IMG/VR virus record: IMGVR_UViG_3300044247_000057
Span: 1-64,000 of that record
Strand: one strand, 5' to 3'
Source of the DNA: a virus
Lineage: Duplodnaviria > Caudoviricetes
Length of the DNA stretch: 64,000 bases
Shown: one piece after another, positions 1 through 64,000 of the stretch
Numbering within the stretch: position 1 is the stretch's first letter
How the letters are laid out: every line of letters starts with the position of its first letter
Made by a program: the position numbers and the translations under genes
Notes under the pieces: generated by a model
Databases searched by the model: none
Seen by the model: only the letters and a program-made list of their open reading frames with translations
Told to the model about the DNA's origin: nothing

Positions 1-444
1 GCCAGGACCCCGCTTCGTGGGGATGGTCGACTCCACCGTGTCCTTGACCGTGTCGGTCACGTTCTCCACGGTGTCGGTGGTGGTCTGGGCCGTGTCCTCC
101 ACGACCTCACCGGTGCTGGCCACCACCTCGTTGGCGGCCTCGGTGAGCTTCGTGGTGCGGTCGGTCAGACCTTTGGTCACCCCGGTCATCCGCGCCGTCA
201 CAGCGGCCAACGCAGCCTTCTGGACAGCCTCCAGCAGCGGACCGCTGATCTGGCTGGTCAGCTGCTTGGCCTCCTCGCTGGCGGCCACGCCTGAGGCGAT
301 CTCACGCCCCTTGCTGACGACCTGCTGTCCCTGCTGCGAGCCGGACAGGAACATGGCGAACCGCAGCGCGGTGCCACCTTTCTTCGTCCGACCCAGGATG
401 TAGCCCGCAACCACGGCTGCACCAAGCTTGGTGTTCTCGTTCAT
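1..444 (-). CDS. Ala/Thr-rich protein, 3'-truncated by window edge; resembles the uncharacterised protein encoded next to actinobacterial gas-vesicle (gvp) clusters
   Basis: Not in ORF track (no stop in window). ATG at 444 with AAGGAG RBS; my translation: MNENTKLGAAVVAGYILGRTKKGGTALRFAMFLSG...LTSQISGPLLEAVQKAALAAVTARMTGVTKGLTDRTTKL...; family resemblance from memory. Confidence 0.7.
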   Translation of the reverse strand, partial: MNENTKLGAAVVAGYILGRTKKGGTALRFAMFLSGSQQGQQVVSKGREIASGVAASEEAKQLTSQISGPLLEAVQKAALAAVTARMTGVTKGLTDRTTKLTEAANEVVASTGEVVEDTAQTTTDTVENVTDTVKDTVESTIPTKRGPG

Positions 445-470
445 TTCTCTCCTTCAGTAGGTTCGTTCGC

Positions 471-938
471 TTATGCGAGACGACGGATCTTGCGACGTGC
501 GACGAGCTCTGCTTCCGGCACCTTGCGCACAGGCACCCTCAATCCCTTCCTCGTGTCCTCTCTGCGCTTGTTCTGACGCTCCTGGATGTCAGGAGTGAAT
601 CCGATGTCCTCGACCGTGGCCTTGGACAGATCGAGGGTGACGACACCGCCAGGACCGAAGTCCTCCGGACGGACCAGGGACCGGTCGGCATCGAACAGGA
701 TCTCGCCCCGCTTGATGTCGTACGTGGTCTTCAGCTCCACCCGCTTGCGGGCGTCCCGGTCGGTGAAGGCGATCCGGTCCTTGCTCACCTTGATGTAGGT
801 GATCTCCGGGTGCAGGCGCTTCACCGCCATGGCGATGGCGCAGTGCGACGGGTCACCAGGGACCGCACAGGCGATGTCTTCGTCGGTGACCACGATGTCG
901 TACTTGCCCTCGTAGTCGATGGGCTGCTTGGTGCTCAC
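471..938 (-). CDS. hypothetical protein (155 aa)
   Basis: GTG at 938 preceded by GAGGAGG; overlaps the stop of the upstream gene (GTGA); start shortened from ORF 471..1121. Confidence 0.75.
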   Translation of the reverse strand: MSTKQPIDYEGKYDIVVTDEDIACAVPGDPSHCAIAMAVKRLHPEITYIKVSKDRIAFTDRDARKRVELKTTYDIKRGEILFDADRSLVRPEDFGPGGVVTLDLSKATVEDIGFTPDIQERQNKRREDTRKGLRVPVRKVPEAELVARRKIRRLA

Positions 939-1189
939 GATGGAGCCTCCTCGGTAGGTAGCGGCTGCCCACAGGTAGGGCAGACCTGATTGTTGACCAG
1001 CATGAACTCTTTCAGCTCCGGTGTGGGCGCTCCCAGGGAATGAATACCCTGAGAGTGACCACAGACGCAGTCCCGGTACCCGGCGACTGTCCGGTGGTAC
1101 TCGTAGCCGAAGCACGAGCATGGAGTACCCCAGCGCAGGACGGCCTGACAGGGACCGTTGTGGTCCCTCAGTTCTGGCTTGGCGACCAT
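935..1189 (-). CDS. small Cys/His-rich putative zinc-binding protein
   Basis: C-x-C-x2-YEY...C-x-CGH-x3-H and a CPTC motif; fits the tightly packed operon. Confidence 0.65.
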   Translation of the reverse strand: MVAKPELRDHNGPCQAVLRWGTPCSCFGYEYHRTVAGYRDCVCGHSQGIHSLGAPTPELKEFMLVNNQVCPTCGQPLPTEEAPS

Positions 1190-1506
1190 CCGTGTGCCTT
1201 CCTCTGGTGCTCGTTCAGATCGGCCACCTCCTGCTCACAGACCGGGCAGGTGTACATGGCCATCAACGAGCTCTCCTTCAGCGCCGCCTCCAGAGCGTCG
1301 TACCGGACCTGCTGCAGCATGCAGCGGTACCGGTACCTGGCGAGCCGCCTCATCAGCTCGAAGACGAGACCGATGGCAGCGGCAGCGAAGAGAGCCTTCA
1401 GCTGCCACACGTACTTCGCCGCCGCCAGTTCGACGACGGTGATGACGAAGTAGACGAACAGGAAGACGTCCGACAACCAGAAGTACTTAGTCCTCGGGAT
1501 CTTCAC
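1168..1506 (-). CDS. membrane protein with C-terminal C2H2-type zinc finger
   Basis: Two hydrophobic segments, then CPVC-x11-H-x4-H; GTG start with GGAAGG upstream. Confidence 0.7.
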   Translation of the reverse strand: MKIPRTKYFWLSDVFLFVYFVITVVELAAAKYVWQLKALFAAAAIGLVFELMRRLARYRYRCMLQQVRYDALEAALKESSLMAMYTCPVCEQEVADLNEHQRKAHGWSPSQN

Positions 1507-1924
1507 GGAGCGGATCCTTCCCGGCCTGGATCATGTCCAACCACACATTCCAGAGCCTGTCTGGTGTAACCGGACCCAAGGTGGAAATGTGCGCGTCACC
1601 GAGCTCTCCCTCCTTGTTGATGAGGGAGTACCAGTGGCCGTACACGTAGCCCCGCTCGAACCGGGCCTTCATCTGGTCCCGCTCCGAGGCAGCCTCCTCG
1701 ATCCCGTAGACCGGAGCCATGTCCGCGAAGTGCTGGTCCGGGTCGATGGTCTGACCGAGGATCATCAGCTGCTCCCTGCCCATCGGGTAGATCCGGAAGA
1801 CCTTGTCCCCCGGCTTGATCCGACGCTGCCAGTCCATGACCCTGGCGTTGGCTGCTTCCTCGGCTGCTGCCTGCCAGCGCATGAAGTCGTCGAAGTCGTC
1901 GAAGACCAGCGGATCATCCGACAT
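1487..1924 (-). CDS. hypothetical protein (145 aa)
   Basis: Phage-like codon usage, overlaps neighbours in operon. Confidence 0.75.
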   Translation of the reverse strand: MSDDPLVFDDFDDFMRWQAAAEEAANARVMDWQRRIKPGDKVFRIYPMGREQLMILGQTIDPDQHFADMAPVYGIEEAASERDQMKARFERGYVYGHWYSLINKEGELGDAHISTLGPVTPDRLWNVWLDMIQAGKDPLREDPED

Positions 1925-2405
1925 GGTCCACCAGCCTCTTCAGACGCTCCGGCAGGTCTCCACCGAAGTGCTCCTCCTCCTCCGTGCCGTCGTCCATCAT
2001 GATGACGTCGTCGTAGATGAACGCGCCGTCTCCCGCCCTGAGGTAGGGCTGCATGGCGGAGAACCGCTTGTGCTTGGAGTAGAAGGTGACCATCAGGCAC
2101 TCGCTCACCCGAGGGTCCTTGCGCTCGAACAGCAGCTTCAGGCTGTACGAGGGCTTCTTCTCACCGGTCTCGCCGGACCAGTGGTAGCTGTCCGAGGCGA
2201 CCATCGCCCAGCCGGGGTCGAACATCCCCATGCTCTTCATCATCAGCAGCACATCGAGCGTCTGCCGAGGAGGAAGCTGGTTGCAGGGGATGACTGGCAT
2301 CGCGGGGTCGTTGGACAGGATCACCGCGTTGAACTCCCCCTTCTCCTCCAGCAGCTTGCGGAGGTTGGTCATCACGAGGTCGATGGGTGGTTCTTTGTCA
2401 TTCAT
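1914..2405 (-). CDS. hypothetical protein (163 aa)
   Basis: ATG with AAGGAG RBS and ACCTAC motif upstream. Confidence 0.8.
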   Translation of the reverse strand: MNDKEPPIDLVMTNLRKLLEEKGEFNAVILSNDPAMPVIPCNQLPPRQTLDVLLMMKSMGMFDPGWAMVASDSYHWSGETGEKKPSYSLKLLFERKDPRVSECLMVTFYSKHKRFSAMQPYLRAGDGAFIYDDVIMMDDGTEEEEHFGGDLPERLKRLVDHVG

Positions 2406-2799
2406 CTCTCTCCTTGGGTAGGTGGTGGATCTTGGTGAGCACCTCGACCAGTCCTTGCTGGTCGAGGTAGCCCATCACAACGTCGTCCCAGAACGGTGGG
2501 TTTCCCATCCGGTCGGAGTTCGGCGGGTAGAAGCCGACCTCCAGGCCTCCGTAGGCACCCCAGTGGGTGATGACGGAGACCTCCCAGCCGTTGCGCATCC
2601 GGACCATGGCGTGCCGACCACCCATCCACGGGTGGTCGACGATGAGCCTCATGCCGGGGATCTCCGGCAGCTCGAACTCGACCGCAACGAACGGCTGCAT
2701 GAAGTCCGGCACGTAGTCGGCCTCCGACCCGATGGGATGCGGGTCGGACTTCATCTCCGGGCCGAACTGACGTTCCCAGTAGTCGAACTCTCCGGTCAC
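2398..2799 (-). CDS. hypothetical protein (133 aa)
   Basis: GTGA overlap with upstream gene; coding-like composition. Confidence 0.75.
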   Translation of the reverse strand: MTGEFDYWERQFGPEMKSDPHPIGSEADYVPDFMQPFVAVEFELPEIPGMRLIVDHPWMGGRHAMVRMRNGWEVSVITHWGAYGGLEVGFYPPNSDRMGNPPFWDDVVMGYLDQQGLVEVLTKIHHLPKERDE

Positions 2800-3563
2800 G
2801 CCGACCAGCAGAGAAGAGGGTGACTCCTCGTGTGCCGGTCGTGCAGATGGCAGCAGAAGCCCGCCTCGCAGAAGCAGTCGGGCCCCACCTGGGTGCCATC
2901 GGTGAACACCGGGGTCGGTGACTGCAGACCCGGGCAGACGTGGGCAGCCACCTCCACCTCGTTGTACACGTAGGCGTGGCAGACCACGCAGACGTACCGC
3001 CCGCAGGGCCGGTTTTCATCCCCCGTGCAGTAGCACTTGAAGAACGTCTTGCTCAGCTGCTCGCCCCGGAGCGGGTGGTACTTGCCCTGGTCATCGGCCA
3101 GGGTCTTGATCCCCTCCCGGTGGGTGCACTGGTCGATGGTGCATTCGCCCGGGCAGCAGGTCAGGGCGTCGTGACAGTTGTCCCAGCCCTCACCGCAGTT
3201 GACGCAGTTCCAGTACGGCGCGGTGCCCAGGTCATCCTGGTCGTACAGGTTGCCGCAGTTGTCGCACTTGTACTTGGAGTGCTCGGTCACGTCCTGACGC
3301 AGCATCAGGAAGAGCCTGCCGTGACGGTCCAACTCCTCCCCGACCTTCAGCTCGTCATCATCCAGTTGCTCCAGATGCATGATGAAGTTCGGGATGTCGT
3401 AGTAGCCGACCGAGTTCCAGTTCTCGTAGTAGTCGACGCTCCCGCAGCCAGGACACTTCCAGTAGTCCTCACTCTCGTAGGGCAGATCGTGCAGGATCTC
3501 CGGCAGCGTGATGGTCATGATCGCCGTGTGCTTGGTGGCGGTCAGTTGGGCTGTGGTTCCCAT
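2796..3563 (-). CDS. multi-zinc-finger Cys-rich protein (255 aa)
   Basis: ATG at 3563 with AAGGAG RBS; about 21 Cys in CxxC, CxC and CC clusters. Confidence 0.8.
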   Translation of the reverse strand: MGTTAQLTATKHTAIMTITLPEILHDLPYESEDYWKCPGCGSVDYYENWNSVGYYDIPNFIMHLEQLDDDELKVGEELDRHGRLFLMLRQDVTEHSKYKCDNCGNLYDQDDLGTAPYWNCVNCGEGWDNCHDALTCCPGECTIDQCTHREGIKTLADDQGKYHPLRGEQLSKTFFKCYCTGDENRPCGRYVCVVCHAYVYNEVEVAAHVCPGLQSPTPVFTDGTQVGPDCFCEAGFCCHLHDRHTRSHPLLCWSA

Positions 3564-3778
3564 TGGTACTCCTTGACGGTGTTGATGATGGACTCGAAAA
3601 TGACCTCCACGCACCGGGCGATGAAGGTCCTGTAGGCGAAGGAGATGCGCACCACGGTTCTGGTGGCTGTCTCTATCTGCTCTGGCTCCAGGTCTTGGAC
3701 CAGTTCTTCAACCGCCCTTCCTATTCGTTGGACGAACCTGACAACTCTTCGGAACAGTGACCTAAAAAATCCGAACAT
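3542..3778 (-). CDS. hypothetical protein (about 78 aa)
   Basis: ATG at 3778 with AGGAAGG upstream, just after a terminator; start uncertain. Confidence 0.55.
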   Translation of the reverse strand: MFGFFRSLFRRVVRFVQRIGRAVEELVQDLEPEQIETATRTVVRISFAYRTFIARCVEVIFESIINTVKEYQWEPQPN

Positions 3779-3826
3779 GAAAAAGTCGTGCCTTCCTATC
3801 GGGGGTGGGGACGGCAAAATCACGAA

Positions 3827-3855
3827 GGGCCCCCCTCCCGCTAAGAGGGGGGCCC
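3827..3855 (-). terminator. intrinsic terminator downstream of the AAA+ gene
   Basis: GGGCCCCCCTC-7 nt-GAGGGGGGCCC perfect 11-bp stem, followed on - strand by TTCGTGATTTTG. Confidence 0.75.
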
Positions 3856-3870
3856 AACGTCATCTCAGGG

Positions 3871-5430
3871 TCACTCGGAGATCGAGAAGCCCTTGGTGGT
3901 CAGCCGCACGCGGTGACCGTGCTTCTTCACCCAGCCGAAGAACTCGCTGGCCGCGTACTCCAGCAGGTTCTGCCGCTTCTGGGCTCGGGCCGCATTCAGC
4001 TCGTTGAAGAACTGGATCAGCTCGTCGGAGGACTCCGCCGCGCCGCTCAGACCCTCGGTGCCGATGATGCCCTCGTACTCGTCCTTGTTGCCGCCCTTGT
4101 CCAGGTACAGACCGAACGCGACGTGACGAGCCTTCTTGTAGCACTGGAGCAGGAAGGAGGGACCGAAGTCCTTGGTCTTCTCCCACACCTTGTCGAAGTC
4201 GACGTCGGCGGCGAGCTTGTCGCCCATCGCCTTGCCGAGCAGCTCCCGGGTGGCCTTCTTGTCCAGCATGCCGATCTCGATGGCGTCGGTCATCCGACCT
4301 GCTCGGGCCATCGACGGGTCGATGCGCTCCTTGAAGTTGGACGTGAACAACATCGAGATGCCGTCGTGCTTGTCGGAGCCGTCCACCAGGTAGGTGAACG
4401 CCGACCGGTCGTTGCTGGTGTCGTCACCGAAGAACTTCTCGTAGTCCTCGATGAACAGCATCGAGGGCCCGAGACGCTTGGCCAGGGCCATGCAGCGCTT
4501 CAGGTCCCGGACGGAGGGAAGACCGACCGGGTTGTACTCCAACACCGTCTGACCGTGCATGCAGGCCAGCACCTGGCTGGTGACACCGGCACCGGTCTTG
4601 CCGGTACCAGCCGGACCCCACAGCAGCACCTTGAAGGTGGTCTGCATGTTCTGCTCGGCGTACGCCTCGCGGTGTCGCAGGATCCGCCAGACCGACTGCT
4701 GCAGCCGCTCCTCCACGTGCTCGGAGTAGGTGAAGATCGGGTCGATCTTCCGCAGCAGGAACTCCAGCTTGTAGGTCCCATCGGCCAGGGCCTGGTACGA
4801 CAGGATCTTGTTCTTGTAGATGGAGTTGTCCCGGAGCTCGCGCTCCACCCCGATGCAGAAGCCCTCGATGGCCGTCTCGTGCTCCACCTTGGTGACCGCC
4901 CGGATCTTCAGGTACTCGGTCTGGTCGTCGTCGACCCAGGTGTCGAGCTGGAACTCGGTCTGGATCGTCGGCAACGAGAAGGAGTACATCGCGGCCTTCT
5001 CGTAGATGAACTCGGGCTTGCCACGAAACCCCTCCTTCACCCCGATGATGATGTCCTCCTGCGGCGGCACGATGTCACCGAACATCGTCTCCCTCAGGGT
5101 GAGACCGGTGGCCCCGTAGACGTCCTTCAGGACTCGCTTGATGGCGATGGCCCCCTCCTCCCTGCGGCACTGGAAGTCGCGCTCCACAGCGGTGGTGGCA
5201 TCCTGCACCTTGATCTCGGTGTCGATCTGCCGCCTGGCGTCGCGCAGGTCCTGCTTCAGACCCACCGACACCTTGTTGGCGTTGGGGTCGCCGTGCCGCA
5301 GGATGGCTGACCTGGTACCGGAGTCGGTCCGACCGACGTTGGCCAGGTCCGCCATGGCCTGCAGGATGTTCTTGCGTCGTGCTTCCTCCTGCTCGGCCTT
5401 CATGGCTTCGGTCATTGCCTCAGTAGGCAT
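3871..5430 (-). CDS. AAA+ ATPase (classic AAA clade, BCS1/FtsH-like motifs)
   Basis: Walker A GPAGTGKT, Walker B MLFIED, sensor-1 FTSN, second region of homology IDPSMARAGRMT; strong RBS. Confidence 0.9.
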   Translation of the reverse strand: MPTEAMTEAMKAEQEEARRKNILQAMADLANVGRTDSGTRSAILRHGDPNANKVSVGLKQDLRDARRQIDTEIKVQDATTAVERDFQCRREEGAIAIKRVLKDVYGATGLTLRETMFGDIVPPQEDIIIGVKEGFRGKPEFIYEKAAMYSFSLPTIQTEFQLDTWVDDDQTEYLKIRAVTKVEHETAIEGFCIGVERELRDNSIYKNKILSYQALADGTYKLEFLLRKIDPIFTYSEHVEERLQQSVWRILRHREAYAEQNMQTTFKVLLWGPAGTGKTGAGVTSQVLACMHGQTVLEYNPVGLPSVRDLKRCMALAKRLGPSMLFIEDYEKFFGDDTSNDRSAFTYLVDGSDKHDGISMLFTSNFKERIDPSMARAGRMTDAIEIGMLDKKATRELLGKAMGDKLAADVDFDKVWEKTKDFGPSFLLQCYKKARHVAFGLYLDKGGNKDEYEGIIGTEGLSGAAESSDELIQFFNELNAARAQKRQNLLEYAASEFFGWVKKHGHRVRLTTKGFSISE

Positions 5431-5434
5431 AGTT

Positions 5435-5680
5435 CTATTTCTCCTTGGTAGGTTCGTGCTCCACCGGAATGGTTTCCGGTGGCTCCTGCATGGACGTGCC
5501 AGCGATGACGCTGACCGTCCTCTTGCCCGTCCAGTCGTAGAACCCGATGCTCAGGTCTCCCACGACTCGCTGGACGGCTCGGGTCACGTTGTGTGTGACG
5601 TAGGACTGCACTCTCTTCAGTGCCTTCTGATCAGGTGCGTAGAACTCGATCCGCACGATGATCCGACTTTGGCCTTCCAT
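5435..5680 (-). CDS. hypothetical protein (81 aa)
   Basis: ATG at 5680 with GGAGGTGAGG RBS. Confidence 0.7.
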   Translation of the reverse strand: MEGQSRIIVRIEFYAPDQKALKRVQSYVTHNVTRAVQRVVGDLSIGFYDWTGKRTVSVIAGTSMQEPPETIPVEHEPTKEK

Positions 5681-5695
5681 AGGCCTCACCTCCCT

Positions 5696-6469
5696 TCAGT
5701 CATCGTCATCGGCAACCTCGACCGCCTCGTACAGGGTGTGAACCGAGTTCGAGCTGACAGGCGGCCAGGAGTTCTTGAACTCCTCCTCCCCGAGGTAGGT
5801 GTCACGCAGCATCTTGGTGACGTCCATGGCCTCCTCCTCGGTGTCAGAGTCGCCGTAGGCCAGGTCCATCACCCGCTGGCTGGCGGTCTTCACCAGCACC
5901 TGGAGTGCCTCGGCATCCAGGTCGTTCTCTCGGCGGTACCCCTCCAGCAGGGAACCGAGGTACATCCGGGTGCGCAGCACCGAGAGCGGCAGGTAGGAGA
6001 TGACCGAGAAGACATGCTGGATCGCGTCCTCCTCCAGTCCCATCGCCTTCAGGTGGCCGATGACGTTGGCCATGATCTGGTACTGCTCGTACCACTCCAG
6101 GTTGATCAGCCGACCGATCTGGTCGACGAACTCCGGAGCCAGCGGACCGTAGGACTCGGTCAGCGTGCTGGGGTCCAGGGCACCGGTCAGGTCGTCCGGG
6201 ATGGTGTCCGGCACCGTGGTGTTGCCAGGAGGACCGTTGTAGCCGATCTGGATGCCCTTGGCAGCGAAGAGCTGAGCGATCTCCTCACCAGACATCAACC
6301 GGCCACTGACGTGCTCCACCACCATTCCCAGCATCGTCTCCTTGACGTTGTCGATGATGGTCTCCGGGAAGGACACCTTGTAGTCGTCACCGAGCACGTT
6401 CTGGAAGAACTCGTGCAGCTCCTCCAGGTTCTCCGGATCAGGCAGGTCCGGCATGTCATCGGCGTTCAC
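5696..6469 (-). CDS. acidic hypothetical protein (257 aa)
   Basis: GTGA overlap with upstream gene; strong codon bias. Confidence 0.8.
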   Translation of the reverse strand: MNADDMPDLPDPENLEELHEFFQNVLGDDYKVSFPETIIDNVKETMLGMVVEHVSGRLMSGEEIAQLFAAKGIQIGYNGPPGNTTVPDTIPDDLTGALDPSTLTESYGPLAPEFVDQIGRLINLEWYEQYQIMANVIGHLKAMGLEEDAIQHVFSVISYLPLSVLRTRMYLGSLLEGYRRENDLDAEALQVLVKTASQRVMDLAYGDSDTEEEAMDVTKMLRDTYLGEEEFKNSWPPVSSNSVHTLYEAVEVADDDD

Positions 6470-6609
6470 AGACGCCTCATCGGCTCAGCCAGGGACTGAC
6501 CACTGGAAGAGGACCAGGCGAAGATGACGCTCTGGTTGTCTCCTGCGCCCTTCGCAAAGGCCTGCATCGACGCCAGGATCACTCTCTTGGCGCGTTCGTA
6601 CTCGTTCAT
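6466..6609 (-). CDS. small hypothetical protein (47 aa)
   Basis: ATG at 6609 with CTCACCTACCAAGGAG upstream. Confidence 0.7.
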   Translation of the reverse strand: MNEYERAKRVILASMQAFAKGAGDNQSVIFAWSSSSGQSLAEPMRRL

Positions 6610-6810
6610 TGGTTCTCCTTGGTAGGTGAGATGGGTTGTGAGGTAAGGCACCGGTCATGGGAGCAGGTCGTTCGCTACAGGGGCCAAGGAGTGCACAACC
6701 CGGAACACCCCCAGTACGCCTTCGCTCTTTCCTTTCCGATCTGTGCAAGAGCGTTGACTCCCATGACCGGAAGTCAGAAAAGCCCCGGTCGGTTGACCGA
6801 GGCTAAGGAT

Positions 6811-6900
6811 GTACTTGCTAAGTACTAGGGCCCTACTAGTTCTAGTAGAACTACTTCTAGTTCTCTAGATCTAGTATCTCTCTATCTTGGTAGGTGAGAG
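6811..6900. other. AT-rich, CTAG-dense palindromic intergenic tract (candidate origin or protein-binding site)
   Basis: Six CTAG in about 50 bp (6825, 6836, 6842, 6857, 6865, 6871); palindrome TAGGGCCCTA; inverted repeat CTACTAG-TT-CTAGTAG. Confidence 0.5.
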
Positions 6901-6941
6901 AGAGGGATAGGGGGAGCGGAGCTCCACGTATGGCCCTACTG

Positions 6942-6967
6942 CGATGTAGTGCATTACATCGACTTTT
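6942..6967 (+). terminator. hairpin with T-tract facing + direction
   Basis: CGATGTAG-TGCA-TTACATCG then ACTTTT; G-T pair valid on + strand. Confidence 0.4.
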
Positions 6968-6978
6968 GGGACAGGCTG

Positions 6979-7647
6979 TCAAGAGTTCGTCTCGTCTCCC
7001 GAGACAAGATCCTCGGCAACCTTGGTGGCCGCTCGGACAAACTCCAGGAACTCCTGGAGGTTGGACATGTACCGGTCCTGGTACTCATCCCTGTCCCTGG
7101 ACACTCGCAGGTTGCCCTCCATCCTGGCGATCTCAGCCTGGATGACCTCCCTCTCGGCGGGAGAGTTGACGTGAGCCTCCTTCAGGATCAGGAGCTTCTT
7201 CCTGACCGTCTGGAGCTCGGCCTGCTGCTCGTGCATGGCGGACTTCAGGAGCAGGGTCTCGACCTTGACCTGGAGCTTCTTCAGGTAGTCGACGGTCTCG
7301 TTCTGCAGGTCCTTCTTGGAGGGCGTCAACCTCATGCCCATCGTCAGGATGGATCCTGGGAACGGCTCAGGGCTCCGAGCCAGGTACTCGTACATGCTGG
7401 CCAGACCGCTGGTCCAGGTCTCGTACCGGTCCAGGATGGGCTGCAGCAGCTTGGTCTTCTGGTCCAGCACCATCAACAGCCTGGTGGTGTGCCAGACGGC
7501 GTTGCAGGCCTGGATCCTCTCCAGGTGGTCGCTGACCCCCTTCTCGGGGTCCTCGACCTGGACCGGGGTCCACTGGTGCAGCCAGCTGGAGAACTTCACA
7601 GCCTCGACCAGGATCCCGGTCGTGAGCTGGTTGGTCGTTCTATCCAT
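6979..7647 (-). CDS. coiled-coil hypothetical protein (222 aa)
   Basis: ATG at 7647 with AAGGAG RBS; heptad-like C-terminal half. Confidence 0.8.
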   Translation of the reverse strand: MDRTTNQLTTGILVEAVKFSSWLHQWTPVQVEDPEKGVSDHLERIQACNAVWHTTRLLMVLDQKTKLLQPILDRYETWTSGLASMYEYLARSPEPFPGSILTMGMRLTPSKKDLQNETVDYLKKLQVKVETLLLKSAMHEQQAELQTVRKKLLILKEAHVNSPAEREVIQAEIARMEGNLRVSRDRDEYQDRYMSNLQEFLEFVRAATKVAEDLVSGDETNS

Positions 7648-7769
7648 CAAGATTTCTCCTTGGTATGAGTGCTACGAGCATGACCGCAGGTGCAGGTCTC
7701 GTGAAGACCTGCCATCCCTGCGTACTCGTAGGTGGTGCAGGCGCACCGGTAACCACGACAAACAGCAGA
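7647..7769 (-). pseudogene. start-less remnant paralogous to the 935..1189 zinc-binding protein
   Basis: Frame reads AVCRGYRCACTTYEY...CTCGHARSTH; stop overlaps the next ATG, but no start codon lies between the upstream terminator and the domain. Confidence 0.35.
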
Positions 7770-7799
7770 GGCCCCCGAGGACTTTCGTCCCCGGGGGCC
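7770..7799 (-). terminator. GC-rich hairpin with GAAA tetraloop
   Basis: On - strand GGCCCCCGGGGAC-GAAA-GTCCTCGGGGGCC then TCTGCTGTTTG; G-U pair valid on - strand. Confidence 0.7.
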
Positions 7800-7809
7800 C
7801 CCAGATGTG

Positions 7810-7917
7810 CTAGAGCGTGCCAACGAGAGTCGCCAGCAGGCCCAGGAACACGATGGCGAAGAGCCAGAAGGCGAAGAACCCGGCAACCACCGGGCTCAAC
7901 GCCATCAGGAACCTCAC
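7810..7917 (-). CDS. small single-pass membrane protein (35 aa)
   Basis: Not in ORF track; GTGA overlap with upstream stop; MRFLMALSPVVAGFFAFWLFAIVFLGLLATLVGTL. Confidence 0.6.
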   Translation of the reverse strand: MRFLMALSPVVAGFFAFWLFAIVFLGLLATLVGTL

Positions 7918-8849
7918 GCCGCTACGGGGATCGGGATCCCCTCGGACACCGGCACCGGAGCGGGCTCCGGAGCAGGCTCGTGCCTCTTACCGCCGAGCTT
8001 CGATCCGATCCAGGAGAAGAACCCCTTGACCTTCTGGAAGCCCTTGACCACCAAGGCGACTGCGCCTACGGCGACCACCCCTATCGCAGACGCCACGGTG
8101 CCGACAGCGGCAACGACAGTTGCACCTAGCCCGACAGCCGTGGCCCACAGCAGACGCAGTGGGGTCCAGGCCATCCTCTTGATGTCGAACCACAGAGCGG
8201 CACGGTGGTAGCCCTGGTCGCTCAGGTTGTAGTGGCGCATCCGGTAGTGAGCCGTCATCTTCCGGCTGATGCGGAAGTGACGGGCGCAGACCTTCAGGTT
8301 GAACAACGCGACCTGCTCGGACCGCTTGGCCTCGATCAGATCGGCCTCGGCCTGCATGATCCGGTCGTAGCGGTTCTTGTCGTCGTCGCCATCACCGGCA
8401 CCAGCGGTGGTCCGGATGAAGCAGACGACCTTCCAGAAGCCGACGCCGTAACCATCCCGGTCGAGCCGGAGCTGGTTGCCGATCCTGGCCGACTCACTGG
8501 AGGCCTCGTCGTACCGGCGCTGAGCCTCTTCCAGCTGGCTCCTGGCCGACTCGACGCCCATCCGGGCGGCCTCCTCGCACTCCTGCCAACGGAGCGCCTT
8601 CTCATCGGCCTCGCGGGTCCGCTCCAGCCTGCGGCGCTCCTCGCGGCTCGCCGCCTCGATCTCCTCCGTGGTGACCATCGGAGGCAGAACCTCCGTGGGC
8701 GGGTCCTCCACGAGGGTGCTGCCGGTGTCGACAGCGGTGCTGCCCGTACTGACGGTGACAGCGGTGCTGCCGTTGGCAGCGGGTCTTGCCTTGCTGTCCG
8801 AGCGGACAGCCTTCTTGCTCCTGGCGCCATGCGCCCTTGGGGTCGTCAT
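7914..8849 (-). CDS. coiled-coil protein with C-terminal hydrophobic/amphipathic helices
   Basis: ATG at 8849 with ACTACCAAGGAG upstream; E/R/A-rich coiled coil then Ala/Val/Gly-rich segment. Confidence 0.8.
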   Translation of the reverse strand: MTTPRAHGARSKKAVRSDSKARPAANGSTAVTVSTGSTAVDTGSTLVEDPPTEVLPPMVTTEEIEAASREERRRLERTREADEKALRWQECEEAARMGVESARSQLEEAQRRYDEASSESARIGNQLRLDRDGYGVGFWKVVCFIRTTAGAGDGDDDKNRYDRIMQAEADLIEAKRSEQVALFNLKVCARHFRISRKMTAHYRMRHYNLSDQGYHRAALWFDIKRMAWTPLRLLWATAVGLGATVVAAVGTVASAIGVVAVGAVALVVKGFQKVKGFFSWIGSKLGGKRHEPAPEPAPVPVSEGIPIPVAA

Positions 8850-8950
8850 AGTGACGTTCTCCTTGGTAGTGGACAAGCTTCGGAATGTAGCCTCCGGACT
8901 GACTCCGGATTGTGCGGTGCCTGGCATGGAGATGTCAGTGCCAGCCGTGC

Positions 8951-9370
8951 TCACTGAGGAGGGCCACTGTGGTAGATGGTGGCCGTGCGCTCAGTGAAGA
9001 GGACCACCCCGATGACATCGGAGTGATCCTCGGTGGTGAGAACGGCGTAGTCGTAGGGGCTACAGCCCCCATCGCTACTGGCCGCGATCTCGCGGTACAA
9101 CGTGACCAACCAGTCCTCCAGAAGACGGTCACGCATCCTGGTGAACCTGTCGGTCTCCACCAGGATGTGCAGCGTGTCGTCTCCGTCCGTGACCTGGTCG
9201 GCGGGGCCCCAGCACTTCCAGGACCCGCTGACGTACACGGTCTGCCCCATGTCCCGGAGAAGAACCTCCTTCTCGATGTTGGGATTGCCATATCCCCGGA
9301 ACTTGGGCAGCTCGTGCCGTGGGTGAGTTCGGCGGATGCCGAAGTGCACCGACACCTGTGGTGTAGCCAA
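8951..9370 (-). CDS. hypothetical protein (139 aa)
   Basis: TTG at 9370 after AAGGAGG; 5' part of ORF 8951..9751 is non-coding-like and spans a terminator. Confidence 0.7.
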   Translation of the reverse strand: MATPQVSVHFGIRRTHPRHELPKFRGYGNPNIEKEVLLRDMGQTVYVSGSWKCWGPADQVTDGDDTLHILVETDRFTRMRDRLLEDWLVTLYREIAASSDGGCSPYDYAVLTTEDHSDVIGVVLFTERTATIYHSGPPQ

Positions 9371-9413
9371 ACGAACCTCCTTGATAGAACGGTGTACGAC
9401 CTGCACACCCGAA

Positions 9414-9446
9414 AGCCCTCGTCCCTGGAGAAGGGGGACGAGGGCT
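9414..9446 (-). terminator. intrinsic terminator
   Basis: AGCCCTCGTCCC / GGGACGAGGGCT 12-bp stem, followed by TTTC on - strand. Confidence 0.75.
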
Positions 9447-9539
9447 ATCGGCCTTGCAGGTCCACTGGGGGGACACCACTCCCCCCGGGGGCCCTTCCCA
9501 CCCCCGATGTGTGGGGAGGGACGGGACCCACAAGGCAGG

Positions 9540-9791
9540 TCAGAACAAGGTGGGCTGGCCGAGAGGCTCAACCACGATCTCGTCCCAGTACGGGGGTAGA
9601 TCGGTCCAGGAGCAGAAGAACCCTTCTGCCTGGATGTACTGGTCACGCGCCAGCTGAGCGACACGCTCGGCGTAAGGACCGAACTCTTCCTCACGCTCCA
9701 CGTTGCCGTCAGCATCGAACTTCCGGCGACGGACCATGAACGGATCCTCATCCGTTCGCGGCCTCAGAGACCGTTGGAACTCGCTGGTCAT
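9540..9791 (-). CDS. hypothetical protein (83 aa)
   Basis: ATG overlaps upstream stop (TGATG). Confidence 0.75.
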   Translation of the reverse strand: MTSEFQRSLRPRTDEDPFMVRRRKFDADGNVEREEEFGPYAERVAQLARDQYIQAEGFFCSWTDLPPYWDEIVVEPLGQPTLF

Positions 9792-10213
9792 CAGACGAAG
9801 TCCTTCGAGTCGAAGGTCTCCTTGACGACCTCGGTGAAGATCTCACCGATGGTCTGGGGCCTGGCTTTCGCCTCGTCCCAGGACATCGGCTCGCCGTCCT
9901 CCTCGCCGTAGGACTCCAGCCAGGCCTGCTCGCGCTCCAGGTCGCGGTCCTGAGCACGTTCGGCCTGCTCGTCGATCCAGTTCTCACAGGACCAGCTGCA
10001 GCCCATCTGGTAGAGCGAGAAGGACTGGAACTGGGCACCGCACCTCAGGCACCAGTGCATGCTGTGGTCGCCCAGCTTCTTGGCGCATCCGACACACGCG
10101 ATCTTCTCGTGCTCGGGATCGAACTCGTAGTCGCCCTCGTGCGTCCAGGTGAATCCGTTCTTGCACTGGAAGCAGGTGACGGCGATGTGCTCGACGGTGG
10201 GTGGGTTGGACAT
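9791..10213 (-). CDS. Cys-rich putative zinc-binding protein (140 aa), first gene of the leftward block
   Basis: ATG at 10213 with AAGGAG RBS; CFQC, CVGC, CLRC, CSWSC motifs. Confidence 0.8.
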   Translation of the reverse strand: MSNPPTVEHIAVTCFQCKNGFTWTHEGDYEFDPEHEKIACVGCAKKLGDHSMHWCLRCGAQFQSFSLYQMGCSWSCENWIDEQAERAQDRDLEREQAWLESYGEEDGEPMSWDEAKARPQTIGEIFTEVVKETFDSKDFV

Positions 10214-10238
10214 GGCAGAACTCCTTGCTAGAGACGAC

Positions 10239-10268
10239 AAAAGCCCCAATCCACGATGGATTGGGGCT
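10239..10268 (-). terminator. intrinsic terminator immediately upstream of the first leftward gene
   Basis: AGCCCCAATCCA-3 nt-TGGATTGGGGCT perfect 12-bp stem plus TTTT on - strand. Confidence 0.75.
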
Positions 10269-10324
10269 CGCTGCCAGATCGGACGATCCAGCAGGTTTTA
10301 GGCATGCTTCGCGCCTATGTCTTA

Positions 10325-10353
10325 ATTATAGCAAAAATAGGATGGATAGGCTA
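10325..10353 (-). promoter_or_regulatory. sigma-A-like leftward promoter
   Basis: TAGCCT-17 nt-TATAAT on - strand in an AT-rich intergenic tract. Confidence 0.65.
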
Positions 10354-10376
10354 GCCATTTGGGCCTATTCGGGCAT

Positions 10377-10499
10377 AAAAAAGCCGCCTCCGGGGGACTC
10401 GAACCCCTATCGCCACAACTGGCGGTGACCTCTTGCTCGGAGAGCGGCGGTGGGCCAGGATCGAAACCCTAGCGTGATGTAGGCGACTCGTGCGCCTAC
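10377..10499 (-). ncRNA. candidate structured small RNA with a tRNA-like 3' domain
   Basis: Two hairpins, then a multi-stem domain with T-arm GGGG-TTCGAGT-CCCC closed by GCCGC(T)CTCCG/CGGAGGCGGC and a T6 tract; upstream TTGCC-N8-GATAAT. Confidence 0.55.
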
Positions 10500-10549
10500 C
10501 TCTATTATCCCAGATTGGGCAACAAACAGCAAGAGGACGGGGGTCTCGG

Positions 10550-10927
10550 GTGAAGGTCTACCAGACCTCCCGCCAGTCCCGGATCCACTTCGACCCGGAC
10601 TGCAGGTACCTGTTCATGGGCAACCGGCGCAAGAACCCGGTCCAGAGCCTCGACCTGACCGAGATCCCCCACACCAAGCGGTTCTGCGTCGAGTGCAGCC
10701 CTCCAGACCTGCCTCAGCTGCCCAAGATCAGACACCGGCCCTGCCACATCTGCTACCCCGGCACCCGCAAGGCGAAGCCCTGCGCGCACAACGGTGGGGT
10801 GCTGGTCTTCGTCCAGAGCCACCAGACCAACCGTGCGAGGGTGTACGTAGCCCGGACCTACCGGAAGTGGCGGTGGCCCGAGAACGCAGGCGGTTCCCCT
10901 CTTGTGCCGGGACAGCTCGCATCCTAG
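10550..10927 (+). CDS. Cys/His-rich hypothetical protein
   Basis: GTG at 10550 after AAGAGG; H-x4-C, CxxC, CHIC, CxH motifs; start uncertain. Confidence 0.6.
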   Translation: MKVYQTSRQSRIHFDPDCRYLFMGNRRKNPVQSLDLTEIPHTKRFCVECSPPDLPQLPKIRHRPCHICYPGTRKAKPCAHNGGVLVFVQSHQTNRARVYVARTYRKWRWPENAGGSPLVPGQLAS

Positions 10928-10952
10928 CCTGAGTACCTATCCTACCTACCAT
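10925..10952 (+). promoter_or_regulatory. candidate promoter for the helicase operon
   Basis: TAGCCT-16 nt-TACCAT, same -35 variant as the leftward promoter. Confidence 0.4.
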
Positions 10953-10961
10953 GGGAGTGTC

Positions 10962-12206
10962 ATGAAGAAGGTCTCGACCGAGTCAGTGCTCATCAGCACG
11001 CTGATCAACTCAGGAGATCCGACCGCAGCGTCCAGTCACGGGATCACACCGGACCATCTGATCGGCTACCGCGACGAGTACGTCTGGATTCTCGACTACC
11101 ACGACCGCTACGGCAAGATGCCCAGCGATCAGGTGGTTCAGCTTCAGTTCCCCTCGTTCCCCTACTCGGCGGACGAGGACAACCCCGCCTGGCCAGCACG
11201 GGAGATCTACCAGATGTACAGCACCAGGGAGGCGCTGCAGGCCTGTGCCAAGGCCACCCAGCTGCTGTCGGAGGACCAGACGTCGGAGGCCATCGACGTG
11301 ATGCACTCGGTGCACTACACCGACAACACGGTGAAACCGAAGTCCCTGATCTTCGACACCGGCTACTTCGACGACTACGAGTCCCCCGACGACCACCGGG
11401 TGCACATGCCCTGGTCGACCCTGGACAACTACACCAACGGCATCGGTCCGGGTGAGCTGTGGTACTGGGCCGCCAGGCCCCAGCAGGGCAAGAGCAGCTT
11501 CCTGATCGACGCGGGCACCCACGCGGCCTACAAGGGCGCGAAGGTGATGATGATCAGCCTGGAGATGACCAAGCGGCAGTGTCAGGTCAGGATGCACGCG
11601 GCCATGGGCAAGCGGCTGAACTGGACCACCATCGACGCGGTCAAGATGCTGCGGCGGGAGTACGACCGGCGCAAGTACGGTCTGCTGCTGGACGATATCC
11701 AGCAGAACATGCCCGGCACCTTCGATATCCACGACCTCTCGGACGGCTTCGCCAGCCCCTCCACCGTGATGCGGTACGCCGGTGAGTATGACCTGGTGCT
11801 GATCGACTACGTGGGCCTGATGCGGGCTGACGGAGGCGGCAGAGGGATCGACGACTGGCGGATCGCGGCCACCATCAGCAACGCGCTGAAGGAGGTGGCC
11901 ATGACCAAGCAGGGTCGCATCCTGGCCGCTGCCCAGATCAACAGACCGGGTGAGTCGAGCGGCTGGCGACCACCGAAGCTGGTGAACCTGGCTCAGTCCG
12001 ACGCCCTGGGACAAGACGGTGACGTGGTGGTGACCATGAAGCGGTTCGGTCGGGATGCGGAGATCCTGAGCATCGAGAAGAACCGCCACGGCCCGGCCAG
12101 CCGGTACTTCTTCACCCGCTACCTGCCCAACATCGGTGACTTCACCGAGATCGAGCGGGAAGAGGCTGACGACCTCCGTGACAACGCCCCCTTCGAGGGC
12201 GAGTAA
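10962..12206 (+). CDS. dnaB: DnaB-like replicative helicase
   Basis: Walker A AARPQQGKS, ISLEM, LVLIDYVGLM, AAQINR, SDALGQDGDVV, IEKNRHG. Confidence 0.93.
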   Translation: MKKVSTESVLISTLINSGDPTAASSHGITPDHLIGYRDEYVWILDYHDRYGKMPSDQVVQLQFPSFPYSADEDNPAWPAREIYQMYSTREALQACAKATQLLSEDQTSEAIDVMHSVHYTDNTVKPKSLIFDTGYFDDYESPDDHRVHMPWSTLDNYTNGIGPGELWYWAARPQQGKSSFLIDAGTHAAYKGAKVMMISLEMTKRQCQVRMHAAMGKRLNWTTIDAVKMLRREYDRRKYGLLLDDIQQNMPGTFDIHDLSDGFASPSTVMRYAGEYDLVLIDYVGLMRADGGGRGIDDWRIAATISNALKEVAMTKQGRILAAAQINRPGESSGWRPPKLVNLAQSDALGQDGDVVVTMKRFGRDAEILSIEKNRHGPASRYFFTRYLPNIGDFTEIEREEADDLRDNAPFEGE

Positions 12207-12394
12207 TGGCCAGCCTGCCGTTCCCGGCCCGCTACAACGGTGACTGCTGCGAGTGCGGTGTCTGGTGGGAGGAGGGCGAGATGATCCGCTTCAACGACAA
12301 CGACGAGCTGGTCCACAAGGACTGCTACGTCTTCGAGCCGCCGAAGCCCTACTCCGAGCCCCGCACCTTCACACTGAAGCGTGCAGAAGAGTGA
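12206..12394 (+). CDS. small zinc-ribbon-like protein
   Basis: ARYNGDCCECG...HKDC; TAATG overlap with helicase stop. Confidence 0.7.
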   Translation: MASLPFPARYNGDCCECGVWWEEGEMIRFNDNDELVHKDCYVFEPPKPYSEPRTFTLKRAEE

Positions 12395-13224
12395 CCGGCT
12401 ACCGCGACCTGGAGTCCGCCCTGCTGTACGGCTACGGGGTCGAGCGCCAGTACGTGTGTACCAACCACCCCGATCACAACGCCTCCGCCAGCGTCAACTC
12501 CTTGACGGGGCTGTTCGTCTGCTACGCCTGTGGGCACGCGGGCAAGGTTGACCCGAAGGACCTGCACTACGACGTCGAGGGGGTGCTGCGGTACACCCGG
12601 GAGACGGCTGAGGCGATGACCAAGGTCAACCCGTTCACCGAGACCTACCTCAACCTGTTCGACTCCACCGGCCCCGGTGAGTACTGGCTCAGTCGGTTCA
12701 GCCCGGAGACCTGTCGGCGTTTCCGGCTCGGCCACTCCACCGGAGTGGCCACCTACCCGATGCGGGACGAGACGGGTGCGGTGATCGGCATCGTCACCCG
12801 TGATACCACCGGACAGCGCGAGCAGAAGTACAAGTACCCGCCCCGTGTCTCCGTCTCTGACCACATCATCGAAGCCTGGCGGTGCACCTCGGATATCGTC
12901 GTGCTGGTCGAGGGCATGGCGGACGTTGCGGCAGCCTATGAGGTTGGTTTCGACTGTGCCCTCGGCACCTACAAGGCGGGCCTGAGCAAGGCCCAGGCAG
13001 CCATCCTGCGGCGCTACGCGCCCACTAAGGTCCTCTGTGCCTACGACCAGGACGCAGCCGGTGACAAGGGCTGGACCACGGTCAGGGACCAGCTGAGGTA
13101 CGTCTGCAAGGTCCAGCGGGTCGAGTGGGACACCTACAACGACGTCGCTGAGATGCCCCTGTCAGACCGTCGTGAGATGCTCACGGAACTGGTCGGGAAA
13201 CGCGCCATGGCTAGGGTTGCATAG
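12391..13224 (+). CDS. dnaG: DNA primase (CHC2 zinc finger + TOPRIM)
   Basis: CTNHPDHNASASVN...FVCYACG; VLVEGMAD; YDQDAAG; GTGA overlap start at 12391. Confidence 0.9.
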   Translation: MTGYRDLESALLYGYGVERQYVCTNHPDHNASASVNSLTGLFVCYACGHAGKVDPKDLHYDVEGVLRYTRETAEAMTKVNPFTETYLNLFDSTGPGEYWLSRFSPETCRRFRLGHSTGVATYPMRDETGAVIGIVTRDTTGQREQKYKYPPRVSVSDHIIEAWRCTSDIVVLVEGMADVAAAYEVGFDCALGTYKAGLSKAQAAILRRYAPTKVLCAYDQDAAGDKGWTTVRDQLRYVCKVQRVEWDTYNDVAEMPLSDRREMLTELVGKRAMARVA

Positions 13225-13245
13225 GTAGGTTAGGCAGGGTACGTT
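13217..13245 (+). promoter_or_regulatory. sigma-A-like promoter
   Basis: TTGCAT-17 nt-TACGTT ending 6 nt before ATG 13252 (likely leaderless or near-leaderless). Confidence 0.6.
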
Positions 13246-13251
13246 CACAGC

Positions 13252-13710
13252 ATGAAACTCGCACTGATCGACGATGAGACGGAGACCGATCTCGATGATC
13301 TGATCCACGAGTTCAAGCTGGCCAGTGACGCCCTGGAGGACGCCAAGCGCGCCAAGGACTACTGGCAGCGTCGGTTGGACGAGGAACTCGTGGCGAAGCA
13401 GCAGAAGTCCCAGACCGTGCCCTACGCCAAGGACCCGACCAAGGACTTGCGGGCCACCAGGGTCAGCAACCGGCGCTACAGCGTGGACTCGGAAGGTCTC
13501 ATCAAGAAGTTCGGCAAGCGCAAGGTGGCCCCGGTGCTGAAGGACCCGGAGGTCGACAAGACCAAGCTCGACCAGGCCCTGGGAGCAGAGGGCGCTCCGT
13601 TCACCAAGGACGAAGTGATGCCCTTCATCAAGGTCACCGACAACCCCTACGTCAGGTTGTACGTGGTCGACAGGAAGGAGGAAGACGCAGATGACCGCCC
13701 CGAAGAGTAA
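13252..13710 (+). CDS. hypothetical replication-region protein with N-terminal coiled coil
   Basis: Good codon bias; position between primase and HTH gene. Confidence 0.75.
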   Translation: MKLALIDDETETDLDDLIHEFKLASDALEDAKRAKDYWQRRLDEELVAKQQKSQTVPYAKDPTKDLRATRVSNRRYSVDSEGLIKKFGKRKVAPVLKDPEVDKTKLDQALGAEGAPFTKDEVMPFIKVTDNPYVRLYVVDRKEEDADDRPEE

Positions 13711-14008
13711 GCCGGACCGACGCGCTGACTACGTCCCCACCGGTGCTTCGGGTCCGGTAGCCAACATCGTCGCCCAGCTGGACGGCGGTCCCTACTACAT
13801 GATCTCGGAGGTCTCTGAGATCACCGGCACGCCGGTCACCACGCTGCGTCGCTGGTACAAGCGTGGACCCGAGATGGGCGGGACCAAGGGTCCCTCCCTG
13901 GTGCACAAGCACCTCGGCATCACGATCTACCTCTACACGGACGAGGACATTCAGGAGATCCGTGACCGCAAGGCATCACCCACCACTGAGAACAGGACAC
14001 AGCAATGA
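13691..14008 (+). CDS. MerR-like helix-turn-helix DNA-binding protein
   Basis: YMISEVSEITGTPVTTLRRWYKRG...YLYTDEDI. Confidence 0.8.
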   Translation: MTAPKSKPDRRADYVPTGASGPVANIVAQLDGGPYYMISEVSEITGTPVTTLRRWYKRGPEMGGTKGPSLVHKHLGITIYLYTDEDIQEIRDRKASPTTENRTQQ

Positions 14009-14886
14009 AGTTCGGAGTCAAGGCAGACAAGGACACCGACACCGGTGGATCCGGTGGCGAGCGCTACATCAAGTACTTCGGGGAGGACGGGGCCTACACC
14101 CTGCGCTTCCTGCAGCCGTGGAAGGAGTGGACGGCGTACTGGGAGCACTTCTCGATGAAGTTCCGTTGCTCCTACCCGTGCCTGGCCAACGAGGAGGAGG
14201 GTATCCCCCGCTCCGAGTGCCCCGGGTGCCAGTTGGAGACCAGCGATGACGAGTCGGACCAGCGCGAGGCGCGGGCCAACAAGAAGTTCCTGGTCAACGC
14301 GATCCGCACCGATGACAAGCGCAGCGAGGGCTACGTCGACCTGTGGAAGATCCCCGGCTCCCTGAAGGATGACCTGGTCTTCAACAGCGAGCGGGACAAA
14401 GGTCTGAGCAAGCGCGAGTACATCGTCATCCGGCGTGAGAAGAACAACCGGACCTCCTACTCCCTGGACAAGGAGGACCCCGCGCCCATTGACCTGTCCA
14501 TCTACGCGGACAAGCTCCATGACCACAACGAGGCCCTCACCAAGGCCTGGGAGTACCGCTGGGACGACAAGAAGCGGGCTGAGGAGCAGGCTCGCCGGGC
14601 CGAGGCCAAGAAGGCGTCCGAGGACAAGAAGGCCCCCGTGGTCCATGCGGAGGGCGACACTGAAGAGCCCCCTTTTGAGCCGAAGGGCTTCAAGAAGGGC
14701 GGTCTGAGCATCGTCCCGGAGCCCGAGAAGGACGAGGACGAGCAGATCAATGTGACGGTGTCCTCGATCCGTCAGATGAGCGCTGAGCAGCTCAGGAAGC
14801 TCTACGCCCAGGGCGGGTTTGATGCCCCGGACACCGACGACCAGGCGGAGCTGGCGGAGAAGCTGATCTCTGCTCTCTCCTCCTAA
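14005..14886 (+). CDS. ssb: single-stranded DNA-binding protein (T4 gp32-like)
   Basis: YTLRFL...YWEH...YPC...CPGC...KKFLVNA pattern, acidic tail, location before polymerase. Confidence 0.7.
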   Translation: MKFGVKADKDTDTGGSGGERYIKYFGEDGAYTLRFLQPWKEWTAYWEHFSMKFRCSYPCLANEEEGIPRSECPGCQLETSDDESDQREARANKKFLVNAIRTDDKRSEGYVDLWKIPGSLKDDLVFNSERDKGLSKREYIVIRREKNNRTSYSLDKEDPAPIDLSIYADKLHDHNEALTKAWEYRWDDKKRAEEQARRAEAKKASEDKKAPVVHAEGDTEEPPFEPKGFKKGGLSIVPEPEKDEDEQINVTVSSIRQMSAEQLRKLYAQGGFDAPDTDDQAELAEKLISALSS

Positions 14887-14890
14887 ACGC

Positions 14891-14926
14891 AGAAGAGGCC
14901 CCCGCGTCAGGTCGGGGGCCTCTTCT
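14891..14926 (+). terminator. intrinsic terminator after SSB
   Basis: AGAAGAGGCCCCCG-8 nt-CGGGGGCCTCTTCT perfect 14-bp stem. Confidence 0.8.
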
Positions 14927-14961
14927 CACGTTCACTCACCTACCAAGAGAGTAAGACCAGT

Positions 14962-15135
14962 ATGACACCACAAGCCTTGACTTCACCAGACTTCCCTGCT
15001 CCGCGTGGCACGGGTCACGACAGAACGGTGCTGGGTAAGAAGACCTTCTATGCCTGGAAGGGTGACCCAGACAACCGCTGCGAGCATGTCCATGTGACCA
15101 GACACGCCGCGATGATCTGTGCCCGGAGCATGTGA
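14962..15135 (+). CDS. small protein with C-x-H-x-H-x-T-x2-AA-x2-CA motif (57 aa)
   Basis: Not in ORF track; ATG 14962 after CTCACCTACCAAGAGAG; TGA overlaps dnaE ATG; ends RCEHVHVTRHAAMICARSM. Confidence 0.65.
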   Translation: MTPQALTSPDFPAPRGTGHDRTVLGKKTFYAWKGDPDNRCEHVHVTRHAAMICARSM

Positions 15136-17840
15136 TGCTCGCCCTGGTGCGGGACGAGCCCAGCAGGTTCTGGAGCCTCCACACCCACTCCCGGTACTCC
15201 GCCACCGATGCGATGCCGCAGGTGAAGGAGATCGTGAAGCGAGCCAAGGAGCTGGGCTACCCGGCTCTGGGGCTCACCGACCACGGCAACATGGCGGGAT
15301 CGGTCGAGCTGTACCGGGAGTGCCGCAAGGCGGGCATCAAGCCCCTGCCCGGCTCCGAGCTCTACTTCGTCACCAGCCGGGACGACAAGAAGGCCAAGCG
15401 GTACCACCTGTGCATGGCGGCCTACACCACCGAGGGCTACCGGAACATGGTGCGGATCAGCACCGACACCCACCGCAACTTCCACTACAAGCCGCTGTTG
15501 GACTTCGCTGACCTGGCTCGCTACGCCGACGAGGGCTGGAACGAGGGGATAGCGCTCACCACCGGCTGCTACTTCGGTCTGGTGGTCCAGACGCTCATCC
15601 ACGAGGGCTATGAGGCGGCCAAGCAGATCGTGGCCACCTATGCCATGAGCTTCGACACCTACGTCGAACTCCAGGTCCACCACATCGACCACGGTGAGGG
15701 GGTGATGCCCGAGGCCCAGATCGTCGACAACCTGGTAGCTATCGCAGATGATCTGGGCCTCCCGTGCATCCTCACCCAGGACTCTCACTACGTGCACGAG
15801 GGCGAGAAGCCACTGCACGACGCGATGAAGAAGCTGGTGTCCTACGGCTCCGACCTGGACGACGTGGTGTTCCCCGGTGACGGGTTCCACCTGGTGGATG
15901 ACGCCTGGATGATGGACCACCACGCGCACTACGCCAGGGGCGTCGCCGGACTCGACCTGCTGCTGAGCAAGCACGACATGTACGTGCCCGAGATCGAGGA
16001 GTACCAGTACCGGATACCAGCGGTCTCGGTGGACCCGGACAAGGTGCTGCGGCAGCGGTGCACCAAGGCCCTGGCCCGAGCCAGCCTGTTCACCAAGAAG
16101 TACCTGGACCGGCTCGACGAAGAGCTGAGCGTGGTCGAGGCGGCAGGGATGGCCAACTACCTGCTGCTGGTCGCTCAGGTCTGCGACTACATGCGGTTGC
16201 AGGGCATCCACTACCAGACCCGTGGCTCAGCAGCGGGCTCCCTGGCCTGCTGGATGCTCGGCATCACCAACCTGAACCCCATCAAGTGGGGTGCGACGTT
16301 CGACCGCTTCCTGAGCAAGGACCGGACCAAGCCGCCCGATATCGACCTGGACGTGGAGCACACCCGTAGGCGTCAGGTGCACACCTGGATCGCCCGTCGC
16401 TACGCGGTCACCCAGGTCTGCACCTGGGGCGTGCTGGGGATGAACAAGGACGAGCGCGGCAAGGGCAGCCTGAAGGTCAAGTACTTCTCCAAGCGCCGTC
16501 AGGTGCTGAAGGCCAACGGTCAGCGGGTGCCCCAGGACGCCTGGTGGGAGATCCCCGCTGAGGACCGGCAGGAGATCTTCCGGTTGGCTGCCAAGGAGTG
16601 CTACTCGGGCTACGGCGTCCATGCCTGCGCGTTGGCCCTGCTGACCACCCAGTCCGAGATGGACGAGATGGTGCCGATGCAGTGGGTGGCATCCAGCAAG
16701 ACCATGGTTACCCAGTACGACGGCTCCACCATCGAGTCCCTGGGCATCATCAAGCTCGACCTGCTGGGAAGCAAGACGATGACGGTGCTCAGGAAGACGG
16801 CGGACAACCTGGGCCGGGAGATGGACTTCCTGGAGGAGATCCCCTTCGACTCCCTGGGCGTCTACTCGATGCTGCGTAGGGGAGACACCGATGGGGTGTT
16901 CCAGCTCGAAGGTGGGACCTCACAGCGGGGCTGCAAGGACCTGAAGCCGAAGAGCATCCACGACATTGTCGACAGCATGGCCCTGTTCCGCCCGGCCACC
17001 ATGAACTCGGGGGCCATGCAGACCTACCTGGACAGGCGGTTCGGACGCGAGGAACAGCCCAAGCGGCACGACCTGATCCAGCGGCACACCAAGAAGACCC
17101 GAGGGGTGCTGCTCTACCAGGACCAGATCATCCAGATCCTGCGTGACCTGGGGCTGAACCCCGATGACCTGACCGACTTCCTGAAGGCGGTCAAGGCATC
17201 GAACAAGAACGTCACCGAGGCCAAGGCGAAGATCGACAGGTACATGCCGATGATCCAGCGAATGTGCACCGAACAGGGGATGACCGATGAGGACTGGCGG
17301 TGGATGGACCACGCCTTCCGGGCGTTTGCTGACTACTCCTTCAACGTGGCTCACGCCACGGTCTACGGGCTATGTGCCTACCGGTGCGCTTATCTGGCCC
17401 TGCACCATCCCATCGAGTTCCATGCGGCTCTCCTCGAAGTCGCGGGAGGCACGGACAAAGAGACCCAGTACATCCGAGCCACCCGAGGACGAGGCATCAG
17501 GATCCGCAAGCCCGACCTGAACGGCAGCAAGCAGGGCTACGCGATTCACCGCAAGGCGATCCGGAAGGGGTTCCTGGCTATCGACGGCCTGGGCCCTGTC
17601 ATCGCCCGTCACCTGGAGCGTGGACAGCCGTACAAGAGCTGGGACGACTTCGCCGCCAAGGCGGTTGGCACCAAGATCTCCGGGGTCAAGGACTTCCACC
17701 CACATGAGACCAGTCCAGACCAGTTGGTCGGGACCGTCAGGATCCTCTACGACCTGGGGGTGTTCGCCGACAGCATCGGTGACCCGCCCTTCGGCGAGGG
17801 GTACGTCAAGCCAACCCGAAGGAAGAAGGCCCAAGCATGA
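15135..17840 (+). CDS. dnaE: DNA polymerase III alpha-like (DnaE, C-family) with PHP domain
   Basis: LHTHSRYS, TDHG, GSELY, TQDSHY, RGSAAGSL, PDIDLD, KLDLLG, GVFQLE, YSFNVAHA. Confidence 0.95.
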   Translation: MLALVRDEPSRFWSLHTHSRYSATDAMPQVKEIVKRAKELGYPALGLTDHGNMAGSVELYRECRKAGIKPLPGSELYFVTSRDDKKAKRYHLCMAAYTTEGYRNMVRISTDTHRNFHYKPLLDFADLARYADEGWNEGIALTTGCYFGLVVQTLIHEGYEAAKQIVATYAMSFDTYVELQVHHIDHGEGVMPEAQIVDNLVAIADDLGLPCILTQDSHYVHEGEKPLHDAMKKLVSYGSDLDDVVFPGDGFHLVDDAWMMDHHAHYARGVAGLDLLLSKHDMYVPEIEEYQYRIPAVSVDPDKVLRQRCTKALARASLFTKKYLDRLDEELSVVEAAGMANYLLLVAQVCDYMRLQGIHYQTRGSAAGSLACWMLGITNLNPIKWGATFDRFLSKDRTKPPDIDLDVEHTRRRQVHTWIARRYAVTQVCTWGVLGMNKDERGKGSLKVKYFSKRRQVLKANGQRVPQDAWWEIPAEDRQEIFRLAAKECYSGYGVHACALALLTTQSEMDEMVPMQWVASSKTMVTQYDGSTIESLGIIKLDLLGSKTMTVLRKTADNLGREMDFLEEIPFDSLGVYSMLRRGDTDGVFQLEGGTSQRGCKDLKPKSIHDIVDSMALFRPATMNSGAMQTYLDRRFGREEQPKRHDLIQRHTKKTRGVLLYQDQIIQILRDLGLNPDDLTDFLKAVKASNKNVTEAKAKIDRYMPMIQRMCTEQGMTDEDWRWMDHAFRAFADYSFNVAHATVYGLCAYRCAYLALHHPIEFHAALLEVAGGTDKETQYIRATRGRGIRIRKPDLNGSKQGYAIHRKAIRKGFLAIDGLGPVIARHLERGQPYKSWDDFAAKAVGTKISGVKDFHPHETSPDQLVGTVRILYDLGVFADSIGDPPFGEGYVKPTRRKKAQA

Positions 17841-18124
17841 CCAGAACGATCCAGTGCGACGTCTGTGGCGAGAGCAAGGAGATCAGCAACGCCGACGACT
17901 ACTTCGTGCTCCAGATCCCCCACCGCAACCTGGAGGAGGAGATCGACGAGCCGCTGGTGGTGGACGTCTGCACCCTGCAGTGCCTCAGCACCGTGGTGGA
18001 GAGCCTGCAGCCCGATGCTCCCCAGACCCAGACGCTGCCTGCCGAGCCTGAGCCCGTCCACAACGGTCGGCTGCAGCCCCAGGCTCATGTCGGTCGGTAC
18101 GAGGGTGAGGTGACGGTGCGGTGA
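17837..18124 (+). CDS. small zinc-binding hypothetical protein
   Basis: CDVC...DVCTLQC; ATGA overlap. Confidence 0.7.
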   Translation: MTRTIQCDVCGESKEISNADDYFVLQIPHRNLEEEIDEPLVVDVCTLQCLSTVVESLQPDAPQTQTLPAEPEPVHNGRLQPQAHVGRYEGEVTVR

Positions 18125-18321
18125 AGGTCCTGGTGTCCTACGGCCACTCGTACGGACCCGGCAAGACCCACATCAAGGCGAAAGAGAAGAGCATCTGGGG
18201 GACAGCAGCACCGCTCTGCAACCCCAAGGGCATCCACGCCAAGGAGGAGACCGGTTCGCTTGACGACGTCACCTGCAAGATCTGTCTGAGGATCCATGCT
18301 GAGGCAGATGTCAGCGCGTGA
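18121..18321 (+). CDS. small zinc-binding hypothetical protein
   Basis: H...LC...VTCKIC motif; GTGA overlap. Confidence 0.7.
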   Translation: MKVLVSYGHSYGPGKTHIKAKEKSIWGTAAPLCNPKGIHAKEETGSLDDVTCKICLRIHAEADVSA

Positions 18322-18640
18322 GCTGGTCTTCGAGCGCAGCGACCACCATTGCGAGGTCATGGTGCTGGTCAACCACGTCTATACCCGTTGTGGGAGAGCT
18401 GCGCCTGACGTCCACCACCTCCTGTTCCGTAGTCGAGGTGGCGATGTCCTCGACGAGGTGGGGGAGACCTACCACCTCATCAATCTGTGCCGCACACATC
18501 ACGACTGGGCTCACCGTCACCCCGCCCTGGCAGCATCTGTCGGGATGGTGATCGAGGGTCAGGTCTGGCTGGATGACGGTCCGGTCTACATCGGTCCTGA
18601 CCCCTACCTCCGCTCCACCTACCGAAGGAGATGGTTATGA
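18308..18640 (+). CDS. HNH endonuclease
   Basis: HCE...RCG...DVHHLLFRSRGG...NLCRTHHDWAH. Confidence 0.85.
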   Translation: MSARELVFERSDHHCEVMVLVNHVYTRCGRAAPDVHHLLFRSRGGDVLDEVGETYHLINLCRTHHDWAHRHPALAASVGMVIEGQVWLDDGPVYIGPDPYLRSTYRRRWL

Positions 18641-18861
18641 CTACCGCTAGCTTCCGACACCCCTGCCGGGTGTGCGCCGTCTGGGAGTGCGCCACGTGCC
18701 GCTGGAGACGCCGTCCGGCCAACCGGCTGCGCCCTGACCTGCAGTACTGCGCTCGTTGCGGGTCCGAGCAGGGCGAGTTCAAGGACGTCATGCATACCGC
18801 CCTCTACATCCAGCGTGAGCACGACGAGGACGCTGAGCGAGAGCTGGGGAAAGTCATATGA
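18637..18861 (+). CDS. small zinc-finger protein
   Basis: CRVC, CATC, CARC motifs. Confidence 0.65.
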   Translation: MTTASFRHPCRVCAVWECATCRWRRRPANRLRPDLQYCARCGSEQGEFKDVMHTALYIQREHDEDAERELGKVI

Positions 18862-19640
18862 CCAAGTTCGGGCAGCTGGCCAAGGCTGCAGACCAGAACA
18901 GGAAGGTGCTGGACCTCTACGACGAGTACCTGGTGAGCAAGCGGAGTCAACGGAAGGAAGCCGAGGTCCTGCACTGGCTACTTACCAAGAACCTGGGGGA
19001 CGGTCAGCTCGGGGGGAGGGACCGTGCGGGTTATTGGTCAGCCTCCAGTGCAGGACGCTGCTCACGCGAGCAGCAGTTCACGTACCTCGGGTTCAAGGGC
19101 AAGGCTACCGATGTTCAGGCCCAGAACATCTTCGACAACGGAGACTTCCTGCATCTGAGATACCAGGTGGCCGGGATCATCGGTGGCTGGCTCACCGATG
19201 CCGAGGTACCGGTGACGCTGTCCAACGGCAGCACCAGGGTCAAGGGCACCATGGACGGCGTCCTGGAGTGGGGTGAGGTGCTGGAGCTGAAGAGCATCAA
19301 CGCCCGTGGCTTCGCCGAGGTGGTGGACCTGGGGCCCAAGCGGCTGCACAGGATGCAGGCCACCGCCTACATGCTCGCCTCAGGCATGAAGCGCACCCGC
19401 TTCGTGTACGAGAACAAGGACCGCAACACCAACGCCGAGTACGTCTTCGACCTGGAGTACGGCTACGAGACCCTGGTGAAGGAGCAGTGGGAGCTGCTGA
19501 CCGAGCTCACCAACCTGCAGGAGCTGGCCCCACGTCAGCCTGACTGCATCAACGAGCGGGGCATGGAGTGGCGCTACTGCCAGTTCCAGCAGATCTGTGA
19601 GCGTGCCCAGTTCCCCGCTCTGAAGCTGGTGCTCACGTGA
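18858..19640 (+). CDS. Cas4-like PD-(D/E)xK exonuclease
   Basis: SASSAGRC, GDFLH, GTMDG, LELKS, QATAY, and four Cys (one N-terminal, three C-terminal) suited to an Fe-S cluster. Confidence 0.85.
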   Translation: MTKFGQLAKAADQNRKVLDLYDEYLVSKRSQRKEAEVLHWLLTKNLGDGQLGGRDRAGYWSASSAGRCSREQQFTYLGFKGKATDVQAQNIFDNGDFLHLRYQVAGIIGGWLTDAEVPVTLSNGSTRVKGTMDGVLEWGEVLELKSINARGFAEVVDLGPKRLHRMQATAYMLASGMKRTRFVYENKDRNTNAEYVFDLEYGYETLVKEQWELLTELTNLQELAPRQPDCINERGMEWRYCQFQQICERAQFPALKLVLT

Positions 19641-20071
19641 AGATTCAACTAGAGCCAGAGAGCCCTCTGCCCCCGGTAGCCCACCCACGCCACGTGCAGT
19701 TCGGACACCGACTCATCGACATCAAGCTGCCCGATGGGCTGGAGGAATATGACGAGATGATGACTGAGCTGCTGGACATGACCAGGGTGCTGAAGGGGAC
19801 AGCGGACGCACCCGTGTCCAGTCCCTATCTGAGCCTCATGGAGGTGGCCACGGCTTATCTCGCTCGTGCCTACGAGATCGAGATGTTGATCCACCAGGGT
19901 GAGCACGGTGGCCAGATCGAGCGCGGTGATGACCTGTACAAGTTCCGTACGGGCCCGTTGCAGTCATTCATCAACATGGCGAGGAAGATGACAGACCTCG
20001 GCTCGCGCAGGCTCAGCCAGGAGGCTCTGCTGGCCGATCAGCGCAGAGGCCTGGGGGAGAGATGGTCATAG
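19637..20071 (+). CDS. hypothetical protein (144 aa)
   Basis: GTGA overlap; between exonuclease and resolvase. Confidence 0.75.
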   Translation: MKIQLEPESPLPPVAHPRHVQFGHRLIDIKLPDGLEEYDEMMTELLDMTRVLKGTADAPVSSPYLSLMEVATAYLARAYEIEMLIHQGEHGGQIERGDDLYKFRTGPLQSFINMARKMTDLGSRRLSQEALLADQRRGLGERWS

Positions 20072-20571
20072 TCGGTATCGACTGCGGCAAGGACCGAGTC
20101 GACGCGGTGATGCTGAACGGTGAGATGTTCGCCGCGTGCTGGACCACTGACCTGTCCAAGCTGAAGCACCGGGAGCGTGATTCCTGCCTGAAGCGGATGC
20201 GCTTCGACCTGATGGCCTGGATGAGGGACTCACCGGTTGAGGCGATCTACGTCGAGGAGGCCATTGCGATCACCTCGCGTCGTGTGGCTATCTGGATGGC
20301 GCACACCGTGGGTATGGTATTGACGCTGCCCTACCCCGTCTACACCGTCGCTGTGGACTCCTGGAAGCAGGAGCTGTGCAAGGCCGGTGCTAGCAAGGAG
20401 AGGGTGAAGGAGGTGGTGTCAGGCCGCTATCCCGAGACAGTTGAGATCTTCGGCGATAGGCAGGATCTGTTCGATGCCACAGGGGTTGCAGTCTTTGGTC
20501 AGGCCGACCAGAACAAGAGAGACCTATTCGGACCTGGATCCACCCCGACAACCCACCCCGCTGGAAGTTGA
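20062..20571 (+). CDS. ruvC: RuvC-like Holliday junction resolvase
   Basis: IVGIDCG, IYVEE, SWK...ASKERV, DLFDA acidic catalytic pattern. Confidence 0.85.
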   Translation: MVIVGIDCGKDRVDAVMLNGEMFAACWTTDLSKLKHRERDSCLKRMRFDLMAWMRDSPVEAIYVEEAIAITSRRVAIWMAHTVGMVLTLPYPVYTVAVDSWKQELCKAGASKERVKEVVSGRYPETVEIFGDRQDLFDATGVAVFGQADQNKRDLFGPGSTPTTHPAGS

Positions 20572-20860
20572 CTGGCATGAGCAAGCAGCCTGCTACCGAC
20601 TCTGGTACGACAACCCCAAGAACGACCCGTTCTTCGTCAACACCCGATCAGAGGCCACCAGAAAGACCGCAGAAGCCCGGCAGTGGTGCCTCAAACCGTG
20701 TCCTGTGCGTGAGCAATGCCTTCGATCATCCCTGGAGCATCGTGACCGTTACGGAGTCTGGGGAGGTCTGGGACCGAATGAGCGGCGGCGCTATCTGGAC
20801 CGTATCGACGCCGGGGAGCTGACGCTGGACCAGGTGGTATCCGATGTCTGCGGTGGCTGA
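20474..20860 (+). CDS. whiB: WhiB-family transcription factor (start uncertain)
   Basis: WHEQAAC...WCLKPCPVREQC...GVWGGL. Confidence 0.9.
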   Translation: MPQGLQSLVRPTRTRETYSDLDPPRQPTPLEVDWHEQAACYRLWYDNPKNDPFFVNTRSEATRKTAEARQWCLKPCPVREQCLRSSLEHRDRYGVWGGLGPNERRRYLDRIDAGELTLDQVVSDVCGG

Positions 20861-21395
20861 CCGGGAGAGCATCGAGGACCTGCAACGCAGCGTCTACCAC
20901 TACCGGATGGCCGGGGAGACGGTTGACTCCATCGCCGAGATCCTGGGCATCACCATCAACCTGGTGGTCAAGTACCACCGCGCCTACATGGTTCGGCTGG
21001 CCAAGGCCGGTGAGATCGAGAGCGTTGACCACGCCAAGCTGATGGAGCTGGACCGCCTCGACACCTTGATGCGAGCCCACTGGCCGATGGCCACTGAGGA
21101 GCATGACGAGGACGTGCTGGTGGGCTCAGGCCCCTCCCAGCACATCGAGATGGTCAAGCGCCCCCCTTCCGAGCGCTCAGCCCGCCTGGTGCTGGACGTC
21201 ATCAAGCAGCGGGCAAGGCTCCGGGGCTGGGACGTGGCCGAGGCGGTGGACACCAGCACTGTGCAGAACATCCTGATCGTGGGCAACGACCAGAAGGCGT
21301 ACCTGGAGGCCATGCTGGCGGGTCGGAAGCAGGCTCTGGATAGCGGCCACACGGATAATGTCCTGGAAGGCGAAATCGAGGAGGCTGGCCCGTGA
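20844..21395 (+). CDS. terminase small subunit / HTH DNA-binding protein
   Basis: N-terminal HTH (TVDSIAEILGIT), ELDRLD...W...VLDVIKQRARLRGWD pattern typical of actinophage small terminases. Confidence 0.65.
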   Translation: MSAVADRESIEDLQRSVYHYRMAGETVDSIAEILGITINLVVKYHRAYMVRLAKAGEIESVDHAKLMELDRLDTLMRAHWPMATEEHDEDVLVGSGPSQHIEMVKRPPSERSARLVLDVIKQRARLRGWDVAEAVDTSTVQNILIVGNDQKAYLEAMLAGRKQALDSGHTDNVLEGEIEEAGP

Positions 21396-21793
21396 GCGTT
21401 GCTGCGAATGTGGACCTGAGCATGGATCAGGGCGCGGACTTCGCGTGCCAGCTGTACTGGACCTCGGGCGAGAATCAGCCCTACAAGGTGCAGGGTCCGA
21501 TGCGGATGGAGATCCGCAACTCGGTCGGCAACGTGGTGTGCACGCTGCAGACCAACGAGACGAGCGAGGACGAGGAGAACCTGCCGGACAACCAGTCCAT
21601 CGCCTACAACTCCGACTCGGGTCTGATCCAGCTGTACATCGACGCGGCCACCTCTGACCTGATCCCGGCTGGTTCCCACGACTACGACCTGTTCGTGTCC
21701 TACCTGGACTCCAGCATCACCCAGCGCATCCGCAAGCAGCGGCTGCTGTACGGCAAGGTGATGGTCAACGGACGCATCACCCATCACGTCTGA
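21392..21793 (+). CDS. tail-fibre connector/baseplate-type protein (LtfC/BppU-N-like)
   Basis: DLSMDQGADF...MRMEIR...GLIQLYI...YDLFV...LLYGKVMV pattern. Confidence 0.65.
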   Translation: MSVAANVDLSMDQGADFACQLYWTSGENQPYKVQGPMRMEIRNSVGNVVCTLQTNETSEDEENLPDNQSIAYNSDSGLIQLYIDAATSDLIPAGSHDYDLFVSYLDSSITQRIRKQRLLYGKVMVNGRITHHV

Positions 21794-21801
21794 GGAGAGC
21801 A

Positions 21802-22500
21802 ATGGCCAGCACTGTCGCAAGGCTCACCTCAGGTGATGTCATCCAGATCCGTACCGGTGTCCTCCAGGGCATCGGCCCGCAGGGTCCAGTAGGTCCGGTA
21901 GGTCCCGAGGGTCAGACCGGCCCACAGGGCACCCAGGGCACCCCAGGTCCCATGGGGCAGATCGACGACCTGGTGACCAAGGCCAGCACGGTGGGAGCCA
22001 GCCAGCCAGTGGCTTCCAACACCCCGACGATGGTGAACTTCACCACCGTCATCCGGGATGACGCGGGCCTTGTCTCTAGCCTCACTACCCTGACCCTTCC
22101 TATCGGCAACTGGTACATCAAGGCGAACATCAACTTCAACAAGCCCAGCGCCGCCGCAGGCAGTGGCAGGCGACGGGTCAGCGTCCAGTGGGACGGGGTG
22201 GAGCAGGACGGCCAGAGCCAGAACGCGCTGGCCGACTTCGACACCGAGGTCAACTTCAGCACCGTGGTGGTGGCCACTTCAGAGGCCCGCCCCTGTGTCC
22301 TCTACGTGAGCCACTCAGACACGGTGGCCATCTCGGTGGTGAGCAAGGTGACGGTGACCAAGCTCGGCCCAGGAGCGCAGGGTCCAGCAGGTGCAGCAGG
22401 GCCTAATGGTCCGGTGGGCCAGACGGGTCCGACCGGTCCTCAGGGCGTGCCCGGCACCCTCGTGTCCAACTCGACCACGTTCGAGCAGATCGGTGGCTGA
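21802..22500 (+). CDS. minor tail protein with two collagen-like stretches flanking a beta-sandwich (C1q-like) domain
   Basis: G-X-Y runs at both ends; central beta-rich segment. Confidence 0.75.
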   Translation: MASTVARLTSGDVIQIRTGVLQGIGPQGPVGPVGPEGQTGPQGTQGTPGPMGQIDDLVTKASTVGASQPVASNTPTMVNFTTVIRDDAGLVSSLTTLTLPIGNWYIKANINFNKPSAAAGSGRRRVSVQWDGVEQDGQSQNALADFDTEVNFSTVVVATSEARPCVLYVSHSDTVAISVVSKVTVTKLGPGAQGPAGAAGPNGPVGQTGPTGPQGVPGTLVSNSTTFEQIGG

Positions 22501-22904
22501 TGACCGCGTCCCGCCTTGTGCCGGGCAAAGAGCTGAGCGACGTCGAGTGGGTGGACGTCCAGGCCATGTGGCTGGGTGTGGACATCAGCGAGGCCAACGG
22601 CGGCAGCTTCCTGGCACCCGTTCAGTGGGTGGGTCGGATAGCGCTGATCCAGTGGGTCTTCCGGTTCGCCACCGTGACCAGCTCCGGCACCTCAGGGGCA
22701 CTGGCCATCAAGGCACCCGCACTGAACCGTCTCCCCGGGCAGTACTGCGGGGTGTTCTCCCAACGGGGAGCAACGGTGGCCGACACCTACTACTGCCTGT
22801 TCGACGCCACGAACGGTGGGTCGTTCCAGACCATCATGCCGGTCTTCTCCGCTCGCTCCATATCCATCACGGCTCAGCTCACAGCCGAGTACTTGAACTA
22901 CTAG
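22500..22904 (+). CDS. minor tail protein
   Basis: Within tail-fibre operon, beta-rich. Confidence 0.6.
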   Translation: MTASRLVPGKELSDVEWVDVQAMWLGVDISEANGGSFLAPVQWVGRIALIQWVFRFATVTSSGTSGALAIKAPALNRLPGQYCGVFSQRGATVADTYYCLFDATNGGSFQTIMPVFSARSISITAQLTAEYLNY

Positions 22905-22913
22905 GAGGCTGAC

Positions 22914-23252
22914 ATGGGCTACACCACGACACCGGTCAACGCGGTGCAGATCCCGGACAACAAGGAGTACCTGAACCAGGCGTGGAAGTTCAGCGGCATC
23001 TCGGCCACCCAGCTGGAGCCCTTCACGGTGATGAGGTTCGCCTCCATGACCGACCTGGCGGCCAAGCTGGTCGGTGCGACACTCGCCCCGAAGAACGGCA
23101 TGATCGTCTACGTGACCGCAGACTCAGCCTTCTACGGGTATGTGGCAGGGGCCTGGAAGCGGATCTACCCCACTGAGTCGAGAGTGTTCAGCGGTACCGG
23201 TATCCCAGCGACAAGCCTGGGCAATGTCGGAGACGTCTACATCCAGATCTAG
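22914..23252 (+). CDS. minor tail protein
   Basis: AGGAGG RBS; C-terminal TGIPATSLGNVGDVYIQ motif common in tail fibres. Confidence 0.65.
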   Translation: MGYTTTPVNAVQIPDNKEYLNQAWKFSGISATQLEPFTVMRFASMTDLAAKLVGATLAPKNGMIVYVTADSAFYGYVAGAWKRIYPTESRVFSGTGIPATSLGNVGDVYIQI

Positions 23253-23262
23253 AAGGAGCACC

Positions 23263-24288
23263 ATGGGCGCGATCTGGACGAAGACCGAGGATGGCTGGAA
23301 GTCCACCATCCCCTACGGTCGCGCCACCGCAGGATGGCACAAGGCCATCAAGGGATACCGCAAGACAGCGGCCACGGTGTGGACCGACCTGTTCACCACC
23401 GACTTCACCCCACCGGCAGTGCCCACCATCGTGAGCGTCACCGTGACAGCTGACCTGGACGTCAACCAGGGACGCCTGAGCATCACCATCAAGGCCCCCA
23501 CCACCTCCGACGTGGTGAGAGTCAGGGTGAAGGTCGGCAAGAGCATCTCCACCAACAACACCACCGACTCCAACTACGTGGCGGCAGTGGATGGCACGGG
23601 GCAGGAGTGGTCGGAGTGGGACATGGTCCCCAACCAGACCAAGACCAAGACCTGGCCCCTGGCAGGCAACCTCACCAACGGTGCGACGTACTACGTGACG
23701 GCCTGGGCAGTGGACAGGACGAGGAACTACAGCACAGCTGTGAACAAGAGCGTGAAGTACGCGACCCCCAAGGCCATCACGGTCAAGGACATCAGCGCCA
23801 CCATCATCCCCACCGACAGCCGCACCATCGCCAAGAGCAACAACGCCTGGACGACAGTGGACAAGTTCCTGCGTACGGGCAACGCCGCGAACTATCACGG
23901 TCTGTGGTTCTACAGCACCAGGATTCCCACCACATTGAAGGGTGCGCTGGGAATTGTCTCGTTGAACCTGCAGGTGCAGAGGTACCCCCAGGGCTCCTCA
24001 GGACCCACCAGATTCCACCTGTTCAGCCATAAGATGGAGAATCAAAGCAATATTTCGGTGTGGAGCCCAAGTCAGGTGGTGAACACCCAGGGGGTGTGGC
24101 ACGACATCCTGCCGAACCAGACGATCAGTGTCGAGATCCCCGAAACGTGGTACCCGTACATCCTCAACGGGACCATCAAGGGGTTCGGCATCTACACCGC
24201 TGCCAGCGCTCCCAACGACCAGTACAACCAGACGATCTATGGCTTCGGCACGTACTCGGGACGCCTCACTGCGGTGTACCGGAAGTGA
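23263..24288 (+). CDS. minor tail protein with FN3-like domain
   Basis: ATG 23263 after AAGGAG; PAVPT...YYVTAWAVDRTRNYS FN3 pattern. Confidence 0.7.
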   Translation: MGAIWTKTEDGWKSTIPYGRATAGWHKAIKGYRKTAATVWTDLFTTDFTPPAVPTIVSVTVTADLDVNQGRLSITIKAPTTSDVVRVRVKVGKSISTNNTTDSNYVAAVDGTGQEWSEWDMVPNQTKTKTWPLAGNLTNGATYYVTAWAVDRTRNYSTAVNKSVKYATPKAITVKDISATIIPTDSRTIAKSNNAWTTVDKFLRTGNAANYHGLWFYSTRIPTTLKGALGIVSLNLQVQRYPQGSSGPTRFHLFSHKMENQSNISVWSPSQVVNTQGVWHDILPNQTISVEIPETWYPYILNGTIKGFGIYTAASAPNDQYNQTIYGFGTYSGRLTAVYRK

Positions 24289-24614
24289 TCGAGATCGAGG
24301 GTGACGTCTACGGGGACCTGGTGGACGTGTACTACATCCCCTCTGACCCGTACCTCTGGGGACCACCACCAGACCACGTGATCGTGGTGGCCAGCCCACT
24401 GCACGCCAACCTGACGCCCAGGGACGGCCATACGCACGTGCAGGTGAGCCTGCCCGACAACACCATGCTGACCACGCCCAGCACCAACCAGTGGCACTGG
24501 ATGGTCTATGAGGTGGGCAAGCACACGACGTACCACTGGTCGCTGGACTCAGAGCCCAAGGTCATCACCTACGCTGCCAGCAGGCCCAGGAGAGCGATGG
24601 AGGTACGGCCATGA
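24285..24614 (+). CDS. small tail-associated protein
   Basis: GTGA overlap; resembles the N-terminal Ig-like attachment domain of the fibres. Confidence 0.55.
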
Positions 24615-27600
24615 GGCAGGTGACGCTCACAGGCACCTACCTGGAGCCCGATGGTGACTACGCCAACATCGAGGTGCGGTTCACCCCCACCTCCACGCTG
24701 AAGAACGTCACCGAGAACGTGGTGCTGCTGCAGCAGAGCGTGCTGGCACGTACCAATGGCAAGGGCCAGATCAGCGTCCAGCTGTACCCCTGGCAGGACG
24801 GCATGGTGCCCAACGAGTTCCTCTACTTCGTGGAGGAGTTCAAGGGCACGCACCTGGTGAACGCCTGGTACCTGCGCCTTGATGCTGAGACCCCCGATGC
24901 CATCACCATGGGCAGCGTCTACCCCAACTCAGCCCCGGTAACCCAGGACGAGTACCCCACGCTGACCGAGGTACGGGCCATTGCGGCTGACCTGGACGGG
25001 GCGATCTACACCAAGGTCGAAGAGGTCGATGCACGGGTAGACGTGGTTGAAGCCACCATGCTGACCAAGGTAGGGACGCAGGAGCTGGGCATCACGGTGC
25101 CGACCATGGTGGGCGGCCAGATCGAGACCAAGTACATCCCTACCCTGCAGTTGGCGAGAAGCTTCGCAGCAGCGAGCCAAGAGGAGATGCTGGCGAGGTT
25201 CGACCAGCCCCTGGGCACGATCTGCCGACGTACTGACCTCGGTGTGAGCTTCATGATGGAGGGGACGGACAGCACCAACCTCGCCTCATGGGTGCAGATC
25301 TCAGACAACTTCTCTGTGACCAGCGTGCAGGGCAAGAGCGGCATGGTCACGCTGTCTCCCACAGACCTCGGGGCAGCCCCTGCAGAGCACCAGCACCTGT
25401 ACCTGAGTGGCCAGGAGTACGTCGCCACCCTGATGCGCGGTGAGGACATCGAGGCCACGCGCTACCTGCGGGCCAAGAGCGGCAATGGCAGGGTCGAGAT
25501 CAACGACCAGACCATCCGCTGGTTCGACAGCTCAGGGGTCGTGGTCTTCGAGCTCAACCCCTATGTGCAGGCTCCCTGGGTCAACACCGTGGTCAAGGCC
25601 ATCAAGGTGAGTGACCACACCCTGCTGGCCAACGCAGGGGTGAGCGCAGCGGTACGCAGGGACAACGACAACGTCCTGGGCTTCCGGATGAGCGCCTACA
25701 ACATCACGGTGCCCTGCTACTTCGTGTTCGAGGATGAGCAGCTGAGCGCTAGCCTCCTGCAGCCCATCGTGGGCACGTACGCGGTACTGGACAACGCAGG
25801 GGTCACCAAGGCCACGGGAGTGGTCACCCAGAGCAACCACCAGATGCGGCCCATCAACTGGGTGCCGAGCGATCCCCTCCACACGCTGCATGTCAACGGC
25901 ACCCTCTCAGGGCTGTACGTGACAGGGGATGGCGTAGTCCAGATCCCCATCGACCCTGCTGACTACAGCGCTGAGTACGCCCTCAACATCGGCACAGTGG
26001 ACTCAGCTGTCGTCCCTGCAGCGAGCATCACGGGCACCTACCCCGACCAGCACCTCAACCTGACCATCCCCTACGGACCTGTGGGCGCACAGGGGCCACA
26101 GGGAGACCAGGGCGTAGAAGGCCCTCAGGGTCTGCCTGGCAAGAGCGTGGACATCAACACGTCCGTGCCCACAGCAGCTGACCTGCCTGCCACTGCAGGG
26201 CACAACGAGGGCGTTCTCACCCAGAACGACGGCCATCTGCATGTGTGGGATGGCACGCAGTGGGTGGACGTAGGCCAGATCTCAGGGCCCATTGGACCTC
26301 AGGGGCCTATCGGCCCCCAGGGTGTAGTGGGACCTCAGGGCAACATCGGCCCCGTAGGTCCGCTCGGGCCCATCGGCCCTGTTGGTGTGCAGGGCCCTGT
26401 TGGTCCTCTCGGCCCTCCTGGGGTGAAGGGCGACACAGGTCTGCCTGGTCCTCCCCTGCCCACCAATGGCATCGACGGGGATGTGCTGACCAAGGGCTGG
26501 GTGCTGGCCAACACCAACCTGATGTCCTCTCCGGTGGACACAGCAGCCCAGGGAGCGACTGCATCCAGGTTCGGCCCCTATGACTCGCACGTAGCTGGCA
26601 CCCTCACCACCAAGGTCAGCGGCACGCGCAATGGCCATCCTGTGGTGCGTTCACAGGCGGTGGGCACGGTATGGCCCACTCAGCCCAACATCCTCACCGC
26701 AGGGGTGAACGGCACCTTCGAGGGCGGGGTGACAACAGGCTGGTCACTGGCTGCCGGTGCTTCGGTCTCCGCAGACGCCACCATCAAGCGCTCGGGCTCA
26801 CACAGCCTGAAGATGACCTACACCGCAGCTGCCTCAGGGCAGGGCGCTACAGCGAACAACGTCGGCCCTCTGGTGGTTGGCCAGGCGTACACCGTGAGCG
26901 GCTGGGTCTACGTCCCCTCTGCCTCGGCAGGGTGCCTTCCCCAGGTGCGGATGACGGGTGTCACTGGCGGCACGGTCTACAACCCGGTCTCTGCTCTGGA
27001 CACCTGGACCTACTCGTCCTGGAGCTTCATCGCCACTGCCACGACGCACACGATCTTCATGGCTACCCACGGTCCGACCACAGATGGCATGGTCGCCTAC
27101 TTCGACGACATCCAGGTGACCGGCCTCCAGAACCTGATCATCAACGGCAACAACGGCACCTTCGAGGGGCCTTCACCTACCAGTGGCTGGGCCGGTGGTG
27201 GCACTACGGCGTCCGCTGTGGCCGGTTCCACTGTCCAGGCTCACTCAGGTACAGGGTCGATGCGGGTCACCTGGCCTGCTGCGGCCAGCGGTGGGTCCAA
27301 CGCAGGGTTCACCATGACAGGCCTGGTCGTAGGTCAGCCGTACACCACTGAGGCGTGGATCTACATCCCCACGGGCGGGCAGAACGCAGCAGTGGCCATG
27401 GGATCGAACCTGGGCAACGTCGTCACCCAGAGAGACCAGTGGGTTCTGTCCACGGTGACAGCGGCGGCTACGTCCACCTCTCACTCCGTGGTGGTGATGA
27501 ACTCGGGGGCTACGACAGCTGGTCAGCTCTGCTACGTCGATGACGTGCGGTTCATCAAGGCCAACGTCAGTGCGTACAACGGGATCAACACGAACGCCTT

Positions 27601-30600
27601 CTACAACCCCCTGGCGATCCCCGCAGGCACCACTGTCGTCGTCTCCGCCTGGATCTATCACTCCACCGACTCCCTCGGTGTCACCGGGGTGCGTTTGCTC
27701 TGCAGGGACGACACGAACAACGACAGCTATGCGGCGACCTTCGATGCTGCAACCCCTGCCAACACGTCCTCAGCCCCTCTGGGTGTCTGGACACGCCTTG
27801 CATGGCGGGTCACTGTCAACCCAGGTCGCACGGTCAACCACCTCTACATCATTCCGCTCTCGTCGTCCTGGCAGCCTGCTGGCTCCTACATGGACACCAC
27901 TGAGTGGATGGTGGAGAAGGACGGGTCACTGACTCAGGACTACTTCGACGGGGACACGGGCACTGCGCTCACTCACCGCTGGACAGGGACAGTCCACGGC
28001 TCCGCCTCGGAGCAGGTCAACGCCTCAGGCACCGTGACCCGGACCAACATTGCGATCAACCCCATCGCAGACACCGTGAACACCACCACCCCCTGGGGTG
28101 CGGCACGGGCCAATGTCGTCATGGATACCGGCTTCCTGCGCATGACGGTCACCGACGCTGCTATCTCACCGTTGGCTCAGCGGCTCGTCAGTCCCACGAG
28201 CCAGGTCAGTGTGTACCGGATCCTCTGCATCCCGGGTGAGACGGTGCACCTGTCCGCTCAGGTCCGCAGCAGCGCGTCGTTTCCGATGGGGCTGTGCATC
28301 CAGTTCCAGGACGCAGCAGGGAACATCACGCTGAACACGAACGGTCCAGCGGGAACCTCCAACCCGACCTCCTGGACCACGCTGCCAGACTTCGCGCTGA
28401 CGGCACCTGCCAACACGGCCTTCTGCTCGGTGCAGGTCGGTATCGCTGGCAATGGTCCACGTGCTATCAACGACACCTTCGATGTCCGGCACGTGATGGT
28501 CTCCAAGGGCAGCGAGGTCTACACCTACTTCGACGGCAACACCCTTGGAGTGTCCGCCCCTGGGGCTGCGGTCACCCATCGTTGGACGGGCACCCTCAAC
28601 GCCTCCATCTCCGAGCAGGTGGCCTCGGGCAACATCGTGGTGCGCAGGAACCTCGCCCTGAACCCCAACATCGAGACCAACGCCAGTAACTGGGGTAGCA
28701 ACAACGGTGCGCAGTGGGACGCTGTCCGGGACACCACTGCGCCCATCAAGGGCACAGGGTCGCTGATGACCACTCGGCTGTCGGGGATTCTCGACTACAA
28801 CGCAGGGTCGGTCTCCAACTTCCCCGTCGCCACAGCGCTGCCCAGCACGACCTACACCCTCGGTGTCACCGTCAAGGCTCAGCTGGCAGGACGCAAGGTC
28901 CAGATCAACTCCGTCTGGAGGGACGCCGCAGGGGCGGTGATCAGTAGTGGCGTCTCCTCTGCTCTCGCCCTGCCGACGAACACCCCAGTGCGTCACACAA
29001 CTCAGTTGGTCAGCCCTCCGAACGCAGCCCAGTTCCAGATGAGCGTTGATGTGCTGACGGTGAGCGGTGGCAACTCCACGCTGGGGGAGAAAGTCTGGTT
29101 CGACGAGTTCACGCAGGAGCAGGGGGCCACGGATGGCTCGTACTTCGATGGCTCTACCCCGGATCGCAACGCCACTGCCCTCGACTACTACGAGTGGGAG
29201 AGCAACGCCAGGGCCTCTACCTCCAACCACTACAACTTCGCTGCTGCCTGGGAGCCCGTGCAGACGACCATCCCGTACCTGCCTATCGCTGGCGGCACGC
29301 TCACGGGTGACCTGTCCCTGACCGGAGATCCCACCCAGCCCAAGCACGCGGCCACCAAGAGCTACGTGGACGCCCATGGGGCAGTGCTGGATGACGGTGC
29401 CACCATCACTGACGCGGCCAACGGAGAGCTGCTGATCAAGCCCAAGCAGGGCGGTTGGATCAGCATGGGTGGGGTGCCGGTGGGGTCGGTCTACACCCCG
29501 TCCAACCCCCAGGACGCCGCCAACAAGGAGTACGTGGACGGCAGGACCACGCCTTCGGGCATCTGGGGCACAGCGCCACTGGACTCAGCCACCTACGGCA
29601 CCAATGACCTGGCCGGTGCTGAGGTCTACATCGACACGGCGGGTAAGCTCCGGGCCCACCCGCAGCAGCTGAGTGAGTCGGCGGGCAAGTACCCGGTGAC
29701 CGCACTGCCTCCCGTCTACCCGACCGGCACGACGGTCTACTACGTCGCCTCTGCCAATGGTGCGGCGTGGCCCACCACTCGCTCCTGCATCGTGACGACC
29801 ATCAAGGCCAGCAACGGGGCGGCCATGCAGTGGTGCGCCGAGCCTGGCACCGCAGTCTCGAAGGTGTGGTTCCGCAACGGACAGTCGGCTGCCTGGGGTC
29901 CGTGGCAGGAGATGGGAGGAAGCTCAGGTACCTGGGGCACCAACCCCCTGGACACCACCCGCGTGGGCACGGACCCCCTCTCAGGGACACCTGTCTACGT
30001 CGACTCGGCAGGCAAGCTCAGAGCCGCCGTGCAGAACTTCTCGACCGCACAGAAGGCCCGTGCTCAGGCTGATCTCCCGGGCACCTACCCGCTGGGTGTG
30101 TCCACCACCCAGATGACCGCAGCCCAGTCCACAGCAGGTGGCTGGACCCCCACGGGGGCGACAGGTGTGTCGGGCACGTTGTTCACCATCAGGCGGGCTA
30201 ACGAGCCCGATGCTGACGCCACTGTCACCCAGTACTTCTTCGTCACCTCCAGCGCCGCCCCGAGGGCCTACTACCGCTCTGGCTCGGGCACGGGAGCAGC
30301 GAACCAATGGTCGGCCTGGGTGATTGCTGTCCCGGAGGACACCGGCTGGATCGACGCCTCCATGGACACCGACTGGAGCAACTATGGCTCTGGCTACGCC
30401 AACGTGGGCTACCGCAGGATCGGCAACAGGGTCACTCTGCGAGGGTTGGCCAGGACCGCTGTTGTCAGGACCACCACGTCCACCATCTTCACCCTGCCGG
30501 TGGGGTACCGAACGACCACCTTGACCATCTTCAACGCGCTCGCCAGCGGCAGCATCGTCTCTGGTGCCGCCTCCACAGGCACCGCTCACACCCACACGGC

Positions 30601-30733
30601 GTCCTACCAGCTGCCGATGCGGCTCGATGTTCTCAACACCACGGGTGCGGTGACGGCTAACGCCCAGGGCGGGTGGAGCCTGGGCGTCAGCGGCTACATC
30701 TCGCTCGAAGGCATCTCGTTCCTCATCGACTAG
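24611..30733 (+). CDS. long tail fibre / receptor-binding protein (2040 aa)
   Basis: N-terminal Ig-like domain, collagen repeats, tandem CBM4/9-like modules with YFDG motifs, C-terminal DTGW...[12 protein letters not shown] fibre domain. Confidence 0.9.
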
Positions 30734-30740
30734 GAGAGTC

Positions 30741-31016
30741 ATGGCTTACTCAGACGTCGCAGAGCTCAGTGGCGACAGCTTCTTCATCAACCGGGTGGCA
30801 GCCTGCTACGCCATCGAGACCGGGGGTGACAAGCAGAACCCTCAGCAGTGGGCGATGGAGCACAACTGGGAGATGGCCGCTCAGCCGGGCTTCGGGGAGG
30901 CCTACACCTATGCAAAGGACACCGATGTGCCCGATCCTGGCAAGGACGTAGGCGTCATCACCGACAACCAGATCCTGGGTGCGGTGCAGAGCATCATCAC
31001 CGAGGAGTCTTCATGA
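30741..31016 (+). CDS. small tail-fibre-associated protein
   Basis: AGGAG RBS; follows fibre directly; RVAACYA...ITDNQILGAVQ. Confidence 0.7.
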   Translation: MAYSDVAELSGDSFFINRVAACYAIETGGDKQNPQQWAMEHNWEMAAQPGFGEAYTYAKDTDVPDPGKDVGVITDNQILGAVQSIITEESS

Positions 31017-31099
31017 GCACACCAGGCTGGATGATCCCGGTCATCCTGATTCTCGTCGTTCTGCTGTTCGTCTTCGCTCTGGTTGGGCTGTTCAGCTAG
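31013..31099 (+). CDS. 28-aa single-pass membrane protein
   Basis: ATGA overlap; MSTPGWMIPVILILVVLLFVFALVGLFS. Confidence 0.55.
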   Translation: MSTPGWMIPVILILVVLLFVFALVGLFS

Positions 31100-31102
31100 G
31101 TC

Positions 31103-32614
31103 ATGAGCTTCCGGCTGGACCGCCCTCCCAGGAACAACGACGAGCTCTACGACCTCGTCAAGGTGCTCTGGAACATCACCATCCCCAGGTACAAGACCTG
31201 TGTCGAGCACAACGCCCCCTTCGACGCCTTCGCCACCGCCTTCTTCGCCCGCGAGCCCCAGGTGCTCGTACACGGCTCCCGAGGCCTCTCCGGCAAGTCC
31301 GTGATGATGTCTGTGCTCGGTCTGACCAACGCCGTGGTGTGGGGAAGCGACTGCAACATCCTGGGTGGGTCGCTGGCCCAATCCAACAACGTGCTGGAGT
31401 CCATGCAGCGGGCCTGGGAGTACGAGTACGCGCCTCGCTACATGCTTGCCTCGGACCAACGCAATGAGCAGCGCTTGACGAACAACGCCCGGATCAGGCC
31501 TCTGACGGCCTCCCAGAAGACGGTCCGTGGCCCTCACCCTGCGCGCCTGCTGCTGGACGAGATCGACGAGATGGACGCCAACATCCTGGCGGCGGCCATG
31601 GGCCAGCCGATGCCCCAACGCAACTGGATGGGGGTGGAGATACCCGCCCAGACCACGATGGTCTCCACCTGGCAGTACCCCGAGGGCACCATGACCGCCG
31701 AGATGAGGCGGTTCCGGGAGAACAACCTGCCTATCTACAGCTGGTGCTTCAAAGATACGGCCAACCCCTATGACGGCTGGCTGTCCCAGGAGACCATCGA
31801 CCAGAAGAAGCGAGAGATCCCCCGCGAGATGTGGCGGGTGGAGTACGAGCTCGGTGAGCCCTCCATCGGTAACCGGGCCATCGACTCCGAGTGCGTCGAG
31901 GACATGTTCGACGTCGGAGCACCCAAGCCCCTGCGGTGGACCAGGGAGCACCAGGAGTACGAGATCCTGAAGCCTTCAGTGGTCCGCGAGTACGTGGTGG
32001 CAGCCGACTGGGCCAGGGACATGGACTGGACCGTGATCGGAGTATGGGATGTCACTGAGACGCCGATTCGACTGGCGTACTACGTGCGGCTGCAGCGGCG
32101 GCCCTATCCATTCATGGTGGGACTGTTCAACGCCCTGCAGAAGCGCTACCACGCCGAAGGGATCCATGATGCGACGGGTCTGGGAGGCGTTGTCTCCGAC
32201 ATGATCGACGGCAAGGCCCGCAACTTCCTGATGACTGGGCGCAACAGGGACGACATGCTCTCTGAGTTCGTTGCAGCGGTCGAGCACAACCGCGTGCGGG
32301 CGAGCAGGATCGACAGCTTCTACACCGCTTGTAAGTACGTGAGCACCGACGATCTCTTCTCTCGGGCGAAGGAGTTTCACCTTCCTGACGAGGTCTGCTC
32401 GGCTGCGTTGGCCTGGAAGGCGGTCTCTCACCGCTTCCCCAACGTGATGCCCTACGTCGCGCCCAAGGCCCAGGTGAACTGGATGGGCGACGCGGTGAGC
32501 AACAACCGGGACTTCGCCAACGTGTCGATGACCCAGGGCACCCCCGACATGAAGCGGGGTCTGGACGGGGAAGTGGTGCGCAAGGACGAGGATCAGGCCT
32601 TCAGCTTGTCGTAA
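31103..32614 (+). CDS. terL: terminase large subunit
   Basis: Walker A GSRGLSGKS, Walker B LLLDEIDE, nuclease VAADWARDMD and HDATGLG. Confidence 0.93.
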   Translation: MSFRLDRPPRNNDELYDLVKVLWNITIPRYKTCVEHNAPFDAFATAFFAREPQVLVHGSRGLSGKSVMMSVLGLTNAVVWGSDCNILGGSLAQSNNVLESMQRAWEYEYAPRYMLASDQRNEQRLTNNARIRPLTASQKTVRGPHPARLLLDEIDEMDANILAAAMGQPMPQRNWMGVEIPAQTTMVSTWQYPEGTMTAEMRRFRENNLPIYSWCFKDTANPYDGWLSQETIDQKKREIPREMWRVEYELGEPSIGNRAIDSECVEDMFDVGAPKPLRWTREHQEYEILKPSVVREYVVAADWARDMDWTVIGVWDVTETPIRLAYYVRLQRRPYPFMVGLFNALQKRYHAEGIHDATGLGGVVSDMIDGKARNFLMTGRNRDDMLSEFVAAVEHNRVRASRIDSFYTACKYVSTDDLFSRAKEFHLPDEVCSAALAWKAVSHRFPNVMPYVAPKAQVNWMGDAVSNNRDFANVSMTQGTPDMKRGLDGEVVRKDEDQAFSLS

Positions 32615-32671
32615 TTGCCCAGTCTGGGGATACGATGGCAGCATAGCCATCCTGCTCACCCTGGAGGGGAC

Positions 32672-32983
32672 ATGAAGACCCTCGCCTGTCCTGAGTGCCA
32701 CGAGGTCATGCACCGCGTGGAGAAGGTCACCGCTCGCACCGAGCAAGCCGGGATCAGCCAGCTCTCCCGGCACTGCACCACCAACCACGTGATCCCGGCT
32801 ATGGAAGCCATGCTCGCCTGGGTAGCCAACCAGCACCTCACCCTGCAACAGGCCCTCGACTACACCCAGATCTCCTGCTACACGTGCGGGACGATGCTGC
32901 ACTCCGACACCCACCTCTACGTCCGCAAACACACCCGCACCATCCAGGTCTGCTCCACCCGATGCCAGAGAGAGGCGAATTGA
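32672..32983 (+). CDS. Cys/His-rich hypothetical protein
   Basis: ATG after GGAGGGG; CPEC, CYTC, CSTRC. Confidence 0.7.
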   Translation: MKTLACPECHEVMHRVEKVTARTEQAGISQLSRHCTTNHVIPAMEAMLAWVANQHLTLQQALDYTQISCYTCGTMLHSDTHLYVRKHTRTIQVCSTRCQREAN

Positions 32984-33180
32984 TGCCACGTCCGCAGGTC
33001 ACCTTTGCCATGACGTACTGGGAACAGGCCAAGGAGCAGGCGGGCAGATGGACGCTCTTCTTCGTCAAGGACCGGGAGGAGGCGGACAAGATCGCCCGGT
33101 GGTTGCGCAGGCAGGAGTGCAAGGCCAAGTTCCTGGAGCTTGACGACAGGTATCTGCTGGCTGTGAAAGCCCCCGCGTGA
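32983..33180 (+). CDS. hypothetical protein (65 aa)
   Basis: TGATG overlap. Confidence 0.65.
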   Translation: MPRPQVTFAMTYWEQAKEQAGRWTLFFVKDREEADKIARWLRRQECKAKFLELDDRYLLAVKAPA

Positions 33181-33476
33181 CCCCTCTGCAAAGGAGCTCC
33201 CTGATGAGCGCACCCCTGGTCGGTTACCTGAGTGACGGCACCGTGATCGTGATGGGGGTGGAGAACCCCGTGCTGGCCCGCAGCATCCTCGTCGAGACGC
33301 TCGTGGAGCGTGAGGAGCTGGACAACTTCGGGGTCTGTACCGAGGGCGACAAGGGCGGCTTCTGCGACCTGAAGGACGACAGAGACCTGTGCCAGGCCTG
33401 TATCGACTTCCTGGCCTCGGTCTACCTGGTCAAGGACTGTCAGCAGTACCCCGCATACCACTGGAAAGAGATGTGA
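33177..33476 (+). CDS. hypothetical protein
   Basis: Operon packing; alternative start at 33204. Confidence 0.65.
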   Translation: MTPLQRSSLMSAPLVGYLSDGTVIVMGVENPVLARSILVETLVEREELDNFGVCTEGDKGGFCDLKDDRDLCQACIDFLASVYLVKDCQQYPAYHWKEM

Positions 33477-33749
33477 ATGTTCATCGAGATCGACGAGCAG
33501 ACCAGCCTGAACGCTGACGTCCCCGTGCTCTACCTGGAGGACGTGATCGCCGAGACCAGCGACGGAGACCTGCCGGTCACCAAGATCGTGTTCGCCATCC
33601 CCAACACCGAGCCCCTCTACTCCACGGTGCCCCGCAAGGAGCTGGCCGAGCTGCTGGGGATGGAGCGCTTCTCGATGCCTGAGGCCCTGCTCCAGCCTGA
33701 CCCGGGCGAGTCCAGCGAGGACTATCTGAACCGAATCACCCCGCGATGA
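33477..33749 (+). CDS. hypothetical protein (90 aa)
   Basis: Abuts upstream stop; strong codon bias. Confidence 0.7.
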   Translation: MFIEIDEQTSLNADVPVLYLEDVIAETSDGDLPVTKIVFAIPNTEPLYSTVPRKELAELLGMERFSMPEALLQPDPGESSEDYLNRITPR

Positions 33750-33991
33750 GCGCTCCTACGCCCGAGACGGTGCAGCTCTGTGCCGTCTGTGCCCAGCCCT
33801 GGGAGCTGCACGTACGGCTGGCCTACTGGCGGCTCAGCATCAACGAGGACGACGAGATGCCCACTGAGGAGGAGGTGGAGGCGGCTATCGGCTTCCTGGA
33901 GTGCATCCACCTGCTGAAGAACGCCAACAGGGGGCCTCAGGGCCCGCCTGGGCCTATCGGTATGAGCGGACCCCAGGGAGCCCCTGGATGA
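33746..33991 (+). CDS. hypothetical protein with short C-terminal collagen-like tail
   Basis: CAVC; ends GPQGPPGPIGMSGPQGAPG. Confidence 0.65.
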   Translation: MSAPTPETVQLCAVCAQPWELHVRLAYWRLSINEDDEMPTEEEVEAAIGFLECIHLLKNANRGPQGPPGPIGMSGPQGAPG

Positions 33992-34254
33992 ACCCCACGC
34001 TCGTCTTCTTCCTCATGCTGGTGGCCTTCGGGGCGGGCTTCGCCTTCTCCTGGTACGCCCAGTCCCGCAAGCTCAGCCAGCGCAAGATCGACCCAGCTGA
34101 CGACATCCCCGACTACGTGCCTCCCGCACTCCCGCGTGGGGAGGTCAACCCCCGTGTCATCCGCACCCTGCACGAGGACTGCATCTGCGGAGCCAAGCCC
34201 AACCAGTGGTGCTTCCACGGATGCGCCGCTCTCGACCCCTGGGACTACCGATGA
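33988..34254 (+). CDS. membrane-anchored protein with C-terminal Cys/His cluster
   Basis: N-terminal TM helix; H-x2-CICG...CFHGC. Confidence 0.65.
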   Translation: MNPTLVFFLMLVAFGAGFAFSWYAQSRKLSQRKIDPADDIPDYVPPALPRGEVNPRVIRTLHEDCICGAKPNQWCFHGCAALDPWDYR

Positions 34255-34661
34255 AGCTCGTCCTGGTCAGTGACGACGATGATGGAAACAGGTGGGCCAG
34301 GAAGACCGACCCCTGGACCTCCTGGGAGGCAGGTAAGGGCGGCTTCCCCAAGCTCAGAGACAGATGTCTGTTGTTCATCTGGCTCTACCTGAAGGGTTCG
34401 TTCACCGCCGAGGACGTCTCCCGGCTGTGTGCTGACCCCGAGCTGATCCGCACCTTCCACGGCCCACCCCTGGGCAAGAGCCCCTGGCACCGGATCACCG
34501 ACTGCCAGTACGAGAAGTGGGTGGACTGGGTCTACGACGACGAGGGTCGGATCGTGGAGCGGATGGAGGACTCGGGCCAGCCTCAGGGCCTGCGGCAGAT
34601 CACCATGTACGGACGCCTGGTCGCGCACGGGATGTGGGCGAACCGGGAGGACAAGCGATGA
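34251..34661 (+). CDS. putative winged-helix DNA-binding protein
   Basis: ARKTDPWTS motif as in actinophage wHTH proteins (from memory). Confidence 0.55.
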   Translation: MKLVLVSDDDDGNRWARKTDPWTSWEAGKGGFPKLRDRCLLFIWLYLKGSFTAEDVSRLCADPELIRTFHGPPLGKSPWHRITDCQYEKWVDWVYDDEGRIVERMEDSGQPQGLRQITMYGRLVAHGMWANREDKR

Positions 34662-34951
34662 GGTCGATGATCGAGATGGTCTTCTCGGAGGACCGCCGTG
34701 CGGTGTGCATCTACCAGGGCCTGCCGGACATGGGCCCTGAGCGACGTGAGGCATGGACGACCTGGCTGGACCGGCACGGTCTGGACGCCGACATGGTTGT
34801 CCTGGGTACCGAGATCCGCTGTGACGACGAGGAGCGGCGGGTCTACTACACCGCGTATGACCGTGAGGCCGTTGACCTGGGTAGGAACTCCATTGGTCGC
34901 GTGGACCGCTACGTCCAACTGGAGGCTCCCGCGCTGCCCTTTCCTTCGTGA
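34658..34951 (+). CDS. hypothetical protein (97 aa)
   Basis: ATGA overlap, GGAGG RBS. Confidence 0.65.
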   Translation: MRSMIEMVFSEDRRAVCIYQGLPDMGPERREAWTTWLDRHGLDADMVVLGTEIRCDDEERRVYYTAYDREAVDLGRNSIGRVDRYVQLEAPALPFPS

Positions 34952-34972
34952 CGCGCATGCGACCGTTGGGGT

Positions 34973-35293
34973 GTGACGGACCAGCCCACTGAGCCGATCC
35001 CTCCGCACCGGCCACGGTTCAGGGATCGCAGTACCACCGACCTGTTGGTCATCATGATTGCCTTCACCATCTGCGGCTCCGTGGTGGTGGGCAGTGGTAC
35101 GGCCATCATCACCGAGCTCTTCCGTCCTGAACAGGACACCTCGGCTGTGCTCAGGGCCGTCTCCGACATCATCAACACCCTGATCGGTCTGCTGGCGGGC
35201 TTCCTCGCGGGGCGAACTGATGCCACGCTGACAGCGGCGAGGGAGGCAGAAGCCGCCAAGAAGAAGTCGCCGCCACCTGAGGTCGCAGAGTGA
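34973..35293 (+). CDS. two-TM membrane protein, probably lysis-associated
   Basis: Two hydrophobic helices, charged C-tail; two genes upstream of holin. Confidence 0.65.
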
Positions 35294-35943
35294 ACCGGAT
35301 CTACTCCAACCCGATCATCGGCTTCGGCCTCGCAGCAGTCTTGATGGTGACGGCTCTGTTGATGGCGGTGCTGCCCCCACTGATGGGGGTGGACCCAGAG
35401 GGAGAGACCAACAACCAGATCCAGATCGAGGGGCCTCAGGGTCCACCAGGAACGAACGGGAAGAACGGACTCGATGGAGCAGACGGTGAGCAAGGCCCTC
35501 CTGGACCTGCAGGAGCGCGTGGACTTCCGGGAGCTGGCGAACCAGGTGCACCAGGTCCGCAGGGCGTTCCAGGGCCTGCAGGTGCAGACGGACAAGACGG
35601 GCAGGACGGTGAAGCAGGCGTTCCAGGTCCAGCTGGGCCTGCTGGCCTTCCCGGACCTGCTGGGGGAGAGACCGGACCGCCAGGCCCGCAGGGAGCGACA
35701 GGAGCGCAGGGCAAGGACGGCGCAGACGGAAAGGACGGGGTAGATGGCAAGGATGGCGCTCAGGGTGTACCTGGCCCTAGTGGACCGAGTGGTCCTCCTG
35801 GTCCAGCTGCTCCGACTGTGGCTCCCACCGACACCCCGTGTCCGGACGGCTTCACCTTCGGTGAGGTAGAGGTCCACCAGCGCGCCCCCGTGGACCAGGA
35901 CCTGCCCATCTGGGTCTGCGTCCCGACGAGCGAGGGTGGATAG
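35290..35943 (+). CDS. membrane-anchored collagen-like protein
   Basis: N-terminal TM helix, long uninterrupted G-X-Y run, C-terminal Cys pair (CPDG...WVC). Confidence 0.8.
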
Positions 35944-35952
35944 GCTGAGGCT

Positions 35953-36303
35953 GTGACCGTCACGTGGGACGCGCTGAGCATCGTCCAGCTGCTCATCGCC
36001 TTCGTCCTGCCCCTGCTGGTGGGGTTGGTTACCAAGACCAGCATGAGGGGCGGCGTGAAGGCACTCCTCCTGGCCGGACTCAACCTAGTGCTAGCTCTGC
36101 TGTCCGAGCTGGCTCGTGCCCTGAGCTCAGGAGAGGTCTTCGATCTCGGGGTGGCGCTGATCAGCGCATTGCCTGCATTCATCGTCTCGGTAGGCGCGCA
36201 TATGGGACTGTGGAAGCCGACCGGGGTCACCAACACTGTCCAGCATCTGCTGGTGACAGATGGTGACACGACGCCGCAGGTACCACCCCAGAGAGCCGCC
36301 TGA
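35953..36303 (+). CDS. holin (actinophage type)
   Basis: LPLLVGLVTK...KALLLA...HMGLWKP pattern with three hydrophobic segments. Confidence 0.75.
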   Translation: MTVTWDALSIVQLLIAFVLPLLVGLVTKTSMRGGVKALLLAGLNLVLALLSELARALSSGEVFDLGVALISALPAFIVSVGAHMGLWKPTGVTNTVQHLLVTDGDTTPQVPPQRAA

Positions 36304-36521
36304 AGCCTCTGCACAACCCCGTAGGTGACTGGGCAGCTGCCCTCGTGGTTGCGGTAGGTCTGTCTGTCGTGATATTGGCCATCGTCGTGACAGTGCTCAT
36401 ATCCTGAAGTGACGGCGTCCTGGAGTGAACGGTCTGACCCCCCGAGCAGACCATCCCTCCTCCAGGGCGTTTTCCACGTCCTGCGTTGCTAGCCCTGAGA
36501 GACTGATCCGCAGGAGGACCG

Positions 36522-38351
36522 ATGTCGACTGAGTACGTGAACCCACCGGCAGGCGGGTATCCGGAGATCATTGACGTCGCCGTGGACGGCGAAGCCAAGA
36601 AGATCCCGGTCGGTCCGCCCTTTGTCGAGCTCGGTGGCACCGGCCTGAAGCGGTCCACCGGAGTCATCGACGAGGAGTTCCTGCCCGCGCTACGCGGGAC
36701 CAAGGGCGTCAAGGTCTTCACCGAGATGTCGCAGAACGATGCGACCATCGGTGCTCTGCTCTTCACCATCGAGAAGCTGCTGCGTGAGGTCACCTGGACG
36801 GTGGTGGGGGACGACTCCTCCCCCGAGCAGGCGAAGGCGGTGCAGTTCGTCGAGGAGTGCATCGACGACATGTCCCACAGCTTCGACGACCTGGTGGCGG
36901 AGATCCTGAGCATGCTCCCCTATGGGTGGAGCTGGCACGAGATCGTCTACAAGAAGCGCATCGGTCCCTGGGAGAACGACGGGCGAAGGCGCAGCAAGTT
37001 CACGGACGGCAAGATCGGCTGGCGCAAGATGCCGATCAGGGCCCAGGAGACGCTGCATCGCTGGCTGTTCGACGACACGGGTGGCATCAAGGGCATGGTG
37101 CAGATCCCGGCCCCCACCTACACCCAGCGCACGCTGAGCATCGAGCGGTGCCTGCTGTTCCGCACGGGCGCGCACAAGGGCAACCCCGAGGGTCGCTCCA
37201 TCCTGCGCAACGCCTACCGGCCCTGGTTCTTCAAGAAGCGGCTGGAGGAGTTCGAGGCCATCGGTGTGGAGCGTGACCTGGCCGGTCTACCCTTCGCCAA
37301 GGTCCCCAGCCAGATCATGAAGCCGGACGCGACGCCGCAGCAGAAGCAGCTGTTCACGGCGTTCAAGCGCCTGGTGAGCAACGTCCGAAGGGACGAGCAC
37401 GACGGTGTGGTCATCCCCTCGGACGTGGACCCGGACACCAAGACGCCAGAGTACGACTTCCAGCTGTTGAGCTCGGGTGGTGGCAAGACCTTCGACACCA
37501 ACGCCCTGATCGAGCGGTACAGCACCGAGATATTGATGACCGTGCTGGCCGACTTCATCAAGGTTGGTCACCAGGGAACGGGCTCCTACGCCCTCCATGT
37601 GGACAAGACGGGCATCTTCCGGGCCGCGCTGAACAGCATCGCCCAGGGCATCGCGGACGTGTTCAACCGCCATGCCATCCCCCGGCTGTTCGCCATGAAC
37701 CAGTGGAAGCTGGACAAGCTCCCCCGGATCGAGCCCAGCAACGTCGACCCGCCCAACCTGGCTGAGCTGGGTGCCTTCATGCAGACCATGGCCGGACTGG
37801 GGATGACCTTCTTCCCGGACCCGGACCTGGAGAAGTTCCTGCGCGAGGCCTCGCACCTGCCCGATCTCCCCCAGGAGGTGGAGGAGATGCGGCGGGAGGA
37901 GGCCGACATGCAGAACGCCATGGCCTTCGAGGGCGCGAAGCAGAAGCAGCAGATGGTGGCCGAGGGGATGACCCCGGAGCAGGCTGAGATGCAGGCCCAG
38001 GCCCCCACACCCGAGATGCAGGAGCAGGAGCAGGCCGGGGCCATGCAGCAGCAGGAGATGGATGCCCAGGGCAAGCAGATGGACATGGACATCAAGGGCC
38101 GCGACGCCGAGCTGAAGATGCAGGGCCAGAAGCAGGGTCTGGAGATCGACGGCAAGTCCAAGCGGCAGGCCCTGGAGCACGACCGCAGGGCCAAGGATCT
38201 GGAACACCGGCACAACAAGCGGTCCAAGGACCTGGAGTACACCCACAAGAAGCGCATCAGTGAGCTGAGCATCCGGGAGAAGAAGGAAGCCATGAAGCAG
38301 CGGCCCAAGGCGAACGAGCCCAAGAAGACCTTCCCGAAGAAGAAGAAGTGA
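36522..38351 (+). CDS. portal protein with long C-terminal helical extension
   Basis: ELGGTGLKR...EEFLPALRG...EM..ND..IGA, GRSILRNAYRPW, IGVERDLAGLP (DUF935/Mu gp29-like portals). Confidence 0.9.
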   Translation: MSTEYVNPPAGGYPEIIDVAVDGEAKKIPVGPPFVELGGTGLKRSTGVIDEEFLPALRGTKGVKVFTEMSQNDATIGALLFTIEKLLREVTWTVVGDDSSPEQAKAVQFVEECIDDMSHSFDDLVAEILSMLPYGWSWHEIVYKKRIGPWENDGRRRSKFTDGKIGWRKMPIRAQETLHRWLFDDTGGIKGMVQIPAPTYTQRTLSIERCLLFRTGAHKGNPEGRSILRNAYRPWFFKKRLEEFEAIGVERDLAGLPFAKVPSQIMKPDATPQQKQLFTAFKRLVSNVRRDEHDGVVIPSDVDPDTKTPEYDFQLLSSGGGKTFDTNALIERYSTEILMTVLADFIKVGHQGTGSYALHVDKTGIFRAALNSIAQGIADVFNRHAIPRLFAMNQWKLDKLPRIEPSNVDPPNLAELGAFMQTMAGLGMTFFPDPDLEKFLREASHLPDLPQEVEEMRREEADMQNAMAFEGAKQKQQMVAEGMTPEQAEMQAQAPTPEMQEQEQAGAMQQQEMDAQGKQMDMDIKGRDAELKMQGQKQGLEIDGKSKRQALEHDRRAKDLEHRHNKRSKDLEYTHKKRISELSIREKKEAMKQRPKANEPKKTFPKKKK

Positions 38352-39394
38352 GCACCGCCGACATCCTGCGACAGCAGGGGGTGGACGTCCGGCTGGTGAT
38401 GAAGGCGGCCAGGGACGACAACCAGCACAAGCGTGCTGGCGGTGGTGCCATGGTCGGGGCAGGCGGCGTCGCTGCTGCCGGTGGCTTCGCTGGTGGCGGG
38501 GTTCCGGGACTGAAGTCGGACCGTCTGCTGATGGACGTCACGGGTGCGGCCAACCGGCGCGAGAAGGTGAAGATGGCTGCGCGGGCGTACAAGGGCGGGG
38601 AGTTCGGCTACCGGACCAACGCCCACCACACGCACCAGGCCTTCAACCTCAGCGATACCAAGGCTGCTCCCGATGCTTCTCGGGTTGCTCATCTCAAAGC
38701 CGCCCACAACGCCGGACAGAGTGCTGCCGAGACCAAGATCATCCGGCACCTGAAGGTGGCCCGGAAGGGGTCGCACGCTGCCCTGGTGGGTGGTGCCGGT
38801 CTGACCGCCCTGGGTGTGCACCGCATCCGGCAGGCGAAGAAAAACAAGGCACAGCCGGTCTCCAAGGCGGAGAAGAAGGGTGACACCGCCTTCGGTGCCG
38901 CCCTGGGTGCCGGTGCTGCGACGGCTGGGGTCAGTGTGGGTGGTGCCCGGGCGCTGGAGCACCACGGGCGCAAGTGGTCCCGCTCAGCTGCTGCTGACCT
39001 GGATGAGGCGCACAAGATCATCCCGAACTCGGGCGGGCACAAGGTCAACCCCTTCCCGGGCAAGACGAACCCCCGGGTGCCCGACATCGGCCCGGAGAAG
39101 GGCGAGTCGAAGGTCTGGCGGGACCCGAAGATCCTGGCGGGGAAGTCCAAGGCCCAGGCCGCGAAGGTGGGAGAGCTGCGCGGGAACGCCATGAAGAGCC
39201 GCTACTTCGCCGGGGTGTACGGGAAGATGGGTGGAGCTGTTCGCCGCATCCGTAACCCTGCCATCGGGGTGGCCACGGTGGGTGCGGGCGGTCTGGCGGT
39301 GACCCATCACAAGAAGAAGGACAAGGTCGCCAAGTCCCTGTTCGAGCTCCGTGTGGAGTCGATGCACCCAAAAGCACAGTCAGCAAGGGGGTAG
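38348..39394 (+). CDS. basic Gly/Ala-rich putative internal virion protein A
   Basis: Hydrophobic G/A helices flanked by K/R clusters; VMK-A, VSK-A, VAK-S motifs. Confidence 0.75.
   Translation: MSTADILRQQGVDVRLVMKAARDDNQHKRAGGGAMVGAGGVAAAGGFAGGGVPGLKSDRLLMDVTGAANRREKVKMAARAYKGGEFGYRTNAHHTHQAFNLSDTKAAPDASRVAHLKAAHNAGQSAAETKIIRHLKVARKGSHAALVGGAGLTALGVHRIRQAKKNKAQPVSKAEKKGDTAFGAALGAGAATAGVSVGGARALEHHGRKWSRSAAADLDEAHKIIPNSGGHKVNPFPGKTNPRVPDIGPEKGESKVWRDPKILAGKSKAQAAKVGELRGNAMKSRYFAGVYGKMGGAVRRIRNPAIGVATVGAGGLAVTHHKKKDKVAKSLFELRVESMHPKAQSARG
39367..39373 (+). other. candidate -1 ribosomal frameshift heptamer C-CCA-AAA
   Basis: XXXYYYZ in correct phase; GGAG 8 nt upstream; -1 frame open into ORF 39460..40782. 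Confidence 0.6.
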
Positions 39395-40782
39395 GCCTTG
39401 CGGGTCTGGTCGAGAACGCTGCCACCGCCACCGCTGGCAGCGTAGGCCTCAGTGAAGCCGTGCGGCGGAAGCGGCGGCGCAAGCGGGCCAAGGTCGCCAA
39501 GTCCTTCATCAACGGCAAGTTCGTCCGGGCCGTCGATCTGGGTGCCAAGCAGAAGCACAAGATCCGGACGGTGAACCAGTACGCCCAGTCCAAGGGCGCT
39601 CTGGGCAACCGCTCCGACCCCGTGCTGTCGGGCTACCGGAAGAAGATCGAGACCGAGGCAGGTCCCTTGCGGGAAGCCTTCAAGACCGGCGACCAGGCCA
39701 AGCTGGCTGAGTTCGGCGAAAAGGCTGGTTTCGACGCCTTCGCCCACCGGATGGGGGGCAAGGGCGGCGGCAAGTCCATGGTTCACATCACGCCCAAGAA
39801 CGAGTACAAGGAGAAGTTCGTCAGCCAGTCGATGGGTGAGAAGTCCCACGGCCACCTCGGCAGACACGAGGCCGCGCACGCCTCGACGAAACGATCCGAG
39901 TACCGGTTGCACGGTCAGATCCCGGCCAGCATGAAAAAGCACGGTCGGGAGGAGGGGCGGGCCGACTTCATCGCCAGTGGTCACTACAGGGGCGCTGGAC
40001 ACAAGCCCACGGAGTTGGGTGAGGCACCTTCCGGCTACTCCAATGCCGTCCAGCAGTGGGAGAAGCCTGGGTTCAAGAAGAAGACCATCCCTGAGGCGCG
40101 CAAAGCCCACGTGGAAGCGGGTGCTTCGTCCAAGGAGTTCGACCGGACCATCAAGGGTCAGAACAACTGGAACAAGGGCTACCGCCAGGTGCACGAGAAG
40201 ATGCAGGCGGCCAAGACCGCCCGCACCGTCAAGCCCCAGGTCGCTCCCAGGCCGGTGGCCGAGCCTGCCCCCACTCCCGCACGGCCCGCGTACATCCCCG
40301 GACCAGGACCTCAGACCGCTCCCAAGCCAGGTCGGTTCAAGCGGATCTTCAGCCGCAAGGACCGGGTGGGCAAGGCCTACACAGTGAGGAAGGCAGACAT
40401 GGAGTTCCCGATGAAGGGGGAGATCGCCAAGATGCTCCCCACCATGGCTGAGAGGAAGCTCATGGTGGCGGATAACAAGCTGCGGCGGGCTGCCGACAAG
40501 GTGACCCAGAAGGCCCACTTCAAGGCCCAGAAGACGGCGCAGAAGACAGCGCTCGGCACCACGAGGCAGATGACCAGGGACTTCAAGGCTGCCAATCCGG
40601 GGAGGAAGACGACGGCGCAGTTGCAGGAGCACCACGACGCCGTGAAGGCGGTGCGCGATCAGCACTGGGCCCAGAAGCAGTCCGGGATCATCGCCCACAA
40701 CAAGCGCCCGGGGAAGATGCGCAGCCAGTGGGCTGGAGACCCCAACCTGCCCGGCACGCGCACCACGATGTTCGGTGGCTGA
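39373..40782 (+). CDS. HExxH metallopeptidase-domain virion protein (probably the frameshifted C-terminal part of protein A)
   Basis: HEAAH (39865-39879) with downstream EEGRAD; no credible own RBS/start; VAK-S, VGK-A, VRK-A motifs. Confidence 0.65.
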   Translation, partial: STVSKGVGLAGLVENAATATAGSVGLSEAVRRKRRRKRAKVAKSFINGKFVRAVDLGAKQKHKIRTVNQYAQSKGALGNRSDPVLSGYRKKIETEAGPLREAFKTGDQAKLAEFGEKAGFDAFAHRMGGKGGGKSMVHITPKNEYKEKFVSQSMGEKSHGHLGRHEAAHASTKRSEYRLHGQIPASMKKHGREEGRADFIASGHYRGAGHKPTELGEAPSGYSNAVQQWEKPGFKKKTIPEARKAHVEAGASSKEFDRTIKGQNNWNKGYRQVHEKMQAAKTARTVKPQVAPRPVAEPAPTPARPAYIPGPGPQTAPKPGRFKRIFSRKDRVGKAYTVRKADMEFPMKGEIAKMLPTMAERKLMVADNKLRRAADKVTQKAHFKAQKTAQKTALGTTRQMTRDFKAANPGRKTTAQLQEHHDAVKAVRDQHWAQKQSGIIAHNKRPGKMRSQWAGDPNLPGTRTTMFGG

Positions 40783-41639
40783 TGCCCGACGCAGATCTGA
40801 CCTTCCGAGTGGGCCTGAAGGTCAACCAGATGCCTAAGACCAACCTGCTGCAGAACGCCGTCTACGAGTCCATCGACCGCAAGTGGTACCTGTGTCAAGC
40901 CCAGGACGCGGGAGCTCGGGACCGGGAGCACAGCATGATCCGGCGCTTCTCCCGCACGGGCACGTTCGAGGGCACCACCAAGTGCGAGCTGTTCGGCCAC
41001 GGCAACCAGATCGGGGTGCGCAAGTCAGCCGCAGGCAACGTCTGGATCTGGGTGCCGATGGACTCTTACAACGGCTCCGGTCACACCACCAGCACCAAGC
41101 CTGCTCGGGTCGTCTTCGAGAAGGGCTCTACCCGGGTGCGCAAGGAGTCGGCGGTGGTCGACATCTATGACGGTGGGCTGGCTAACCAGGGCTTCGGGCT
41201 GTCGGCGGAGAACCCCGGCATCCTCTACCTGCGGAAGGGCCACTCCGGCTCCGAGACCTACCGGATGGTGGACGAGGAGGCCTACCGCAAGGGCAACGGC
41301 AAGTCCAAGGTGTACGGCGAGGTCGAGGTCTCCAAACACAACCGGGGGAAGTACTTCCAGGGCTGTGGGGCAGGCGGGGACACTCTGGCCGTGCTGTCCG
41401 GCTCCACTGGTCACAACCAGTACATCGACGTCTACAGCTTCGAGAAGCGCAAGAAGCTGACCCGGCTGACCATCCCGATAAGCCAGATCTACCGCTGCCT
41501 GAAGAGCGGTGGAGCCACCTACAGCAGTGCCGAGGCCGAGGGCCTGCAGTTCATCGACGGTGCCCTGTACATGGGTGCCCGCTCGGGCCCACCGGGGAAG
41601 AAGCGCGACTTCTCCATCATGGAGGTGTCCGGATGGTGA
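40782..41639 (+). CDS. beta-propeller protein (P68 RBP/TagC-like)
   Basis: LQNA...WYLCQ...FGHGNQIGV...VWIW...AEAEGL pattern. Confidence 0.6.
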   Translation: MPDADLTFRVGLKVNQMPKTNLLQNAVYESIDRKWYLCQAQDAGARDREHSMIRRFSRTGTFEGTTKCELFGHGNQIGVRKSAAGNVWIWVPMDSYNGSGHTTSTKPARVVFEKGSTRVRKESAVVDIYDGGLANQGFGLSAENPGILYLRKGHSGSETYRMVDEEAYRKGNGKSKVYGEVEVSKHNRGKYFQGCGAGGDTLAVLSGSTGHNQYIDVYSFEKRKKLTRLTIPISQIYRCLKSGGATYSSAEAEGLQFIDGALYMGARSGPPGKKRDFSIMEVSGW

Positions 41640-41818
41640 CCGACGAGATCTCCAAGGACCTGGCCAACCACTGGTACTACTCCACGGCCTGCCTGCACGA
41701 GAGACACGACGCCTGTCGAGAGACCTGCAAGTTCTGCCATGACCCCTGTCACTGCGTCTGCCATCCAGACGCCGCCGAGACAATGATCTCCAGGAGAAAG
41801 GTCGCTCACATCGAGTGA
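41633..41818 (+). CDS. small Cys/His-rich protein
   Basis: HWYYSTACLHERHDAC...CKFC...CHCVCH. Confidence 0.7.
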   Translation: MVTDEISKDLANHWYYSTACLHERHDACRETCKFCHDPCHCVCHPDAAETMISRRKVAHIE

Positions 41819-41845
41819 CCCGGGGGCTCCGACAAGGAGAACCCA

Positions 41846-42970
41846 ATGCTCAGAGCCCTGGTGATCGCTGTCCTCTTCCTGTTCATGGGAGGCAGCGCCG
41901 CCCAGGCTCAGCCTCCTCGACCTGGTCTGTGCACCGGTCTGACGGGGGACGCACTGACCAAGTGCCTGTACTCCGACACCGACGACCGGCTCAGGGCTCT
42001 CGGGTCTGTCCCCACCACTGCGCCCACCTCGCCCACGACTGCGCCCACCACAGTCGCACCCACCACTGCTCCGCCGACGACCGCACCACCAGCCTCTGGT
42101 GACTGGCTGAGCGGGGCCAGCGGTACGGAGGCAGCCAACGGCACCTTCGGCACCTGGCGGGGCACTCCTGTCGAGATCGCCACCTTCTGGATCAACGACC
42201 CGGCCCTCTACCCCATCGGACCCAAGATCTCCGGCTGTGGGGGCTGCGGGGAGTGGGCTGGGTTCAACGGCCCGGTCAGCATCAGCTCCTCACCCGCCAA
42301 CTGGCAGGGCTGGTCCGCTGAGGCCAACGGTGCCAACGACACCTTCTGGACCGCTGTGGCGCGCAAGGCGAAGGAGCTGCGTACAGGCAAGGGGCAGGTC
42401 TACATCAACCCCTACTACGAGTTCAACGGGGACTGGATGCCGTACTCGGTGGCTCGTACCACCCAGGGGCAGACCGACTTCCGGAACGCCTTCGCCCGCA
42501 CCTCGGCCATCCTGCGACGGGAGTTCCCGGGTGTGAAGGTCGTCATCAACCCCGGTGCCGGACGCACGGTGCCGGATGCCATGTGGCCCGCCAAGGACGC
42601 CTTCGACGTGGTAGGGATCGACACGTACAACGAGTGGCCATGGTGCGGGACAGCCTCCTGCCAGGGCACCCAGATCGCCCGGATCGAGACCTTGCGGCTG
42701 CAGGCAGCTGCGCGGGGGAAGCCGATCTCGTTCCCGGAGTGGGGCAACTCCTCCGTCGCCTCCTCTGCGGGTGGCGGAGGAGACAGTCCCGCCTTCATCG
42801 ACGCCTTCCACACCTACCTGCGCGACCACGCGGGTACGGGCGCGGGGCAGGTGGTGTACGAGACCTACTTCAACGTGGGTGGCTACGACGCTCACTACGA
42901 GCTCTACCTCAACGGCGCAGTCAACATTCGCCAGCCACAGACGGCGGCTCAGTACCGAGCGAGGTTCTGA
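41846..42970 (+). CDS. secreted glycoside hydrolase family 26-like enzyme
   Basis: Signal peptide, Pro/Thr linker, YYEFNGDW (acid/base), DVVGIDTYN, KPISFPEWG (nucleophile). Confidence 0.8.
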   Translation: MLRALVIAVLFLFMGGSAAQAQPPRPGLCTGLTGDALTKCLYSDTDDRLRALGSVPTTAPTSPTTAPTTVAPTTAPPTTAPPASGDWLSGASGTEAANGTFGTWRGTPVEIATFWINDPALYPIGPKISGCGGCGEWAGFNGPVSISSSPANWQGWSAEANGANDTFWTAVARKAKELRTGKGQVYINPYYEFNGDWMPYSVARTTQGQTDFRNAFARTSAILRREFPGVKVVINPGAGRTVPDAMWPAKDAFDVVGIDTYNEWPWCGTASCQGTQIARIETLRLQAAARGKPISFPEWGNSSVASSAGGGGDSPAFIDAFHTYLRDHAGTGAGQVVYETYFNVGGYDAHYELYLNGAVNIRQPQTAAQYRARF

Positions 42971-42996
42971 CCGAGACAGTTCCGGGAGAATGAGGT

Positions 42997-43575
42997 ATGC
43001 CTTGGGAACAAACCGGCAGTGGCTACAAGACGAGTCGTGGTGGCTTCGTCAAGAACCCCGCTCAGTACGAGAAGCTGCGGGGCAAGGGCATGTCCAAGGA
43101 ACGAGCGGCACGGATCGTCAACAAGGAGCTGAGGATGAAGGATCCCATCGAGATCATGAAGGCTGATGCTCTCTGGCGTCGTGACGACGAGGACATCGAG
43201 AAGGGCATCTTCGGTGGTCTGGCCCAGGGGCTGAAGCGCACCCAGGCCATCGGTCCGATGCAGCGCGGCACTCAGGCTGGCTTCAACGCCGGTACTGCTA
43301 TCCGCAGCGCGGGCAGCAAGGTCGCGGGTGCGTTCAGGCGGACTGGTGGTCAGGTGAAGGCCGGTGCCCAGACCGCCCACGGTCCACTGCCTGCCACTGC
43401 CCCCACGGCCACCAAGGTCGGACAGCAGGCTGCACGCGCCCCGGGTCGTCTGGTGGCGGCAGTCAAGGAGCGTCCCAAGACGGCCATCGGCGTAGGCGCT
43501 GCCACAGCCGGGCTTGCTGGTGGCGGTGCCTACACGGCTGGGCGCACCCACAAGAAGCGGACAGGTCGTCCCTGA
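42997..43575 (+). CDS. basic putative internal virion protein
   Basis: IMK-A, IEK-G motifs; C-terminal G/A helix plus basic tail. Confidence 0.7.
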   Translation: MPWEQTGSGYKTSRGGFVKNPAQYEKLRGKGMSKERAARIVNKELRMKDPIEIMKADALWRRDDEDIEKGIFGGLAQGLKRTQAIGPMQRGTQAGFNAGTAIRSAGSKVAGAFRRTGGQVKAGAQTAHGPLPATAPTATKVGQQAARAPGRLVAAVKERPKTAIGVGAATAGLAGGGAYTAGRTHKKRTGRP

Positions 43576-43576
43576 G

Positions 43577-44452
43577 ATGTACGGGCTGGTCTCCAAGGCT
43601 GACCTGGCGCGCAGCCAGTGGGCCGACGTGAGCAAGAACCTGGTGGAGTTCCAGAATCCGGGCAGGTCCAAGAAGCAGCGGGCCACCGAGGCAGCTGGAG
43701 CGACGGTCGCCACAGGCGGGGCCACTGCCGCCGTGGGTGGTCTGCTGTCCCGCAGACGCGCTCTCGGGCTGGCAGGTAAGTCTGAGGAGGCAATCAAGCA
43801 GCCGAGGATGCAGATGGTCGCCCGCGCCGAGCACACTGCTCGTGCGGGGGCCGAGAGGCTGCATGCTGCCCGAGCAGGAAAGGCCTCCAAGATCGGGGCA
43901 GGGGTGACCGCTGTCGGTCTGGGTGGACTGGCCTACAGCCAGAGGGGCAAGCGGAAGAAGGTCGAGTTCGGCAAGGCCCTCACCAAGAAGGAGAGGGAGG
44001 ACCGGAAGGGTCCTCAGCTCCCCAAGAACCCGGTGGTGACCGGAGGCCTGGGACTGGGTGCGGCAGGAGCTGGTCTCTTCGGCGCTACCCGTCCGGTGTA
44101 CTGGAACCAGCGGAAGAAGTCCGTAGCAGCAGAGGGTGTCTCCTCGGCGGCCTGGAAGGAGGCCAAGGGCCATCAGGCAGCTGGTCATGAGGCTCAGAAG
44201 CTCTCGCAGAAGCGCAAGAGCACGACGTCTCCAGGGGATGCCCTGAGGCACTTTGCGGCCCATGACGAAGCTCTGGGCAGGGCCCAGAAGTACTCCACCA
44301 TGTCCACCGACGCCAAGGCCGGTGCGCTGAAGACCGCCAAGCTCGGACGCAAGGGACTGATCGGTGCGGTCGGAGGAGCGACCGCTGTGGGTGCTGGGCT
44401 GGGCTACGACAAGTACCAGAAGCGCAAGGCGCGCCAGGCTGAGCAGATGTGA
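43577..44452 (+). CDS. basic Gly/Ala-rich putative internal virion protein
   Basis: Starts MYGLVSK-AD; four G/A hydrophobic segments each followed by K/R clusters; FGK-A. Confidence 0.75.
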   Translation: MYGLVSKADLARSQWADVSKNLVEFQNPGRSKKQRATEAAGATVATGGATAAVGGLLSRRRALGLAGKSEEAIKQPRMQMVARAEHTARAGAERLHAARAGKASKIGAGVTAVGLGGLAYSQRGKRKKVEFGKALTKKEREDRKGPQLPKNPVVTGGLGLGAAGAGLFGATRPVYWNQRKKSVAAEGVSSAAWKEAKGHQAAGHEAQKLSQKRKSTTSPGDALRHFAAHDEALGRAQKYSTMSTDAKAGALKTAKLGRKGLIGAVGGATAVGAGLGYDKYQKRKARQAEQM

Positions 44453-44694
44453 CCAGGAAGCAGAAGGTTCGACAGTTCCCGACCAAGGACGAGGCCTACG
44501 CCCTGGGTCGGAATGCCCAACGGCTGATGCCCGGGAACAAGGGCAAGGTGATCAACGCCGGGTTGACGATGGCAGAGGAGACGAACAAGCGACTCATCCC
44601 CATCGTCGTCCAGAAGGACTCTCCTGCCGGACCCGATGTCGGTACGTTGAAGGCCTTGCGAGTAGTGAGGAGAAAGAAGCGTGCCCGCAGCTGA
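44449..44694 (+). CDS. small basic protein
   Basis: GTGA overlap; VVQK-D; ends RVVRRKKRARS. Confidence 0.6.
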   Translation: MTRKQKVRQFPTKDEAYALGRNAQRLMPGNKGKVINAGLTMAEETNKRLIPIVVQKDSPAGPDVGTLKALRVVRRKKRARS

Positions 44695-47416
44695 GGTCGT
44701 CATCGTCGGCACCTTCACCACGGAGAACGAGCCGTCCCAGGGATCTGTGCTCTTCACCGACGACAACTTCTCCGTCGACACTGGCGAGAGCGAGATCTAC
44801 ACCCCGGTCAGCATCACCGGCTACCTGGATCAGAACGGCTTCATGCGGGTCCGGCTGCCGCTCAACATCGGCTCCGACACCATGCCTCAGCCCCGGGCCT
44901 ACCACTGTGTGATCGGGGTGCAGCAGTACAGCGCTGAGTTCGACTTCGTCATCAACCCGGCCCAGACGATCATCGACCTGGCCACCTTGATCCCGGTCTC
45001 CCCCGTACCCACGCTGACCAGTACCTACGTGGAGTCGGTCGCGGGCATGTCCGGCAACATCAGTGCCAAGGCACTGTCGGACGCGGTCGGCGTGTGGTCC
45101 CCAGCAGCCGGAGACAGCGCGTACGAGACCTGGTTGAAGGCAGGCAACACAGGGACAGTCAGCGATTTCTTCGAGGCGTACAGAGGCGTCCAGGGCGTGC
45201 AGGGGGTGGCGGGTCCTACCGGCGACACCGGTCCACAGGGACCCACGGGCAAGTCCGGTCCCGCTGGCCCCCAGGGCGAGGACTTCGTCATCGAGGGTGT
45301 AGTCAACCGCGCCTCCGACCTGCCGGACGGCTATCAGCGCTACACGGTGTTCGTCACCACCGACACCCAGGAGTTCTGGCTCAACACCGGCAACGACCAG
45401 TGGATGACCCTGGGCTCCTACGCGGGCGAGCCCGGAGCTCCCGGTGACGTCAGTGGCGGCATCCTGACCGACACCAACTACTTCGTCTCCCCCGAGCCCA
45501 GCAGGCTGGAGGGCTGGACCGCATTGATGGGGACGATCTCCCTGGTGCCCTCCATCGCGGATGCGAGTCGCACCGCCCTCCAGAACCTCTGGAACTCCGG
45601 TACGGCCTCGACCAACAAGCTCACTCTCACTTCTCCCCAGATCGCCAACCCGGCGCTGGGGGCAGGCGACCACATGTGGGTCCAGGCCTCGCTGTACACC
45701 AATGCCACTGCGGCCAACAAGGACGTCACGGTGACGGTGGTGCGGCGCAGCACCCACGCGGTGCTGGCCAGTGCCACGGTGTCTGCCGGTCCGGCTGTGG
45801 GCAAGGTCAGCTTCGACTGCATGACCATCGACCCCGTCCCGGCCAACGACCTGTACCTGACCTTCGAGCGCGCTCTGGTGGCAGGACCCAACGAGCAGCT
45901 CCGGGTCTCCAACGTGATGGTCAGCAAGGCCACAGTGGAGACGCCCTACTTCGACGGCTCCTCCACCAACAACCAGTCGTTCAACCACGCCTGGCTCGGT
46001 CAGGACGGCTACTCGGTCTCCACCAAGACCACGCCCACCACCAAGGCCATCCTGGGCCTGGACAACGTGGACAACACCCACGACCTGGACAAGCCGATCT
46101 CCAACGCCACCCGGATCGAGTTGGACTATGTCCGGGAGAACGCCGGTCAGGTGAAGTCGGTCAACTTCATGACCGGCGACGTCATCGTCGACAAGAACAG
46201 CGTGGGTCTGGACCAGGTGGCCAACCTGGCACCCAACGACCTGCCGGTCTCTCAGCAGACCCAGATCGCCCTGGACCAGATGTCCTCCGAGGCTGCCGAC
46301 CTGATCCAGAACATGGGCCTGGTTGACCTGTCCGACGTGAGCGGCAGCGACACCCCCACCAATGGGGATGTGGTGACCTGGGCCAACAACCAGTTCGAGT
46401 TCCTGCCCGGTGGCAACACGTCGGTAGCCATCCTCAACGCCGCCAACCTGGATACCTACACCACTCCTGGCACCTTCACCCAGTCCAGCACCCAGCAGGC
46501 GGCTGCCGGGACGAACTACCCCATTGGGCTGGCCGGGATGCTGGAGGTCAGAGCCTCCCCCGACGCCTCGATGATCTGGCAGACCTACACGGTGTACGGG
46601 CGCGGGGGCGCAGTGAACACCGACCTGGACTCCAACGTGTCCTGGCAGCGGTCCAGGTACAGCAATGTCTGGACCTTGTGGAAGCCGATGTCCTGGGGCA
46701 AGCCGATGGTCTGGGACAACGCGGCCTCGGGCTGGAACCAGGTGCCCTCCTTCGCTGACTTCAACGGCCAGAACTGGGGCAACGAGGTCTACCAGGACAC
46801 GCTGGGCAGACTGCGCTCCCGTCCCACGGTCCTGCTCTACAACGGGATCACCAGTGCCACCCTGCCCTCGGGTTGGCCTACGGGCGTCACTGTCATGCGA
46901 GTCAGCTCGGCTAACGGCTTCCCCGGCTCGGGCAACGTGCTCACGGTTAAGGGGGAGGCGGGTGAGTGGACCTTCCAGATCTGGTCCACCGGCCCGTCCA
47001 GCCAGAAGGTGATGTTCCGGTTCGGCAGCACCTCCTGGGGTGCCTGGGAGATGATCGGCGGTCCGGCCTACTCCGAGACCACCCCGTTGGTGGCCTACAC
47101 GGGCTGGGCGATGGTCAGCTCCTACATGCAGGTGTGGGGGCACGTGGCGATGCTGTACGGCAACATCAAGCGCACGGGTGGGGTGCTGACCTCCACGGGC
47201 GGTGACATCACCAACACCAACATGTGCTACATCGTCTCCGGACTGCCCTATCCCACGACCACCACGGGGTTCCATGCTGTCGGTGGCGGCACCCTGTTCG
47301 GCGGCCAGATCGGCTCGGACCGGGTGCTGACGATCTCCATCATCTCCAGGGGCAGCTCTGTCGACACCAACGACGCACTGATCTTCTCCTCCACCTTCCT
47401 CACCAACCAGATCTAG
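44681..47416 (+). CDS. second tail fibre / receptor-binding protein (911 aa)
   Basis: N-terminal Ig-like domain, collagen stretch, CBM-like module with YFDG, LDNVDNT/LDQVAN fibre repeats, pyocin-knob-like LDTYTTPG...LEV...QTY. Confidence 0.85.
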   Translation: MPAAEVVIVGTFTTENEPSQGSVLFTDDNFSVDTGESEIYTPVSITGYLDQNGFMRVRLPLNIGSDTMPQPRAYHCVIGVQQYSAEFDFVINPAQTIIDLATLIPVSPVPTLTSTYVESVAGMSGNISAKALSDAVGVWSPAAGDSAYETWLKAGNTGTVSDFFEAYRGVQGVQGVAGPTGDTGPQGPTGKSGPAGPQGEDFVIEGVVNRASDLPDGYQRYTVFVTTDTQEFWLNTGNDQWMTLGSYAGEPGAPGDVSGGILTDTNYFVSPEPSRLEGWTALMGTISLVPSIADASRTALQNLWNSGTASTNKLTLTSPQIANPALGAGDHMWVQASLYTNATAANKDVTVTVVRRSTHAVLASATVSAGPAVGKVSFDCMTIDPVPANDLYLTFERALVAGPNEQLRVSNVMVSKATVETPYFDGSSTNNQSFNHAWLGQDGYSVSTKTTPTTKAILGLDNVDNTHDLDKPISNATRIELDYVRENAGQVKSVNFMTGDVIVDKNSVGLDQVANLAPNDLPVSQQTQIALDQMSSEAADLIQNMGLVDLSDVSGSDTPTNGDVVTWANNQFEFLPGGNTSVAILNAANLDTYTTPGTFTQSSTQQAAAGTNYPIGLAGMLEVRASPDASMIWQTYTVYGRGGAVNTDLDSNVSWQRSRYSNVWTLWKPMSWGKPMVWDNAASGWNQVPSFADFNGQNWGNEVYQDTLGRLRSRPTVLLYNGITSATLPSGWPTGVTVMRVSSANGFPGSGNVLTVKGEAGEWTFQIWSTGPSSQKVMFRFGSTSWGAWEMIGGPAYSETTPLVAYTGWAMVSSYMQVWGHVAMLYGNIKRTGGVLTSTGGDITNTNMCYIVSGLPYPTTTTGFHAVGGGTLFGGQIGSDRVLTISIISRGSSVDTNDALIFSSTFLTNQI

Positions 47417-47423
47417 GAGCGAC

Positions 47424-47612
47424 ATGAGCGACCAGGAGCTGGAACCAGAGCTCGAAGACCTGAACGATGACGACACCTGGATGCCGGAGGAGGACGAGGA
47501 CCCGGTTCCCGACGACGACGTGACCTTCCCCAGCAACGGGGACGACTCGCTGTCCGATGACGACGTGGAGGACCCCGACGTCCTGGACGACGACTCGAAC
47601 GCCGTGGGCTGA
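47424..47612 (+). CDS. 62-aa hyper-acidic peptide coupled to the M23 peptidase gene
   Basis: AGGAG RBS; 20 Asp + 8 Glu, no Lys/Arg/His; TGATG overlap. Confidence 0.7.
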   Translation: MSDQELEPELEDLNDDDTWMPEEDEDPVPDDDVTFPSNGDDSLSDDDVEDPDVLDDDSNAVG

Positions 47613-48235
47613 TGCAGATCGGGCAGAACGTCCAGGTCACCGCCAACACCGGGCTGCGGGCCCGGCTGACCCCGCACGGGAAGCCCGCCAAGGACAGCAA
47701 GGGCAAGGAGATCGTCCGGCCCAAGGGCTACCGGTTCACCGTCACCCGGACCGAGTCCGGCTACGCGAGAGCCAAGTCCTACTGGTACGCCGAGCAGTAC
47801 CTGCAGGTGGTGGTGCAGACCGTCGCCGTCAAGGTCTCCTCCCCCTGCCCCGGGTACAAGGTCTCCACCCCGTACAAGAAGAAGCCGAACAACAACACCT
47901 ACTGGCAGTCCCGGGGCTACCACACGGGCGATGACTATGCGGCCCCCTCAGGCGCGAAGGTCGTCGCGGTGCGCAGTGGCACGGTCAAGTACCGCTGGGA
48001 CAAGGTGCTGGGACACTGTGCCCTGCTGCAGGGCAAGGACGGGGCTGGGAAGCAGTACACCTGGTGGTACTGCCACCTGCGAGCTCAGCCCACCACCGGC
48101 AGCGTGAAGCCCGGTCAGACCATCGGGCACGTGGGCTCCACCGGCACCGGGGCCAACGGGCCCCACCTGCACTTCGAGAAACGCTCTGGCTACACGACGT
48201 CGTGGGCCGGGAAGGACCTGAGTCCGACATGGTGA
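47612..48235 (+). CDS. endolysin, SH3-like domain + M23 peptidase
   Basis: HTGDDY, WYCHL, GSTG...GPHLHFE. Confidence 0.9.
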   Translation: MQIGQNVQVTANTGLRARLTPHGKPAKDSKGKEIVRPKGYRFTVTRTESGYARAKSYWYAEQYLQVVVQTVAVKVSSPCPGYKVSTPYKKKPNNNTYWQSRGYHTGDDYAAPSGAKVVAVRSGTVKYRWDKVLGHCALLQGKDGAGKQYTWWYCHLRAQPTTGSVKPGQTIGHVGSTGTGANGPHLHFEKRSGYTTSWAGKDLSPTW

Positions 48236-49680
48236 GCAGCCTGGTACCCCTGGGCGTGCAGCCCCAGTGCCAGCAGATCTGTGCCGAGGTGATCCAGAAG
48301 AACCCCGGCAAGGTCCGCAACGTGCACGGCTACGCGAGCTTCCCCGACCACAACAACCGGCGCTGCGTGGACTACATGATCCACGACAAGGCGGGCGGGG
48401 ATCAGATCGTCGAGTACTACCTGGACGACCGCGTCCGGCTGAAGGTCAACCTCATCATCTGGTACGAGCGGATCATGCGCTCCTACGACAAGCCGGGCAT
48501 CCCGGCCTGGACCTGGGCCCCGTACACGGGCGCGAAGAACCACAAGGACCACCCGCACGTGGAGCACAAGGAGGGCACGTACGTCCCTCCCAAGGAGGTC
48601 GTCGTGGACAACCCCAAGAACGAGGAGGGGATCAAGAAGGGCGACAAGGTCAAGGTGAACGCGACCGGAGGCCTGCGGGGACGCAGCAGCCCAGGTGGCC
48701 CGGTGGCTCTGACCCGTCCGGACGGCTACCAGTTCACCGTCACCGACGTGAAGGACGGCTGGGTCTCGGGCGGTCAGAACTGGTACAGCAGCGACTACCT
48801 CGACAAGGTGGCACCTCCGGTTGTAGTGCCGCCGAAGCCGCCACCCCCCAAACCGAGCTGGGTCAAGACCCCCATCGTCAAGCTCAGCATGGCCAAGATC
48901 CCGAACCCCGTGAACTACCTGCAGGGCGTGGTCCGGGTGGCCGGGAACGTGGTCAACGGCAAGCAGCAGCAGCACATCTACGTGCTGGCCCAGGACCCCG
49001 ACGCCAAGGGCAACACCCGCTTCTTGGCCTACAGCGCGGGAGGCACCTACCTCAACTCGATGACGGTGAAGAACGGGGGCCATGGACAGACCTTCCATGC
49101 CTACCGCTCGGCAGCGAACAACCTGTACATCTGGACCCTGATCGGGGACTACGCCTACCGGATCAAGTGGCAACCGGGCAGAACAGTTACGTCGTCTAGT
49201 AGTGGTGTGGAGAAGATGGCGTACGGCACCGCGAGGCCGGTGGGTACCTACGAGTCCTACGTGGGCTTCCGGGCGGCCACCAGCACCCACGAGACGTTCT
49301 CCCTGCACGACCGGTTCGGCTGGACTGACCCGAAGAACAACTCGGCCAAGGCCCTGAAGCGGGTGACGGTGAAGAAGCGCACCTCGCACACCCAGCAGTC
49401 CTGGGCGTTCAGTTCTACCCGTATCTACCGCCTGCTAGGGAAAACCAATACTGATGCGGGCAGGGGTACGAACAAGCACATCCTGGACGTCCTGGACTGG
49501 ACGGGGAAGCTGCTGACCACGGTGGACGTCACCACCATGTCGCTGCCTGGGGCTACCTCCGACGAGCCTGAAGGCGTTACCTTCACAGGTACGCCAGGAT
49601 CTGTTCTGGTCGGCAAACGAAGTGGTCCCAACAACCACACCCGCACGTACCCCCTCTGGCAGATGACAGGACTCCCATGA
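48229..49680 (+). CDS. second lysin: M15-like/hedgehog-fold peptidase + SH3b + Pro linker + TagC-like beta-propeller
   Basis: DH...CVDYM...GDQI...LIIW...NHKDHPHV; SH3b VKVNA...WYSSDYL; GGHGQTF...LYIW...DEPEG; ATG 48229 after GGAAGGA. Confidence 0.7.
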   Translation: MVSSLVPLGVQPQCQQICAEVIQKNPGKVRNVHGYASFPDHNNRRCVDYMIHDKAGGDQIVEYYLDDRVRLKVNLIIWYERIMRSYDKPGIPAWTWAPYTGAKNHKDHPHVEHKEGTYVPPKEVVVDNPKNEEGIKKGDKVKVNATGGLRGRSSPGGPVALTRPDGYQFTVTDVKDGWVSGGQNWYSSDYLDKVAPPVVVPPKPPPPKPSWVKTPIVKLSMAKIPNPVNYLQGVVRVAGNVVNGKQQQHIYVLAQDPDAKGNTRFLAYSAGGTYLNSMTVKNGGHGQTFHAYRSAANNLYIWTLIGDYAYRIKWQPGRTVTSSSSGVEKMAYGTARPVGTYESYVGFRAATSTHETFSLHDRFGWTDPKNNSAKALKRVTVKKRTSHTQQSWAFSSTRIYRLLGKTNTDAGRGTNKHILDVLDWTGKLLTTVDVTTMSLPGATSDEPEGVTFTGTPGSVLVGKRSGPNNHTRTYPLWQMTGLP

Positions 49681-49874
49681 GCGACATCATCAAGTGGTTC
49701 TCCCACGGCCACCTGCCTGCTCCCCAGCAGGAGGTGGCTCAGGCGATCCAGGACCTGGCCCAGAAGATGGAGGCCACTCTCCCCGAGACTGCTGAGAAGA
49801 CGGCAGGACTCAGGAAGCTGCTGGAGGCCAAGGACTGTTTCGTGCGGGCCAGCCTGGAACTGACCCAGGAGTAG
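49677..49874 (+). CDS. small helical-hairpin protein, possibly Acb2/Tad1-like
   Basis: IIKWFSHGHLP...LPETAEKTAGLRKLLEAKDCFVRA. Confidence 0.6.
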   Translation: MSDIIKWFSHGHLPAPQQEVAQAIQDLAQKMEATLPETAEKTAGLRKLLEAKDCFVRASLELTQE

Positions 49875-49896
49875 CCAAGGACGGGAGAATGACCCC

Positions 49897-52707
49897 ATGG
49901 ACTTCAACCGCAATGTGGCTGACTGGGTGTACGGGCTGGTCTCCAAGATGGACGACGGTGAAGCCCGCATGTTCACGGTCTTCCTGGCCGAGGACCTGTA
50001 CCAGACCGATCTGAAGAACAACGCCAAGCTGGTCGAGCGCACCCGTGCCTCGGTCGAGAAGGCGATGACCGACGAGCTGGCCAACGACTTCCTGTTCCGA
50101 CTGGAGCGTGGGGTCAACCCCGAGCAGCTGGTGGCTGAGGCCGCAGCGGTGGCTATCGCCAAGGCCGACGATTACGAGGCCTGGAAGTTCCAGACCCGTG
50201 AACACGGGCGCTGGGCCAAGATGGGTCCCGGCTACTGGAAGGCCCAGAAGAAGGCCATCAAGGCTGAGGGTGACTACGCCAAGCAAGCGGCGATGATGTC
50301 TGCGATGCGCTTTCATCACGGTGACCAGATCAAAGCCATGGGCGAGGATCTGGGCCCCCAGGTGCATGGCGTCCAGCAGCAGTGGAACAAACGCTCCACG
50401 GGTCAGTCCGGAGCCACGGACACCTTCAACCGGATCACCGCAGCTGGTCGGACGACAGCCCTCGTAGGTGTGGCCACCGACCAGCCCAACGTCTACGCGG
50501 CTGGTCAGGCTGCCTCCCTGGTGGGTCAGTTCGGGCCCGAGGCAGAGAAGGTCGTCGGTCCTGCCGTACGCCGCACTGCGTACCGGTACCGGGGCACTGA
50601 GACGAAGCCGCAGACCAAGGAGATCAAGGCGGCGGCCAACAACCGTGCTCGGGAGCTGTTCCCCACTGAACGGGACAAGAAGGGCGTTCCGACCGGTCAA
50701 GGGATGGCTCCGCTGGCCGATCTGAAGTCCGGTGCTGCGCGTCCGGAGAACGTGGACCGACTGGACGAGAGCAAGCGGGACTTCGTCCTGCAGATGGGTG
50801 CCGCCGACCATCTGGCCACCAAGATCCCCTCGCTCGCCCTGGCCAACCTGCAGGTCAAGTCCGGCAAGATCCCGCCCTCTGAGGGCGTCATCATCAACGG
50901 CGATGGCCAGGTGACCGCGCAGGCGGTGGGTTTCGCCGAGGACCATTACCTCCCCTTCAACCTGCGCAACCTGGGTGAGCTCAACGGTGGGCGCTACGTG
51001 CGTACGCGCACGACCGGTGGTCCGACGTCGGAGGACATCCACGCGGCCACGCTGGCTGGTGCCCGGTCCTTCACAGTGGTCTCCCGCTCCGGTGAGTTCA
51101 CCGTCGACTTCGCTGACGACTTCCGGGGTGCCCGTCGCCACTCGGACAAGGCGATGGGGATGCAGAAGCAGTACGAGCAGCTGCTGGACGCGGTGAAGTC
51201 CAAGCAGGTGGAGAAGCTGCCCACGTCCGCCCGGGAGCGTGCTGAGGTCCGGGAGGAGCTGGAGGACGAGATCGAGCGGCTGAAGAGCGACCCAGCCTCT
51301 GGCTTCGACTACCAGACCTACACCGACAAGATGTTCAACGAGGAGCTGAACCGGCGACTGACCCAGCGTCGGCAGAACCCGAAGCTGACTTCTGAGGAGA
51401 TCACGCGGATCGACGAGTTCGCCTGGAACGGCCTGAACAGGCAAGCTCCCACCGACCGGGAGAAGGTCGAGCACGACAAGGCGGTCAAGCAGCTCTCCCG
51501 TCGCGTGCTGCGGGAGAAGGGCAACCAGAACTTCAAGCTGGACGGCGACGGCTACAAGGCGGCTCTGGAGGCGCTGAAGGAGCAGTACCCATACTTCATC
51601 GCTGACATCCGGGTGCGCTCCGCTGGCGACGCGCCGGAGGACTTTGGCGACGGCACCGACCAGGGCTACGTCAAGCCCCGGCACATCCGGGCCGAGGCAG
51701 CTCAGGCTGGGTACTTCGGTGTCGGTATCGAGGGTGCTACGAGCACCAAGCGGTCGGCGGAGAACCTGCACTACCAGAACTGGGGTGTGCGGCAGAACAT
51801 GAAGACCGCAGCGCCGCAGGGTACCGAGCAGACCGAGGAGGAGAGGGACACCAACCCCTCCACCATCCCGGCCACTCCCCAGCCAGGCCAGACCCCTGCG
51901 GTCACCGCCGTGGGTGGAGGAGGAGCCACCTCAACGGCTACCTCTCCGCAGGAGCACGCTCAGGCGGGAGAGAGGGCATCCCGGGTCCAGACTGCCGAGA
52001 TCGAGCGGGACAACTCTGTCTACCAGGCGGCGCACTACTGGGCTGACCGGCTACCGCCGAAGGACAGTCCCTCCTACGCCTACATCCCGGCTGAGGCCAA
52101 GATCCTGGATGAGCTGCGAGATGCTTCCGATCCCAAGTCGTTCACCGACAGGAACCGGGAAGCGATCAAGCGGGCTGTCGCTCACATCTCTGCCGCCCCC
52201 GAGAGCCGTACGGCGCTGGCCGGGGCACCGAAGATCGTGGACAACGTAGAGGAGGTCAAGCGTGCGGTGGCCGCCAACCGCCCGGTCTCCCTCACTCCCC
52301 AGCCACTGACCCAGGACGACATGCGGATTCTGCACGAGCGAGGTCTGATCAAGCACACCGCCATCCTGGGTGGAGGGACGCTGCAGGATGAGGGTCCGGA
52401 CACCAAGGACCTGTCCGACGACAGGCTGCGACAGAAGATCATGGCCTGGCAGGGGCAGCATGACCGGGAGACCAGCCCGGTGGAGCGAGCCAAGATCAGG
52501 GAGAACCAGCTCGACTACAACCGGCTGCTGGCCTTCCGCAAGCACAAGCTGGAGCGGGGTCGGGCGAACAACACCCCGTTCTCTCCCGCTGGCGGTCCGC
52601 CGCCGACCACGACTCCTCCGCCCACGGGATCGTTGCCGCCCGGTGCCGGGTCCAACACCTACAACCCGAACAGCAACGTCCGCGACTTCCGGCGTAGGAG
52701 CGCCTAG
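49897..52707 (+). CDS. large putative internal virion protein (936 aa) with degenerate JAB/MPN-like segment
   Basis: VYGLVSK, VEK-A, IAK-A motifs; EGVII..DG...GGPTSEDI...FTVVSRSG. Confidence 0.75.
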   Translation: MDFNRNVADWVYGLVSKMDDGEARMFTVFLAEDLYQTDLKNNAKLVERTRASVEKAMTDELANDFLFRLERGVNPEQLVAEAAAVAIAKADDYEAWKFQTREHGRWAKMGPGYWKAQKKAIKAEGDYAKQAAMMSAMRFHHGDQIKAMGEDLGPQVHGVQQQWNKRSTGQSGATDTFNRITAAGRTTALVGVATDQPNVYAAGQAASLVGQFGPEAEKVVGPAVRRTAYRYRGTETKPQTKEIKAAANNRARELFPTERDKKGVPTGQGMAPLADLKSGAARPENVDRLDESKRDFVLQMGAADHLATKIPSLALANLQVKSGKIPPSEGVIINGDGQVTAQAVGFAEDHYLPFNLRNLGELNGGRYVRTRTTGGPTSEDIHAATLAGARSFTVVSRSGEFTVDFADDFRGARRHSDKAMGMQKQYEQLLDAVKSKQVEKLPTSARERAEVREELEDEIERLKSDPASGFDYQTYTDKMFNEELNRRLTQRRQNPKLTSEEITRIDEFAWNGLNRQAPTDREKVEHDKAVKQLSRRVLREKGNQNFKLDGDGYKAALEALKEQYPYFIADIRVRSAGDAPEDFGDGTDQGYVKPRHIRAEAAQAGYFGVGIEGATSTKRSAENLHYQNWGVRQNMKTAAPQGTEQTEEERDTNPSTIPATPQPGQTPAVTAVGGGGATSTATSPQEHAQAGERASRVQTAEIERDNSVYQAAHYWADRLPPKDSPSYAYIPAEAKILDELRDASDPKSFTDRNREAIKRAVAHISAAPESRTALAGAPKIVDNVEEVKRAVAANRPVSLTPQPLTQDDMRILHERGLIKHTAILGGGTLQDEGPDTKDLSDDRLRQKIMAWQGQHDRETSPVERAKIRENQLDYNRLLAFRKHKLERGRANNTPFSPAGGPPPTTTPPPTGSLPPGAGSNTYNPNSNVRDFRRRSA

Positions 52708-52710
52708 CCG

Positions 52711-54789
52711 ATGGCCACTCCGCATCCGGAGAGCAGGTTCAAGGGGTTGCTCCTCTCTCCGGAAGAGGCCGCTGCGGTCGCCGGGATACGTGCCCGCATG
52801 CCAGTCGGAGTGCGGTCGGTCGGTCTGGCCCTGTCGGCGGTCTTCTCGCTCTACCGCTGGATCATGCAGCGTCGGCTGAAGGACGTTCAAGGAACGACTC
52901 CGGCGCTGATGGAGCAGGCCCTGCTGCTCGGGCTCCGGGAGTCCTTCATCGCCTTCCAGCCCACCCTGACGTCGATGACCACGCCGATCATGTACGCGGG
53001 CTATCTGGTCGGTGTGCAGGAGTCCGGGGTGAGGCTGCCTCAGCATGTGCTGGCGCAGATGGCCAACGGCTACGCCCCGAGCCTGGGGAACTACATCCAC
53101 ACCGTCAGCAGCGACGCCCTGCTGGCAGGCTTCCGGGCCCTGGTGAACCGCAAGGTCGACCACAGACGTGCCCTGAAGCTGACCACCGACGCCTACGGGG
53201 TCGACACCCGGACCATGAACACGCTGGTCAACGTGTGGACCGCCGAGGAGGCCAAGGGCTTCACCAACGTGCGGCAGATCGTCTCGGTCAAGGAGAAGCG
53301 GGCCGCCACGATCATCGCTCAGAAGGTCAAGGAGCGGGCCCACATCCTGGGTGCGCACGAGGCCTGGAACGCCAAGGAGCAGGCCAAGGAGGCGTCCTGG
53401 CTGTGGGCGATGGAGAACGGGATCATCACCGGGGCGGCTCGCAAGATGTGGGTGACCGCCGATGACGAGCGGGTCTGTGCCTCCTGTGGCCCCCTGGACA
53501 AGGTCCAGATCAAGGTGACCGACAGGTTCGAGACCACCGTGGGCAAGACGCTGACCCCGCCGCTGCACGTCGGCTGCCGGTGCGAGGTCACGCTGAGCGC
53601 CAGCATGCGTCGGATCCTGCTGGGACAGCTCCGCAGGAAGCCGGTGAGGAAGGCCTACGAGGGGCACCCCTGGGCCCGGAACCAGAAGCGCAACGAGGAA
53701 GGTGAGTGGGTCAAGGGCCCCAGCAGCGCCCATGGTCAGCCCCAGCCCGCGCTGGCACCACAGCCGGTGTACGACCCGGAACCACCAGAGCCCCCGCCGT
53801 CCGCTCCGGTGGAGGAGGAGTACATCGCCTTCGGGCCTCAGTACATCGCCTTCGCTCCACAGCCTGCTGAGCCGATTCAGTTCGGGCCACCACCACAGCA
53901 GGCGTCCCCTGCTCCCGCTACTCCACACATCGAGTTTCAGCCTCGACCCGAGGCGATCCAGTTCGCCCCGCCACCTGCGCAGTCCATCGAGTTCAAACCA
54001 CACACGACGCCGTTCTCGCACGCCACCTACACCCCGTCCCAGGCGACGCCGCAGCCGGTGGCTCCGCGCCCGAAGGAGCGGCAGCGGTTCGAGGAAGAGC
54101 AGTGGAAGCCGCCCAAGCCGAGCATCATCACCCTGGACCGGGGCGAAGAGGTCTACGGCGTGGTGCCGGACGACTTGGACCACGTCGAGGACTACGAGCT
54201 CGACCAGAATCGGATGGTCAACGACTTCGCCGACGCGCACGAAATGGTCGAGAACCAGTTGGCTGAGAACTACACCGAACGCATCTACGACGCTCTGGAG
54301 GAGGAGGGGAAGGACCTGGTCCCCATCTACTCCGAAGGTGGCGAGCAGTACTACGCCGACTACGAGGGCCTCCGGTCACTGTTCGAGTGGACCAGGGCCA
54401 AGCAGATCTACGAGGACCGGAAATCGTCGGGGATGCCGGAGTACATGGATCCACCAGTGTCCTTCGACCCGATGCAGGAGATCCAGGTTCACTCCAACTA
54501 CGACAACAGGGCGCACCAGATCGAAGCCGAGGTGTTGTCCCGCAAGGGTCGGCTCCGGGGTCAGGCCATTGATGACGTGATCGAGGAGATCACACCGTCG
54601 TTGGTCAAGGTCGACCGGATCGACATGGAGTTCAGTACCGAGGACCTGGGCTTGAACCGCAGAGACCACCCTGACTGGATTGTCACTGGTCCCCACCACA
54701 ACATCGAGGTTCTCGGCTCGATCACCGACCCCGAGACCGGTCAACGGATCCTGGCTCACGCCTACCATCTCGACCCCTTCGACGAGTAG
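52711..54789 (+). CDS. MuF-like (SPP1 gp7-like) minor head protein with C-terminal extension
   Basis: KMWVTADDERVCASC...PPLHVGCRC; then VRK-A, Pro-rich linker, acidic domain. Confidence 0.85.
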   Translation: MATPHPESRFKGLLLSPEEAAAVAGIRARMPVGVRSVGLALSAVFSLYRWIMQRRLKDVQGTTPALMEQALLLGLRESFIAFQPTLTSMTTPIMYAGYLVGVQESGVRLPQHVLAQMANGYAPSLGNYIHTVSSDALLAGFRALVNRKVDHRRALKLTTDAYGVDTRTMNTLVNVWTAEEAKGFTNVRQIVSVKEKRAATIIAQKVKERAHILGAHEAWNAKEQAKEASWLWAMENGIITGAARKMWVTADDERVCASCGPLDKVQIKVTDRFETTVGKTLTPPLHVGCRCEVTLSASMRRILLGQLRRKPVRKAYEGHPWARNQKRNEEGEWVKGPSSAHGQPQPALAPQPVYDPEPPEPPPSAPVEEEYIAFGPQYIAFAPQPAEPIQFGPPPQQASPAPATPHIEFQPRPEAIQFAPPPAQSIEFKPHTTPFSHATYTPSQATPQPVAPRPKERQRFEEEQWKPPKPSIITLDRGEEVYGVVPDDLDHVEDYELDQNRMVNDFADAHEMVENQLAENYTERIYDALEEEGKDLVPIYSEGGEQYYADYEGLRSLFEWTRAKQIYEDRKSSGMPEYMDPPVSFDPMQEIQVHSNYDNRAHQIEAEVLSRKGRLRGQAIDDVIEEITPSLVKVDRIDMEFSTEDLGLNRRDHPDWIVTGPHHNIEVLGSITDPETGQRILAHAYHLDPFDE

Positions 54790-54811
54790 ACGCGCAAAGG
54801 AGAATGAACCC

Positions 54812-55732
54812 ATGGACGTGGTCAAGGCACTGCAGGAGCACAGCGAGGCTGGTGCCACCATCGTCGACCTGCTCTACGGGGACGCGGGCGCAGAGGTCTC
54901 CAAGGCGCTGATCGAGTTCGGCAAGGAAGAGAAGAAGAAGGACACCCAGAAGCGGATCGCCCAGGTCTCCAACCTGGTCGGTATCGGAGCCGGTGCGGCA
55001 GCCGTCCCCGGTGCCTTCAAGCAGCTCGGTGAGGCGCACCGGAAGTACTACAAGCGCCCCGAGAAGCCGAAGAACACCACCCAGACCCGCAAGCTGATCG
55101 CCACCGCCAAGCACGGGACGGGGATCAAGCGCGTGGGAGCCAAGGGTGTGCTGAAGGCGCGCAAGCTCTACCGCAACCCCAAGGTCGTCCTGGGACTGGC
55201 TGGTGCTGGTGCTGGGCTACAGGTGGGCAACCTGGCGGGCGACACCATCACCAACCAGGTGCTGAACCGGAAAGAGAAGAAGGCCGGTGCGACGCCACCG
55301 CCCAAGGAGTTCGGCAAGACGGAGTTCGACATCTACACCGAGATCTCCAAGGTCGACTCCGACAAGCGTCAGGTCTTCGGCTGGGCCTCCGTGACCAAGT
55401 CCGGTGGCATCGACGTGGTCGATCTCCAGGGTGACGTGATCCCACTGGAGGAGATCGAGAAGGCCGCTTATGAGTTCGTCAAGAAGTCCCGGGTCGGCGG
55501 CAAGATGCACGGCAAGGGCGAGGCCGGACCGATCCAGGTCTCCGACATGATCGAGTCCTTCGTGGTCACCCCGGAGAAGAAGGCGGCCATGGGCCTCCCG
55601 GACGAGACGCCGGAAGGCTGGTGGGTCGGCTTCAAGGTGAACGACGACAACACCTGGGCCGAGGCCAAGGACGGCAAGCTGGCCGGTTTCAGCGTCCACG
55701 GGAGCGGGCGGAGGGTCCCGACTGATGCCTAG
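54812..55732 (+). CDS. XkdF-like prohead serine protease with G/A-rich N-terminal extension
   Basis: ISKVDSDKRQVFGWA...DLQGD...IEKAAYEF...MH...ES...GWWVGFKV...GFSVHG; ATG 54812. Confidence 0.85.
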   Translation: MDVVKALQEHSEAGATIVDLLYGDAGAEVSKALIEFGKEEKKKDTQKRIAQVSNLVGIGAGAAAVPGAFKQLGEAHRKYYKRPEKPKNTTQTRKLIATAKHGTGIKRVGAKGVLKARKLYRNPKVVLGLAGAGAGLQVGNLAGDTITNQVLNRKEKKAGATPPPKEFGKTEFDIYTEISKVDSDKRQVFGWASVTKSGGIDVVDLQGDVIPLEEIEKAAYEFVKKSRVGGKMHGKGEAGPIQVSDMIESFVVTPEKKAAMGLPDETPEGWWVGFKVNDDNTWAEAKDGKLAGFSVHGSGRRVPTDA

Positions 55733-56486
55733 CCTGATCACGCTGGAGAGCATCGAGAAGAAGGAGTGGAGCGAAGAGCAGCTGGCGCGTCGCAAGAAGC
55801 TTGGCGCTGCCGGTTCCATCGCCACCTCCACCCTGGGCCTTGGTTCCCTGGGCGTTCTGGCTCTGCGCTCGAAGCCAGCTGGGAGGGCGATCAAAGAGAT
55901 CGGAGAGCATGCTCCCAAGGCGGAGATGTTTGCCGGTAAGAAGGTAGGCCATGCGGTCGGAGCAACGGGCGGACGGCTGGAGAAGATCAGAGCAGCAGTG
56001 AAGGGCGCGGAGACCCCGATCCTGGCCACCAGCGCCGGGATCGGTGGACTGAACGGCTACAACTTCGCTGCCATCCAGCGTCAGGAGAGCAAGAAGTCGA
56101 AGAGACACAACGCGGAGTACGCCGATCTGAGGAGCAAGGTCAACCGGCTGGACGCGAAGGTGAACAAGCTCTACGACCCCGAGGAAGAGCGGCACAAGCA
56201 GAACAAGATCGCTGCCGGGGTGCTCGCAGCCGGTGGGGCCGGGTCCATTGCTGCCGCCGTTCCCCAGGCTCAACAGGCCCTGCATCAGAAGGGTCGGATC
56301 AAGAACCTGAAGACCAAGGCGGCCAAGGCGCGGGCCGGACGGATCAGGAACGTGAAGGGTGGCAAGGCGGCTCTGCTCGCACTGGGTGGCGCTGGGGCCA
56401 TCGGCGGCGGCGTGAAGCTCGCCACCAACGAGCGAAGCAGGCGCGGGAAGACCTACTCAGCGGCGTACCGGCCCCAGTACTACTGA
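55725..56486 (+). CDS. basic Gly/Ala-rich putative internal virion protein
   Basis: IEK, VNK motifs; four G/A hydrophobic segments with basic flanks. Confidence 0.75.
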   Translation: MPSLITLESIEKKEWSEEQLARRKKLGAAGSIATSTLGLGSLGVLALRSKPAGRAIKEIGEHAPKAEMFAGKKVGHAVGATGGRLEKIRAAVKGAETPILATSAGIGGLNGYNFAAIQRQESKKSKRHNAEYADLRSKVNRLDAKVNKLYDPEEERHKQNKIAAGVLAAGGAGSIAAAVPQAQQALHQKGRIKNLKTKAAKARAGRIRNVKGGKAALLALGGAGAIGGGVKLATNERSRRGKTYSAAYRPQYY

Positions 56487-56525
56487 GGCACCATCGTTGC
56501 CACCCTCGACATAATAGGGACTGAA

Positions 56526-57359
56526 ATGCCGAACAGATTGAGCGACATGATCTTCGACGAGGTGAGCCTCGTCTACAAGGGCGCGAACCAGCACTCGCGG
56601 GTCGCCATCGCCAAGTCTGCTGACGGCGTCGAACAGGAGGAAGCCATGGGATACACCGATCAGGATGGGAACCCCGTCGACGTCAACAGCCTCGCAGAGG
56701 GCGATGTTGTCTTCGATGAGGACGGGCAGGGGTTCGTCTACACCGAGCAGGACGTGGACGAGATCGAGGTCGAGGAGTACGAGGAAGAGCCCCAGCTGGT
56801 GGGCAAGAGCTTCCCGACCCGACAGACGTACGCGCAGGACCCGGACTTCGAGCAGGACGTGCGGTGGAGCCTCTCCAAGGCCGTCACCGACGAGGACCGC
56901 GACGAGGTCATCTCCAAGGCCGCTGGCTACATCTCGCACCTGGAGAGCCTGGTCCACAAGGCGCAGGCCGATGTCGAGGTCGAGCGGGAGATTCGCCGCG
57001 AGTCCGAGTACATGGAGATCGCCAAGTCCTACGGGGGTCTCCCGGTGGGCGAGGAGCAGCTCGCGGCAGCCCTGATGGACTGCGCGGACAACCTCGACGA
57101 GTCCAGCATCGTGACTCTGCAGAAGTGCCTCTCGGCAGCCAGTGACTCGGCTCTCAACGAGATCGGTGCCACGGGCGGCGGATTCAACTCCGACGTGATG
57201 GCGGTCATCGAGCAGCACGCCAACTCCGGGGTCTCCAAGAGTGAGGACTCCTCCACGGAGGCCGAGATCGCCAAGGCCTTCGAGCAGGACCCGTCCTTGT
57301 ACGCGCAGTACCTCAACGAGACCGGTGGCTACAACAGCGCACCGCGTTACAACTTCTGA
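56526..57359 (+). CDS. capsid scaffolding protein with N-terminal DEVSLV..GAN strand
   Basis: Acidic, eight x-x-K-(S/A) motifs, C-terminal helix; directly upstream of decoration and capsid genes. Confidence 0.8.
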   Translation: MPNRLSDMIFDEVSLVYKGANQHSRVAIAKSADGVEQEEAMGYTDQDGNPVDVNSLAEGDVVFDEDGQGFVYTEQDVDEIEVEEYEEEPQLVGKSFPTRQTYAQDPDFEQDVRWSLSKAVTDEDRDEVISKAAGYISHLESLVHKAQADVEVEREIRRESEYMEIAKSYGGLPVGEEQLAAALMDCADNLDESSIVTLQKCLSAASDSALNEIGATGGGFNSDVMAVIEQHANSGVSKSEDSSTEAEIAKAFEQDPSLYAQYLNETGGYNSAPRYNF

Positions 57360-57382
57360 CCCCTGAAGGAGGGTAGAGCACC

Positions 57383-57793
57383 ATGGCGTACGACGAAGCC
57401 ATCAGGAACATCACGCTGACTGCGGATGCCAGCCTGGCCGGATACACCGGCGTCGCCGGTACACCGGGGGCGGCGAACCCGCACTTCGGGAAGGCTCAGT
57501 ACCGGTTCGTGAAGGTCACCGGAGCCAAGCAGTGTGGTCTTGCCACGGCTGTGGGAGACGCCGTGGTCGGCGTCTGCCAGAACAAGCCGCAGGTCGCTGG
57601 TGAGGCGGCCACGGTAGCCATCCGGGGAGTCTCCCGGGTCATGGCTGGCGGGGCCTTCGTTCCGGGCGACAAGATCGACACCGACGCCACTGGTCGAGCC
57701 GTCAAGTCCGGTGCCGGTGCAGGCATCGGTATCGCTCTCGAAGCCGCCACCGTCGCCAACGAGCTGACATCCGTTCTGCTCCGGTGCAACTGA
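57383..57793 (+). CDS. capsid decoration/cement protein (DUF2190-like)
   Basis: QYRFVK...VVGVCQNKP...ATVAIRGVSRV.AG...G...A.G.A. Confidence 0.8.
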   Translation: MAYDEAIRNITLTADASLAGYTGVAGTPGAANPHFGKAQYRFVKVTGAKQCGLATAVGDAVVGVCQNKPQVAGEAATVAIRGVSRVMAGGAFVPGDKIDTDATGRAVKSGAGAGIGIALEAATVANELTSVLLRCN

Positions 57794-57807
57794 GAGAGGA
57801 GTAGACG

Positions 57808-58824
57808 ATGCCGAGCCCCACGCAGTCTGACCTGCACATCAATCAGCCGCTGACCAACGTCAGCGTGGCCTATATCCAGTCGGCGAAGAACTTCATCGCG
57901 GACAAGGTCTTCCCGAAGGTCCCCGTCTCCAAGCAGTCGGACCTCTACTGGAAGTACTCCAAGAGCGACTGGCGACGGACTGACGTCCAGCGTCGGGCCC
58001 CGAGCACTGAGACTCCGGGCACCGGCTGGAACGTCGGGACCGATCAGTACTTCGCGCACGTGTACGGCGTCCACAAGGACATCGACGACCAGCTCCGCGC
58101 CAACGCGGACTCGCTGTTCAAGATGGACTCTGACGCCACCGCGTTCGTGACCAACCAGCTGCTCATCAAGCGGGACCTGGACTGGGCGGCCAGCTTCTTC
58201 CGTCCGGGTGTCTGGCTCACCGACCAGCAGCTGAAGAAGGGCACGGGCGGCAGCCCGGAGGGTCAGCGGTGGGATCTCGCCACCTCAGACCCGGTGGGCT
58301 TCTTCGCTACGGCCACGGTCAACTTCATCCAGCAGACCGGCTTCAAGCCGAACACGCTGGTGATGGGGGCCAACTGCCTGAAGGCCCTGAAGAACCACCC
58401 GGCCATCATCGACCGGATCAAGTACACCCAGCGGGGCATCGTCACCGAGGAGCTGCTCAGCACGCTCTTCGGGGTCGACAAGATCCTGGTCTCCTACGCC
58501 ACCTACTCCGATGGCGTGGACATCGAGGACATGGCGTTGCAGGACGCGGCTGCGGTGAACAAGTTCATCGCCAACCCGAACAGCGCGCTGCTCTGCTACA
58601 CCCCGTCGAGCCCGTCCCTGATGAGCCCGGCTGCCGGTTACACCTTCACCTGGAACGGCTACCTGGGCGGCAACGCGCAGGGCATCCGGATGGCTCGCTT
58701 CCGCATGGACGCGATCCGCTCGGACCGGATCGAGGGTGAGATGACCTATTCGATGCAGGTCATCAGCCGCGACTGCGGTCTGTTCCTCACCGACGTCGTC
58801 GGCTCTGCGGTGGACGTCCCGTAA
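57808..58824 (+). CDS. major capsid protein
   Basis: DLHINQPLTNVSVAY...FIADKVFP.VPV.KQSD, LKNHPAI; 338 aa; strong RBS; followed by terminator. Confidence 0.9.
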   Translation: MPSPTQSDLHINQPLTNVSVAYIQSAKNFIADKVFPKVPVSKQSDLYWKYSKSDWRRTDVQRRAPSTETPGTGWNVGTDQYFAHVYGVHKDIDDQLRANADSLFKMDSDATAFVTNQLLIKRDLDWAASFFRPGVWLTDQQLKKGTGGSPEGQRWDLATSDPVGFFATATVNFIQQTGFKPNTLVMGANCLKALKNHPAIIDRIKYTQRGIVTEELLSTLFGVDKILVSYATYSDGVDIEDMALQDAAAVNKFIANPNSALLCYTPSSPSLMSPAAGYTFTWNGYLGGNAQGIRMARFRMDAIRSDRIEGEMTYSMQVISRDCGLFLTDVVGSAVDVP

Positions 58825-58847
58825 GTCAGCGTTGAATGAAGCCTGAG

Positions 58848-58878
58848 GGGCGGTGGCCACACGGCCCCCGCCCTTTTT
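58848..58878 (+). terminator. intrinsic terminator after capsid gene
   Basis: GGGCGG-T-GGCC-ACAC-GGCC-C-CCGCCC then TTTTT. Confidence 0.75.
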
Positions 58879-58893
58879 GCTTGAAGGAGAGAG

Positions 58894-59904
58894 ATGAGCC
58901 GACTGGATCCTACTGAGGACACTCAGTACATCGTGGGGCGTCCGTTCCAGACGCCAGCTGGATGGGCCTGGCCGGGTGAACCTGCGCCGGAGGAGGCGGT
59001 CACCTCGACCAACCTCTACGCCCTGATCTCGTCCGGCTTCCTCTACGCCTACGTGCCGGACGCCAACTACGCCTACCTGCCCCCGCACGTCTTCAGTGCG
59101 GTGCGGACCTACCAGGAAGTTCACGACATCATCAACCGAGGAGAGAGCCCAGTCGACATGGAATGGACACCGCCGAAGAAGCTGCAGCAGGCCCAGGACG
59201 CCCGTGACGCCGAGGAGCTGAGCAAGCTCGCTGCCCGGACCGCCTCTCCCGCCACCGCCGAGGACTGGACCCGCAAGATCGAGGTCAACCAGATCTCCCC
59301 GCGCCCGGTCGAGCTGCCCCGTGAGCAGTTGTTCGAGGACTCCAAGAAGCGGGAGGCCGAGGACGCTGCCGACACCGAGGACGACGGTGACGACCGCAAT
59401 GACGTGCGGGCCAAGGCCGCCGAAGAGGCGTTCAAGGACAACGAGGAGCATGAGACCAAGAGCTACCGGGCCAGCGAGGACAACCCGTTGCGACCGGAGT
59501 TCGATGATGGAGACCTGCAGAGCGACTTCGAGGAGGTACAGGCCGTGACCAAGAGCAAGGACCATGTCGAGGTAGAAGAGGGCGAGCCCTCGGTGCTGGA
59601 GCGTCAGGACCCCTTCAACAGCCAGGTGTTCAGCTCCCCCACGCTGGAGCCGGACGAGGCCAAGGAGTACGCCAAGGAGCTGAAGGAGGAGTGGCTGAAG
59701 GGTCAGGAGGAGCAGGCCGAGGACGAAGAGCCCGTCGTAGACGAGGACATCGAGGCCAAGGACGAGGACCTGGAGAACCCGGTCGCCGCTGGCGAGCCCA
59801 CCTCGGTGGACACGGGTGACTCTGGTGACGAGCCCACTGAGGAGAACACGGCTCCCGACGACGAGCCCAAGACCACGACCCGGAAGACCCGCTCGAAGAG
59901 CTGA
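58894..59904 (+). CDS. head-tail region protein with long acidic low-complexity tail
   Basis: Folded-looking N-terminal ~90 aa, then E/D-rich ~240 aa. Confidence 0.75.
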   Translation: MSRLDPTEDTQYIVGRPFQTPAGWAWPGEPAPEEAVTSTNLYALISSGFLYAYVPDANYAYLPPHVFSAVRTYQEVHDIINRGESPVDMEWTPPKKLQQAQDARDAEELSKLAARTASPATAEDWTRKIEVNQISPRPVELPREQLFEDSKKREAEDAADTEDDGDDRNDVRAKAAEEAFKDNEEHETKSYRASEDNPLRPEFDDGDLQSDFEEVQAVTKSKDHVEVEEGEPSVLERQDPFNSQVFSSPTLEPDEAKEYAKELKEEWLKGQEEQAEDEEPVVDEDIEAKDEDLENPVAAGEPTSVDTGDSGDEPTEENTAPDDEPKTTTRKTRSKS

Positions 59905-59905
59905 G

Positions 59906-60388
59906 ATGACCTTCACCTACGTCGACCCGGCGAGCATTCGCCGGGATGCGCTACGGCTCCTGACCGGGGACACCAACTCCGGTCAGGTGCTGCTGCAGGA
60001 CGAGGAGATCGACTTCTTCATCGGTCGCTGGACCGACTACGACGACTACACGGTGGCGGCCTACTGCGCGGAGGGGATCGCCTCCAAGCTGGCCCGGGAG
60101 GTCGACATCAGTGCCGACTCCCAGAGCGTCGGCACCAACGTGCTGCAGGAGAAGTACCTGCGGCTGGCTGAGCGGCTGCGGAGCCAGTCCGCGTCCGGCT
60201 TCCCCGGGGTCATCTACGTGGGCGGTCTGGACTACACCACCGAGCTCACACCCGGTGCGGAGCCCCCGGCCTTCGGCACCCGAATGCACGACAACCCCGA
60301 GGCCGGTCAGCAGGACTACGGCGACATCGCGGACCAGAACTACGCGGCCTACTGGGACTGGCGTGAACGGTGGGTCGGCGGGCCGTGA
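59906..60388 (+). CDS. head-to-tail adaptor
   Basis: TFTY...RDALRLLTGDT...LQDEEIDF...AAYCAE. Confidence 0.8.
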   Translation: MTFTYVDPASIRRDALRLLTGDTNSGQVLLQDEEIDFFIGRWTDYDDYTVAAYCAEGIASKLAREVDISADSQSVGTNVLQEKYLRLAERLRSQSASGFPGVIYVGGLDYTTELTPGAEPPAFGTRMHDNPEAGQQDYGDIADQNYAAYWDWRERWVGGP

Positions 60389-60828
60389 GCGGGCTCTCGG
60401 ACTCGCCCATCCGGATGCAGATCGGCACCTACCCCCGCGACCACATCCGGCAGCGGGCTACCGACCTGATGAGCGCGGGGGTGCGGATCAGCCGTCCTGG
60501 CACCACCTACGACCCGGTCACCCGGCGTGACATCTCCACCGAGGGAGAACTCCTCTACGAGGGTCCTGCGCGCATCTGGGAGGTGCCAGCGGGGCAGCAG
60601 GTGGTGATCGGGGAGGAGGAGATCACCGTCACCTCCACCTACCTGTCGATCCCCTTCTGGGTGCAGCCACTGCCCGAGCACGACGACCTGATCGTGGTCA
60701 CCGACTCCGACGACGAGGACCTGATCGGCAGGTCACTGGACATTATCTCCACGGTCAGAGGAGGAGGCCTACGGGCTTCCCGGCGCTTCCAGGTGAAGAT
60801 CAGCGAGTCGAAGAAGCGGTCCTGGTGA
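60385..60828 (+). CDS. head-to-tail stopper (DUF6093-like)
   Basis: YDPVT...LYEGPARI...YLSIP...DDLIVVT...DLIGR. Confidence 0.75.
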   Translation: MSGLSDSPIRMQIGTYPRDHIRQRATDLMSAGVRISRPGTTYDPVTRRDISTEGELLYEGPARIWEVPAGQQVVIGEEEITVTSTYLSIPFWVQPLPEHDDLIVVTDSDDEDLIGRSLDIISTVRGGGLRASRRFQVKISESKKRSW

Positions 60829-61283
60829 CCATCAACTACGAGGCGGTCACCCAACTCAGCCAGCGGCTGGAGAAGGCTGCTAACTTCGCCCCGTTCGTGG
60901 TGGAGTTCTGGCTGCACAAGATGGTTGGCCCGGCCATGGTCTCGGAGATGCGGGCGGAGGCTCCCGTCAGGAGCGGCAGGTTGCGGGACGCCATCCGCCA
61001 GATCAACGAGCCGATGAAGGTGCGGGTGGGACCCATCGGGGTGGAGTACAACCAGTTCGTCGTGGAGGGCACCAAGGCCCATGAGATCAAGCCGAAGAAC
61101 GCCTCGATGCTGGTGTTCAAGATCGGTGGCAAGACCATCTACGCGAAGTCCGTGAAGCACCCGGGAACCGCTGCCAACCCGTACATGCAGATATCGTCGG
61201 CGAAGGTGATGAACCGGCTGCTGCCGAAGCTCGGTCAGCTGCAGATCGACGTGCTGAAGACCGGGAAGAGACCTCATGGCTAG
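60825..61283 (+). CDS. HK97 gp10-like neck protein
   Basis: APVRSGRLRDAI...VGP...YNQFVVEGTKAHEI...V.HPGT..NPYM. Confidence 0.8.
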   Translation: MTINYEAVTQLSQRLEKAANFAPFVVEFWLHKMVGPAMVSEMRAEAPVRSGRLRDAIRQINEPMKVRVGPIGVEYNQFVVEGTKAHEIKPKNASMLVFKIGGKTIYAKSVKHPGTAANPYMQISSAKVMNRLLPKLGQLQIDVLKTGKRPHG

Positions 61284-61743
61284 CTCGCCCAACAGGCGGT
61301 ACCTGACCGAGTGGATCAACGACCGCCTGAACACCGAGATCATCTCCGTCATCGTGGACACCCCGGGCGGCGACTGGGACGGCGGCTGGTCCAACGACCC
61401 GAAGCAGGTGGACTCCTACTACCAGCCCTACACGGTGCTGGTTCCCCTCTCCAGCAGCGATTCAGACGGCACGCTGGCTGACTTCGGGTCGATGTGGAAC
61501 CTGCCGTTTGCCCTCACCAGCTACGCCGTCTCAGCCCGTTCTCTGGAGGATCAAACAGACACCGCTCGTAGAATCGTGTCTGAGACGGTGAGGTCAGATG
61601 TTGATCTCGGAGGGGTTGTCTGGGGCGTGATGGACGTGCGAACCAGCTCCATCGGAGGCATCGACATCAACCGAAGCGTCGAACCTTCAGAGCTCAACCA
61701 GCGGGATGTTGTGGCTATTCGGATCAGCCGTAAGGGGCGTTGA
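61276..61743 (+). CDS. tail terminator
   Basis: Position before tail tube; PYTVL...LPFALTSYA pattern. Confidence 0.7.
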   Translation: MASSPNRRYLTEWINDRLNTEIISVIVDTPGGDWDGGWSNDPKQVDSYYQPYTVLVPLSSSDSDGTLADFGSMWNLPFALTSYAVSARSLEDQTDTARRIVSETVRSDVDLGGVVWGVMDVRTSSIGGIDINRSVEPSELNQRDVVAIRISRKGR

Positions 61744-61744
61744 G

Positions 61745-61972
61745 ATGGCAGACAAGAGCAAGAGCGCAACCACCGCTCACCGTGGCATGGTCAGAGTCAC
61801 CGCTGGAGACAGCGAGGCATGGGTGGTGCCGTCCTCGGTGAACGCCTTCGTCCGCAACGGATGGACGGCGGAGGAAGAGTCCGGGGCTGACGTGCAGGAC
61901 CAGCCGTCCGCTACCGAGACCAACGCAACAAGCGAGGCGGCTGCCTCCGGTACGGAAGGAACAGACAAGTGA
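61745..61972 (+). CDS. small hypothetical tail-region protein
   Basis: Ends in AAGGAA RBS of tail tube with GTGA overlap. Confidence 0.65.
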   Translation: MADKSKSATTAHRGMVRVTAGDSEAWVVPSSVNAFVRNGWTAEEESGADVQDQPSATETNATSEAAASGTEGTDK

Positions 61973-62445
61973 CCCGCCTCATTCCGAACGAGAACACCTA
62001 CATCGGGTTCGTGCCGACCATCGTCGACATCCACGCTCCGAAGACCAGCGAGCTGGCGACGGCCATCGACGTGACCAGCTACGCGCTCAGCGTGACGGCG
62101 GCCACCACCGGCAACACGGTGCCCACTCCGTCCCTGGACACCCTCTTCGAGACCAGCATCGCCGGTACGGTCTCGGGCTCGTTCACCGCTGACTTCTACC
62201 GCGATGACGAAGAGGACCTGGCCTGGGAGACCTTCCCGCGCAAGCAGAAGGGCTATGTCGTCCTCTCCCGCTTCGGTGGCAGCGGCCCCGGGGCTGTCCC
62301 CATTGCCGCCGACACCGTCGAGGTCTGGCCGATCCTGGTGGTCTCCCGGACCATGAGTGCCGGTGGCAACAACACCGTGCTCACCTTCACCATGACCGCC
62401 GCCGTTCCGGAAGAGCCCGACGAGGAAGCCATCATCGGAGCCTGA
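61969..62445 (+). CDS. major tail (tube) protein
   Basis: FVPTI..IHAP...EL...DVT...D...F...IAG...F..DFYRD...AW. Confidence 0.85.
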   Translation: MTRLIPNENTYIGFVPTIVDIHAPKTSELATAIDVTSYALSVTAATTGNTVPTPSLDTLFETSIAGTVSGSFTADFYRDDEEDLAWETFPRKQKGYVVLSRFGGSGPGAVPIAADTVEVWPILVVSRTMSAGGNNTVLTFTMTAAVPEEPDEEAIIGA

Positions 62446-62458
62446 TAGTTCTTTCCCG

Positions 62459-62486
62459 CCCCGGTGTTCTTCTATGGGCACCGGGG
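62459..62486 (+). terminator. hairpin between tail tube and tail chaperone genes
   Basis: CCCCGGTG-12 nt-CACCGGGG; no T-tract. Confidence 0.5.
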
Positions 62487-62531
62487 TAGCACTCTGTGTA
62501 GCCTCCCTGTAGCAACTACAGATGAGGGGCT

Positions 62532-62957
62532 ATGACCGCGAAGATCGCGCTCGACAACACCACCCTGAGTGAAGATGCCCTCGGCGAAGACAAGATCTCT
62601 CTGAAGGACCAGTTCCTGAAGAAGAAGAAGAGGATCGACAAGCAGAAGATCACCTTGGACGGCAACGTCGTCGAGGTGACCATCCAGGCTCTGACCCAGC
62701 GGGTGTTCGACGACCTCGTTGCTGCCCACCCGAAGCGGCGGAACAAGGAGGAGGACGACCTCATCGGGGCCAACTCCAAGACCTTCCCTCCGGCTCTGTT
62801 CGAGGCATCGGTGCAGGACCCCAGGATGAGTCTGGAGGAGTGGACCGACATCTGGACCTCCGATGCCTGGTCCCCCGGTGAGCTCGGCCACCTGCTCAAC
62901 ATCGTGCTCGGAACGACCTCCCGTGGGTTCGACGTCCCTTTTGGCGGGCGCGGCTAA
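62532..62957 (+). CDS. tail assembly chaperone (G)
   Basis: Position between tube and tape measure; LVAAHP...FPPALF. Confidence 0.8.
   Translation: MTAKIALDNTTLSEDALGEDKISLKDQFLKKKKRIDKQKITLDGNVVEVTIQALTQRVFDDLVAAHPKRRNKEEDDLIGANSKTFPPALFEASVQDPRMSLEEWTDIWTSDAWSPGELGHLLNIVLGTTSRGFDVPFGGRG
62936..62942 (+). other. -1 frameshift slippery site C-CCT-TTT of the tail assembly chaperone
   Basis: In phase (GTC CCT TTT); -1 frame reads PFWRARLRQDAKFALEMSWC into ORF 62984..63328. Confidence 0.85.
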
Positions 62958-63328
62958 GGCAGGACGCCAAGTTCGCCCTGGAGATGTCCTGGTGCGCCGA
63001 GAAGGGACTCCCCCACTCGGCCCTCCTGGACTGGGAGGTCGAGGACCGCGCCAAGCTCCACGCCTACCTGATCGAGGAGTCAGACCGGTGTGGTCTGTGC
63101 GGCACGATGGGCTGGGAATGGACCGAAAACCGCTTCGCGTATACCCCCGTGGAGAAGACATGTCCAGGCTGCTACGCCCGCCACGTGGCTGGTGAGGAGA
63201 CAGGACGCCTTCCAGGGACGACAATCATTCTGGTGCCGTCGTCAGCGGCCTTCCTAGAGAAGCAGCGCCAGGGGTACGAGAAGGCCATCCGGGAGCGGAA
63301 GAAGGCGGCACAGAATGGCTCAGGCTGA
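62942..63328 (+). CDS. tail assembly chaperone frameshift extension (GT)
   Basis: Open -1 frame; CGLC...CPGC. Confidence 0.8.
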   Translation, partial: WRARLRQDAKFALEMSWCAEKGLPHSALLDWEVEDRAKLHAYLIEESDRCGLCGTMGWEWTENRFAYTPVEKTCPGCYARHVAGEETGRLPGTTIILVPSSAAFLEKQRQGYEKAIRERKKAAQNGSG

Positions 63329-64000
63329 TGACTACACCGTCACGCTTGACGCCAATACCAAACCGTACGAACAGAACATGGGCTCGGCGGTATCCGCCAC
63401 CCAGGGCCTCACTGCAGCACTAGCCGCCGCTGGCGAGCAGATGAACTCGCTGTGGAAGCGAGCCGACCGCAAGCTCACTTTCATCACCGCCGCCAATGTC
63501 GCCTCGCTGACCGCAGCAGGACTGGCCGCTGCCCGGCTGGACCAGCAGATGGAGCAGCTGCAGGCCCGGACGGTGATGGTGGACCAGAAGACCAACGCCT
63601 ACAACAGCACGGTCGCCACCCTGCGCAAGACCCTGGGGATGACCGGGGCGGACGCCATCTCTCTGGTGACCAACCTGAACCGGCTGAACGTCCCCTTCAC
63701 CAAGCAGCAAGAGACAGCCAAGTCCTACGCCCAGCTAGCAGCGGTGACGGGTGAGAACATCAACGGTCTGGCCCAGAGCCAGCAGCAGTTCATCCGGACC
63801 ATGGGCACCGGTCAGGGGGCCGTCCAGCGGTACTCCTCGATGGTCGCCAACCTGTCCCAGAACTACGGAGCCGGGGCCCAGTCCACCCTCGATTTCGCCA
63901 ACAGCATCGCTCCCCTGTCCAAGACCATGGGGATGAGCGCCCAGCAGATCACCGGCATCTCGGCAGCCTTCTCCAAGGCGGGTGCCGATGGTGGGGCAGC
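63315..64000 (+). CDS. tape measure protein, N-terminal part (runs off the window)
   Basis: Not in ORF track; ATG 63315: MAQADDYTVTLDANTKPYEQNMGSAVSATQGLTAALAAAGEQM..., Ala/Gln/Thr-rich, follows chaperones. Confidence 0.9.
   Translation, partial: MAQADDYTVTLDANTKPYEQNMGSAVSATQGLTAALAAAGEQMNSLWKRADRKLTFITAANVASLTAAGLAAARLDQQMEQLQARTVMVDQKTNAYNSTVATLRKTLGMTGADAISLVTNLNRLNVPFTKQQETAKSYAQLAAVTGENINGLAQSQQQFIRTMGTGQGAVQRYSSMVANLSQNYGAGAQSTLDFANSIAPLSKTMGMSAQQITGISAAFSKAGADGGA

What the first reader, a model, noticed from the sequence alone, without database searches (positions are those of the whole stretch)
10377..10522. Self-contained ~125-nt structured RNA with a tRNA-like domain but no anticodon loop
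Seen on the - strand: TTGCC-N8-GATAAT; hairpin GTAGGCG/CGCCTAC; hairpin GCTAGGG-TTTCGA-TCCTGGC (G-U pairs valid only on this strand; T-loop-like); then an acceptor-like stem GCCGC(T)CTCCG/CGGAGGCGGC enclosing a stemless D-like loop (AGCAAGAGGTC), a CGCCA-GTTG-TGGCG hairpin with a 4-nt loop, and a T-arm GGGG-TTCGAGT-CCCC; then T6. There is no 7-nt anticodon loop and no CCA, so it is not a normal tRNA. Inference: a tRNA-mimic ncRNA, for example a decoy for anticodon nucleases or tRNA-sensing defence, or a packaging or regulatory RNA.
Basis: partly seen in the sequence, partly recalled or inferred. Interest (0 to 1): 0.75.

Follow-up and report, generated by a model that had tools for sequence, protein, structure and literature searches.

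The report
Anticodon-less tRNA-like phage small RNA
An uncultivated soil phage carries a small RNA gene with its own promoter and terminator whose core folds like a tRNA without an anticodon arm. Compensating mutations keep the same fold in ten related phage contigs, so it is a real RNA family that is absent from Rfam, but its function is untested.

Summary
On the - strand, 10377-10532 holds a sigma-70-type promoter, two 5' hairpins, and a three-way junction: closing stem, unpaired joiner AAGNG(G)UYAC, short hairpin and T-arm, ending in T6.

ARAGORN and Rfam call no tRNA, tmRNA or other family. The same junction lies upstream of the DnaB helicase gene, on the opposite strand, in 10 further metagenomic phage contigs (8 lineages). 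Each has a similar promoter and a terminator. All three helices differ in sequence but stay paired. One double change (joiner G to C, T-loop C to G) suggests a tRNA-elbow-like tertiary pair.

An attP core is not supported: the genome has no integrase, and the 21-mer is absent from representative genomes of 185,579 bacterial and archaeal species. A Y RNA is not supported either: there is no Ro60 gene.

The RNA cannot decode or be charged. Function is inferred only; most likely it mimics tRNA shape and occupies a tRNA-binding protein. A cis-acting leader is the main rival. No expression data could be obtained.

The scan has noted other anticodon-less phage tRNA mimics on other DNA, but not this family.

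The parts
10527..10532 (-). -35 element TTGCTG of the RNA's promoter
   Evidence: A 17-nt spacer separates it from GATAAT. Relatives have TTGCGT, TTGCAG, TTGCAA or TTGCAC at the same spacing.
10504..10509 (-). -10 element GATAAT, preceded by TGG (extended -10-like). The predicted transcription start is about 10497.
   Evidence: The block NATAATAGAGRTA is conserved in L082, L083, L085, L288, L289 and L003. The simple promoter scan did not flag it.
10479..10499 (-). Hairpin 1 (GUAGGCG / CGCCUAC). A hairpin is kept here in the window clade, but its sequence and length vary.
   Evidence: It is absent in L002, L003 and L289, where the RNA starts at the closing stem.
10454..10473 (-). Hairpin 2, with the conserved loop GUUYYGAU and two G-U pairs
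   Evidence: pairs kept in 4 of 4 close relatives. It is not universal in the family.
10438..10448 (-). 5' strand of the closing stem (outer GCCGC, bulged U at 10443, inner CUCCG)
   Evidence: It pairs with 10383-10392. Compensatory changes are seen in L082, L083 and L085 and across all lineages.
10425..10437 (-). Unpaired joiner AGCAAGAGGUCAC (family consensus AAGNG(G)UYAC), the D-loop-like segment
   Evidence: It is conserved in all 11 members. Its 5th base after the start of AAG covaries with T-loop position 3: G:C in 9 members, C:G in 1, A:A in 1.
10411..10424 (-). Short hairpin CGCCA-GUUG-UGGCG, resembling a variable arm; the loop is not conserved
   Evidence: Five different stem sequences in the family are all paired.
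10393..10407 (-). T-arm GGGG-UUCGAGU-CCCC
   Evidence: The family loop is UNNRAGU, with U1 and A5 invariant, which fits the generic T-loop motif.
10383..10392 (-). 3' strand of the closing stem (CGGAG GCGGC)
10377..10382 (-). T6 run. In this phage the closing stem plus T6 serves as the only terminator.
   Evidence: L082, L083 and L085 carry a separate hairpin of about 35 nt with a T-run here. The window has a clean deletion of it.

Best explanation
This is an independently transcribed small RNA of about 120 nt, made early from a host-type promoter at the divergent point between the leftward early genes and the rightward replication genes.

Its conserved core is a three-way junction that keeps the tRNA parts that build the 'elbow' and the acceptor/T-arm side: a closing stem, a T-arm with a true T-loop, a D-loop-like joiner that probably caps the T-loop, and a hairpin placed like a variable arm. 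It lacks an anticodon loop and a chargeable 3' end, so it cannot take part in decoding.

Shown: the RNA-level fold, its conservation, and its own transcription signals.

Inferred: it acts in trans as a mimic of tRNA shape and is bound by a protein that recognises that face of tRNA. Examples are a tRNA-cutting defence nuclease, or a host tRNA-processing or tRNA-modifying enzyme. The RNA would then titrate, block or recruit that protein during early infection.

My odds: real structured RNA family, about 0.9; this mode of action, about 0.3.
For: Fold and strand:
- The MFE fold gives all helices.
- G-U pairs work only on the - strand.
- RNAalifold on four close relatives recovers the same helices, with 8 pairs kept through changes on both sides.

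Family:
- Eleven sequences in 8 lineages share the junction. Their DnaB proteins are 36-84% identical to the window's.
- In every member the junction lies upstream of the helicase gene, on the opposite strand.
- The closing stem occurs in 7 unrelated sequences and the hairpin in 6-7, always paired.
- Only 0.07-0.5% of composition-matched shuffles pass the same descriptor.
- Over about 1 Mb of related loci, the descriptor and covariance model R1 hit almost only the syntenic sites.

Tertiary clue:
- L289 changed the otherwise constant joiner G to C and T-loop C to G together, as a G19-C56-type elbow pair would require.

Autonomy:
- Every member has a TTGNNN-17-NATAAT-type promoter, though the -35 is weak in L002 and L032.
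- Every member except the window has a separate terminator.
- The first gene downstream differs between members, so the RNA is not tied to one gene.

tRNA relatedness by shape:
- The only recurrent Rfam signal is a sub-threshold match to the tRNA-like mascRNA model, at 18-26 bits against a gathering score of 42.5.
- The same small-RNA island holds a true tRNA in L003 and tmRNAs reduced to their tRNA-like domain in more distant relatives.

Precedent for the proposed use:
Against:
- No partner protein is identified. The host is unknown, and no relative exists among isolated phages or in bacterial genomes.
- Pfam finds no tRNA-related enzyme among the 30 window ORFs scanned.
- The family is small and patchy. 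Relatives with 38-48% DnaB identity lack it, and targeted pattern scans of IMG/VR found only the same contigs.
- T-loop positions 2-3 vary (UUCGAGU, UUCAAGU, UUGAAGU, UGAAAGU). This argues against recognition by enzymes that need the canonical U55-C56.
- The tertiary pair rests on one double change, and L288 does not fit it in the same register.
- In L002 and L003 the unit sits directly before the first leftward gene, separated only by its terminator. This also fits a cis-acting leader.
Confidence: 0.33

Rival explanations
1. It is a cis-acting leader of the leftward early operon. The junction would be an aptamer-like or RNA-polymerase-directed element (an attenuator, a riboswitch-like OFF switch, or a put-like antiterminator) that sets how much transcription passes the terminator behind it.
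For: - In L002 and L003 the order is promoter, junction, terminator, ribosome-binding site, first gene.
- The window, L288 and L289 have two or three such promoter-structure-terminator units in tandem before the first gene.
- In the window, the closing stem plus T6 is itself the terminator, so folding of the junction equals termination.
- More distant relatives have a short promoter-hairpin-terminator leader at the same place.
Against: - In 9 of 11 members another promoter follows the terminator, so the junction unit is insulated from the gene.
- The downstream genes are unrelated between members.
- By eye, I saw no conserved alternative (antiterminator) pairing. No systematic fold for alternatives was run.
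- In L030, L035 and L032 the unit lies inside a run of genes on the same strand.
Confidence: 0.2
2. It is a base-pairing regulatory sRNA. The 5' hairpin loops would be the seed, notably the conserved GUUYYGAU loop of hairpin 2, and the tRNA-like junction would only stabilise the RNA or direct its processing.
For: - The hairpin 2 loop is conserved in the window clade.
- tRNA-like modules are known to stabilise RNAs or mark processing sites; mascRNA is an example, and it is the best, though sub-threshold, Rfam match.
Against: - L002, L003 and L289 lack the 5' hairpins altogether, yet they keep the junction, the joiner and the T-loop. The conserved and therefore selected part is the junction itself.
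- No conserved complementary target was found. The 9-nt match between the joiner and the -35/ribosome-binding region in the window is not kept in L082.
Confidence: 0.12
3. It is a minimal tRNA-like molecule that is matured like a tRNA (RNase P, 3' trimming, CCA addition) and used with a free 3' end, for example charged or serving as a primer.
For: - In L289 the predicted 5' end is flush with a closing stem of 7 bp, counted from the likely transcription start.
- A true T-arm is present.
- Distant relatives carry tmRNAs reduced to the tRNA-like domain, with G3:U70 and an ACC-like 3' end.
Against: - The closing stem varies from 4 to 10 bp, often with bulges, outer extensions and 0-3 unpaired bases next to the T stem. 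[quoted passage not shown]
- There is no discriminator or CCA.
- In the window the 3' strand runs straight into the terminator T-run.
Confidence: 0.07
4. It is a decaying tRNA pseudogene or a DNA-level site (an attP core or a replication origin) with no RNA function.
For: - It sits where relatives carry tRNA genes and next to the replication genes.
- IMG/VR labels the record 'provirus'.
Against: - Compensatory changes keep three helices across 8 lineages. The promoter and terminator are also kept.
- The G-U pairs are strand-specific.
- The whole record has no tyrosine integrase and no serine recombinase.
- The 21-mer spanning the T-arm and the 3' strand is absent from representative genomes of 185,579 bacterial and archaeal species.
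- No prophage relatives were found.
- The region has no iterons.
Confidence: 0.05

Closest known systems
Class II tRNAs (Leu, Ser, bacterial Tyr), including phage-encoded ones
   Same: - Canonical T-arm.
- A 5-6-bp hairpin with a 3-4-nt loop sits 0-3 nt before the T-arm, in the position of a long variable arm.
- A stem closes the molecule next to the T-arm.
- It lies in the phage's tRNA and small-RNA island, beside a real tRNA in L003.
- The joiner CAAGAG..AC resembles the anticodon loop plus 3' anticodon stem of a true tRNA-Leu(CAA) seen in L176. This is a lead, not a test.
   Different: - No D stem, no anticodon stem-loop, no 7-bp acceptor stem, no discriminator or CCA.
- ARAGORN does not call it. 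The Rfam tRNA model gives no match even at E = 10; a 14.2-bit tRNA-Sec hit (gathering score 47) is the best from the tRNA clan, within which only the top match is shown.
tRNA-like domain of tmRNA, and the tmRNAs reduced to that domain found in more distant relatives of this phage (L047, L059, L063)
   Same: - Same topology: closing or acceptor stem, unpaired D-loop analogue, one capped helix, T-arm.
- No anticodon.
- Same genomic neighbourhood in the wider phage group.
   Different: - No hit to Rfam tmRNA, whereas the reduced tmRNAs score 56-64 bits.
- No G3:U70.
- GGUUUCGAC is absent from the joiner.
- No GGAC before the T-arm and no ACCA-type end.
- The closing stem has no fixed length.
mascRNA/menRNA tRNA-like small RNAs (Rfam RF01684)
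   Same: This is the best, though sub-threshold, Rfam match for three members. The layout is the same: closing stem, small hairpin, T-arm.
   Different: - Scores are 18-26 bits against a gathering score of 42.5.
- mascRNA is a mammalian product cut from a long non-coding RNA by RNase P and RNase Z. The resemblance is one of shape only.
Bacterial and phage Y RNAs of the YrlA type (Chen et al. 2014, PMC4201824)
   Same: - A non-decoding RNA with a tRNA-like module that includes a T-arm.
- Also found in phages.
- Proposed to engage tRNA-recognising proteins.
   Different: - YrlA has D and T arms plus an acceptor stem-loop, set on a Ro60-binding stem carrying the GNCGAAN0-1G motif, and it is encoded next to Ro60.
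- Here the phage has no TROVE/Ro60 gene, there is no Rfam hit, and the order of the elements differs.

Membership tests
Canonical tRNA (Rfam RF00005; ARAGORN) | Cloverleaf with D arm, a 5-bp anticodon stem and a 7-nt anticodon loop | tested here: not met
   ARAGORN finds 0 genes in the window and in the whole record. No RF00005 hit appears even at E = 10. The only hairpin in that position has a 3-6-nt loop that is not conserved.
Canonical tRNA (Rfam RF00005; ARAGORN) | 7-bp acceptor stem ending in a discriminator base and CCA, encoded or addable | tested here: not met
   The closing stem is 4-10 bp with bulges. In the window it runs straight into T6, and in relatives into a spacer and a terminator.
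Canonical tRNA (Rfam RF00005; ARAGORN) | T-arm with a G53-C61 closing pair and a UUCRANY loop | tested here: met
   The window has GGGG-UUCGAGU-CCCC. Nine of 11 members have UUCRAGU; L289 has UUGAAGU and L288 has UGAAAGU.
tmRNA / tRNA-like domain (Rfam RF00023) | Match to the tmRNA model; G3:U70; GGUUUCGAC-type D-loop after the acceptor strand; ACCA end | tested here: not met
   No RF00023 hit for the window or any family member at E = 10. As a positive control, the 83-nt reduced forms in L047, L059 and L063 score 56-64 bits.
Y RNA / YrlA | Encoded beside a Ro60 (TROVE) gene; Ro60-binding stem with GNCGAAN0-1G; permuted tRNA-like domain | tested here: not met
   No TROVE domain in the 77.9-kb record, and the control genomes gave positive hits. 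No Rfam hit. The motif is absent by inspection.
attP core (3' part of a host tRNA gene carried by an integrating phage) | An integrase in the phage; a stretch identical to a host tRNA 3' end | tested here: not met
   No PF00589 or PF00239 domain. The 21-mer of the T-arm plus the 3' strand has 0 matches in representative genomes of 185,579 bacterial and archaeal species. No prophage relatives were found.
T-loop structural motif (as in tRNA, tmRNA, RNase P, T-box) | Five-base UNNRA turn with U1 and A5 invariant, closed by a stem, and capped by a base from elsewhere in the RNA | tested here: inconclusive
   U1, R4 and A5 are invariant in all 11 members while positions 2-3 vary. One double change links position 3 to the joiner, but L288 does not fit in the same register. 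A 3-D structure cannot be tested here.
Stand-alone bacterial-type small RNA gene | Own promoter and own intrinsic terminator, with no ORF | tested here: met
   A promoter of the TTGNNN-17-NATAAT type stands before all members. Each has a terminator hairpin and T-run, or, in the window, the closing stem and T6. Transcription itself cannot be tested here.

The most novel reading that the evidence does not exclude
This lineage of soil phages makes 'decoding-dead' tRNA mimics as early weapons. The three-way-junction RNA here, and the tmRNAs reduced to their tRNA-like domain in more distant relatives, would each present one face of a tRNA to a host protein without entering translation. For this RNA the target would be a tRNA-directed defence nuclease or another protein that reads the tRNA elbow or variable arm, which the RNA would titrate or block. 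That would make it an RNA-only anti-defence factor of a new type.
Probability: 0.2. Interest if true: 0.8.

Novelty: new variant of a known kind. Interest (0 to 1): 0.55.

Why it matters
Phage tRNAs are now known to counter defences that cut tRNAs, and several tRNA mimics exist (tmRNA, YrlA, viral tRNA-like structures). An RNA that keeps only the elbow and T-arm side of a tRNA, drops everything needed for decoding, and still keeps that shape through compensating mutations would be a minimal natural tRNA-shape mimic.

If it binds a defence nuclease or a tRNA-processing enzyme, it would show which part of tRNA that protein reads. It would also add an RNA-only counter-defence.

Even without a known function, it is a clean, small three-way junction containing a T-loop. 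It comes with a natural compensatory change at a candidate tertiary pair, which makes it useful for RNA structure work.

Caveats: the family is rare, the host is unknown and expression is unproven.

Tried and rejected
- Isolated phages: megablast of 2 kb and blastn of the RNA gave nothing or chance hits. DnaB by tblastn reaches only 27% identity or less, in Gordonia and Mycobacterium phages.
- Bacterial genomes: there was no exact match to the T-arm plus 3' strand and no close DnaB relatives. The host therefore stays unknown, and the IMG/VR 'provirus' label is unsupported.
- Single-protein search of viral contigs found nothing. The alignment-based searches did work.
It mostly returned true tRNAs, tmRNA ends and an unrelated abundant viral element. 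Only L176 and L177 looked similar, and both proved to be real tRNAs.
- Two subfamily-specific scans returned only contigs already in hand.
- MAFFT alignments of the whole family (A3, A5, A7) put the closing stems out of register. I therefore did not use the count of structure pairs on them and parsed the helices with a script instead, with a shuffle control. The alignment from model R1 (A6) had the same problem for distant members.
- Alternative pairing of the joiner with the 5' closing strand: broken without compensation in L082, so rejected.
- SD mimicry, or pairing between the joiner and the -35/ribosome-binding region (the 9-nt repeat I4): not conserved, so rejected.
- GATC clustering and iterons as signs of an origin: nothing notable.
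- The 2023 catalogue of 10,006 candidate viral RNAs (PMC10690425): its text mentions tRNA-like candidates but none without an anticodon arm. Its supplement is not held, so I cannot say whether this family is listed.

Full report
**Context**

The window is the first 64 kb of a 77,886-bp IMG/VR virus record, about 64% G+C and estimated 97% complete. Genes run leftward up to about 10.2 kb and rightward from about 10.55 kb. The rightward block opens with a small ORF (GTG at 10550). It continues with a DnaB-type helicase, a primase and a PolIII-alpha polymerase.

The finding lies in the 336-nt divergent gap (10214-10549), on the - strand.

**The observation**

RNAfold returns exactly those helices as both the minimum-free-energy and the centroid structure (-55.3 kcal/mol, z = -2.64). 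The elements are:

- hairpin 1, 10479-10499;
- hairpin 2, 10454-10473, with two G-U pairs;
- a 10-bp closing stem with a bulged U;
- a 13-nt unpaired joiner;
- a 5-bp hairpin with loop GUUG;
- a T-arm, GGGG-UUCGAGU-CCCC;
- T6.

ARAGORN finds no tRNA or tmRNA in the window or in the whole record. Rfam 15 gives no hit at gathering score. At E up to 10, only noise appears: mascRNA at 18.2 bits and tRNA-Sec at 14.2 bits.

One correction is needed. The -35 with correct spacing is TTGCTG at 10527-10532, with a 17-nt spacer.

**Relatives**

No isolated phage is close. The large protein collection, however, holds a deep family of DnaB homologues from contigs of about 77-83 kb.

With an alignment of 40 of these (A1) I fetched three sets of loci:

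- 80 viral loci;
- 80 metagenome loci;
- the closest relatives, by exact look-up.

L082, L083 and L085 have DnaB proteins 84, 81 and 68% identical to the window's. They align through the whole gap. The promoter, hairpin 2, the junction and a second downstream RNA unit are all conserved. Hairpin 1 is replaced by other hairpins.

These three carry a separate terminator hairpin of about 35 nt after the closing stem. The window has cleanly lost it, so its closing stem plus T6 is the only terminator.

RNAalifold on the four sequences independently predicts hairpin 2, the closing stem, the short hairpin, the T-arm and the terminator. Eight pairs are kept through changes on both sides.

**The family**

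Three methods found the same junction in further loci: covariance model R1 built from these four, a hand-written descriptor, and a T-loop scan. The additional members are L002, L003, L030, L035, L032, L288 and L289.

That makes 11 sequences in 8 lineages, with DnaB identity to the window down to 36%. In every one the junction lies 0.4-2 kb upstream of the helicase gene, on the opposite strand.

The parsed elements show:

- seven unrelated closing-stem sequences;
- six or seven unrelated hairpin sequences;
- three T-stem variants, all paired.

Some G-U pairs would be A-C mismatches on the other strand.

The unpaired joiner keeps AAGNG(G)UYAC. The T-loop keeps U1, R4, A5, G6 and U7 (UNNRAGU). 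By established knowledge this is the signature of the generic T-loop motif, rather than of the TruB/TrmA substrate.

In L289 the otherwise constant joiner G is C and the otherwise constant T-loop C is G. That is what a G19-C56-type elbow pair would require. L288 (A and A) does not fit in the same register, so this remains a single suggestive event.

Because the descriptor demands pairing, I ran a control. The AAG and the T-loop were held fixed and the other letters were shuffled. Only 2-14 of 3000 shuffles per lineage pass the descriptor, and 0-2 reach the observed number of pairs.

Across about 1 Mb of related loci, the descriptor gave two likely chance hits and one true tRNA besides the family.

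**Transcription signals**

Every member is preceded by a promoter-like site of the TTGNNN-17-NATAAT type. Often it has the extended block NATAATAGAGRTA; the -35 is weak in L002 and L032. Every member except the window is followed by its own hairpin and T-run.

In L002, L003, L288 and L289 the predicted start lies at the base of the closing or outer stem, so the two 5' hairpins of the window clade are optional. The junction is what is conserved.

L289 has three such promoter-RNA-terminator units in tandem, and L288 and the window have two.

The first protein gene downstream differs between members. This argues against a gene-specific leader.

**What it is not**

- **Not a tRNA or tmRNA.** See the membership tests. 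As positive controls, L003 carries a real though odd tRNA just upstream of its junction RNA (45.8 bits). L047, L059 and L063 carry 83-nt RNAs that pass the tmRNA model with the middle 290 positions deleted.
- **Not a Y RNA.** There is no Ro60 gene, and the layout differs from YrlA (PMC4201824).
- **Not an attP core.** The record has no integrase or serine recombinase. The 21-mer of T-arm plus 3' strand is absent from representative genomes of 185,579 bacterial and archaeal species. No prophage relatives exist.
- **Not an origin-like DNA repeat array**.

**How it most likely works**

What the sequence shows is an RNA that keeps some tRNA parts and drops others.

- Kept: the T-arm, a D-loop-like strand able to cap it, a stem stacked beside it, and a hairpin where class II tRNAs have their variable arm.
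- Dropped: the anticodon loop, the fixed 7-bp acceptor stem and the CCA end.

It cannot decode or be charged. Its ends are not at a fixed distance from the junction, so the junction itself must be the functional surface.

The simplest reading is a trans-acting mimic of tRNA shape that occupies a protein which reads that face of tRNA. There is published precedent for the arms race. Septu and retron-Eco7 cut the variable arm of tRNA-Tyr, and phage tRNA-Tyr may act as decoy or supplement (PMC13096335, PMC11555353). This step is inference only, and I put it at about 0.3.

The main rival is a cis-acting leader or terminator-control element of the leftward early operon, at about 0.2. Its best support is the arrangement in L002 and L003, together with the fused stem-terminator in the window. 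Weaker rivals are:

- a base-pairing sRNA that uses the junction as a scaffold;
- tRNA-like maturation with a free 3' end;
- a relic or a DNA-level site.

**Novelty and limits**

I found this family in no Rfam model and in none of the papers I searched. A 2023 catalogue of candidate viral RNAs could not be checked because its supplement is not held.

The scan's own notes list other anticodon-less tRNA mimics in phages on other DNA. None shares sequence with this one.

The family is rare: targeted scans of IMG/VR found no new contigs. The host is unknown, and I have no evidence of expression.

I rate it a new variant of a known kind (tRNA-like phage RNAs), of moderate interest.

Noticed in passing
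window 10236-10330 (-): A second small transcription unit lies directly after the finding. It has an extended -10 (TGCTATAAT, 10325-10333), a GCGAAGC mini-hairpin, a 10-11-bp stem with tandem G-U pairs, and a perfect 12-bp terminator (10242-10268), just before the ribosome-binding site of gene 9791-10213. It is conserved in L083 and L085, and similar units occur in L288, L289, L290, L030 and L032.
   Followed up: partly
L047:1522-1604(-), L059:2135-2217(-), L063:809-891(-); look-alikes in L048-L053, L060, L061: Phages with DnaB proteins about 33-35% identical to the window's carry 83-nt RNAs that pass the Rfam tmRNA model (56-64 bits against a gathering score of 47) with the whole mRNA-like and pseudoknot part missing. 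What remains is the acceptor stem with G3:U70, the GGUUUCGAC D-loop, a capped P2 helix, the T-arm, and a ...CUCCAC(C) end. They look like tmRNAs reduced to the tRNA-like domain. I found no description in the papers I searched.
   Followed up: partly
L003:2913-2996(-): Immediately upstream of L003's junction RNA lies a class-II-like tRNA (Rfam tRNA 45.8 bits). It has a 9-bp acceptor stem that can extend into a longer leader-trailer helix, and a 6-nt 'anticodon' loop. ARAGORN reports tRNA-??? with a 2-nt anticodon.
   Followed up: partly
L066 ~2445(-), L072 ~2352(-), L073 ~413(-), L080 ~2503(-): More distant relatives carry another reduced tRNA-like RNA in the same region: a 7-bp stem (GCCAGUG/CACUGGC) followed by ACAA, one hairpin and a T-arm, with no anticodon arm. 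ARAGORN does not call it, and Rfam gave no tRNA hit at E up to 1 in the two loci scanned (L066, L080).
   Followed up: no
L289:2420-2526(-): The first of three tandem small-RNA units in L289 is a long, nearly perfect extended hairpin (MFE -55.5 kcal/mol) behind the same promoter type. It is unrelated in sequence to the junction RNA.
   Followed up: no
L166, L168, L171, L172, L179, L180 and about 40 further viral loci (e.g. L168:5429-5461): The loose pattern scan pulled out a very common, highly conserved element of about 70 nt that occurs on about 45 different viral contigs. It contains AAGRGUAAC and a T-arm (GUGGG-UUCAAGU-CCCAC). ARAGORN calls none of these copies a tRNA, and Rfam gave no hit at gathering score in the two loci I scanned (L168, L171). 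It is unrelated to the finding.
   Followed up: no
L047:1793-1975(-): A near-threshold match to the manA RNA motif (52.1 bits against a gathering score of 55.2) lies between the reduced tmRNA and a tRNA. The small-RNA island of these phages therefore also holds other structured RNAs.
   Followed up: no
window 10429-10437 and 10528-10536: A perfect 9-nt inverted repeat (CCTCTTGCT / AGCAAGAGG) links the joiner of the RNA to the -35 region, which on the + strand is the ribosome-binding region of the first rightward ORF. It is not conserved in L082, so it is probably a by-product of the TTGC of the -35.
   Followed up: yes
whole record G000 (77,886 bp): IMG/VR classes the record as a provirus. However, it has no tyrosine integrase or serine recombinase, its size matches that of its free relatives (77-83 kb), and no bacterial genome holds a close relative. 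The label looks doubtful.
   Followed up: partly

Follow-up and report, generated by a model that had tools for sequence, protein, structure and literature searches.

Modular head proteins of an uncultured siphovirus-type phage as a putative set of prohead protease substrates

The head module of an uncultured tailed phage (Duplodnaviria; Caudoviricetes) encodes, beside an acidic scaffold and a prohead protease, several modular proteins in which the lysine motif that studs the scaffold recurs, often at domain or gene borders among relatives. Comparison lends good support to the view that they form a putatively processed, polyprotein-like set; that this set is packaged in the capsid we infer from fusions and gene order. 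To the whole explanation, a protease-processed, capsid-internal set of modular head proteins, we assign a probability of about 0.6. The observations behind it are motif statistics, conservation of positions, coincidence of sites with borders, fusions and gene order. The DNA analysed (‘the window’) is the 64,000 nucleotides at positions 1 to 64,000 of IMGVR_UViG_3300044247_000057; the genome is siphovirus-type and about 78 kb long.

Layout of the head module

Most proteins are named here by the first coordinate of their genes. The features are as follows.

36522..38351, + strand: Mu-type portal protein, which opens the head module (Pfam Portal_Mu, E 2.8e-37)
38348..39394, + strand: 348-aa basic protein of an all-helical domain family of ~300 aa (homologue search, AF2 model)
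39367..39373, + strand: CCCAAAA heptamer, candidate -1 shift point (open -1 frame, fused homologue P0112)
39460..40782, + strand: 440-aa Lys-rich protein with an HExxH motif (sequence motifs, fused relatives)
42997..43575, + strand: 192-aa protein with a DUF7218 N-terminus and a Gly/Ala-basic C-terminus (Pfam DUF7218, E 2.6e-10)
43577..44452, + strand: 291-aa Gly/Ala-basic protein with a YGLVSK leader (three homologues)
49897..52707, + strand: 936-aa conserved protein between portal and MuF (positional orthologues)
52711..54789, + strand: MuF-domain protein with a C-terminal extension of ~380 aa (Pfam Phage_Mu_F)
54812..55732, + strand: XkdF-type prohead protease (Pfam Peptidase_S78_2)
55725..56486, + strand: 253-aa Gly/Ala-basic protein between protease and scaffold (positional orthologues)
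56526..57359, + strand: acidic scaffold protein with 8 strict motif sites (motif count, 107 homologues)
57383..58824, + strand: cement protein and major capsid protein (Pfam Phage_cement_2; sub-threshold Phage_cap_E, capsid protein)

The order in which the protease gene lies between portal/MuF and scaffold/major capsid protein is kept in the window and ten relatives. Positional orthologues of 55725 occur in all relatives examined, those of 49897 (927 to 1241 aa) fill the same slot between portal and MuF, and 7/7 contexts place 38348-like genes inside the head module, with the terminase on one side and the capsid protein on the other. In the window, 38348, 39460, 42997 and 43577 sit in an 11.5-kb cassette together with fibre-like and lysin-like genes; their virion location is for this reason less certain than that of 55725. 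The major capsid protein has no propeptide and is 43% identical to that of phage KPP23; the head-protein set itself was found in no cultured relative.

An HK97-type code in scaffold and protease

The strict motif is a hydrophobic residue (Val/Ile/Leu/Phe), any residue, then Lys, followed by Ala or Ser; the chance expectation comes from shuffle tests in this genome. The scaffold has eight such motifs (K30, 94, 118, 131, 145, 167, 238 and 250) where 0.41 are expected, and 8 of its 10 Lys are used in this way. Across 107 scaffold homologues, down to 27% identity, 757 motifs were observed and 64 expected: the motif is conserved in the scaffold, and its frequency there is far from random. Scaffolds of cultured phages show it as well (RDJL Phi 1, 9 versus 1.25 expected; KPP23, 10 versus 1.66), and the KPP23 protease has a motif site ahead of its domain.

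In its form the motif matches the junction at which HK97 gp5 is known to be cut, and the predicted code is HK97-like, not new. Residues 101-104 of HK97 gp5 are F-N-K-S, with the junction at K103/S104 (a slash marks the known or putative cut), and three more such sites lie within the delta domain. That scaffold domain is 103 residues long (PMC10275583).

The protease had been called XkdF-like from the sequence, and profile search bears this out: residues 221-344 of the longer ORF match PF14550 (Peptidase_S78_2; 66.0 bits, cut-off 24, E 4.2e-18). The gene most likely starts at 54812 rather than 54680. In its product, two Gly/Ala segments lie in the N-terminal ~170 aa, ahead of the C-terminal protease domain. 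His233 and Ser294, assumed from the family to be catalytic, do not vary among seven sequences whose identity goes down to 39%. The protease carries six motifs where 1.22 are expected (shuffle test, p about 0.001); three fall inside the folded protease domain, where the motif IEK/A is conserved. Two candidate sites lie upstream of the domain, at K31 (54902-54904) and K169 (55316-55318); E28, K31 and A32 are invariant in 7 sequences, and the candidate site before the protease domain is conserved among relatives.

Motif counts in the other head proteins

Every tetrapeptide motif that the first-pass annotation listed is present in the gene to which it was assigned. Its proposal that about ten head proteins share the scaffold motif holds, by count, for the scaffold and the protease, which exceed chance; the remaining seven of the nine show no enrichment within this genome. 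The shuffle tests gave 3 versus 1.38 expected for 38348, 3 versus 1.23 for 39460, 1 versus 0.45 for 42997, 2 versus 1.17 for 43577, 2 versus 1.70 for 49897 and 1 versus 0.90 for the MuF protein, none of them a significant excess, and 0 strict motifs versus 1.22 for 55725; the portal has 0 versus 1.3. The annotation had also asked whether the motif is more frequent here than in other Lys-rich phage proteins: seven of the nine stand at chance, but most families show the pattern across relatives. Family totals, observed/expected, are 76/6.2 for the scaffold, 37/10.7 for the protease, 24/13.4 for the post-protease protein (55725) and 15/8.5 for MuF; these overstate significance, because homologues are non-independent samples. 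The family of the large protein (49897) is not enriched (18 versus 15.0 expected), nor are the cement and major capsid proteins (3/3.0 and 3/6.0). Control motifs, with Arg at P1 or Asp/Glu at P1', show no enrichment across families. The residue at P1' can be other than small even at conserved positions, where Asp, Asn, Leu, Lys and Met also occur.

One way to read these counts is that the protease does the ordinary work of degrading the scaffold and processing itself, and that the other matches reflect composition rich in Lys, Ala, Ser and Val, with no processed cargo at all. The seven non-significant shuffle tests agree with this, as do the large-protein family at its expectation and the lack of conservation at some of the sites first named: the Lys of the protease MDVVK/A is missing in 4/7 relatives, that of the 49897 VSK/M is Gly in the relative L009, and that of the 43577 LVSK/A (K7) is Gln in one of three lineages. 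We nevertheless hold this reading to be clearly unlikely, on three grounds laid out below: position-by-position conservation in the MuF, large, 55725, 38348 and 43577 proteins; sites at domain borders far beyond expectation; and basic inserts inside scaffolds, bracketed by sites.

Conserved positions

Where the earlier list failed at the three sites just named, other positions, in the MuF, large, protease, 55725, 38348 and 43577 proteins, are conserved. The MuF domain itself matches PF04233 (Phage_Mu_F; 31.7 bits, cut-off 29.6, residues 205-293), and the position of its gene is conserved. Directly past the domain lies the candidate site K314 (53650-53652), strict in 6/8 orthologues and with Lys retained in 7/8; the extension beyond it contains no toxin domain recognisable by Pfam profile search. 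In 49897 the candidate propeptide site K89 (50161-50163) falls in a low-confidence linker of the model, residues 83-111. A hydrophobic-x-Lys is found there in 7/7 orthologues, followed by Ala/Ser in 5.

The VNK/L of 55725 (K148, 56166-56168) occupies the position of a conserved V-x-K/AYDPE site that is strict in several orthologues; in L009 a gene boundary falls exactly there. Candidate sites of 43577 are K7, within the YGLVSK leader, and K133 (FGK/A, 43973-43975), around which the block is invariant among the three homologues found. As first noticed, 43577 and 49897 do share the N-terminal YGLVSK. It belongs to a wider leader, aromatic-Gly-Val/Leu followed by Val/Ile-Ser-Lys, that recurs in many members of the 38348 family, in 43577, in the large protein and in the protease, with the Lys lost in some lineages. 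For 42997 the one candidate motif site (K55) is read from the window sequence.

A helical domain family with sites at its borders

The 38348 protein belongs to a new all-helical domain family of ~300 aa, with 132 representative homologues (clusters), 111 of them at E<=1e-10, and no match in Pfam, PHROG or PDB. Candidate sites are K19 (38402-38404), K173 (38864-38866) and K329 (39332-39334). The Lys at 173 is kept in 42/44 stand-alone members, with Ala/Ser next in 30/44; in the AF2 model (pLDDT 83.9), a soluble-looking bundle of very long helices, it lies in the loop 166-176. The top rows of a Foldseek search with this model are alpha-helical pore-forming toxins (ClyA/Hbl/colicin type), and the matches are weak (E 0.13-3, TM <= 0.18); the highest VIA Z, 8.2 over 63 residues, is under the meaningful level for helical bundles.

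When the domain is fused to others, a motif site stands at its N-border in 19/21 relatives, where 3.2 are expected (P = 6e-15); for this family, the earlier observation of sites at module boundaries is borne out. A -1 shift at the CCCAAAA heptamer would fuse 38348 to 39460 in the window too. No stop interrupts the -1 frame between the heptamer and the GTG at 39460, and this stretch encodes an extra Gly/Ala segment, a basic cluster and a motif site; in the homologue P0112 (53% identical) both parts lie in a single 645-aa ORF. A homologue of 39460 of similar length was not found, and its only comparators are the fused P0112 and P0131, in both of which its HExxH and downstream REE-x-RAD motif recur. 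Its candidate sites are K14, K305 and K311.

Some stand-alone family members end merely 3-5 residues past a motif, an arrangement that fits a docking or structural role as well as it fits cleavage. A second perspective supposes that the motif is not scissile and serves in docking or structure, for example by capping a helix or by tagging the protein for binding to protease or shell; the proteins would be recruited to proheads and stay uncut. The many proteins of this kind, from which a cut would remove almost nothing, speak for it, and so does the IEK/A conserved within the folded protease domain. Against it, the motif has the same form as K103/S104 at the end of the HK97 scaffold domain; the L009 gene boundary coincides with the site of fused relatives; and the presence of eight sites is consistent with degradation of a scaffold whose removal is required. 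We regard docking without cleavage as very unlikely.

Fusions to protease and scaffold

The view that the Gly/Ala-basic proteins are modular and polyprotein-like, with putative sites at domain or gene borders, and are tied to protease and scaffold by fusion and gene order, is supported by their rearrangements among relatives. P0198, at the protease slot, is a 947-aa fusion of a 38348-like domain, the protease and Gly/Ala modules, with motif sites at both protease borders; in P0204 a 55725-like module is fused to a 38348-like domain. The scaffold takes part as well: 20/36 long homologues carry inserts of 60-190 aa, basic (net charge +7 to +22 in the 20 inserts listed) and Gly/Ala-rich, with strict sites on both sides. 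For the proteins other than 42997, the original proposal of a polyprotein-like, protease-processed set is in part supported by fusions, borders and gene order; its further step, ejection into the host, is speculative.

The least probable alternative, that the Gly/Ala-basic proteins are host-membrane proteins of infection (holin-like, lysis-timing or exclusion) and lie near head genes incidentally, draws on their repeated hydrophobic segments followed by basic clusters, on the four that adjoin M23 peptidase, glycoside-hydrolase-like and fibre genes in the window, and on the holin genes within the head module of one relative, but is very unlikely indeed when such modules form in-frame fusions with the prohead protease (P0198; the N-terminus of the window protease) and are inserted in scaffolds, when their hydrophobicity is mostly under the usual membrane-helix level (best 19-residue Kyte-Doolittle means 1.0-1.66, only one reaching 1.6) and when 38348 is modelled as a soluble-looking bundle.

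Proposed mechanism

In the favoured explanation, processing of a capsid-internal set, the XkdF-type (HK97-like) serine protease would prefer Val/Ile/Leu/Phe at P3, Lys at P1 and Ala/Ser at P1'. The proteins would most likely enter the procapsid during its assembly, either fused to protease and scaffold or as their partners. The acidic scaffold would be cut at about eight sites and thereby removed; the same code would act at module borders in the protease N-terminal extension, in the Gly/Ala-basic post-protease protein, in 43577 and around the helical domain of the 38348 family, to which the 39460 part with its HExxH is probably joined; it would free an N-terminal piece of ~89 residues from the 936-aa protein, and split the MuF domain from its long C-terminal extension. 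The products, basic helical modules of partly hydrophobic character, would be separate from one another and remain with the DNA. Their roles, charge neutralisation of DNA or membrane activity after ejection, are guesses. Weighing against the explanation are the chance-level counts in seven of the nine proteins, the P1' residues other than small ones, the cassette setting of four genes and the weak hydrophobicity of the Gly/Ala segments (Kyte-Doolittle 1.0-1.66).

Relation to known systems

The nearest likeness is to HK97 (gp4 protease, Pfam Peptidase_S78; gp5 delta domain), with its serine prohead protease and a scaffold part cut at hydrophobic P3, Lys P1 and Ser/Ala P1'. In this phage, by contrast, an acidic protein of its own serves as scaffold, the protease falls in the XkdF subfamily (PF14550), and the code appears at the borders of several additional proteins; HK97 is not known to carry internal cargo.

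T4 (gp21; gp22, IPI-III with a capsid-targeting leader, Alt, gp67 and gp68) uses one code both to degrade the scaffold and to trim packaged, leader-bearing proteins, and its protease code is I/L-x-E (PMC12991175). A recurrent short N-terminal leader that ends in a motif site is found here too, its targeting role putative. The specificity here is predicted to be for Lys, not Glu; the phage is siphovirus-type, not a T4-like myovirus; and the cargo is modular, shuffled between protease, scaffold and separate genes, with packaging putative and ejection hypothetical.

phiKZ and SPN3US are jumbo myoviruses that cleave at Glu-type motifs, and their internal proteins are not of the Gly/Ala-basic modular family; no inner body is implied here. 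For these phages the prohead protease is reported to recognise a short motif in many head and ejection proteins and to cut there (PMC5694885, PMC7411985, PMC10052503). Comparison suggests that the modular cargo is a variant of such T4/phiKZ-type internal-protein processing, in a phage group for which no such set had been described.

MuF proteins of the SPP1 gp7 type and the MuF polymorphic toxins likewise have a MuF domain near the portal gene with a long variable C-terminal extension; what differs here is a conserved protease-type site exactly at the junction of domain and extension. In adenovirus (pVII, pre-mu, pVI) a capsid-internal protease frees basic DNA-bound peptides and a membrane-active helix. 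The analogy, to what the basic Gly/Ala modules might do, is functional only: lineage, protease fold and motif are unrelated.

A broader, clade-wide reading is tentative and, on balance, unlikely: that widespread uncultured siphovirus-type phages pack their capsids with a shuffled polyprotein kit that is ejected with the DNA and acts on the host envelope or defences. The kit would comprise the ~300-aa long-helix domain, Gly/Ala-hydrophobic and basic modules, the HExxH domain and the MuF-borne extension, loaded by fusion to protease or scaffold and released by the HK97-type Lys-specific protease. It would be the siphovirus counterpart of the T4 internal proteins, or of adenovirus protein VI and mu.

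If the processing explanation is true, internal proteins would be loaded and processed beyond the T4-like, jumbo and P1-type myoviruses, in a large group of phages whose tails are long and non-contractile, and with an HK97-type Lys code. The comparison also defines a new domain family without Pfam or PDB relative (>130 sequence clusters), a previously unremarked class of scaffold bearing basic cassettes, and a simple grammar, motif sites at module borders, that could serve in predicting capsid cargo from sequence and in designing cargo loading of HK97-like capsids.

Head-module layout and motif counts in the window

The IMG/VR record runs to 77,886 bp with a G+C content of about 64%; its first 64 kb, the window, encode a DnaB-type helicase, a Pol III alpha-type polymerase and the large terminase. 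The capsid protein reaches at most 43% identity to cultured phages (KPP23, Rhizobium phages, RDJL Phi 1 and Arthrobacter phages), and a search of 50,697 records of cultured phages gave no close DNA-level relative. Among sequenced genomes, prophage relatives match in the protease domain only and lie in MAGs of several phyla; therefore, no host can be named.

Head-module features of the window, in gene order
36522-38351, Mu-type portal, first gene of the head module
38348-49874, 11.5-kb cassette, after the portal
49897-52707, 936-aa protein (the large protein), preceding MuF
52711 (start), MuF protein, preceding the protease
54812 (best start), XkdF-type protease, after MuF
55725 (start), 253-aa protein (the post-protease protein), between protease and scaffold
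56526 (start), acidic scaffold, after 55725
Downstream of the scaffold, cement protein and major capsid protein

For comparison, head modules were fetched around scaffold homologues, and family totals were taken over ten modules of the clade. The canonical order there is portal, large protein (0.9-1.2 kaa), MuF, protease, one or more Gly/Ala-basic proteins, scaffold, cement and capsid protein. Tail genes of the siphovirus type follow the head module in relatives; in the window, the tape-measure position is taken by a 2250-aa ORF that runs past the end.

The first-pass annotation proposed that a lysine motif, (V/I/F/L)-x-K followed by a small residue, marks internal-cargo proteins processed by the head protease. 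All the tetrapeptides it named exist in the window proteins. When each protein was shuffled and the strict motif [VILF]-x-K-[AS] (hydrophobic P3, Lys at P1, Ala or Ser at P1') counted against expectation, the scaffold held eight sites (0.41 expected), which use 8 of its 10 lysines, and the protease six (1.22 expected, p about 0.001), three of them inside the folded protease domain. Counts for the remaining proteins, named by start coordinate, were 3 versus 1.38 (38348), 3 versus 1.23 (39460), 1 versus 0.45 (42997), 2 versus 1.17 (43577), 2 versus 1.70 (49897), 1 versus 0.90 (MuF) and 0 versus 1.22 (55725). The window taken alone therefore bears out the motif for scaffold and protease only; in all the others the counts stay near chance, the outcome that the first-pass annotation itself named as refuting its proposal. 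Outside the head region, a 382-aa protein with no Pfam match (23140-24288) has three hits (p 0.035), probably by chance among about 85 proteins; downstream of its gene lies a 2040-aa ORF (24611-30733) that is very low in Lys.

The scaffold motif and the HK97 code

The scaffold signal deepens on comparison: 107 homologues, with identity down to 27%, contain 757 strict motifs where 64 are expected, with Ile, Val or Leu at P3, mostly Ser, Ala or Gly at P2, and Ala or Ser at P1'. Scaffolds of the ten clade modules total 76 (6.2 expected), and control patterns in the same scaffolds are depleted (Arg at P1, 1 versus 5.1; Asp or Glu at P1', 1 versus 6.5). The scaffold sites are very probably cleavage sites, with cuts predicted after K30, K94, K118, K131, K145, K167, K238 and K250 of the window protein.

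The code itself has precedent. The scaffold domain of HK97 gp5 comprises 103 residues (PMC10275583) and ends at F-N-K103↓S104, with three further such sites within the domain. Two cultured distant relatives with XkdF-type proteases have enriched scaffolds: RDJL Phi 1 gp72 has 9 motifs (1.25 expected) and KPP23 ORF085 has 10 (1.66 expected). The MuF N-termini of both phages bear sites, and the KPP23 protease has one ahead of its protease domain. As the gp5 junction and these scaffolds share the motif, the cleavage code is not new; HK97 already has the Lys↓Ser form of it. The scaffold N-terminus (56526-56600) has a pattern of its own, D-E-[VI]-S-L-V-x-[KR]-[GP]-A-N, kept in the homologues inspected and similar to the strand that ends HK97-family proteases; the window protease ORF terminates shortly past its Ser motif.

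Scaffold homologues of at least 300 aa, acidic elsewhere, contain an inserted stretch of 60-190 aa that is 31-53% Gly+Ala; among the 20 inserts listed, net charge ranges from +7 to +22. The position of the insert is constant, directly after the VGK site; strict sites stand on both flanks in 20 of 36 cases, and a relaxed site in most others.

Conserved positions in other head proteins

Observed and expected family totals were 37 and 10.7 for the protease, 24 and 13.4 for the post-protease protein, 15 and 8.5 for MuF, and 18 and 15.0 for the large protein; for control families they were 2 and 2.2 (portal), 3 and 3.0 (cement), 3 and 6.0 (capsid protein) and 1 and 3.4 (post-capsid acidic protein). 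The portal, cement and capsid figures are too weak for depletion in shell proteins to count as added evidence. Position-specific results are stronger than these totals. Immediately past the MuF domain, Lys (K314 in the window) is retained in 7 of 8 orthologues and the candidate site is strict in 6. At about residue 89 of the large protein (candidate K89 in the window), within a low-confidence linker of the predicted model, Lys is retained in all 7 and followed by Ala or Ser in 5. In the protease, whose domain covers about residues 170-306 in the window, E-[VI]-x-K-A near residue 31 does not vary, and a second site lies about 10-17 residues upstream of the conserved domain start; the candidate cuts in the window protein are after K31 and K169. 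In the post-protease family, V-x-K↓AYDPE recurs as a site (VNK↓L in the window); in the related locus L009 this family is split over two genes, the second of which starts exactly after that position.

Individual sites from the first-pass list fared unevenly. The protease MDVVK↓A is not conserved in relatives, and the Lys of VSK↓M in the large protein is Gly in L009; in 43577 the FGK↓A block is invariant over three lineages, and the leader Lys, which is Gln in one of the three, is not.

PHROGs has no family for the 936-aa protein or any Gly/Ala-basic protein; with the 936-aa protein, 38348 and 55725 as tblastn queries, cultured phages gave zero matches; PDB sequence and profile searches with the large protein gave nothing credible. 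All-against-all BLAST of the window head-region proteins (best E 0.03) made no clear case for paralogy among the Gly/Ala-basic ones. No fold is assigned to the 936-aa protein, as its deaminase-like Foldseek rows are weak (E about 0.06, about 110 residues) and the model is poor; they stem from a central alpha/beta part (about residues 290-570, pLDDT 70-85) without the Cys/His zinc motifs of the cytosine-deaminase fold. Two distant relatives have an AAA+ ATPase domain (AAA, AAA_lid_6) fused to or after the large protein (L041, 1560-5285; L042, 5405-6373), and one relative has a holin (Phage_holin_2) with two small genes inserted on the opposite strand between MuF and protease (L040, 5547-6524, minus strand).

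A domain family that joins the protease

A full HMMER scan with 38348 gave 132 cluster representatives. Of these, 111 reach E<=1e-10; the alignment spans residues 25-330 and includes Gly, Pro, Arg, His and Glu positions that do not vary. Pfam and PDB sequence and profile searches returned no credible match; Pfam on ten long members matched only the protease domain of one, P0198. The family that 38348 defines is new, and it is linked to the protease. A confident AlphaFold model from 44 sequences (pLDDT 83.9, pTM 0.74) has very long helices, and fold searches with it gave no significant match. Protein atlas scores of 0.83 are leads only. The central site has Lys in 42 of 44 stand-alone members, followed by Ala or Ser in 30; in 38348 this region of the model includes K173, in loop 166-176.

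That sites fall at module boundaries, as the first-pass annotation had it, is upheld in this family. Among 21 representatives with an internal domain, 19 have a strict site within a 28-residue span at the N-border (3.2 expected, Poisson-binomial P 6e-15) and 14 have one at the C-border. P0198 (947 aa) consists of a leader, a Gly/Ala module, a 38348-like domain, a site, the XkdF protease, another site and further Gly/Ala-basic modules; its gene occupies the protease slot, with MuF on one side and the scaffold on the other. In P0204 a site links a 55725-like module and a 38348-like domain. Many stand-alone members end only 3-5 residues past a V-x-K-S motif, and many share a leader, M-x-S-A-F-G-V-[ED]-H ... 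[IV]-S-K (alignment A4).

IMG/VR searches with 38348 or 43577 alone found no related loci; locus patterns come from a 9-sequence family alignment, the 44-sequence one being too divergent. In these further IMG/VR loci the 38348-like gene lies directly after the protease (L045, L046 and L050) or between terminase and portal (L047-L049), in every case within the head module.

Proposed processing and possible roles

The scaffold inserts, the N-terminal extension of the protease and the stand-alone genes together indicate that Gly/Ala-basic modules move among protease, scaffold and separate ORFs, and the motif sites are, by this arrangement, the predicted joints between them. On the best reading, a protease of HK97-type Lys specificity, of the XkdF type, would degrade the scaffold and trim the modular head-module proteins, which would be loaded by being fused to protease and scaffold or by associating with them. 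The probability that Gly/Ala-basic and 38348-family proteins reside inside the procapsid and undergo processing is roughly 0.6; their ejection and action on the host seem unlikely. The modules are strongly basic, which favours DNA binding as their putative activity; their hydrophobic segments are weak (Kyte-Doolittle 1.0-1.66), which leaves membrane insertion as only a possibility.

Protease-processed internal proteins are already known from T4 (cleavage motif, PMC12991175) and from the giant phages phiKZ and SPN3US (PMC5694885, PMC7411985 and PMC10052503). In non-exhaustive literature text searches, neither the specificity of XkdF proteases nor modules of this kind turned up. What appears new is the protein families themselves, the shuffling of modules between protease, scaffold and free genes, and the fact that they occur in a large clade of uncultured phages whose tails are of the siphovirus type.

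The cassette and its neighbours

A CCCAAAA heptamer (39367-39373) lies 19 nt upstream of the 38348 stop, and the -1 frame is open to the GTG start of 39460; the product of this stretch (39367-39460) would contain a motif-like site, a Gly/Ala segment and a site-bearing basic cluster. As P0112 (53% identical) holds 38348-like and 39460-like parts in one ORF, the junction may reflect programmed -1 frameshifting or the splitting of one gene. Within 39460-40782, at 39865-39966, an HExxH is followed about 23 residues on by REE-x-RAD-[FY], and both recur in the fused relatives P0112 and P0131. The region, which has no Pfam match and for which PDB sequence and profile searches gave nothing credible, may be a zinc-peptidase-like domain within modular proteins.

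The genes for 38348, 39460, 42997 and 43577 share the cassette with propeller receptor-binding-like proteins, a secreted glycoside-hydrolase-like protein, a collagen-like fibre and an M23 peptidase. In this company of fibre- and lysin-like genes, 42997 and 43577, two proteins with little or no comparative support, may instead act in the membrane or in lysis. Relatives have nothing, or one small gene, between portal and large head protein where the 11.5-kb cassette stands. In its 40728-49874 part, the propeller-like proteins number two, the glycoside-hydrolase-like protein has a signal-peptide-like N-terminus, and the collagen-repeat fibre is 911 aa long. The M23 peptidase has an N-terminal domain in common with the next gene, and an M23/propeller pair occupies the same position in one close relative.

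Follow-up and report, generated by a model that had tools for sequence, protein, structure and literature searches.

A candidate −1 frameshift site between two portal-adjacent genes in an uncharacterised phage lineage from soil

The −1 frameshift of the tail assembly chaperone genes (G/GT) is conserved across long-tailed phages, and the dnaX gene of E. coli undergoes −1 frameshifting at A_AAA_AAG with an upstream Shine-Dalgarno (SD) sequence and a downstream hairpin. The frameshifts of Lactobacillus phage A2 have been experimentally proven, and they presumably take place on C_CCA_AAA itself, an assumption in keeping with the A2 sequence. In the A2 genome, in-phase copies of this heptamer (5568-5574 and 7927-7933) precede the stop codons of ORF5 and ORF10, respectively, by one codon. 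The Atkins 2016 review (PMC5009743) gives both genes as cases of −1 frameshifting, with the shifts in the major head (ORF5) and the major tail (ORF10) protein attributed to Garcia et al. 2004 and Rodriguez et al. 2005.

The DNA analyzed here (the window, i.e., the whole stretch of 64,000 nucleotides) derives from a soil provirus of ~78 kb with ~64% G+C. Directly after the portal gene, whose stop overlaps the next start as GTGA, lies ORF1 (38348..39394, with a GC3 of 0.81), which encodes a zero-frame product of 348 aa, termed the A domain. It is followed by ORF2 (39460..40782, 440 aa counted from the first GTG, with a GC3 of 0.87), laid out as a basic stretch, VAKS, an HExxH domain (termed B) and a helical tail; at 40782 it meets the following gene in a TGATG overlap. 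A one-base frame offset separates these two adjoining virion genes, and all features described around their junction are on the + strand. As the earlier note on this DNA reported, the heptamer C_CCA_AAA, the proposed −1 shift site, stands at 39367..39373 in phase with ORF1 (...ATG CAC CCA AAA GCA...), where both tRNAs can re-pair in the −1 frame; the zero-frame stop UAG (39392..39394) comes 6-9 codons further on.

We lean towards −1 ribosomal frameshifting at C_CCA_AAA as the event that joins ORF1 to ORF2, which sequence comparison makes somewhat probable. Slipping of ribosomes at this point is probable, given that the frame changes by one base at a proven slippery sequence and that relatives encode a single protein. 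Ribosomes on ORF1 would reach CCA-AAA at 39368-39373, and a fraction of them would slip one base back onto CCC-AAA and read the 29-codon linker and all of ORF2, yielding an A-linker-HExxH fusion of 811 aa, the size that the earlier note had estimated, with ...VESMHPK followed by STVSK as its junction peptide. Unslipped ribosomes would stop six codons on and release the 348-aa protein. The fixed ratio of the two forms suggested in the earlier note found no support. As a variant, ribosomes starting at the relic ATG 39362 could slip two codons later, giving the linker and B without A. We propose that the fused form is an ancestral or alternative state of the A/B protein family, which in this lineage would be obtainable only through the slip. 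The slipping itself, its efficiency and the use of both products are what we infer.

The heptamer is rare in this genome. CCCAAAA occurs a single time on the + strand of the window, and the 17,902 codons of its 60 putative genes include 24 in-phase heptamers of the XXXYYYZ type, five of them with A or T as Y. Two of these five sit at most 9 codons from a stop and have at least 130 open −1 codons, namely C_CCA_AAA at 39367, with 471 open −1 codons counted from the heptamer, and the tail-chaperone C_CCT_TTT at 62936. Both codons of the heptamer are rare as well (AAA, 3.4% of Lys codons; CCA, 9.3% of Pro codons). Transcriptional slippage at the heptamer would need more than four consecutive A and was therefore rejected.

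The frame break is genuine and not an assembly error, since contigs from three other soil metagenomes of different studies (X3, 1549 nt; X4, 482 nt; X5, 151 nt) cross 39367-73 without a gap or indel; this comparison is one of assembled contigs, in which a minority A5 allele may go unseen, and it leaves out runs X8-X10, which hold small shares of the stretch. Further ENA and JGI contigs encode the same ORFs of 348 and 440 aa, and the break allele was seen in samples of four studies (2018-2025). The earlier note had allowed for an assembly indel. Under that explanation, the run would in truth be five A long, with one A lost from the sequence and a single continuous ORF in the actual genome; A5 instead of A4 would indeed give exactly the continuous ORF of the relative L006. 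The three gap-free contigs, at ~1% SNP difference from the window, and the additional contigs with the same two ORFs nevertheless largely refute this explanation, which we regard as very improbable indeed.

Purifying selection acts on ORF2, as seen in variants every one of which has the frame break. Of its 27 SNP codons, 22 are synonymous and five non-synonymous (10 and 3, respectively, in X3; 12 and 2 in X4), and the frame is free of internal stops and indels. These observations, together with the occurrence of the allele in four studies, speak against an inactivating frameshift mutation that would have left ORF2 dispensable and decaying, or rescued by trace unselected ('compensatory') slippage. 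This explanation draws on the confinement of the arrangement to one lineage, on the low GC3 of the linker (see below), on another relative, P0056, with a frame break within its A domain, and on compensatory frameshifting on indels as a known category, named in the same review (Atkins 2016, PMC5009743); overall, we consider it improbable.

The 66-nt gap between the ORFs, annotated as intergenic, looks coding in the −1 frame. This frame stays open between 39256 and 40782, with the reading PKSTVSKGVGLAGLVEN...AKVAKSF, and thus runs into ORF2 as claimed before. It holds the linker module X (39373..39459), 29 codons for STVSK and a G/A-rich helix, with zero stop codons. In the −1 frame, linker X resembles the linkers of the relatives P0009 (p = 0.0065) and P0026 (p = 0.001), whereas the other reading frames of the gap give p > 0.5, which supports the earlier reading of a module copy in the −1 frame. 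The GC3 of linker X in the −1 frame is 19/28 (0.68), low compared with ORF2 and with the L006 linker (0.88-0.94), and local GC3 did not discriminate between the reading frames of the gap. Alignment scores were 40/44 for a frame change at the heptamer vs 36/42 for the −1 frame throughout, so that homology is compatible with a break at the heptamer and also with one several codons 5' of it. Alternatively, the break could have arisen by a 5-nt GTSGA duplication at 39353-39362. Besides, a 16-nt direct repeat, CAAGGTCGCCAAGTCC, is present in just two copies in the window, one at 39322..39337, encoding KVAKS, and the other at 39489..39504, at the end of linker X and 167 nt from the first; loss of one copy and the spacer would yield an in-frame A-B fusion of 755 aa.

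The two nearest relatives carry the same A and HExxH domains as the window, but in single continuous ORFs. In L006/P0009, the A domain is 49% identical and A, linker and B follow in a single frame, with the linker in the same order as here. In P0026/P0052, the A domain is 71% identical and A and B also share a single frame; in P0026, unlike in the window, the linker precedes A, and A is joined directly to B. The A-B junction of the fused homologues contains no heptamer. In several relatives, on the other hand, the genes are split, with the downstream ATG inside a TGATG stop/start overlap. ORF1 homologues (n = 14) range from 305 to 569 aa. By comparison of these relatives, junctions in the portal-adjacent A/B family are labile, and fused and split forms alternate. 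The heptamer and the out-of-frame junction were found in 0 of 28 related loci, the homologues being either in-frame fusions or genes with a start codon of their own, so the conservation in related phages that the earlier note looked to is limited to the variants ~99% identical to the window. The continuity of the nearest homologues, which that note had named as a potential refutation, cuts both ways, because it shows a functional fusion yet allows a simple indel in this lineage.

An independent start of ORF2 has to be weighed at this point. The first ATG, GTG or TTG of the −1 frame is GTG 39460, with none between 39256 and 39459. It sits 66 nt past the ORF1 stop and 13 residues ahead of the KSF motif, and its SD duplex of −2.8 kcal/mol (background median −3.65) is among the three weakest of 60 genes, which agrees with the earlier remark that this ORF lacks a good ribosome-binding site. 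No coupled start with an SD at or near the ORF1 stop was found. Farther upstream, an in-frame ATG (39362..39364; Met339 of ORF1) stands ahead of the heptamer and has probably survived as a former start of the linker module; at its position, L006 reads in frame ...QMSILRSQGIDPISK. Its SD duplex reaches −5.9 kcal/mol, but with a spacing of just 3 nt.

Two separate genes would result if the loss of one base (or the gain of 5 nt) had split an ancestral fusion, with ORF2 starting at GTG 39460 or, less likely, at CTG 39406 or by re-initiation after UAG. The linker would then be a recent non-coding relic, and the heptamer a coincidence or a mere mutational hot spot. The stand-alone B-domain homologues of ~255 aa start ~11 residues ahead of the conserved KSF motif, close to where GTG 39460 would place the start, so that an independent start, raised as a refutation in the earlier note, does find a precedent in the family, although the SD at GTG 39460 is very weak. 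The alternation of fused and split forms, the low GC3 of the linker and the lack of a significant stimulator at the site (see below) also suit two genes, as does the nature of A-runs as indel hot spots, with only 14 runs of A4 or longer in the window. Cleavage after every V-x-K, if it takes place, would leave an identical mature B domain whichever route was taken. Such a split must, however, account for a start 66 nt past a stop in a region where neighbour junctions have GTGA and TGATG overlaps, and for a relic whose frame stayed open and whose sequence still significantly resembles the linkers of relatives. It would also leave ORF2 without the N-terminal ...[VI]-S-K motif that other linker-module proteins carry, and it meets an A/T-type in-phase heptamer that would arise by chance in the 46-codon permissive zone in ~1% of cases. 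Considering both sides, we judge two separate genes less likely than not.

The elements that might stimulate frameshifting are less convincing. A GGAG (39355..39358) lies 8 nt 5' of the heptamer, as previously described, and may act as an SD-like stimulator. GGAG has a frequency of 0.008 per nt, which corresponds to a chance of ~8% per 10-nt span, and here it falls in conserved G/R-V-E codons that serve as the SD of the next gene in relatives; relatives carry TTCGGAGTGGAGCACTGATG at the same junction. The perfect 9-bp stem with a 10-nt loop at 39416..39443 (arms ACGCTGCCA, 39416-39424, and TGGCAGCGT, 39435-39443) is present as the earlier note had it, 42 nt 3' of the heptamer and 17 nt before GTG 39460. 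Its proposed role as a stimulator found no support, since RNA structure around the heptamer is not above the background of shuffled sequences (fold z-scores of +0.65 and +0.46). An imperfect hairpin at 39377..39408, missed in the earlier note, lies nearer to the heptamer, with a 3-nt spacer after it and the UAG stop in its loop; the inner 6-bp stem (39383-88 / 39396-401) begins 9 nt after the heptamer, a downstream stimulator being expected at 5-9 nt. The folding energy of this hairpin, −13.7 kcal/mol, is not significant because it ranks in the top 16% of the background. No Rfam family matched the site.

ORF2 encodes a putative zincin-type metallopeptidase. This part of the earlier proposal stands on an invariant motif (HExxH...REExRAD), with H, E, H and the R-E-E-x-R-A-D block kept in all of 19-21 sequences; the fold similarity is weak, with VIA-align of a domain-only model giving Z of 3.5-4.7 to DUF885, M32, M3, M1 and BlaR1-type peptidases (i.e., gluzincin-like). 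The domain had no match in Pfam and PHROG, the model of the HExxH domain had none in Foldseek, and the fold search with full-length ORF2 was dominated by the C-terminal helical hairpin. Searches of ORF1 and ORF2 by blastn and tblastn against 50,697 phage records gave zero matches, viral contigs scanned with single proteins gave no match, and a word-index search with ORF2 returned only the self-match. The host is probably actinobacterial, because the closest portals (44-47% identity) belong to Arthrobacter phages; a scan of genome contigs gave no relative by which to identify it, and no tRNA genes were found. The same Arthrobacter phages were rejected as a source of homologues, their post-portal genes being MuF-like and unrelated to ORF1 and ORF2.

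Overall, the earlier claim of a programmed −1 frameshift gains from the observed frame break, the coding-looking −1 linker, the selection on ORF2 and a rare, correctly phased heptamer of the A2 type, and it loses from the lineage-specific arrangement, the unconvincing stimulators, the labile junctions of the family, the low GC3 of the linker, stand-alone homologues that start near GTG 39460 and the example of P0056, by which contigs of the family can contain frame breaks. Within −1 frameshifting as the preferred reading, we tentatively offer a narrower scenario, with an appreciable but minority chance of being correct, of a recoding site caught at birth. A frame break would have landed on, or created, an A2-type C_CCA_AAA in a modular, freely fusing and splitting 'cargo' polyprotein family, so that a single message would yield both free A and an A-linker-peptidase fusion, with the amount of HExxH enzyme made, and presumably packaged, governed by how often ribosomes slip. 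If confirmed, the proposed −1 frameshift would belong to neither the tail-chaperone nor the capsid-decoration class, and in an uncharacterised phage family seen only in metagenomes it would connect the product of a portal-neighbouring gene with a putative packaged zinc peptidase. It would also mean that fused, split and frameshifted gene forms interconvert easily, and that the 811-aa product would escape annotation pipelines, which would label the linker intergenic. The 29-codon linker is a clean mass-spectrometry target, with the tryptic peptide GVGLAGLVENAATATAGSVGLSEAVR encoded only by −1 translation of the gap.

The closest system within the same phage is the canonical tail-chaperone shift site C_CCT_TTT (62936-62942), flanked by the genes for the major tail protein and the tape measure, where a hairpin begins 3 nt downstream and spans the stop. 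Both this site and the heptamer at 39367 are of the X_XXY_YYZ type, are followed within a few codons by a stop, allow a long −1 extension and have a similar hairpin geometry. Unlike the G/GT site with its conservation across phages, the heptamer at 39367 is found in one lineage, and the genome position and the proteins differ. As in dnaX, a slippery site with a Lys codon stands between an SD-like element on its upstream side (here GGAG) and a downstream hairpin, but the stimulators here are weak and statistically unremarkable, and in dnaX the outcome of the shift is early termination (the gamma subunit), whereas here it would be a fusion. With A2, the site shares an identical C_CCA_AAA followed by GC, in phase and close to the end of a virion gene, a few codons ahead of the zero-frame stop; the shift is experimentally proven in A2 and proposed from sequence in the window. 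In both, one mRNA would yield a short and a C-terminally extended product. The A2 genes encode head and tail subunits, and the extension is a short domain added to capsid or tail subunits, whereas the window holds portal-adjacent 'cargo' genes, and the extension would be a whole polypeptide of 469 residues with an HExxH domain.

A -1 slippage at the heptamer C_CCA_AAA (39367-39373, plus strand), in phase with ORF1, producing an A-linker-B fusion beside free A, is in our assessment the most likely account of the junction between ORF1 and ORF2, with a little more than an even chance of being correct. The source record in IMG/VR is 77.9 kb long and classed as a provirus, and the window covers its first 64 kb (G+C content ~64%). 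The Mu-type portal gene (36522-38351; PF06074, phrog_113), with Arthrobacter phage portals as nearest relatives (44-47% identity), is followed by ORF1 (38348-39394; 348 aa, the A domain), whose start overlaps the stop of the portal gene in the sequence GTGA, and by ORF2 (39460-40782; 440 aa, carrying the HExxH or B domain), which is shifted by -1 with respect to ORF1 and is joined by a TGATG overlap to the ATG of the next gene at 40782. This ATG over the ORF2 stop is probably the true start of that next gene, a receptor-binding-like propeller gene (PF21311; 40728-41639), rather than the upstream GTG 40728. The gene order from 36522 to 58824 is unusual: ~14 kb of sequence, occupied by cargo genes and by fibre-like (44681-47416) and lysin-like (48064-49680) genes, intervenes between the portal gene and the MuF-like (52711-54789), prohead-protease-like (domain at 54680-55732) and major head (57808-58824) genes.

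The frame break between ORF1 and ORF2 is real. The sequence details described for the junction in the earlier note were all correct on re-check, and its fusion length of ~811 aa agrees with the 811-aa protein that we computed for a slip at the heptamer. The possibility of an assembly indel, which that note had wished to exclude, is very improbable given the independent contigs X3 (1549 nt, 39284-40832), X4 (482 nt, 39057-39538) and X5 (151 nt), which come from three other soil metagenomes of different studies, differ from the window by ~1% SNPs and span the heptamer without gaps, although as contigs and not raw reads they could hide a minority allele. The same 348-aa ORF1, together with variants of the 440-aa ORF2 (99-100% identical), occurs in further ENA and JGI contigs. 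The variant codons of ORF2 are mostly synonymous (10 against 3 non-synonymous in X3, 12 against 2 in X4), so that ORF2 still functions as a gene where the break is present; such purifying selection makes a decaying ORF2 improbable. The 236 nt round the junction (39236-39471) contain no SNP in any of the three contigs versus ~1.8 expected in each, which is not significant.

ORF1 belongs to a family of homologues, and we compared the DNA of 28 related loci from viral and metagenome contigs. Whether homologues form one continuous ORF, as the earlier note had asked, has a divided answer: two relatives are fused in frame, while others are split or fused otherwise. In L006/P0009, A, linker and B follow the order of the window in a single continuous frame, and in P0026/P0052, the closest relative of A (71% identity), A is joined to B in frame. 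In L005 and L009, A is fused to other modules, whereas in L007, L008, L014 and L015 it ends in ...MSAFGVEH* and a conserved TTCGGAGTGGAGCACTGATG gives the following gene, which is in the -1 frame, its SD and an overlapping ATG. Modules of this family are thus often fused or split at their borders. The heptamer and overlap proved not to be conserved, as no relative has the out-of-frame junction of the window or a slippery heptamer there. The B domain has the invariant signature HExxH...R-E-E-x-R-A-D, and many B-domain proteins are stand-alone (~255 aa) with the N-terminus M-x-SAFGVEHG-x-ISKSF. The position of these N-termini favors the main rival reading, in which translation of ORF2 begins on its own at GTG 39460, with the linker as a recent relic.

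TTCGGAGTGGAGCACTGATG is nearly identical across its four diverged loci, doubling as SD and stop/start overlap, and SAFGV(E/D)H marks the module border family-wide (also in P0023, P0024, P0027 and P0028). In the relative P0056 (ENA, 83-kb contig) a frame break, due to either error or mutation, lies inside the A domain, and the annotated protein runs on into the next gene in the -1 frame, which is normally non-coding.

Read in the -1 frame, the 29-residue linker spanning the annotated 66-nt gap resembles its counterparts in P0009 (p = 0.0065) and P0026 (p = 0.001) when tested against shuffles that preserve composition, while the other two frames gave no resemblance in the same test (p > 0.5). 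The -1 frame holds no ATG, GTG or TTG from 39256 to 39459. The poor RBS attributed to ORF2 was confirmed, as the SD duplex of GTG 39460 (-2.8 kcal/mol) is weaker than the median of the background and ranks with the three weakest in a set of 60 genes. The GC3 of the linker stretch (19/28, 0.68) is low compared with ORF2 (0.87) and the L006 linker (0.88-0.94), which counts against coding and for an independent start; such a start, which we consider possible but rather unlikely, is at odds with the lack of an SD, the preservation of the linker and the presence of the heptamer. A 16-nt direct repeat, CAAGGTCGCCAAGTCC, flanks the linker (39322-39337 and 39489-39504) and is confined to these two places in the window. 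If the copies recombined, 167 nt would be lost and an in-frame 755-aa A-B fusion left, as in P0026; this deletion joint was not seen in the variant metagenome contigs compared.

Sites of the type of C_CCA_AAA are rare. In-phase XXXYYYZ heptamers number 24 in 17,902 codons, with Y being A or T in five, and the chance of an A/T-type heptamer within the 46 codons to which the shift is confined is ~1%. CCCAAAA occurs once on this strand of the window, its codons are rare (AAA, 3.4% of Lys codons; CCA, 9.3% of Pro codons), and runs of A4 or longer number only 14. Two of the five A/T-type sites lie at most 9 codons from a stop and have a -1 frame open for 130 codons or more: C_CCA_AAA and C_CCT_TTT (62936-62942; 7 codons 5' of the stop, 130 codons open). 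The latter (genes 62532-62957 and 62984-63328) is the canonical -1 shift site of the tail assembly chaperone, situated after the major tail protein (61969-62445) and before the tape measure (63315 onward). At both sites a hairpin begins 3 nt downstream and encloses the stop; that of C_CCA_AAA ranks in the top 16% of background. The 9-bp stem proposed earlier as a stimulator exists, but at a distance of 42 nt, and the fold of the region is unexceptional (z = +0.65 and +0.46 versus shuffles). The upstream GGAG has a chance expectation of ~8% and belongs to a conserved codon motif as well. No Rfam match was obtained. Another heptamer, C_CCG_GGG (40707-40713), lies in phase 25 codons 5' of the ORF2 stop, its -1 frame entering the propeller gene with its own ATG, and is probably a coincidence.

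Motifs of the form ...[VI]-[SM]-K recur near the N-termini of genes neighboring ORF1 and ORF2, and look like propeptide cleavage sites. Short N-terminal motifs of several portal-to-capsid genes (42997-57359) include MYGLVSK-A, WVYGLVSK-M, EIMK-A and MDVVK-A. Together with the prohead-protease-like domain, the [VI]-[SM]-K motifs suggest that the modules may be cut apart after assembly, in which case the choice between a fused and a separate route would matter chiefly for stoichiometry and delivery.

A review (PMC5009743) lists the major head and major tail genes of phage A2 among examples of -1 frameshifting. In the A2 genome (NC_004112), C_CCA_AAA-GCG with the heptamer seen in the window, lies in phase directly 5' of the stop in both genes (5568-5574 in the head gene, 7927-7933 in the tail gene). 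The shift in A2 reportedly occurs on this heptamer. The mechanism here would be a conventional -1 frameshift at a heptamer for which shifting has been reported in phage A2, while its place in portal-adjacent cargo genes, its extension by a full-length enzyme domain and its apparent recent origin would be new.
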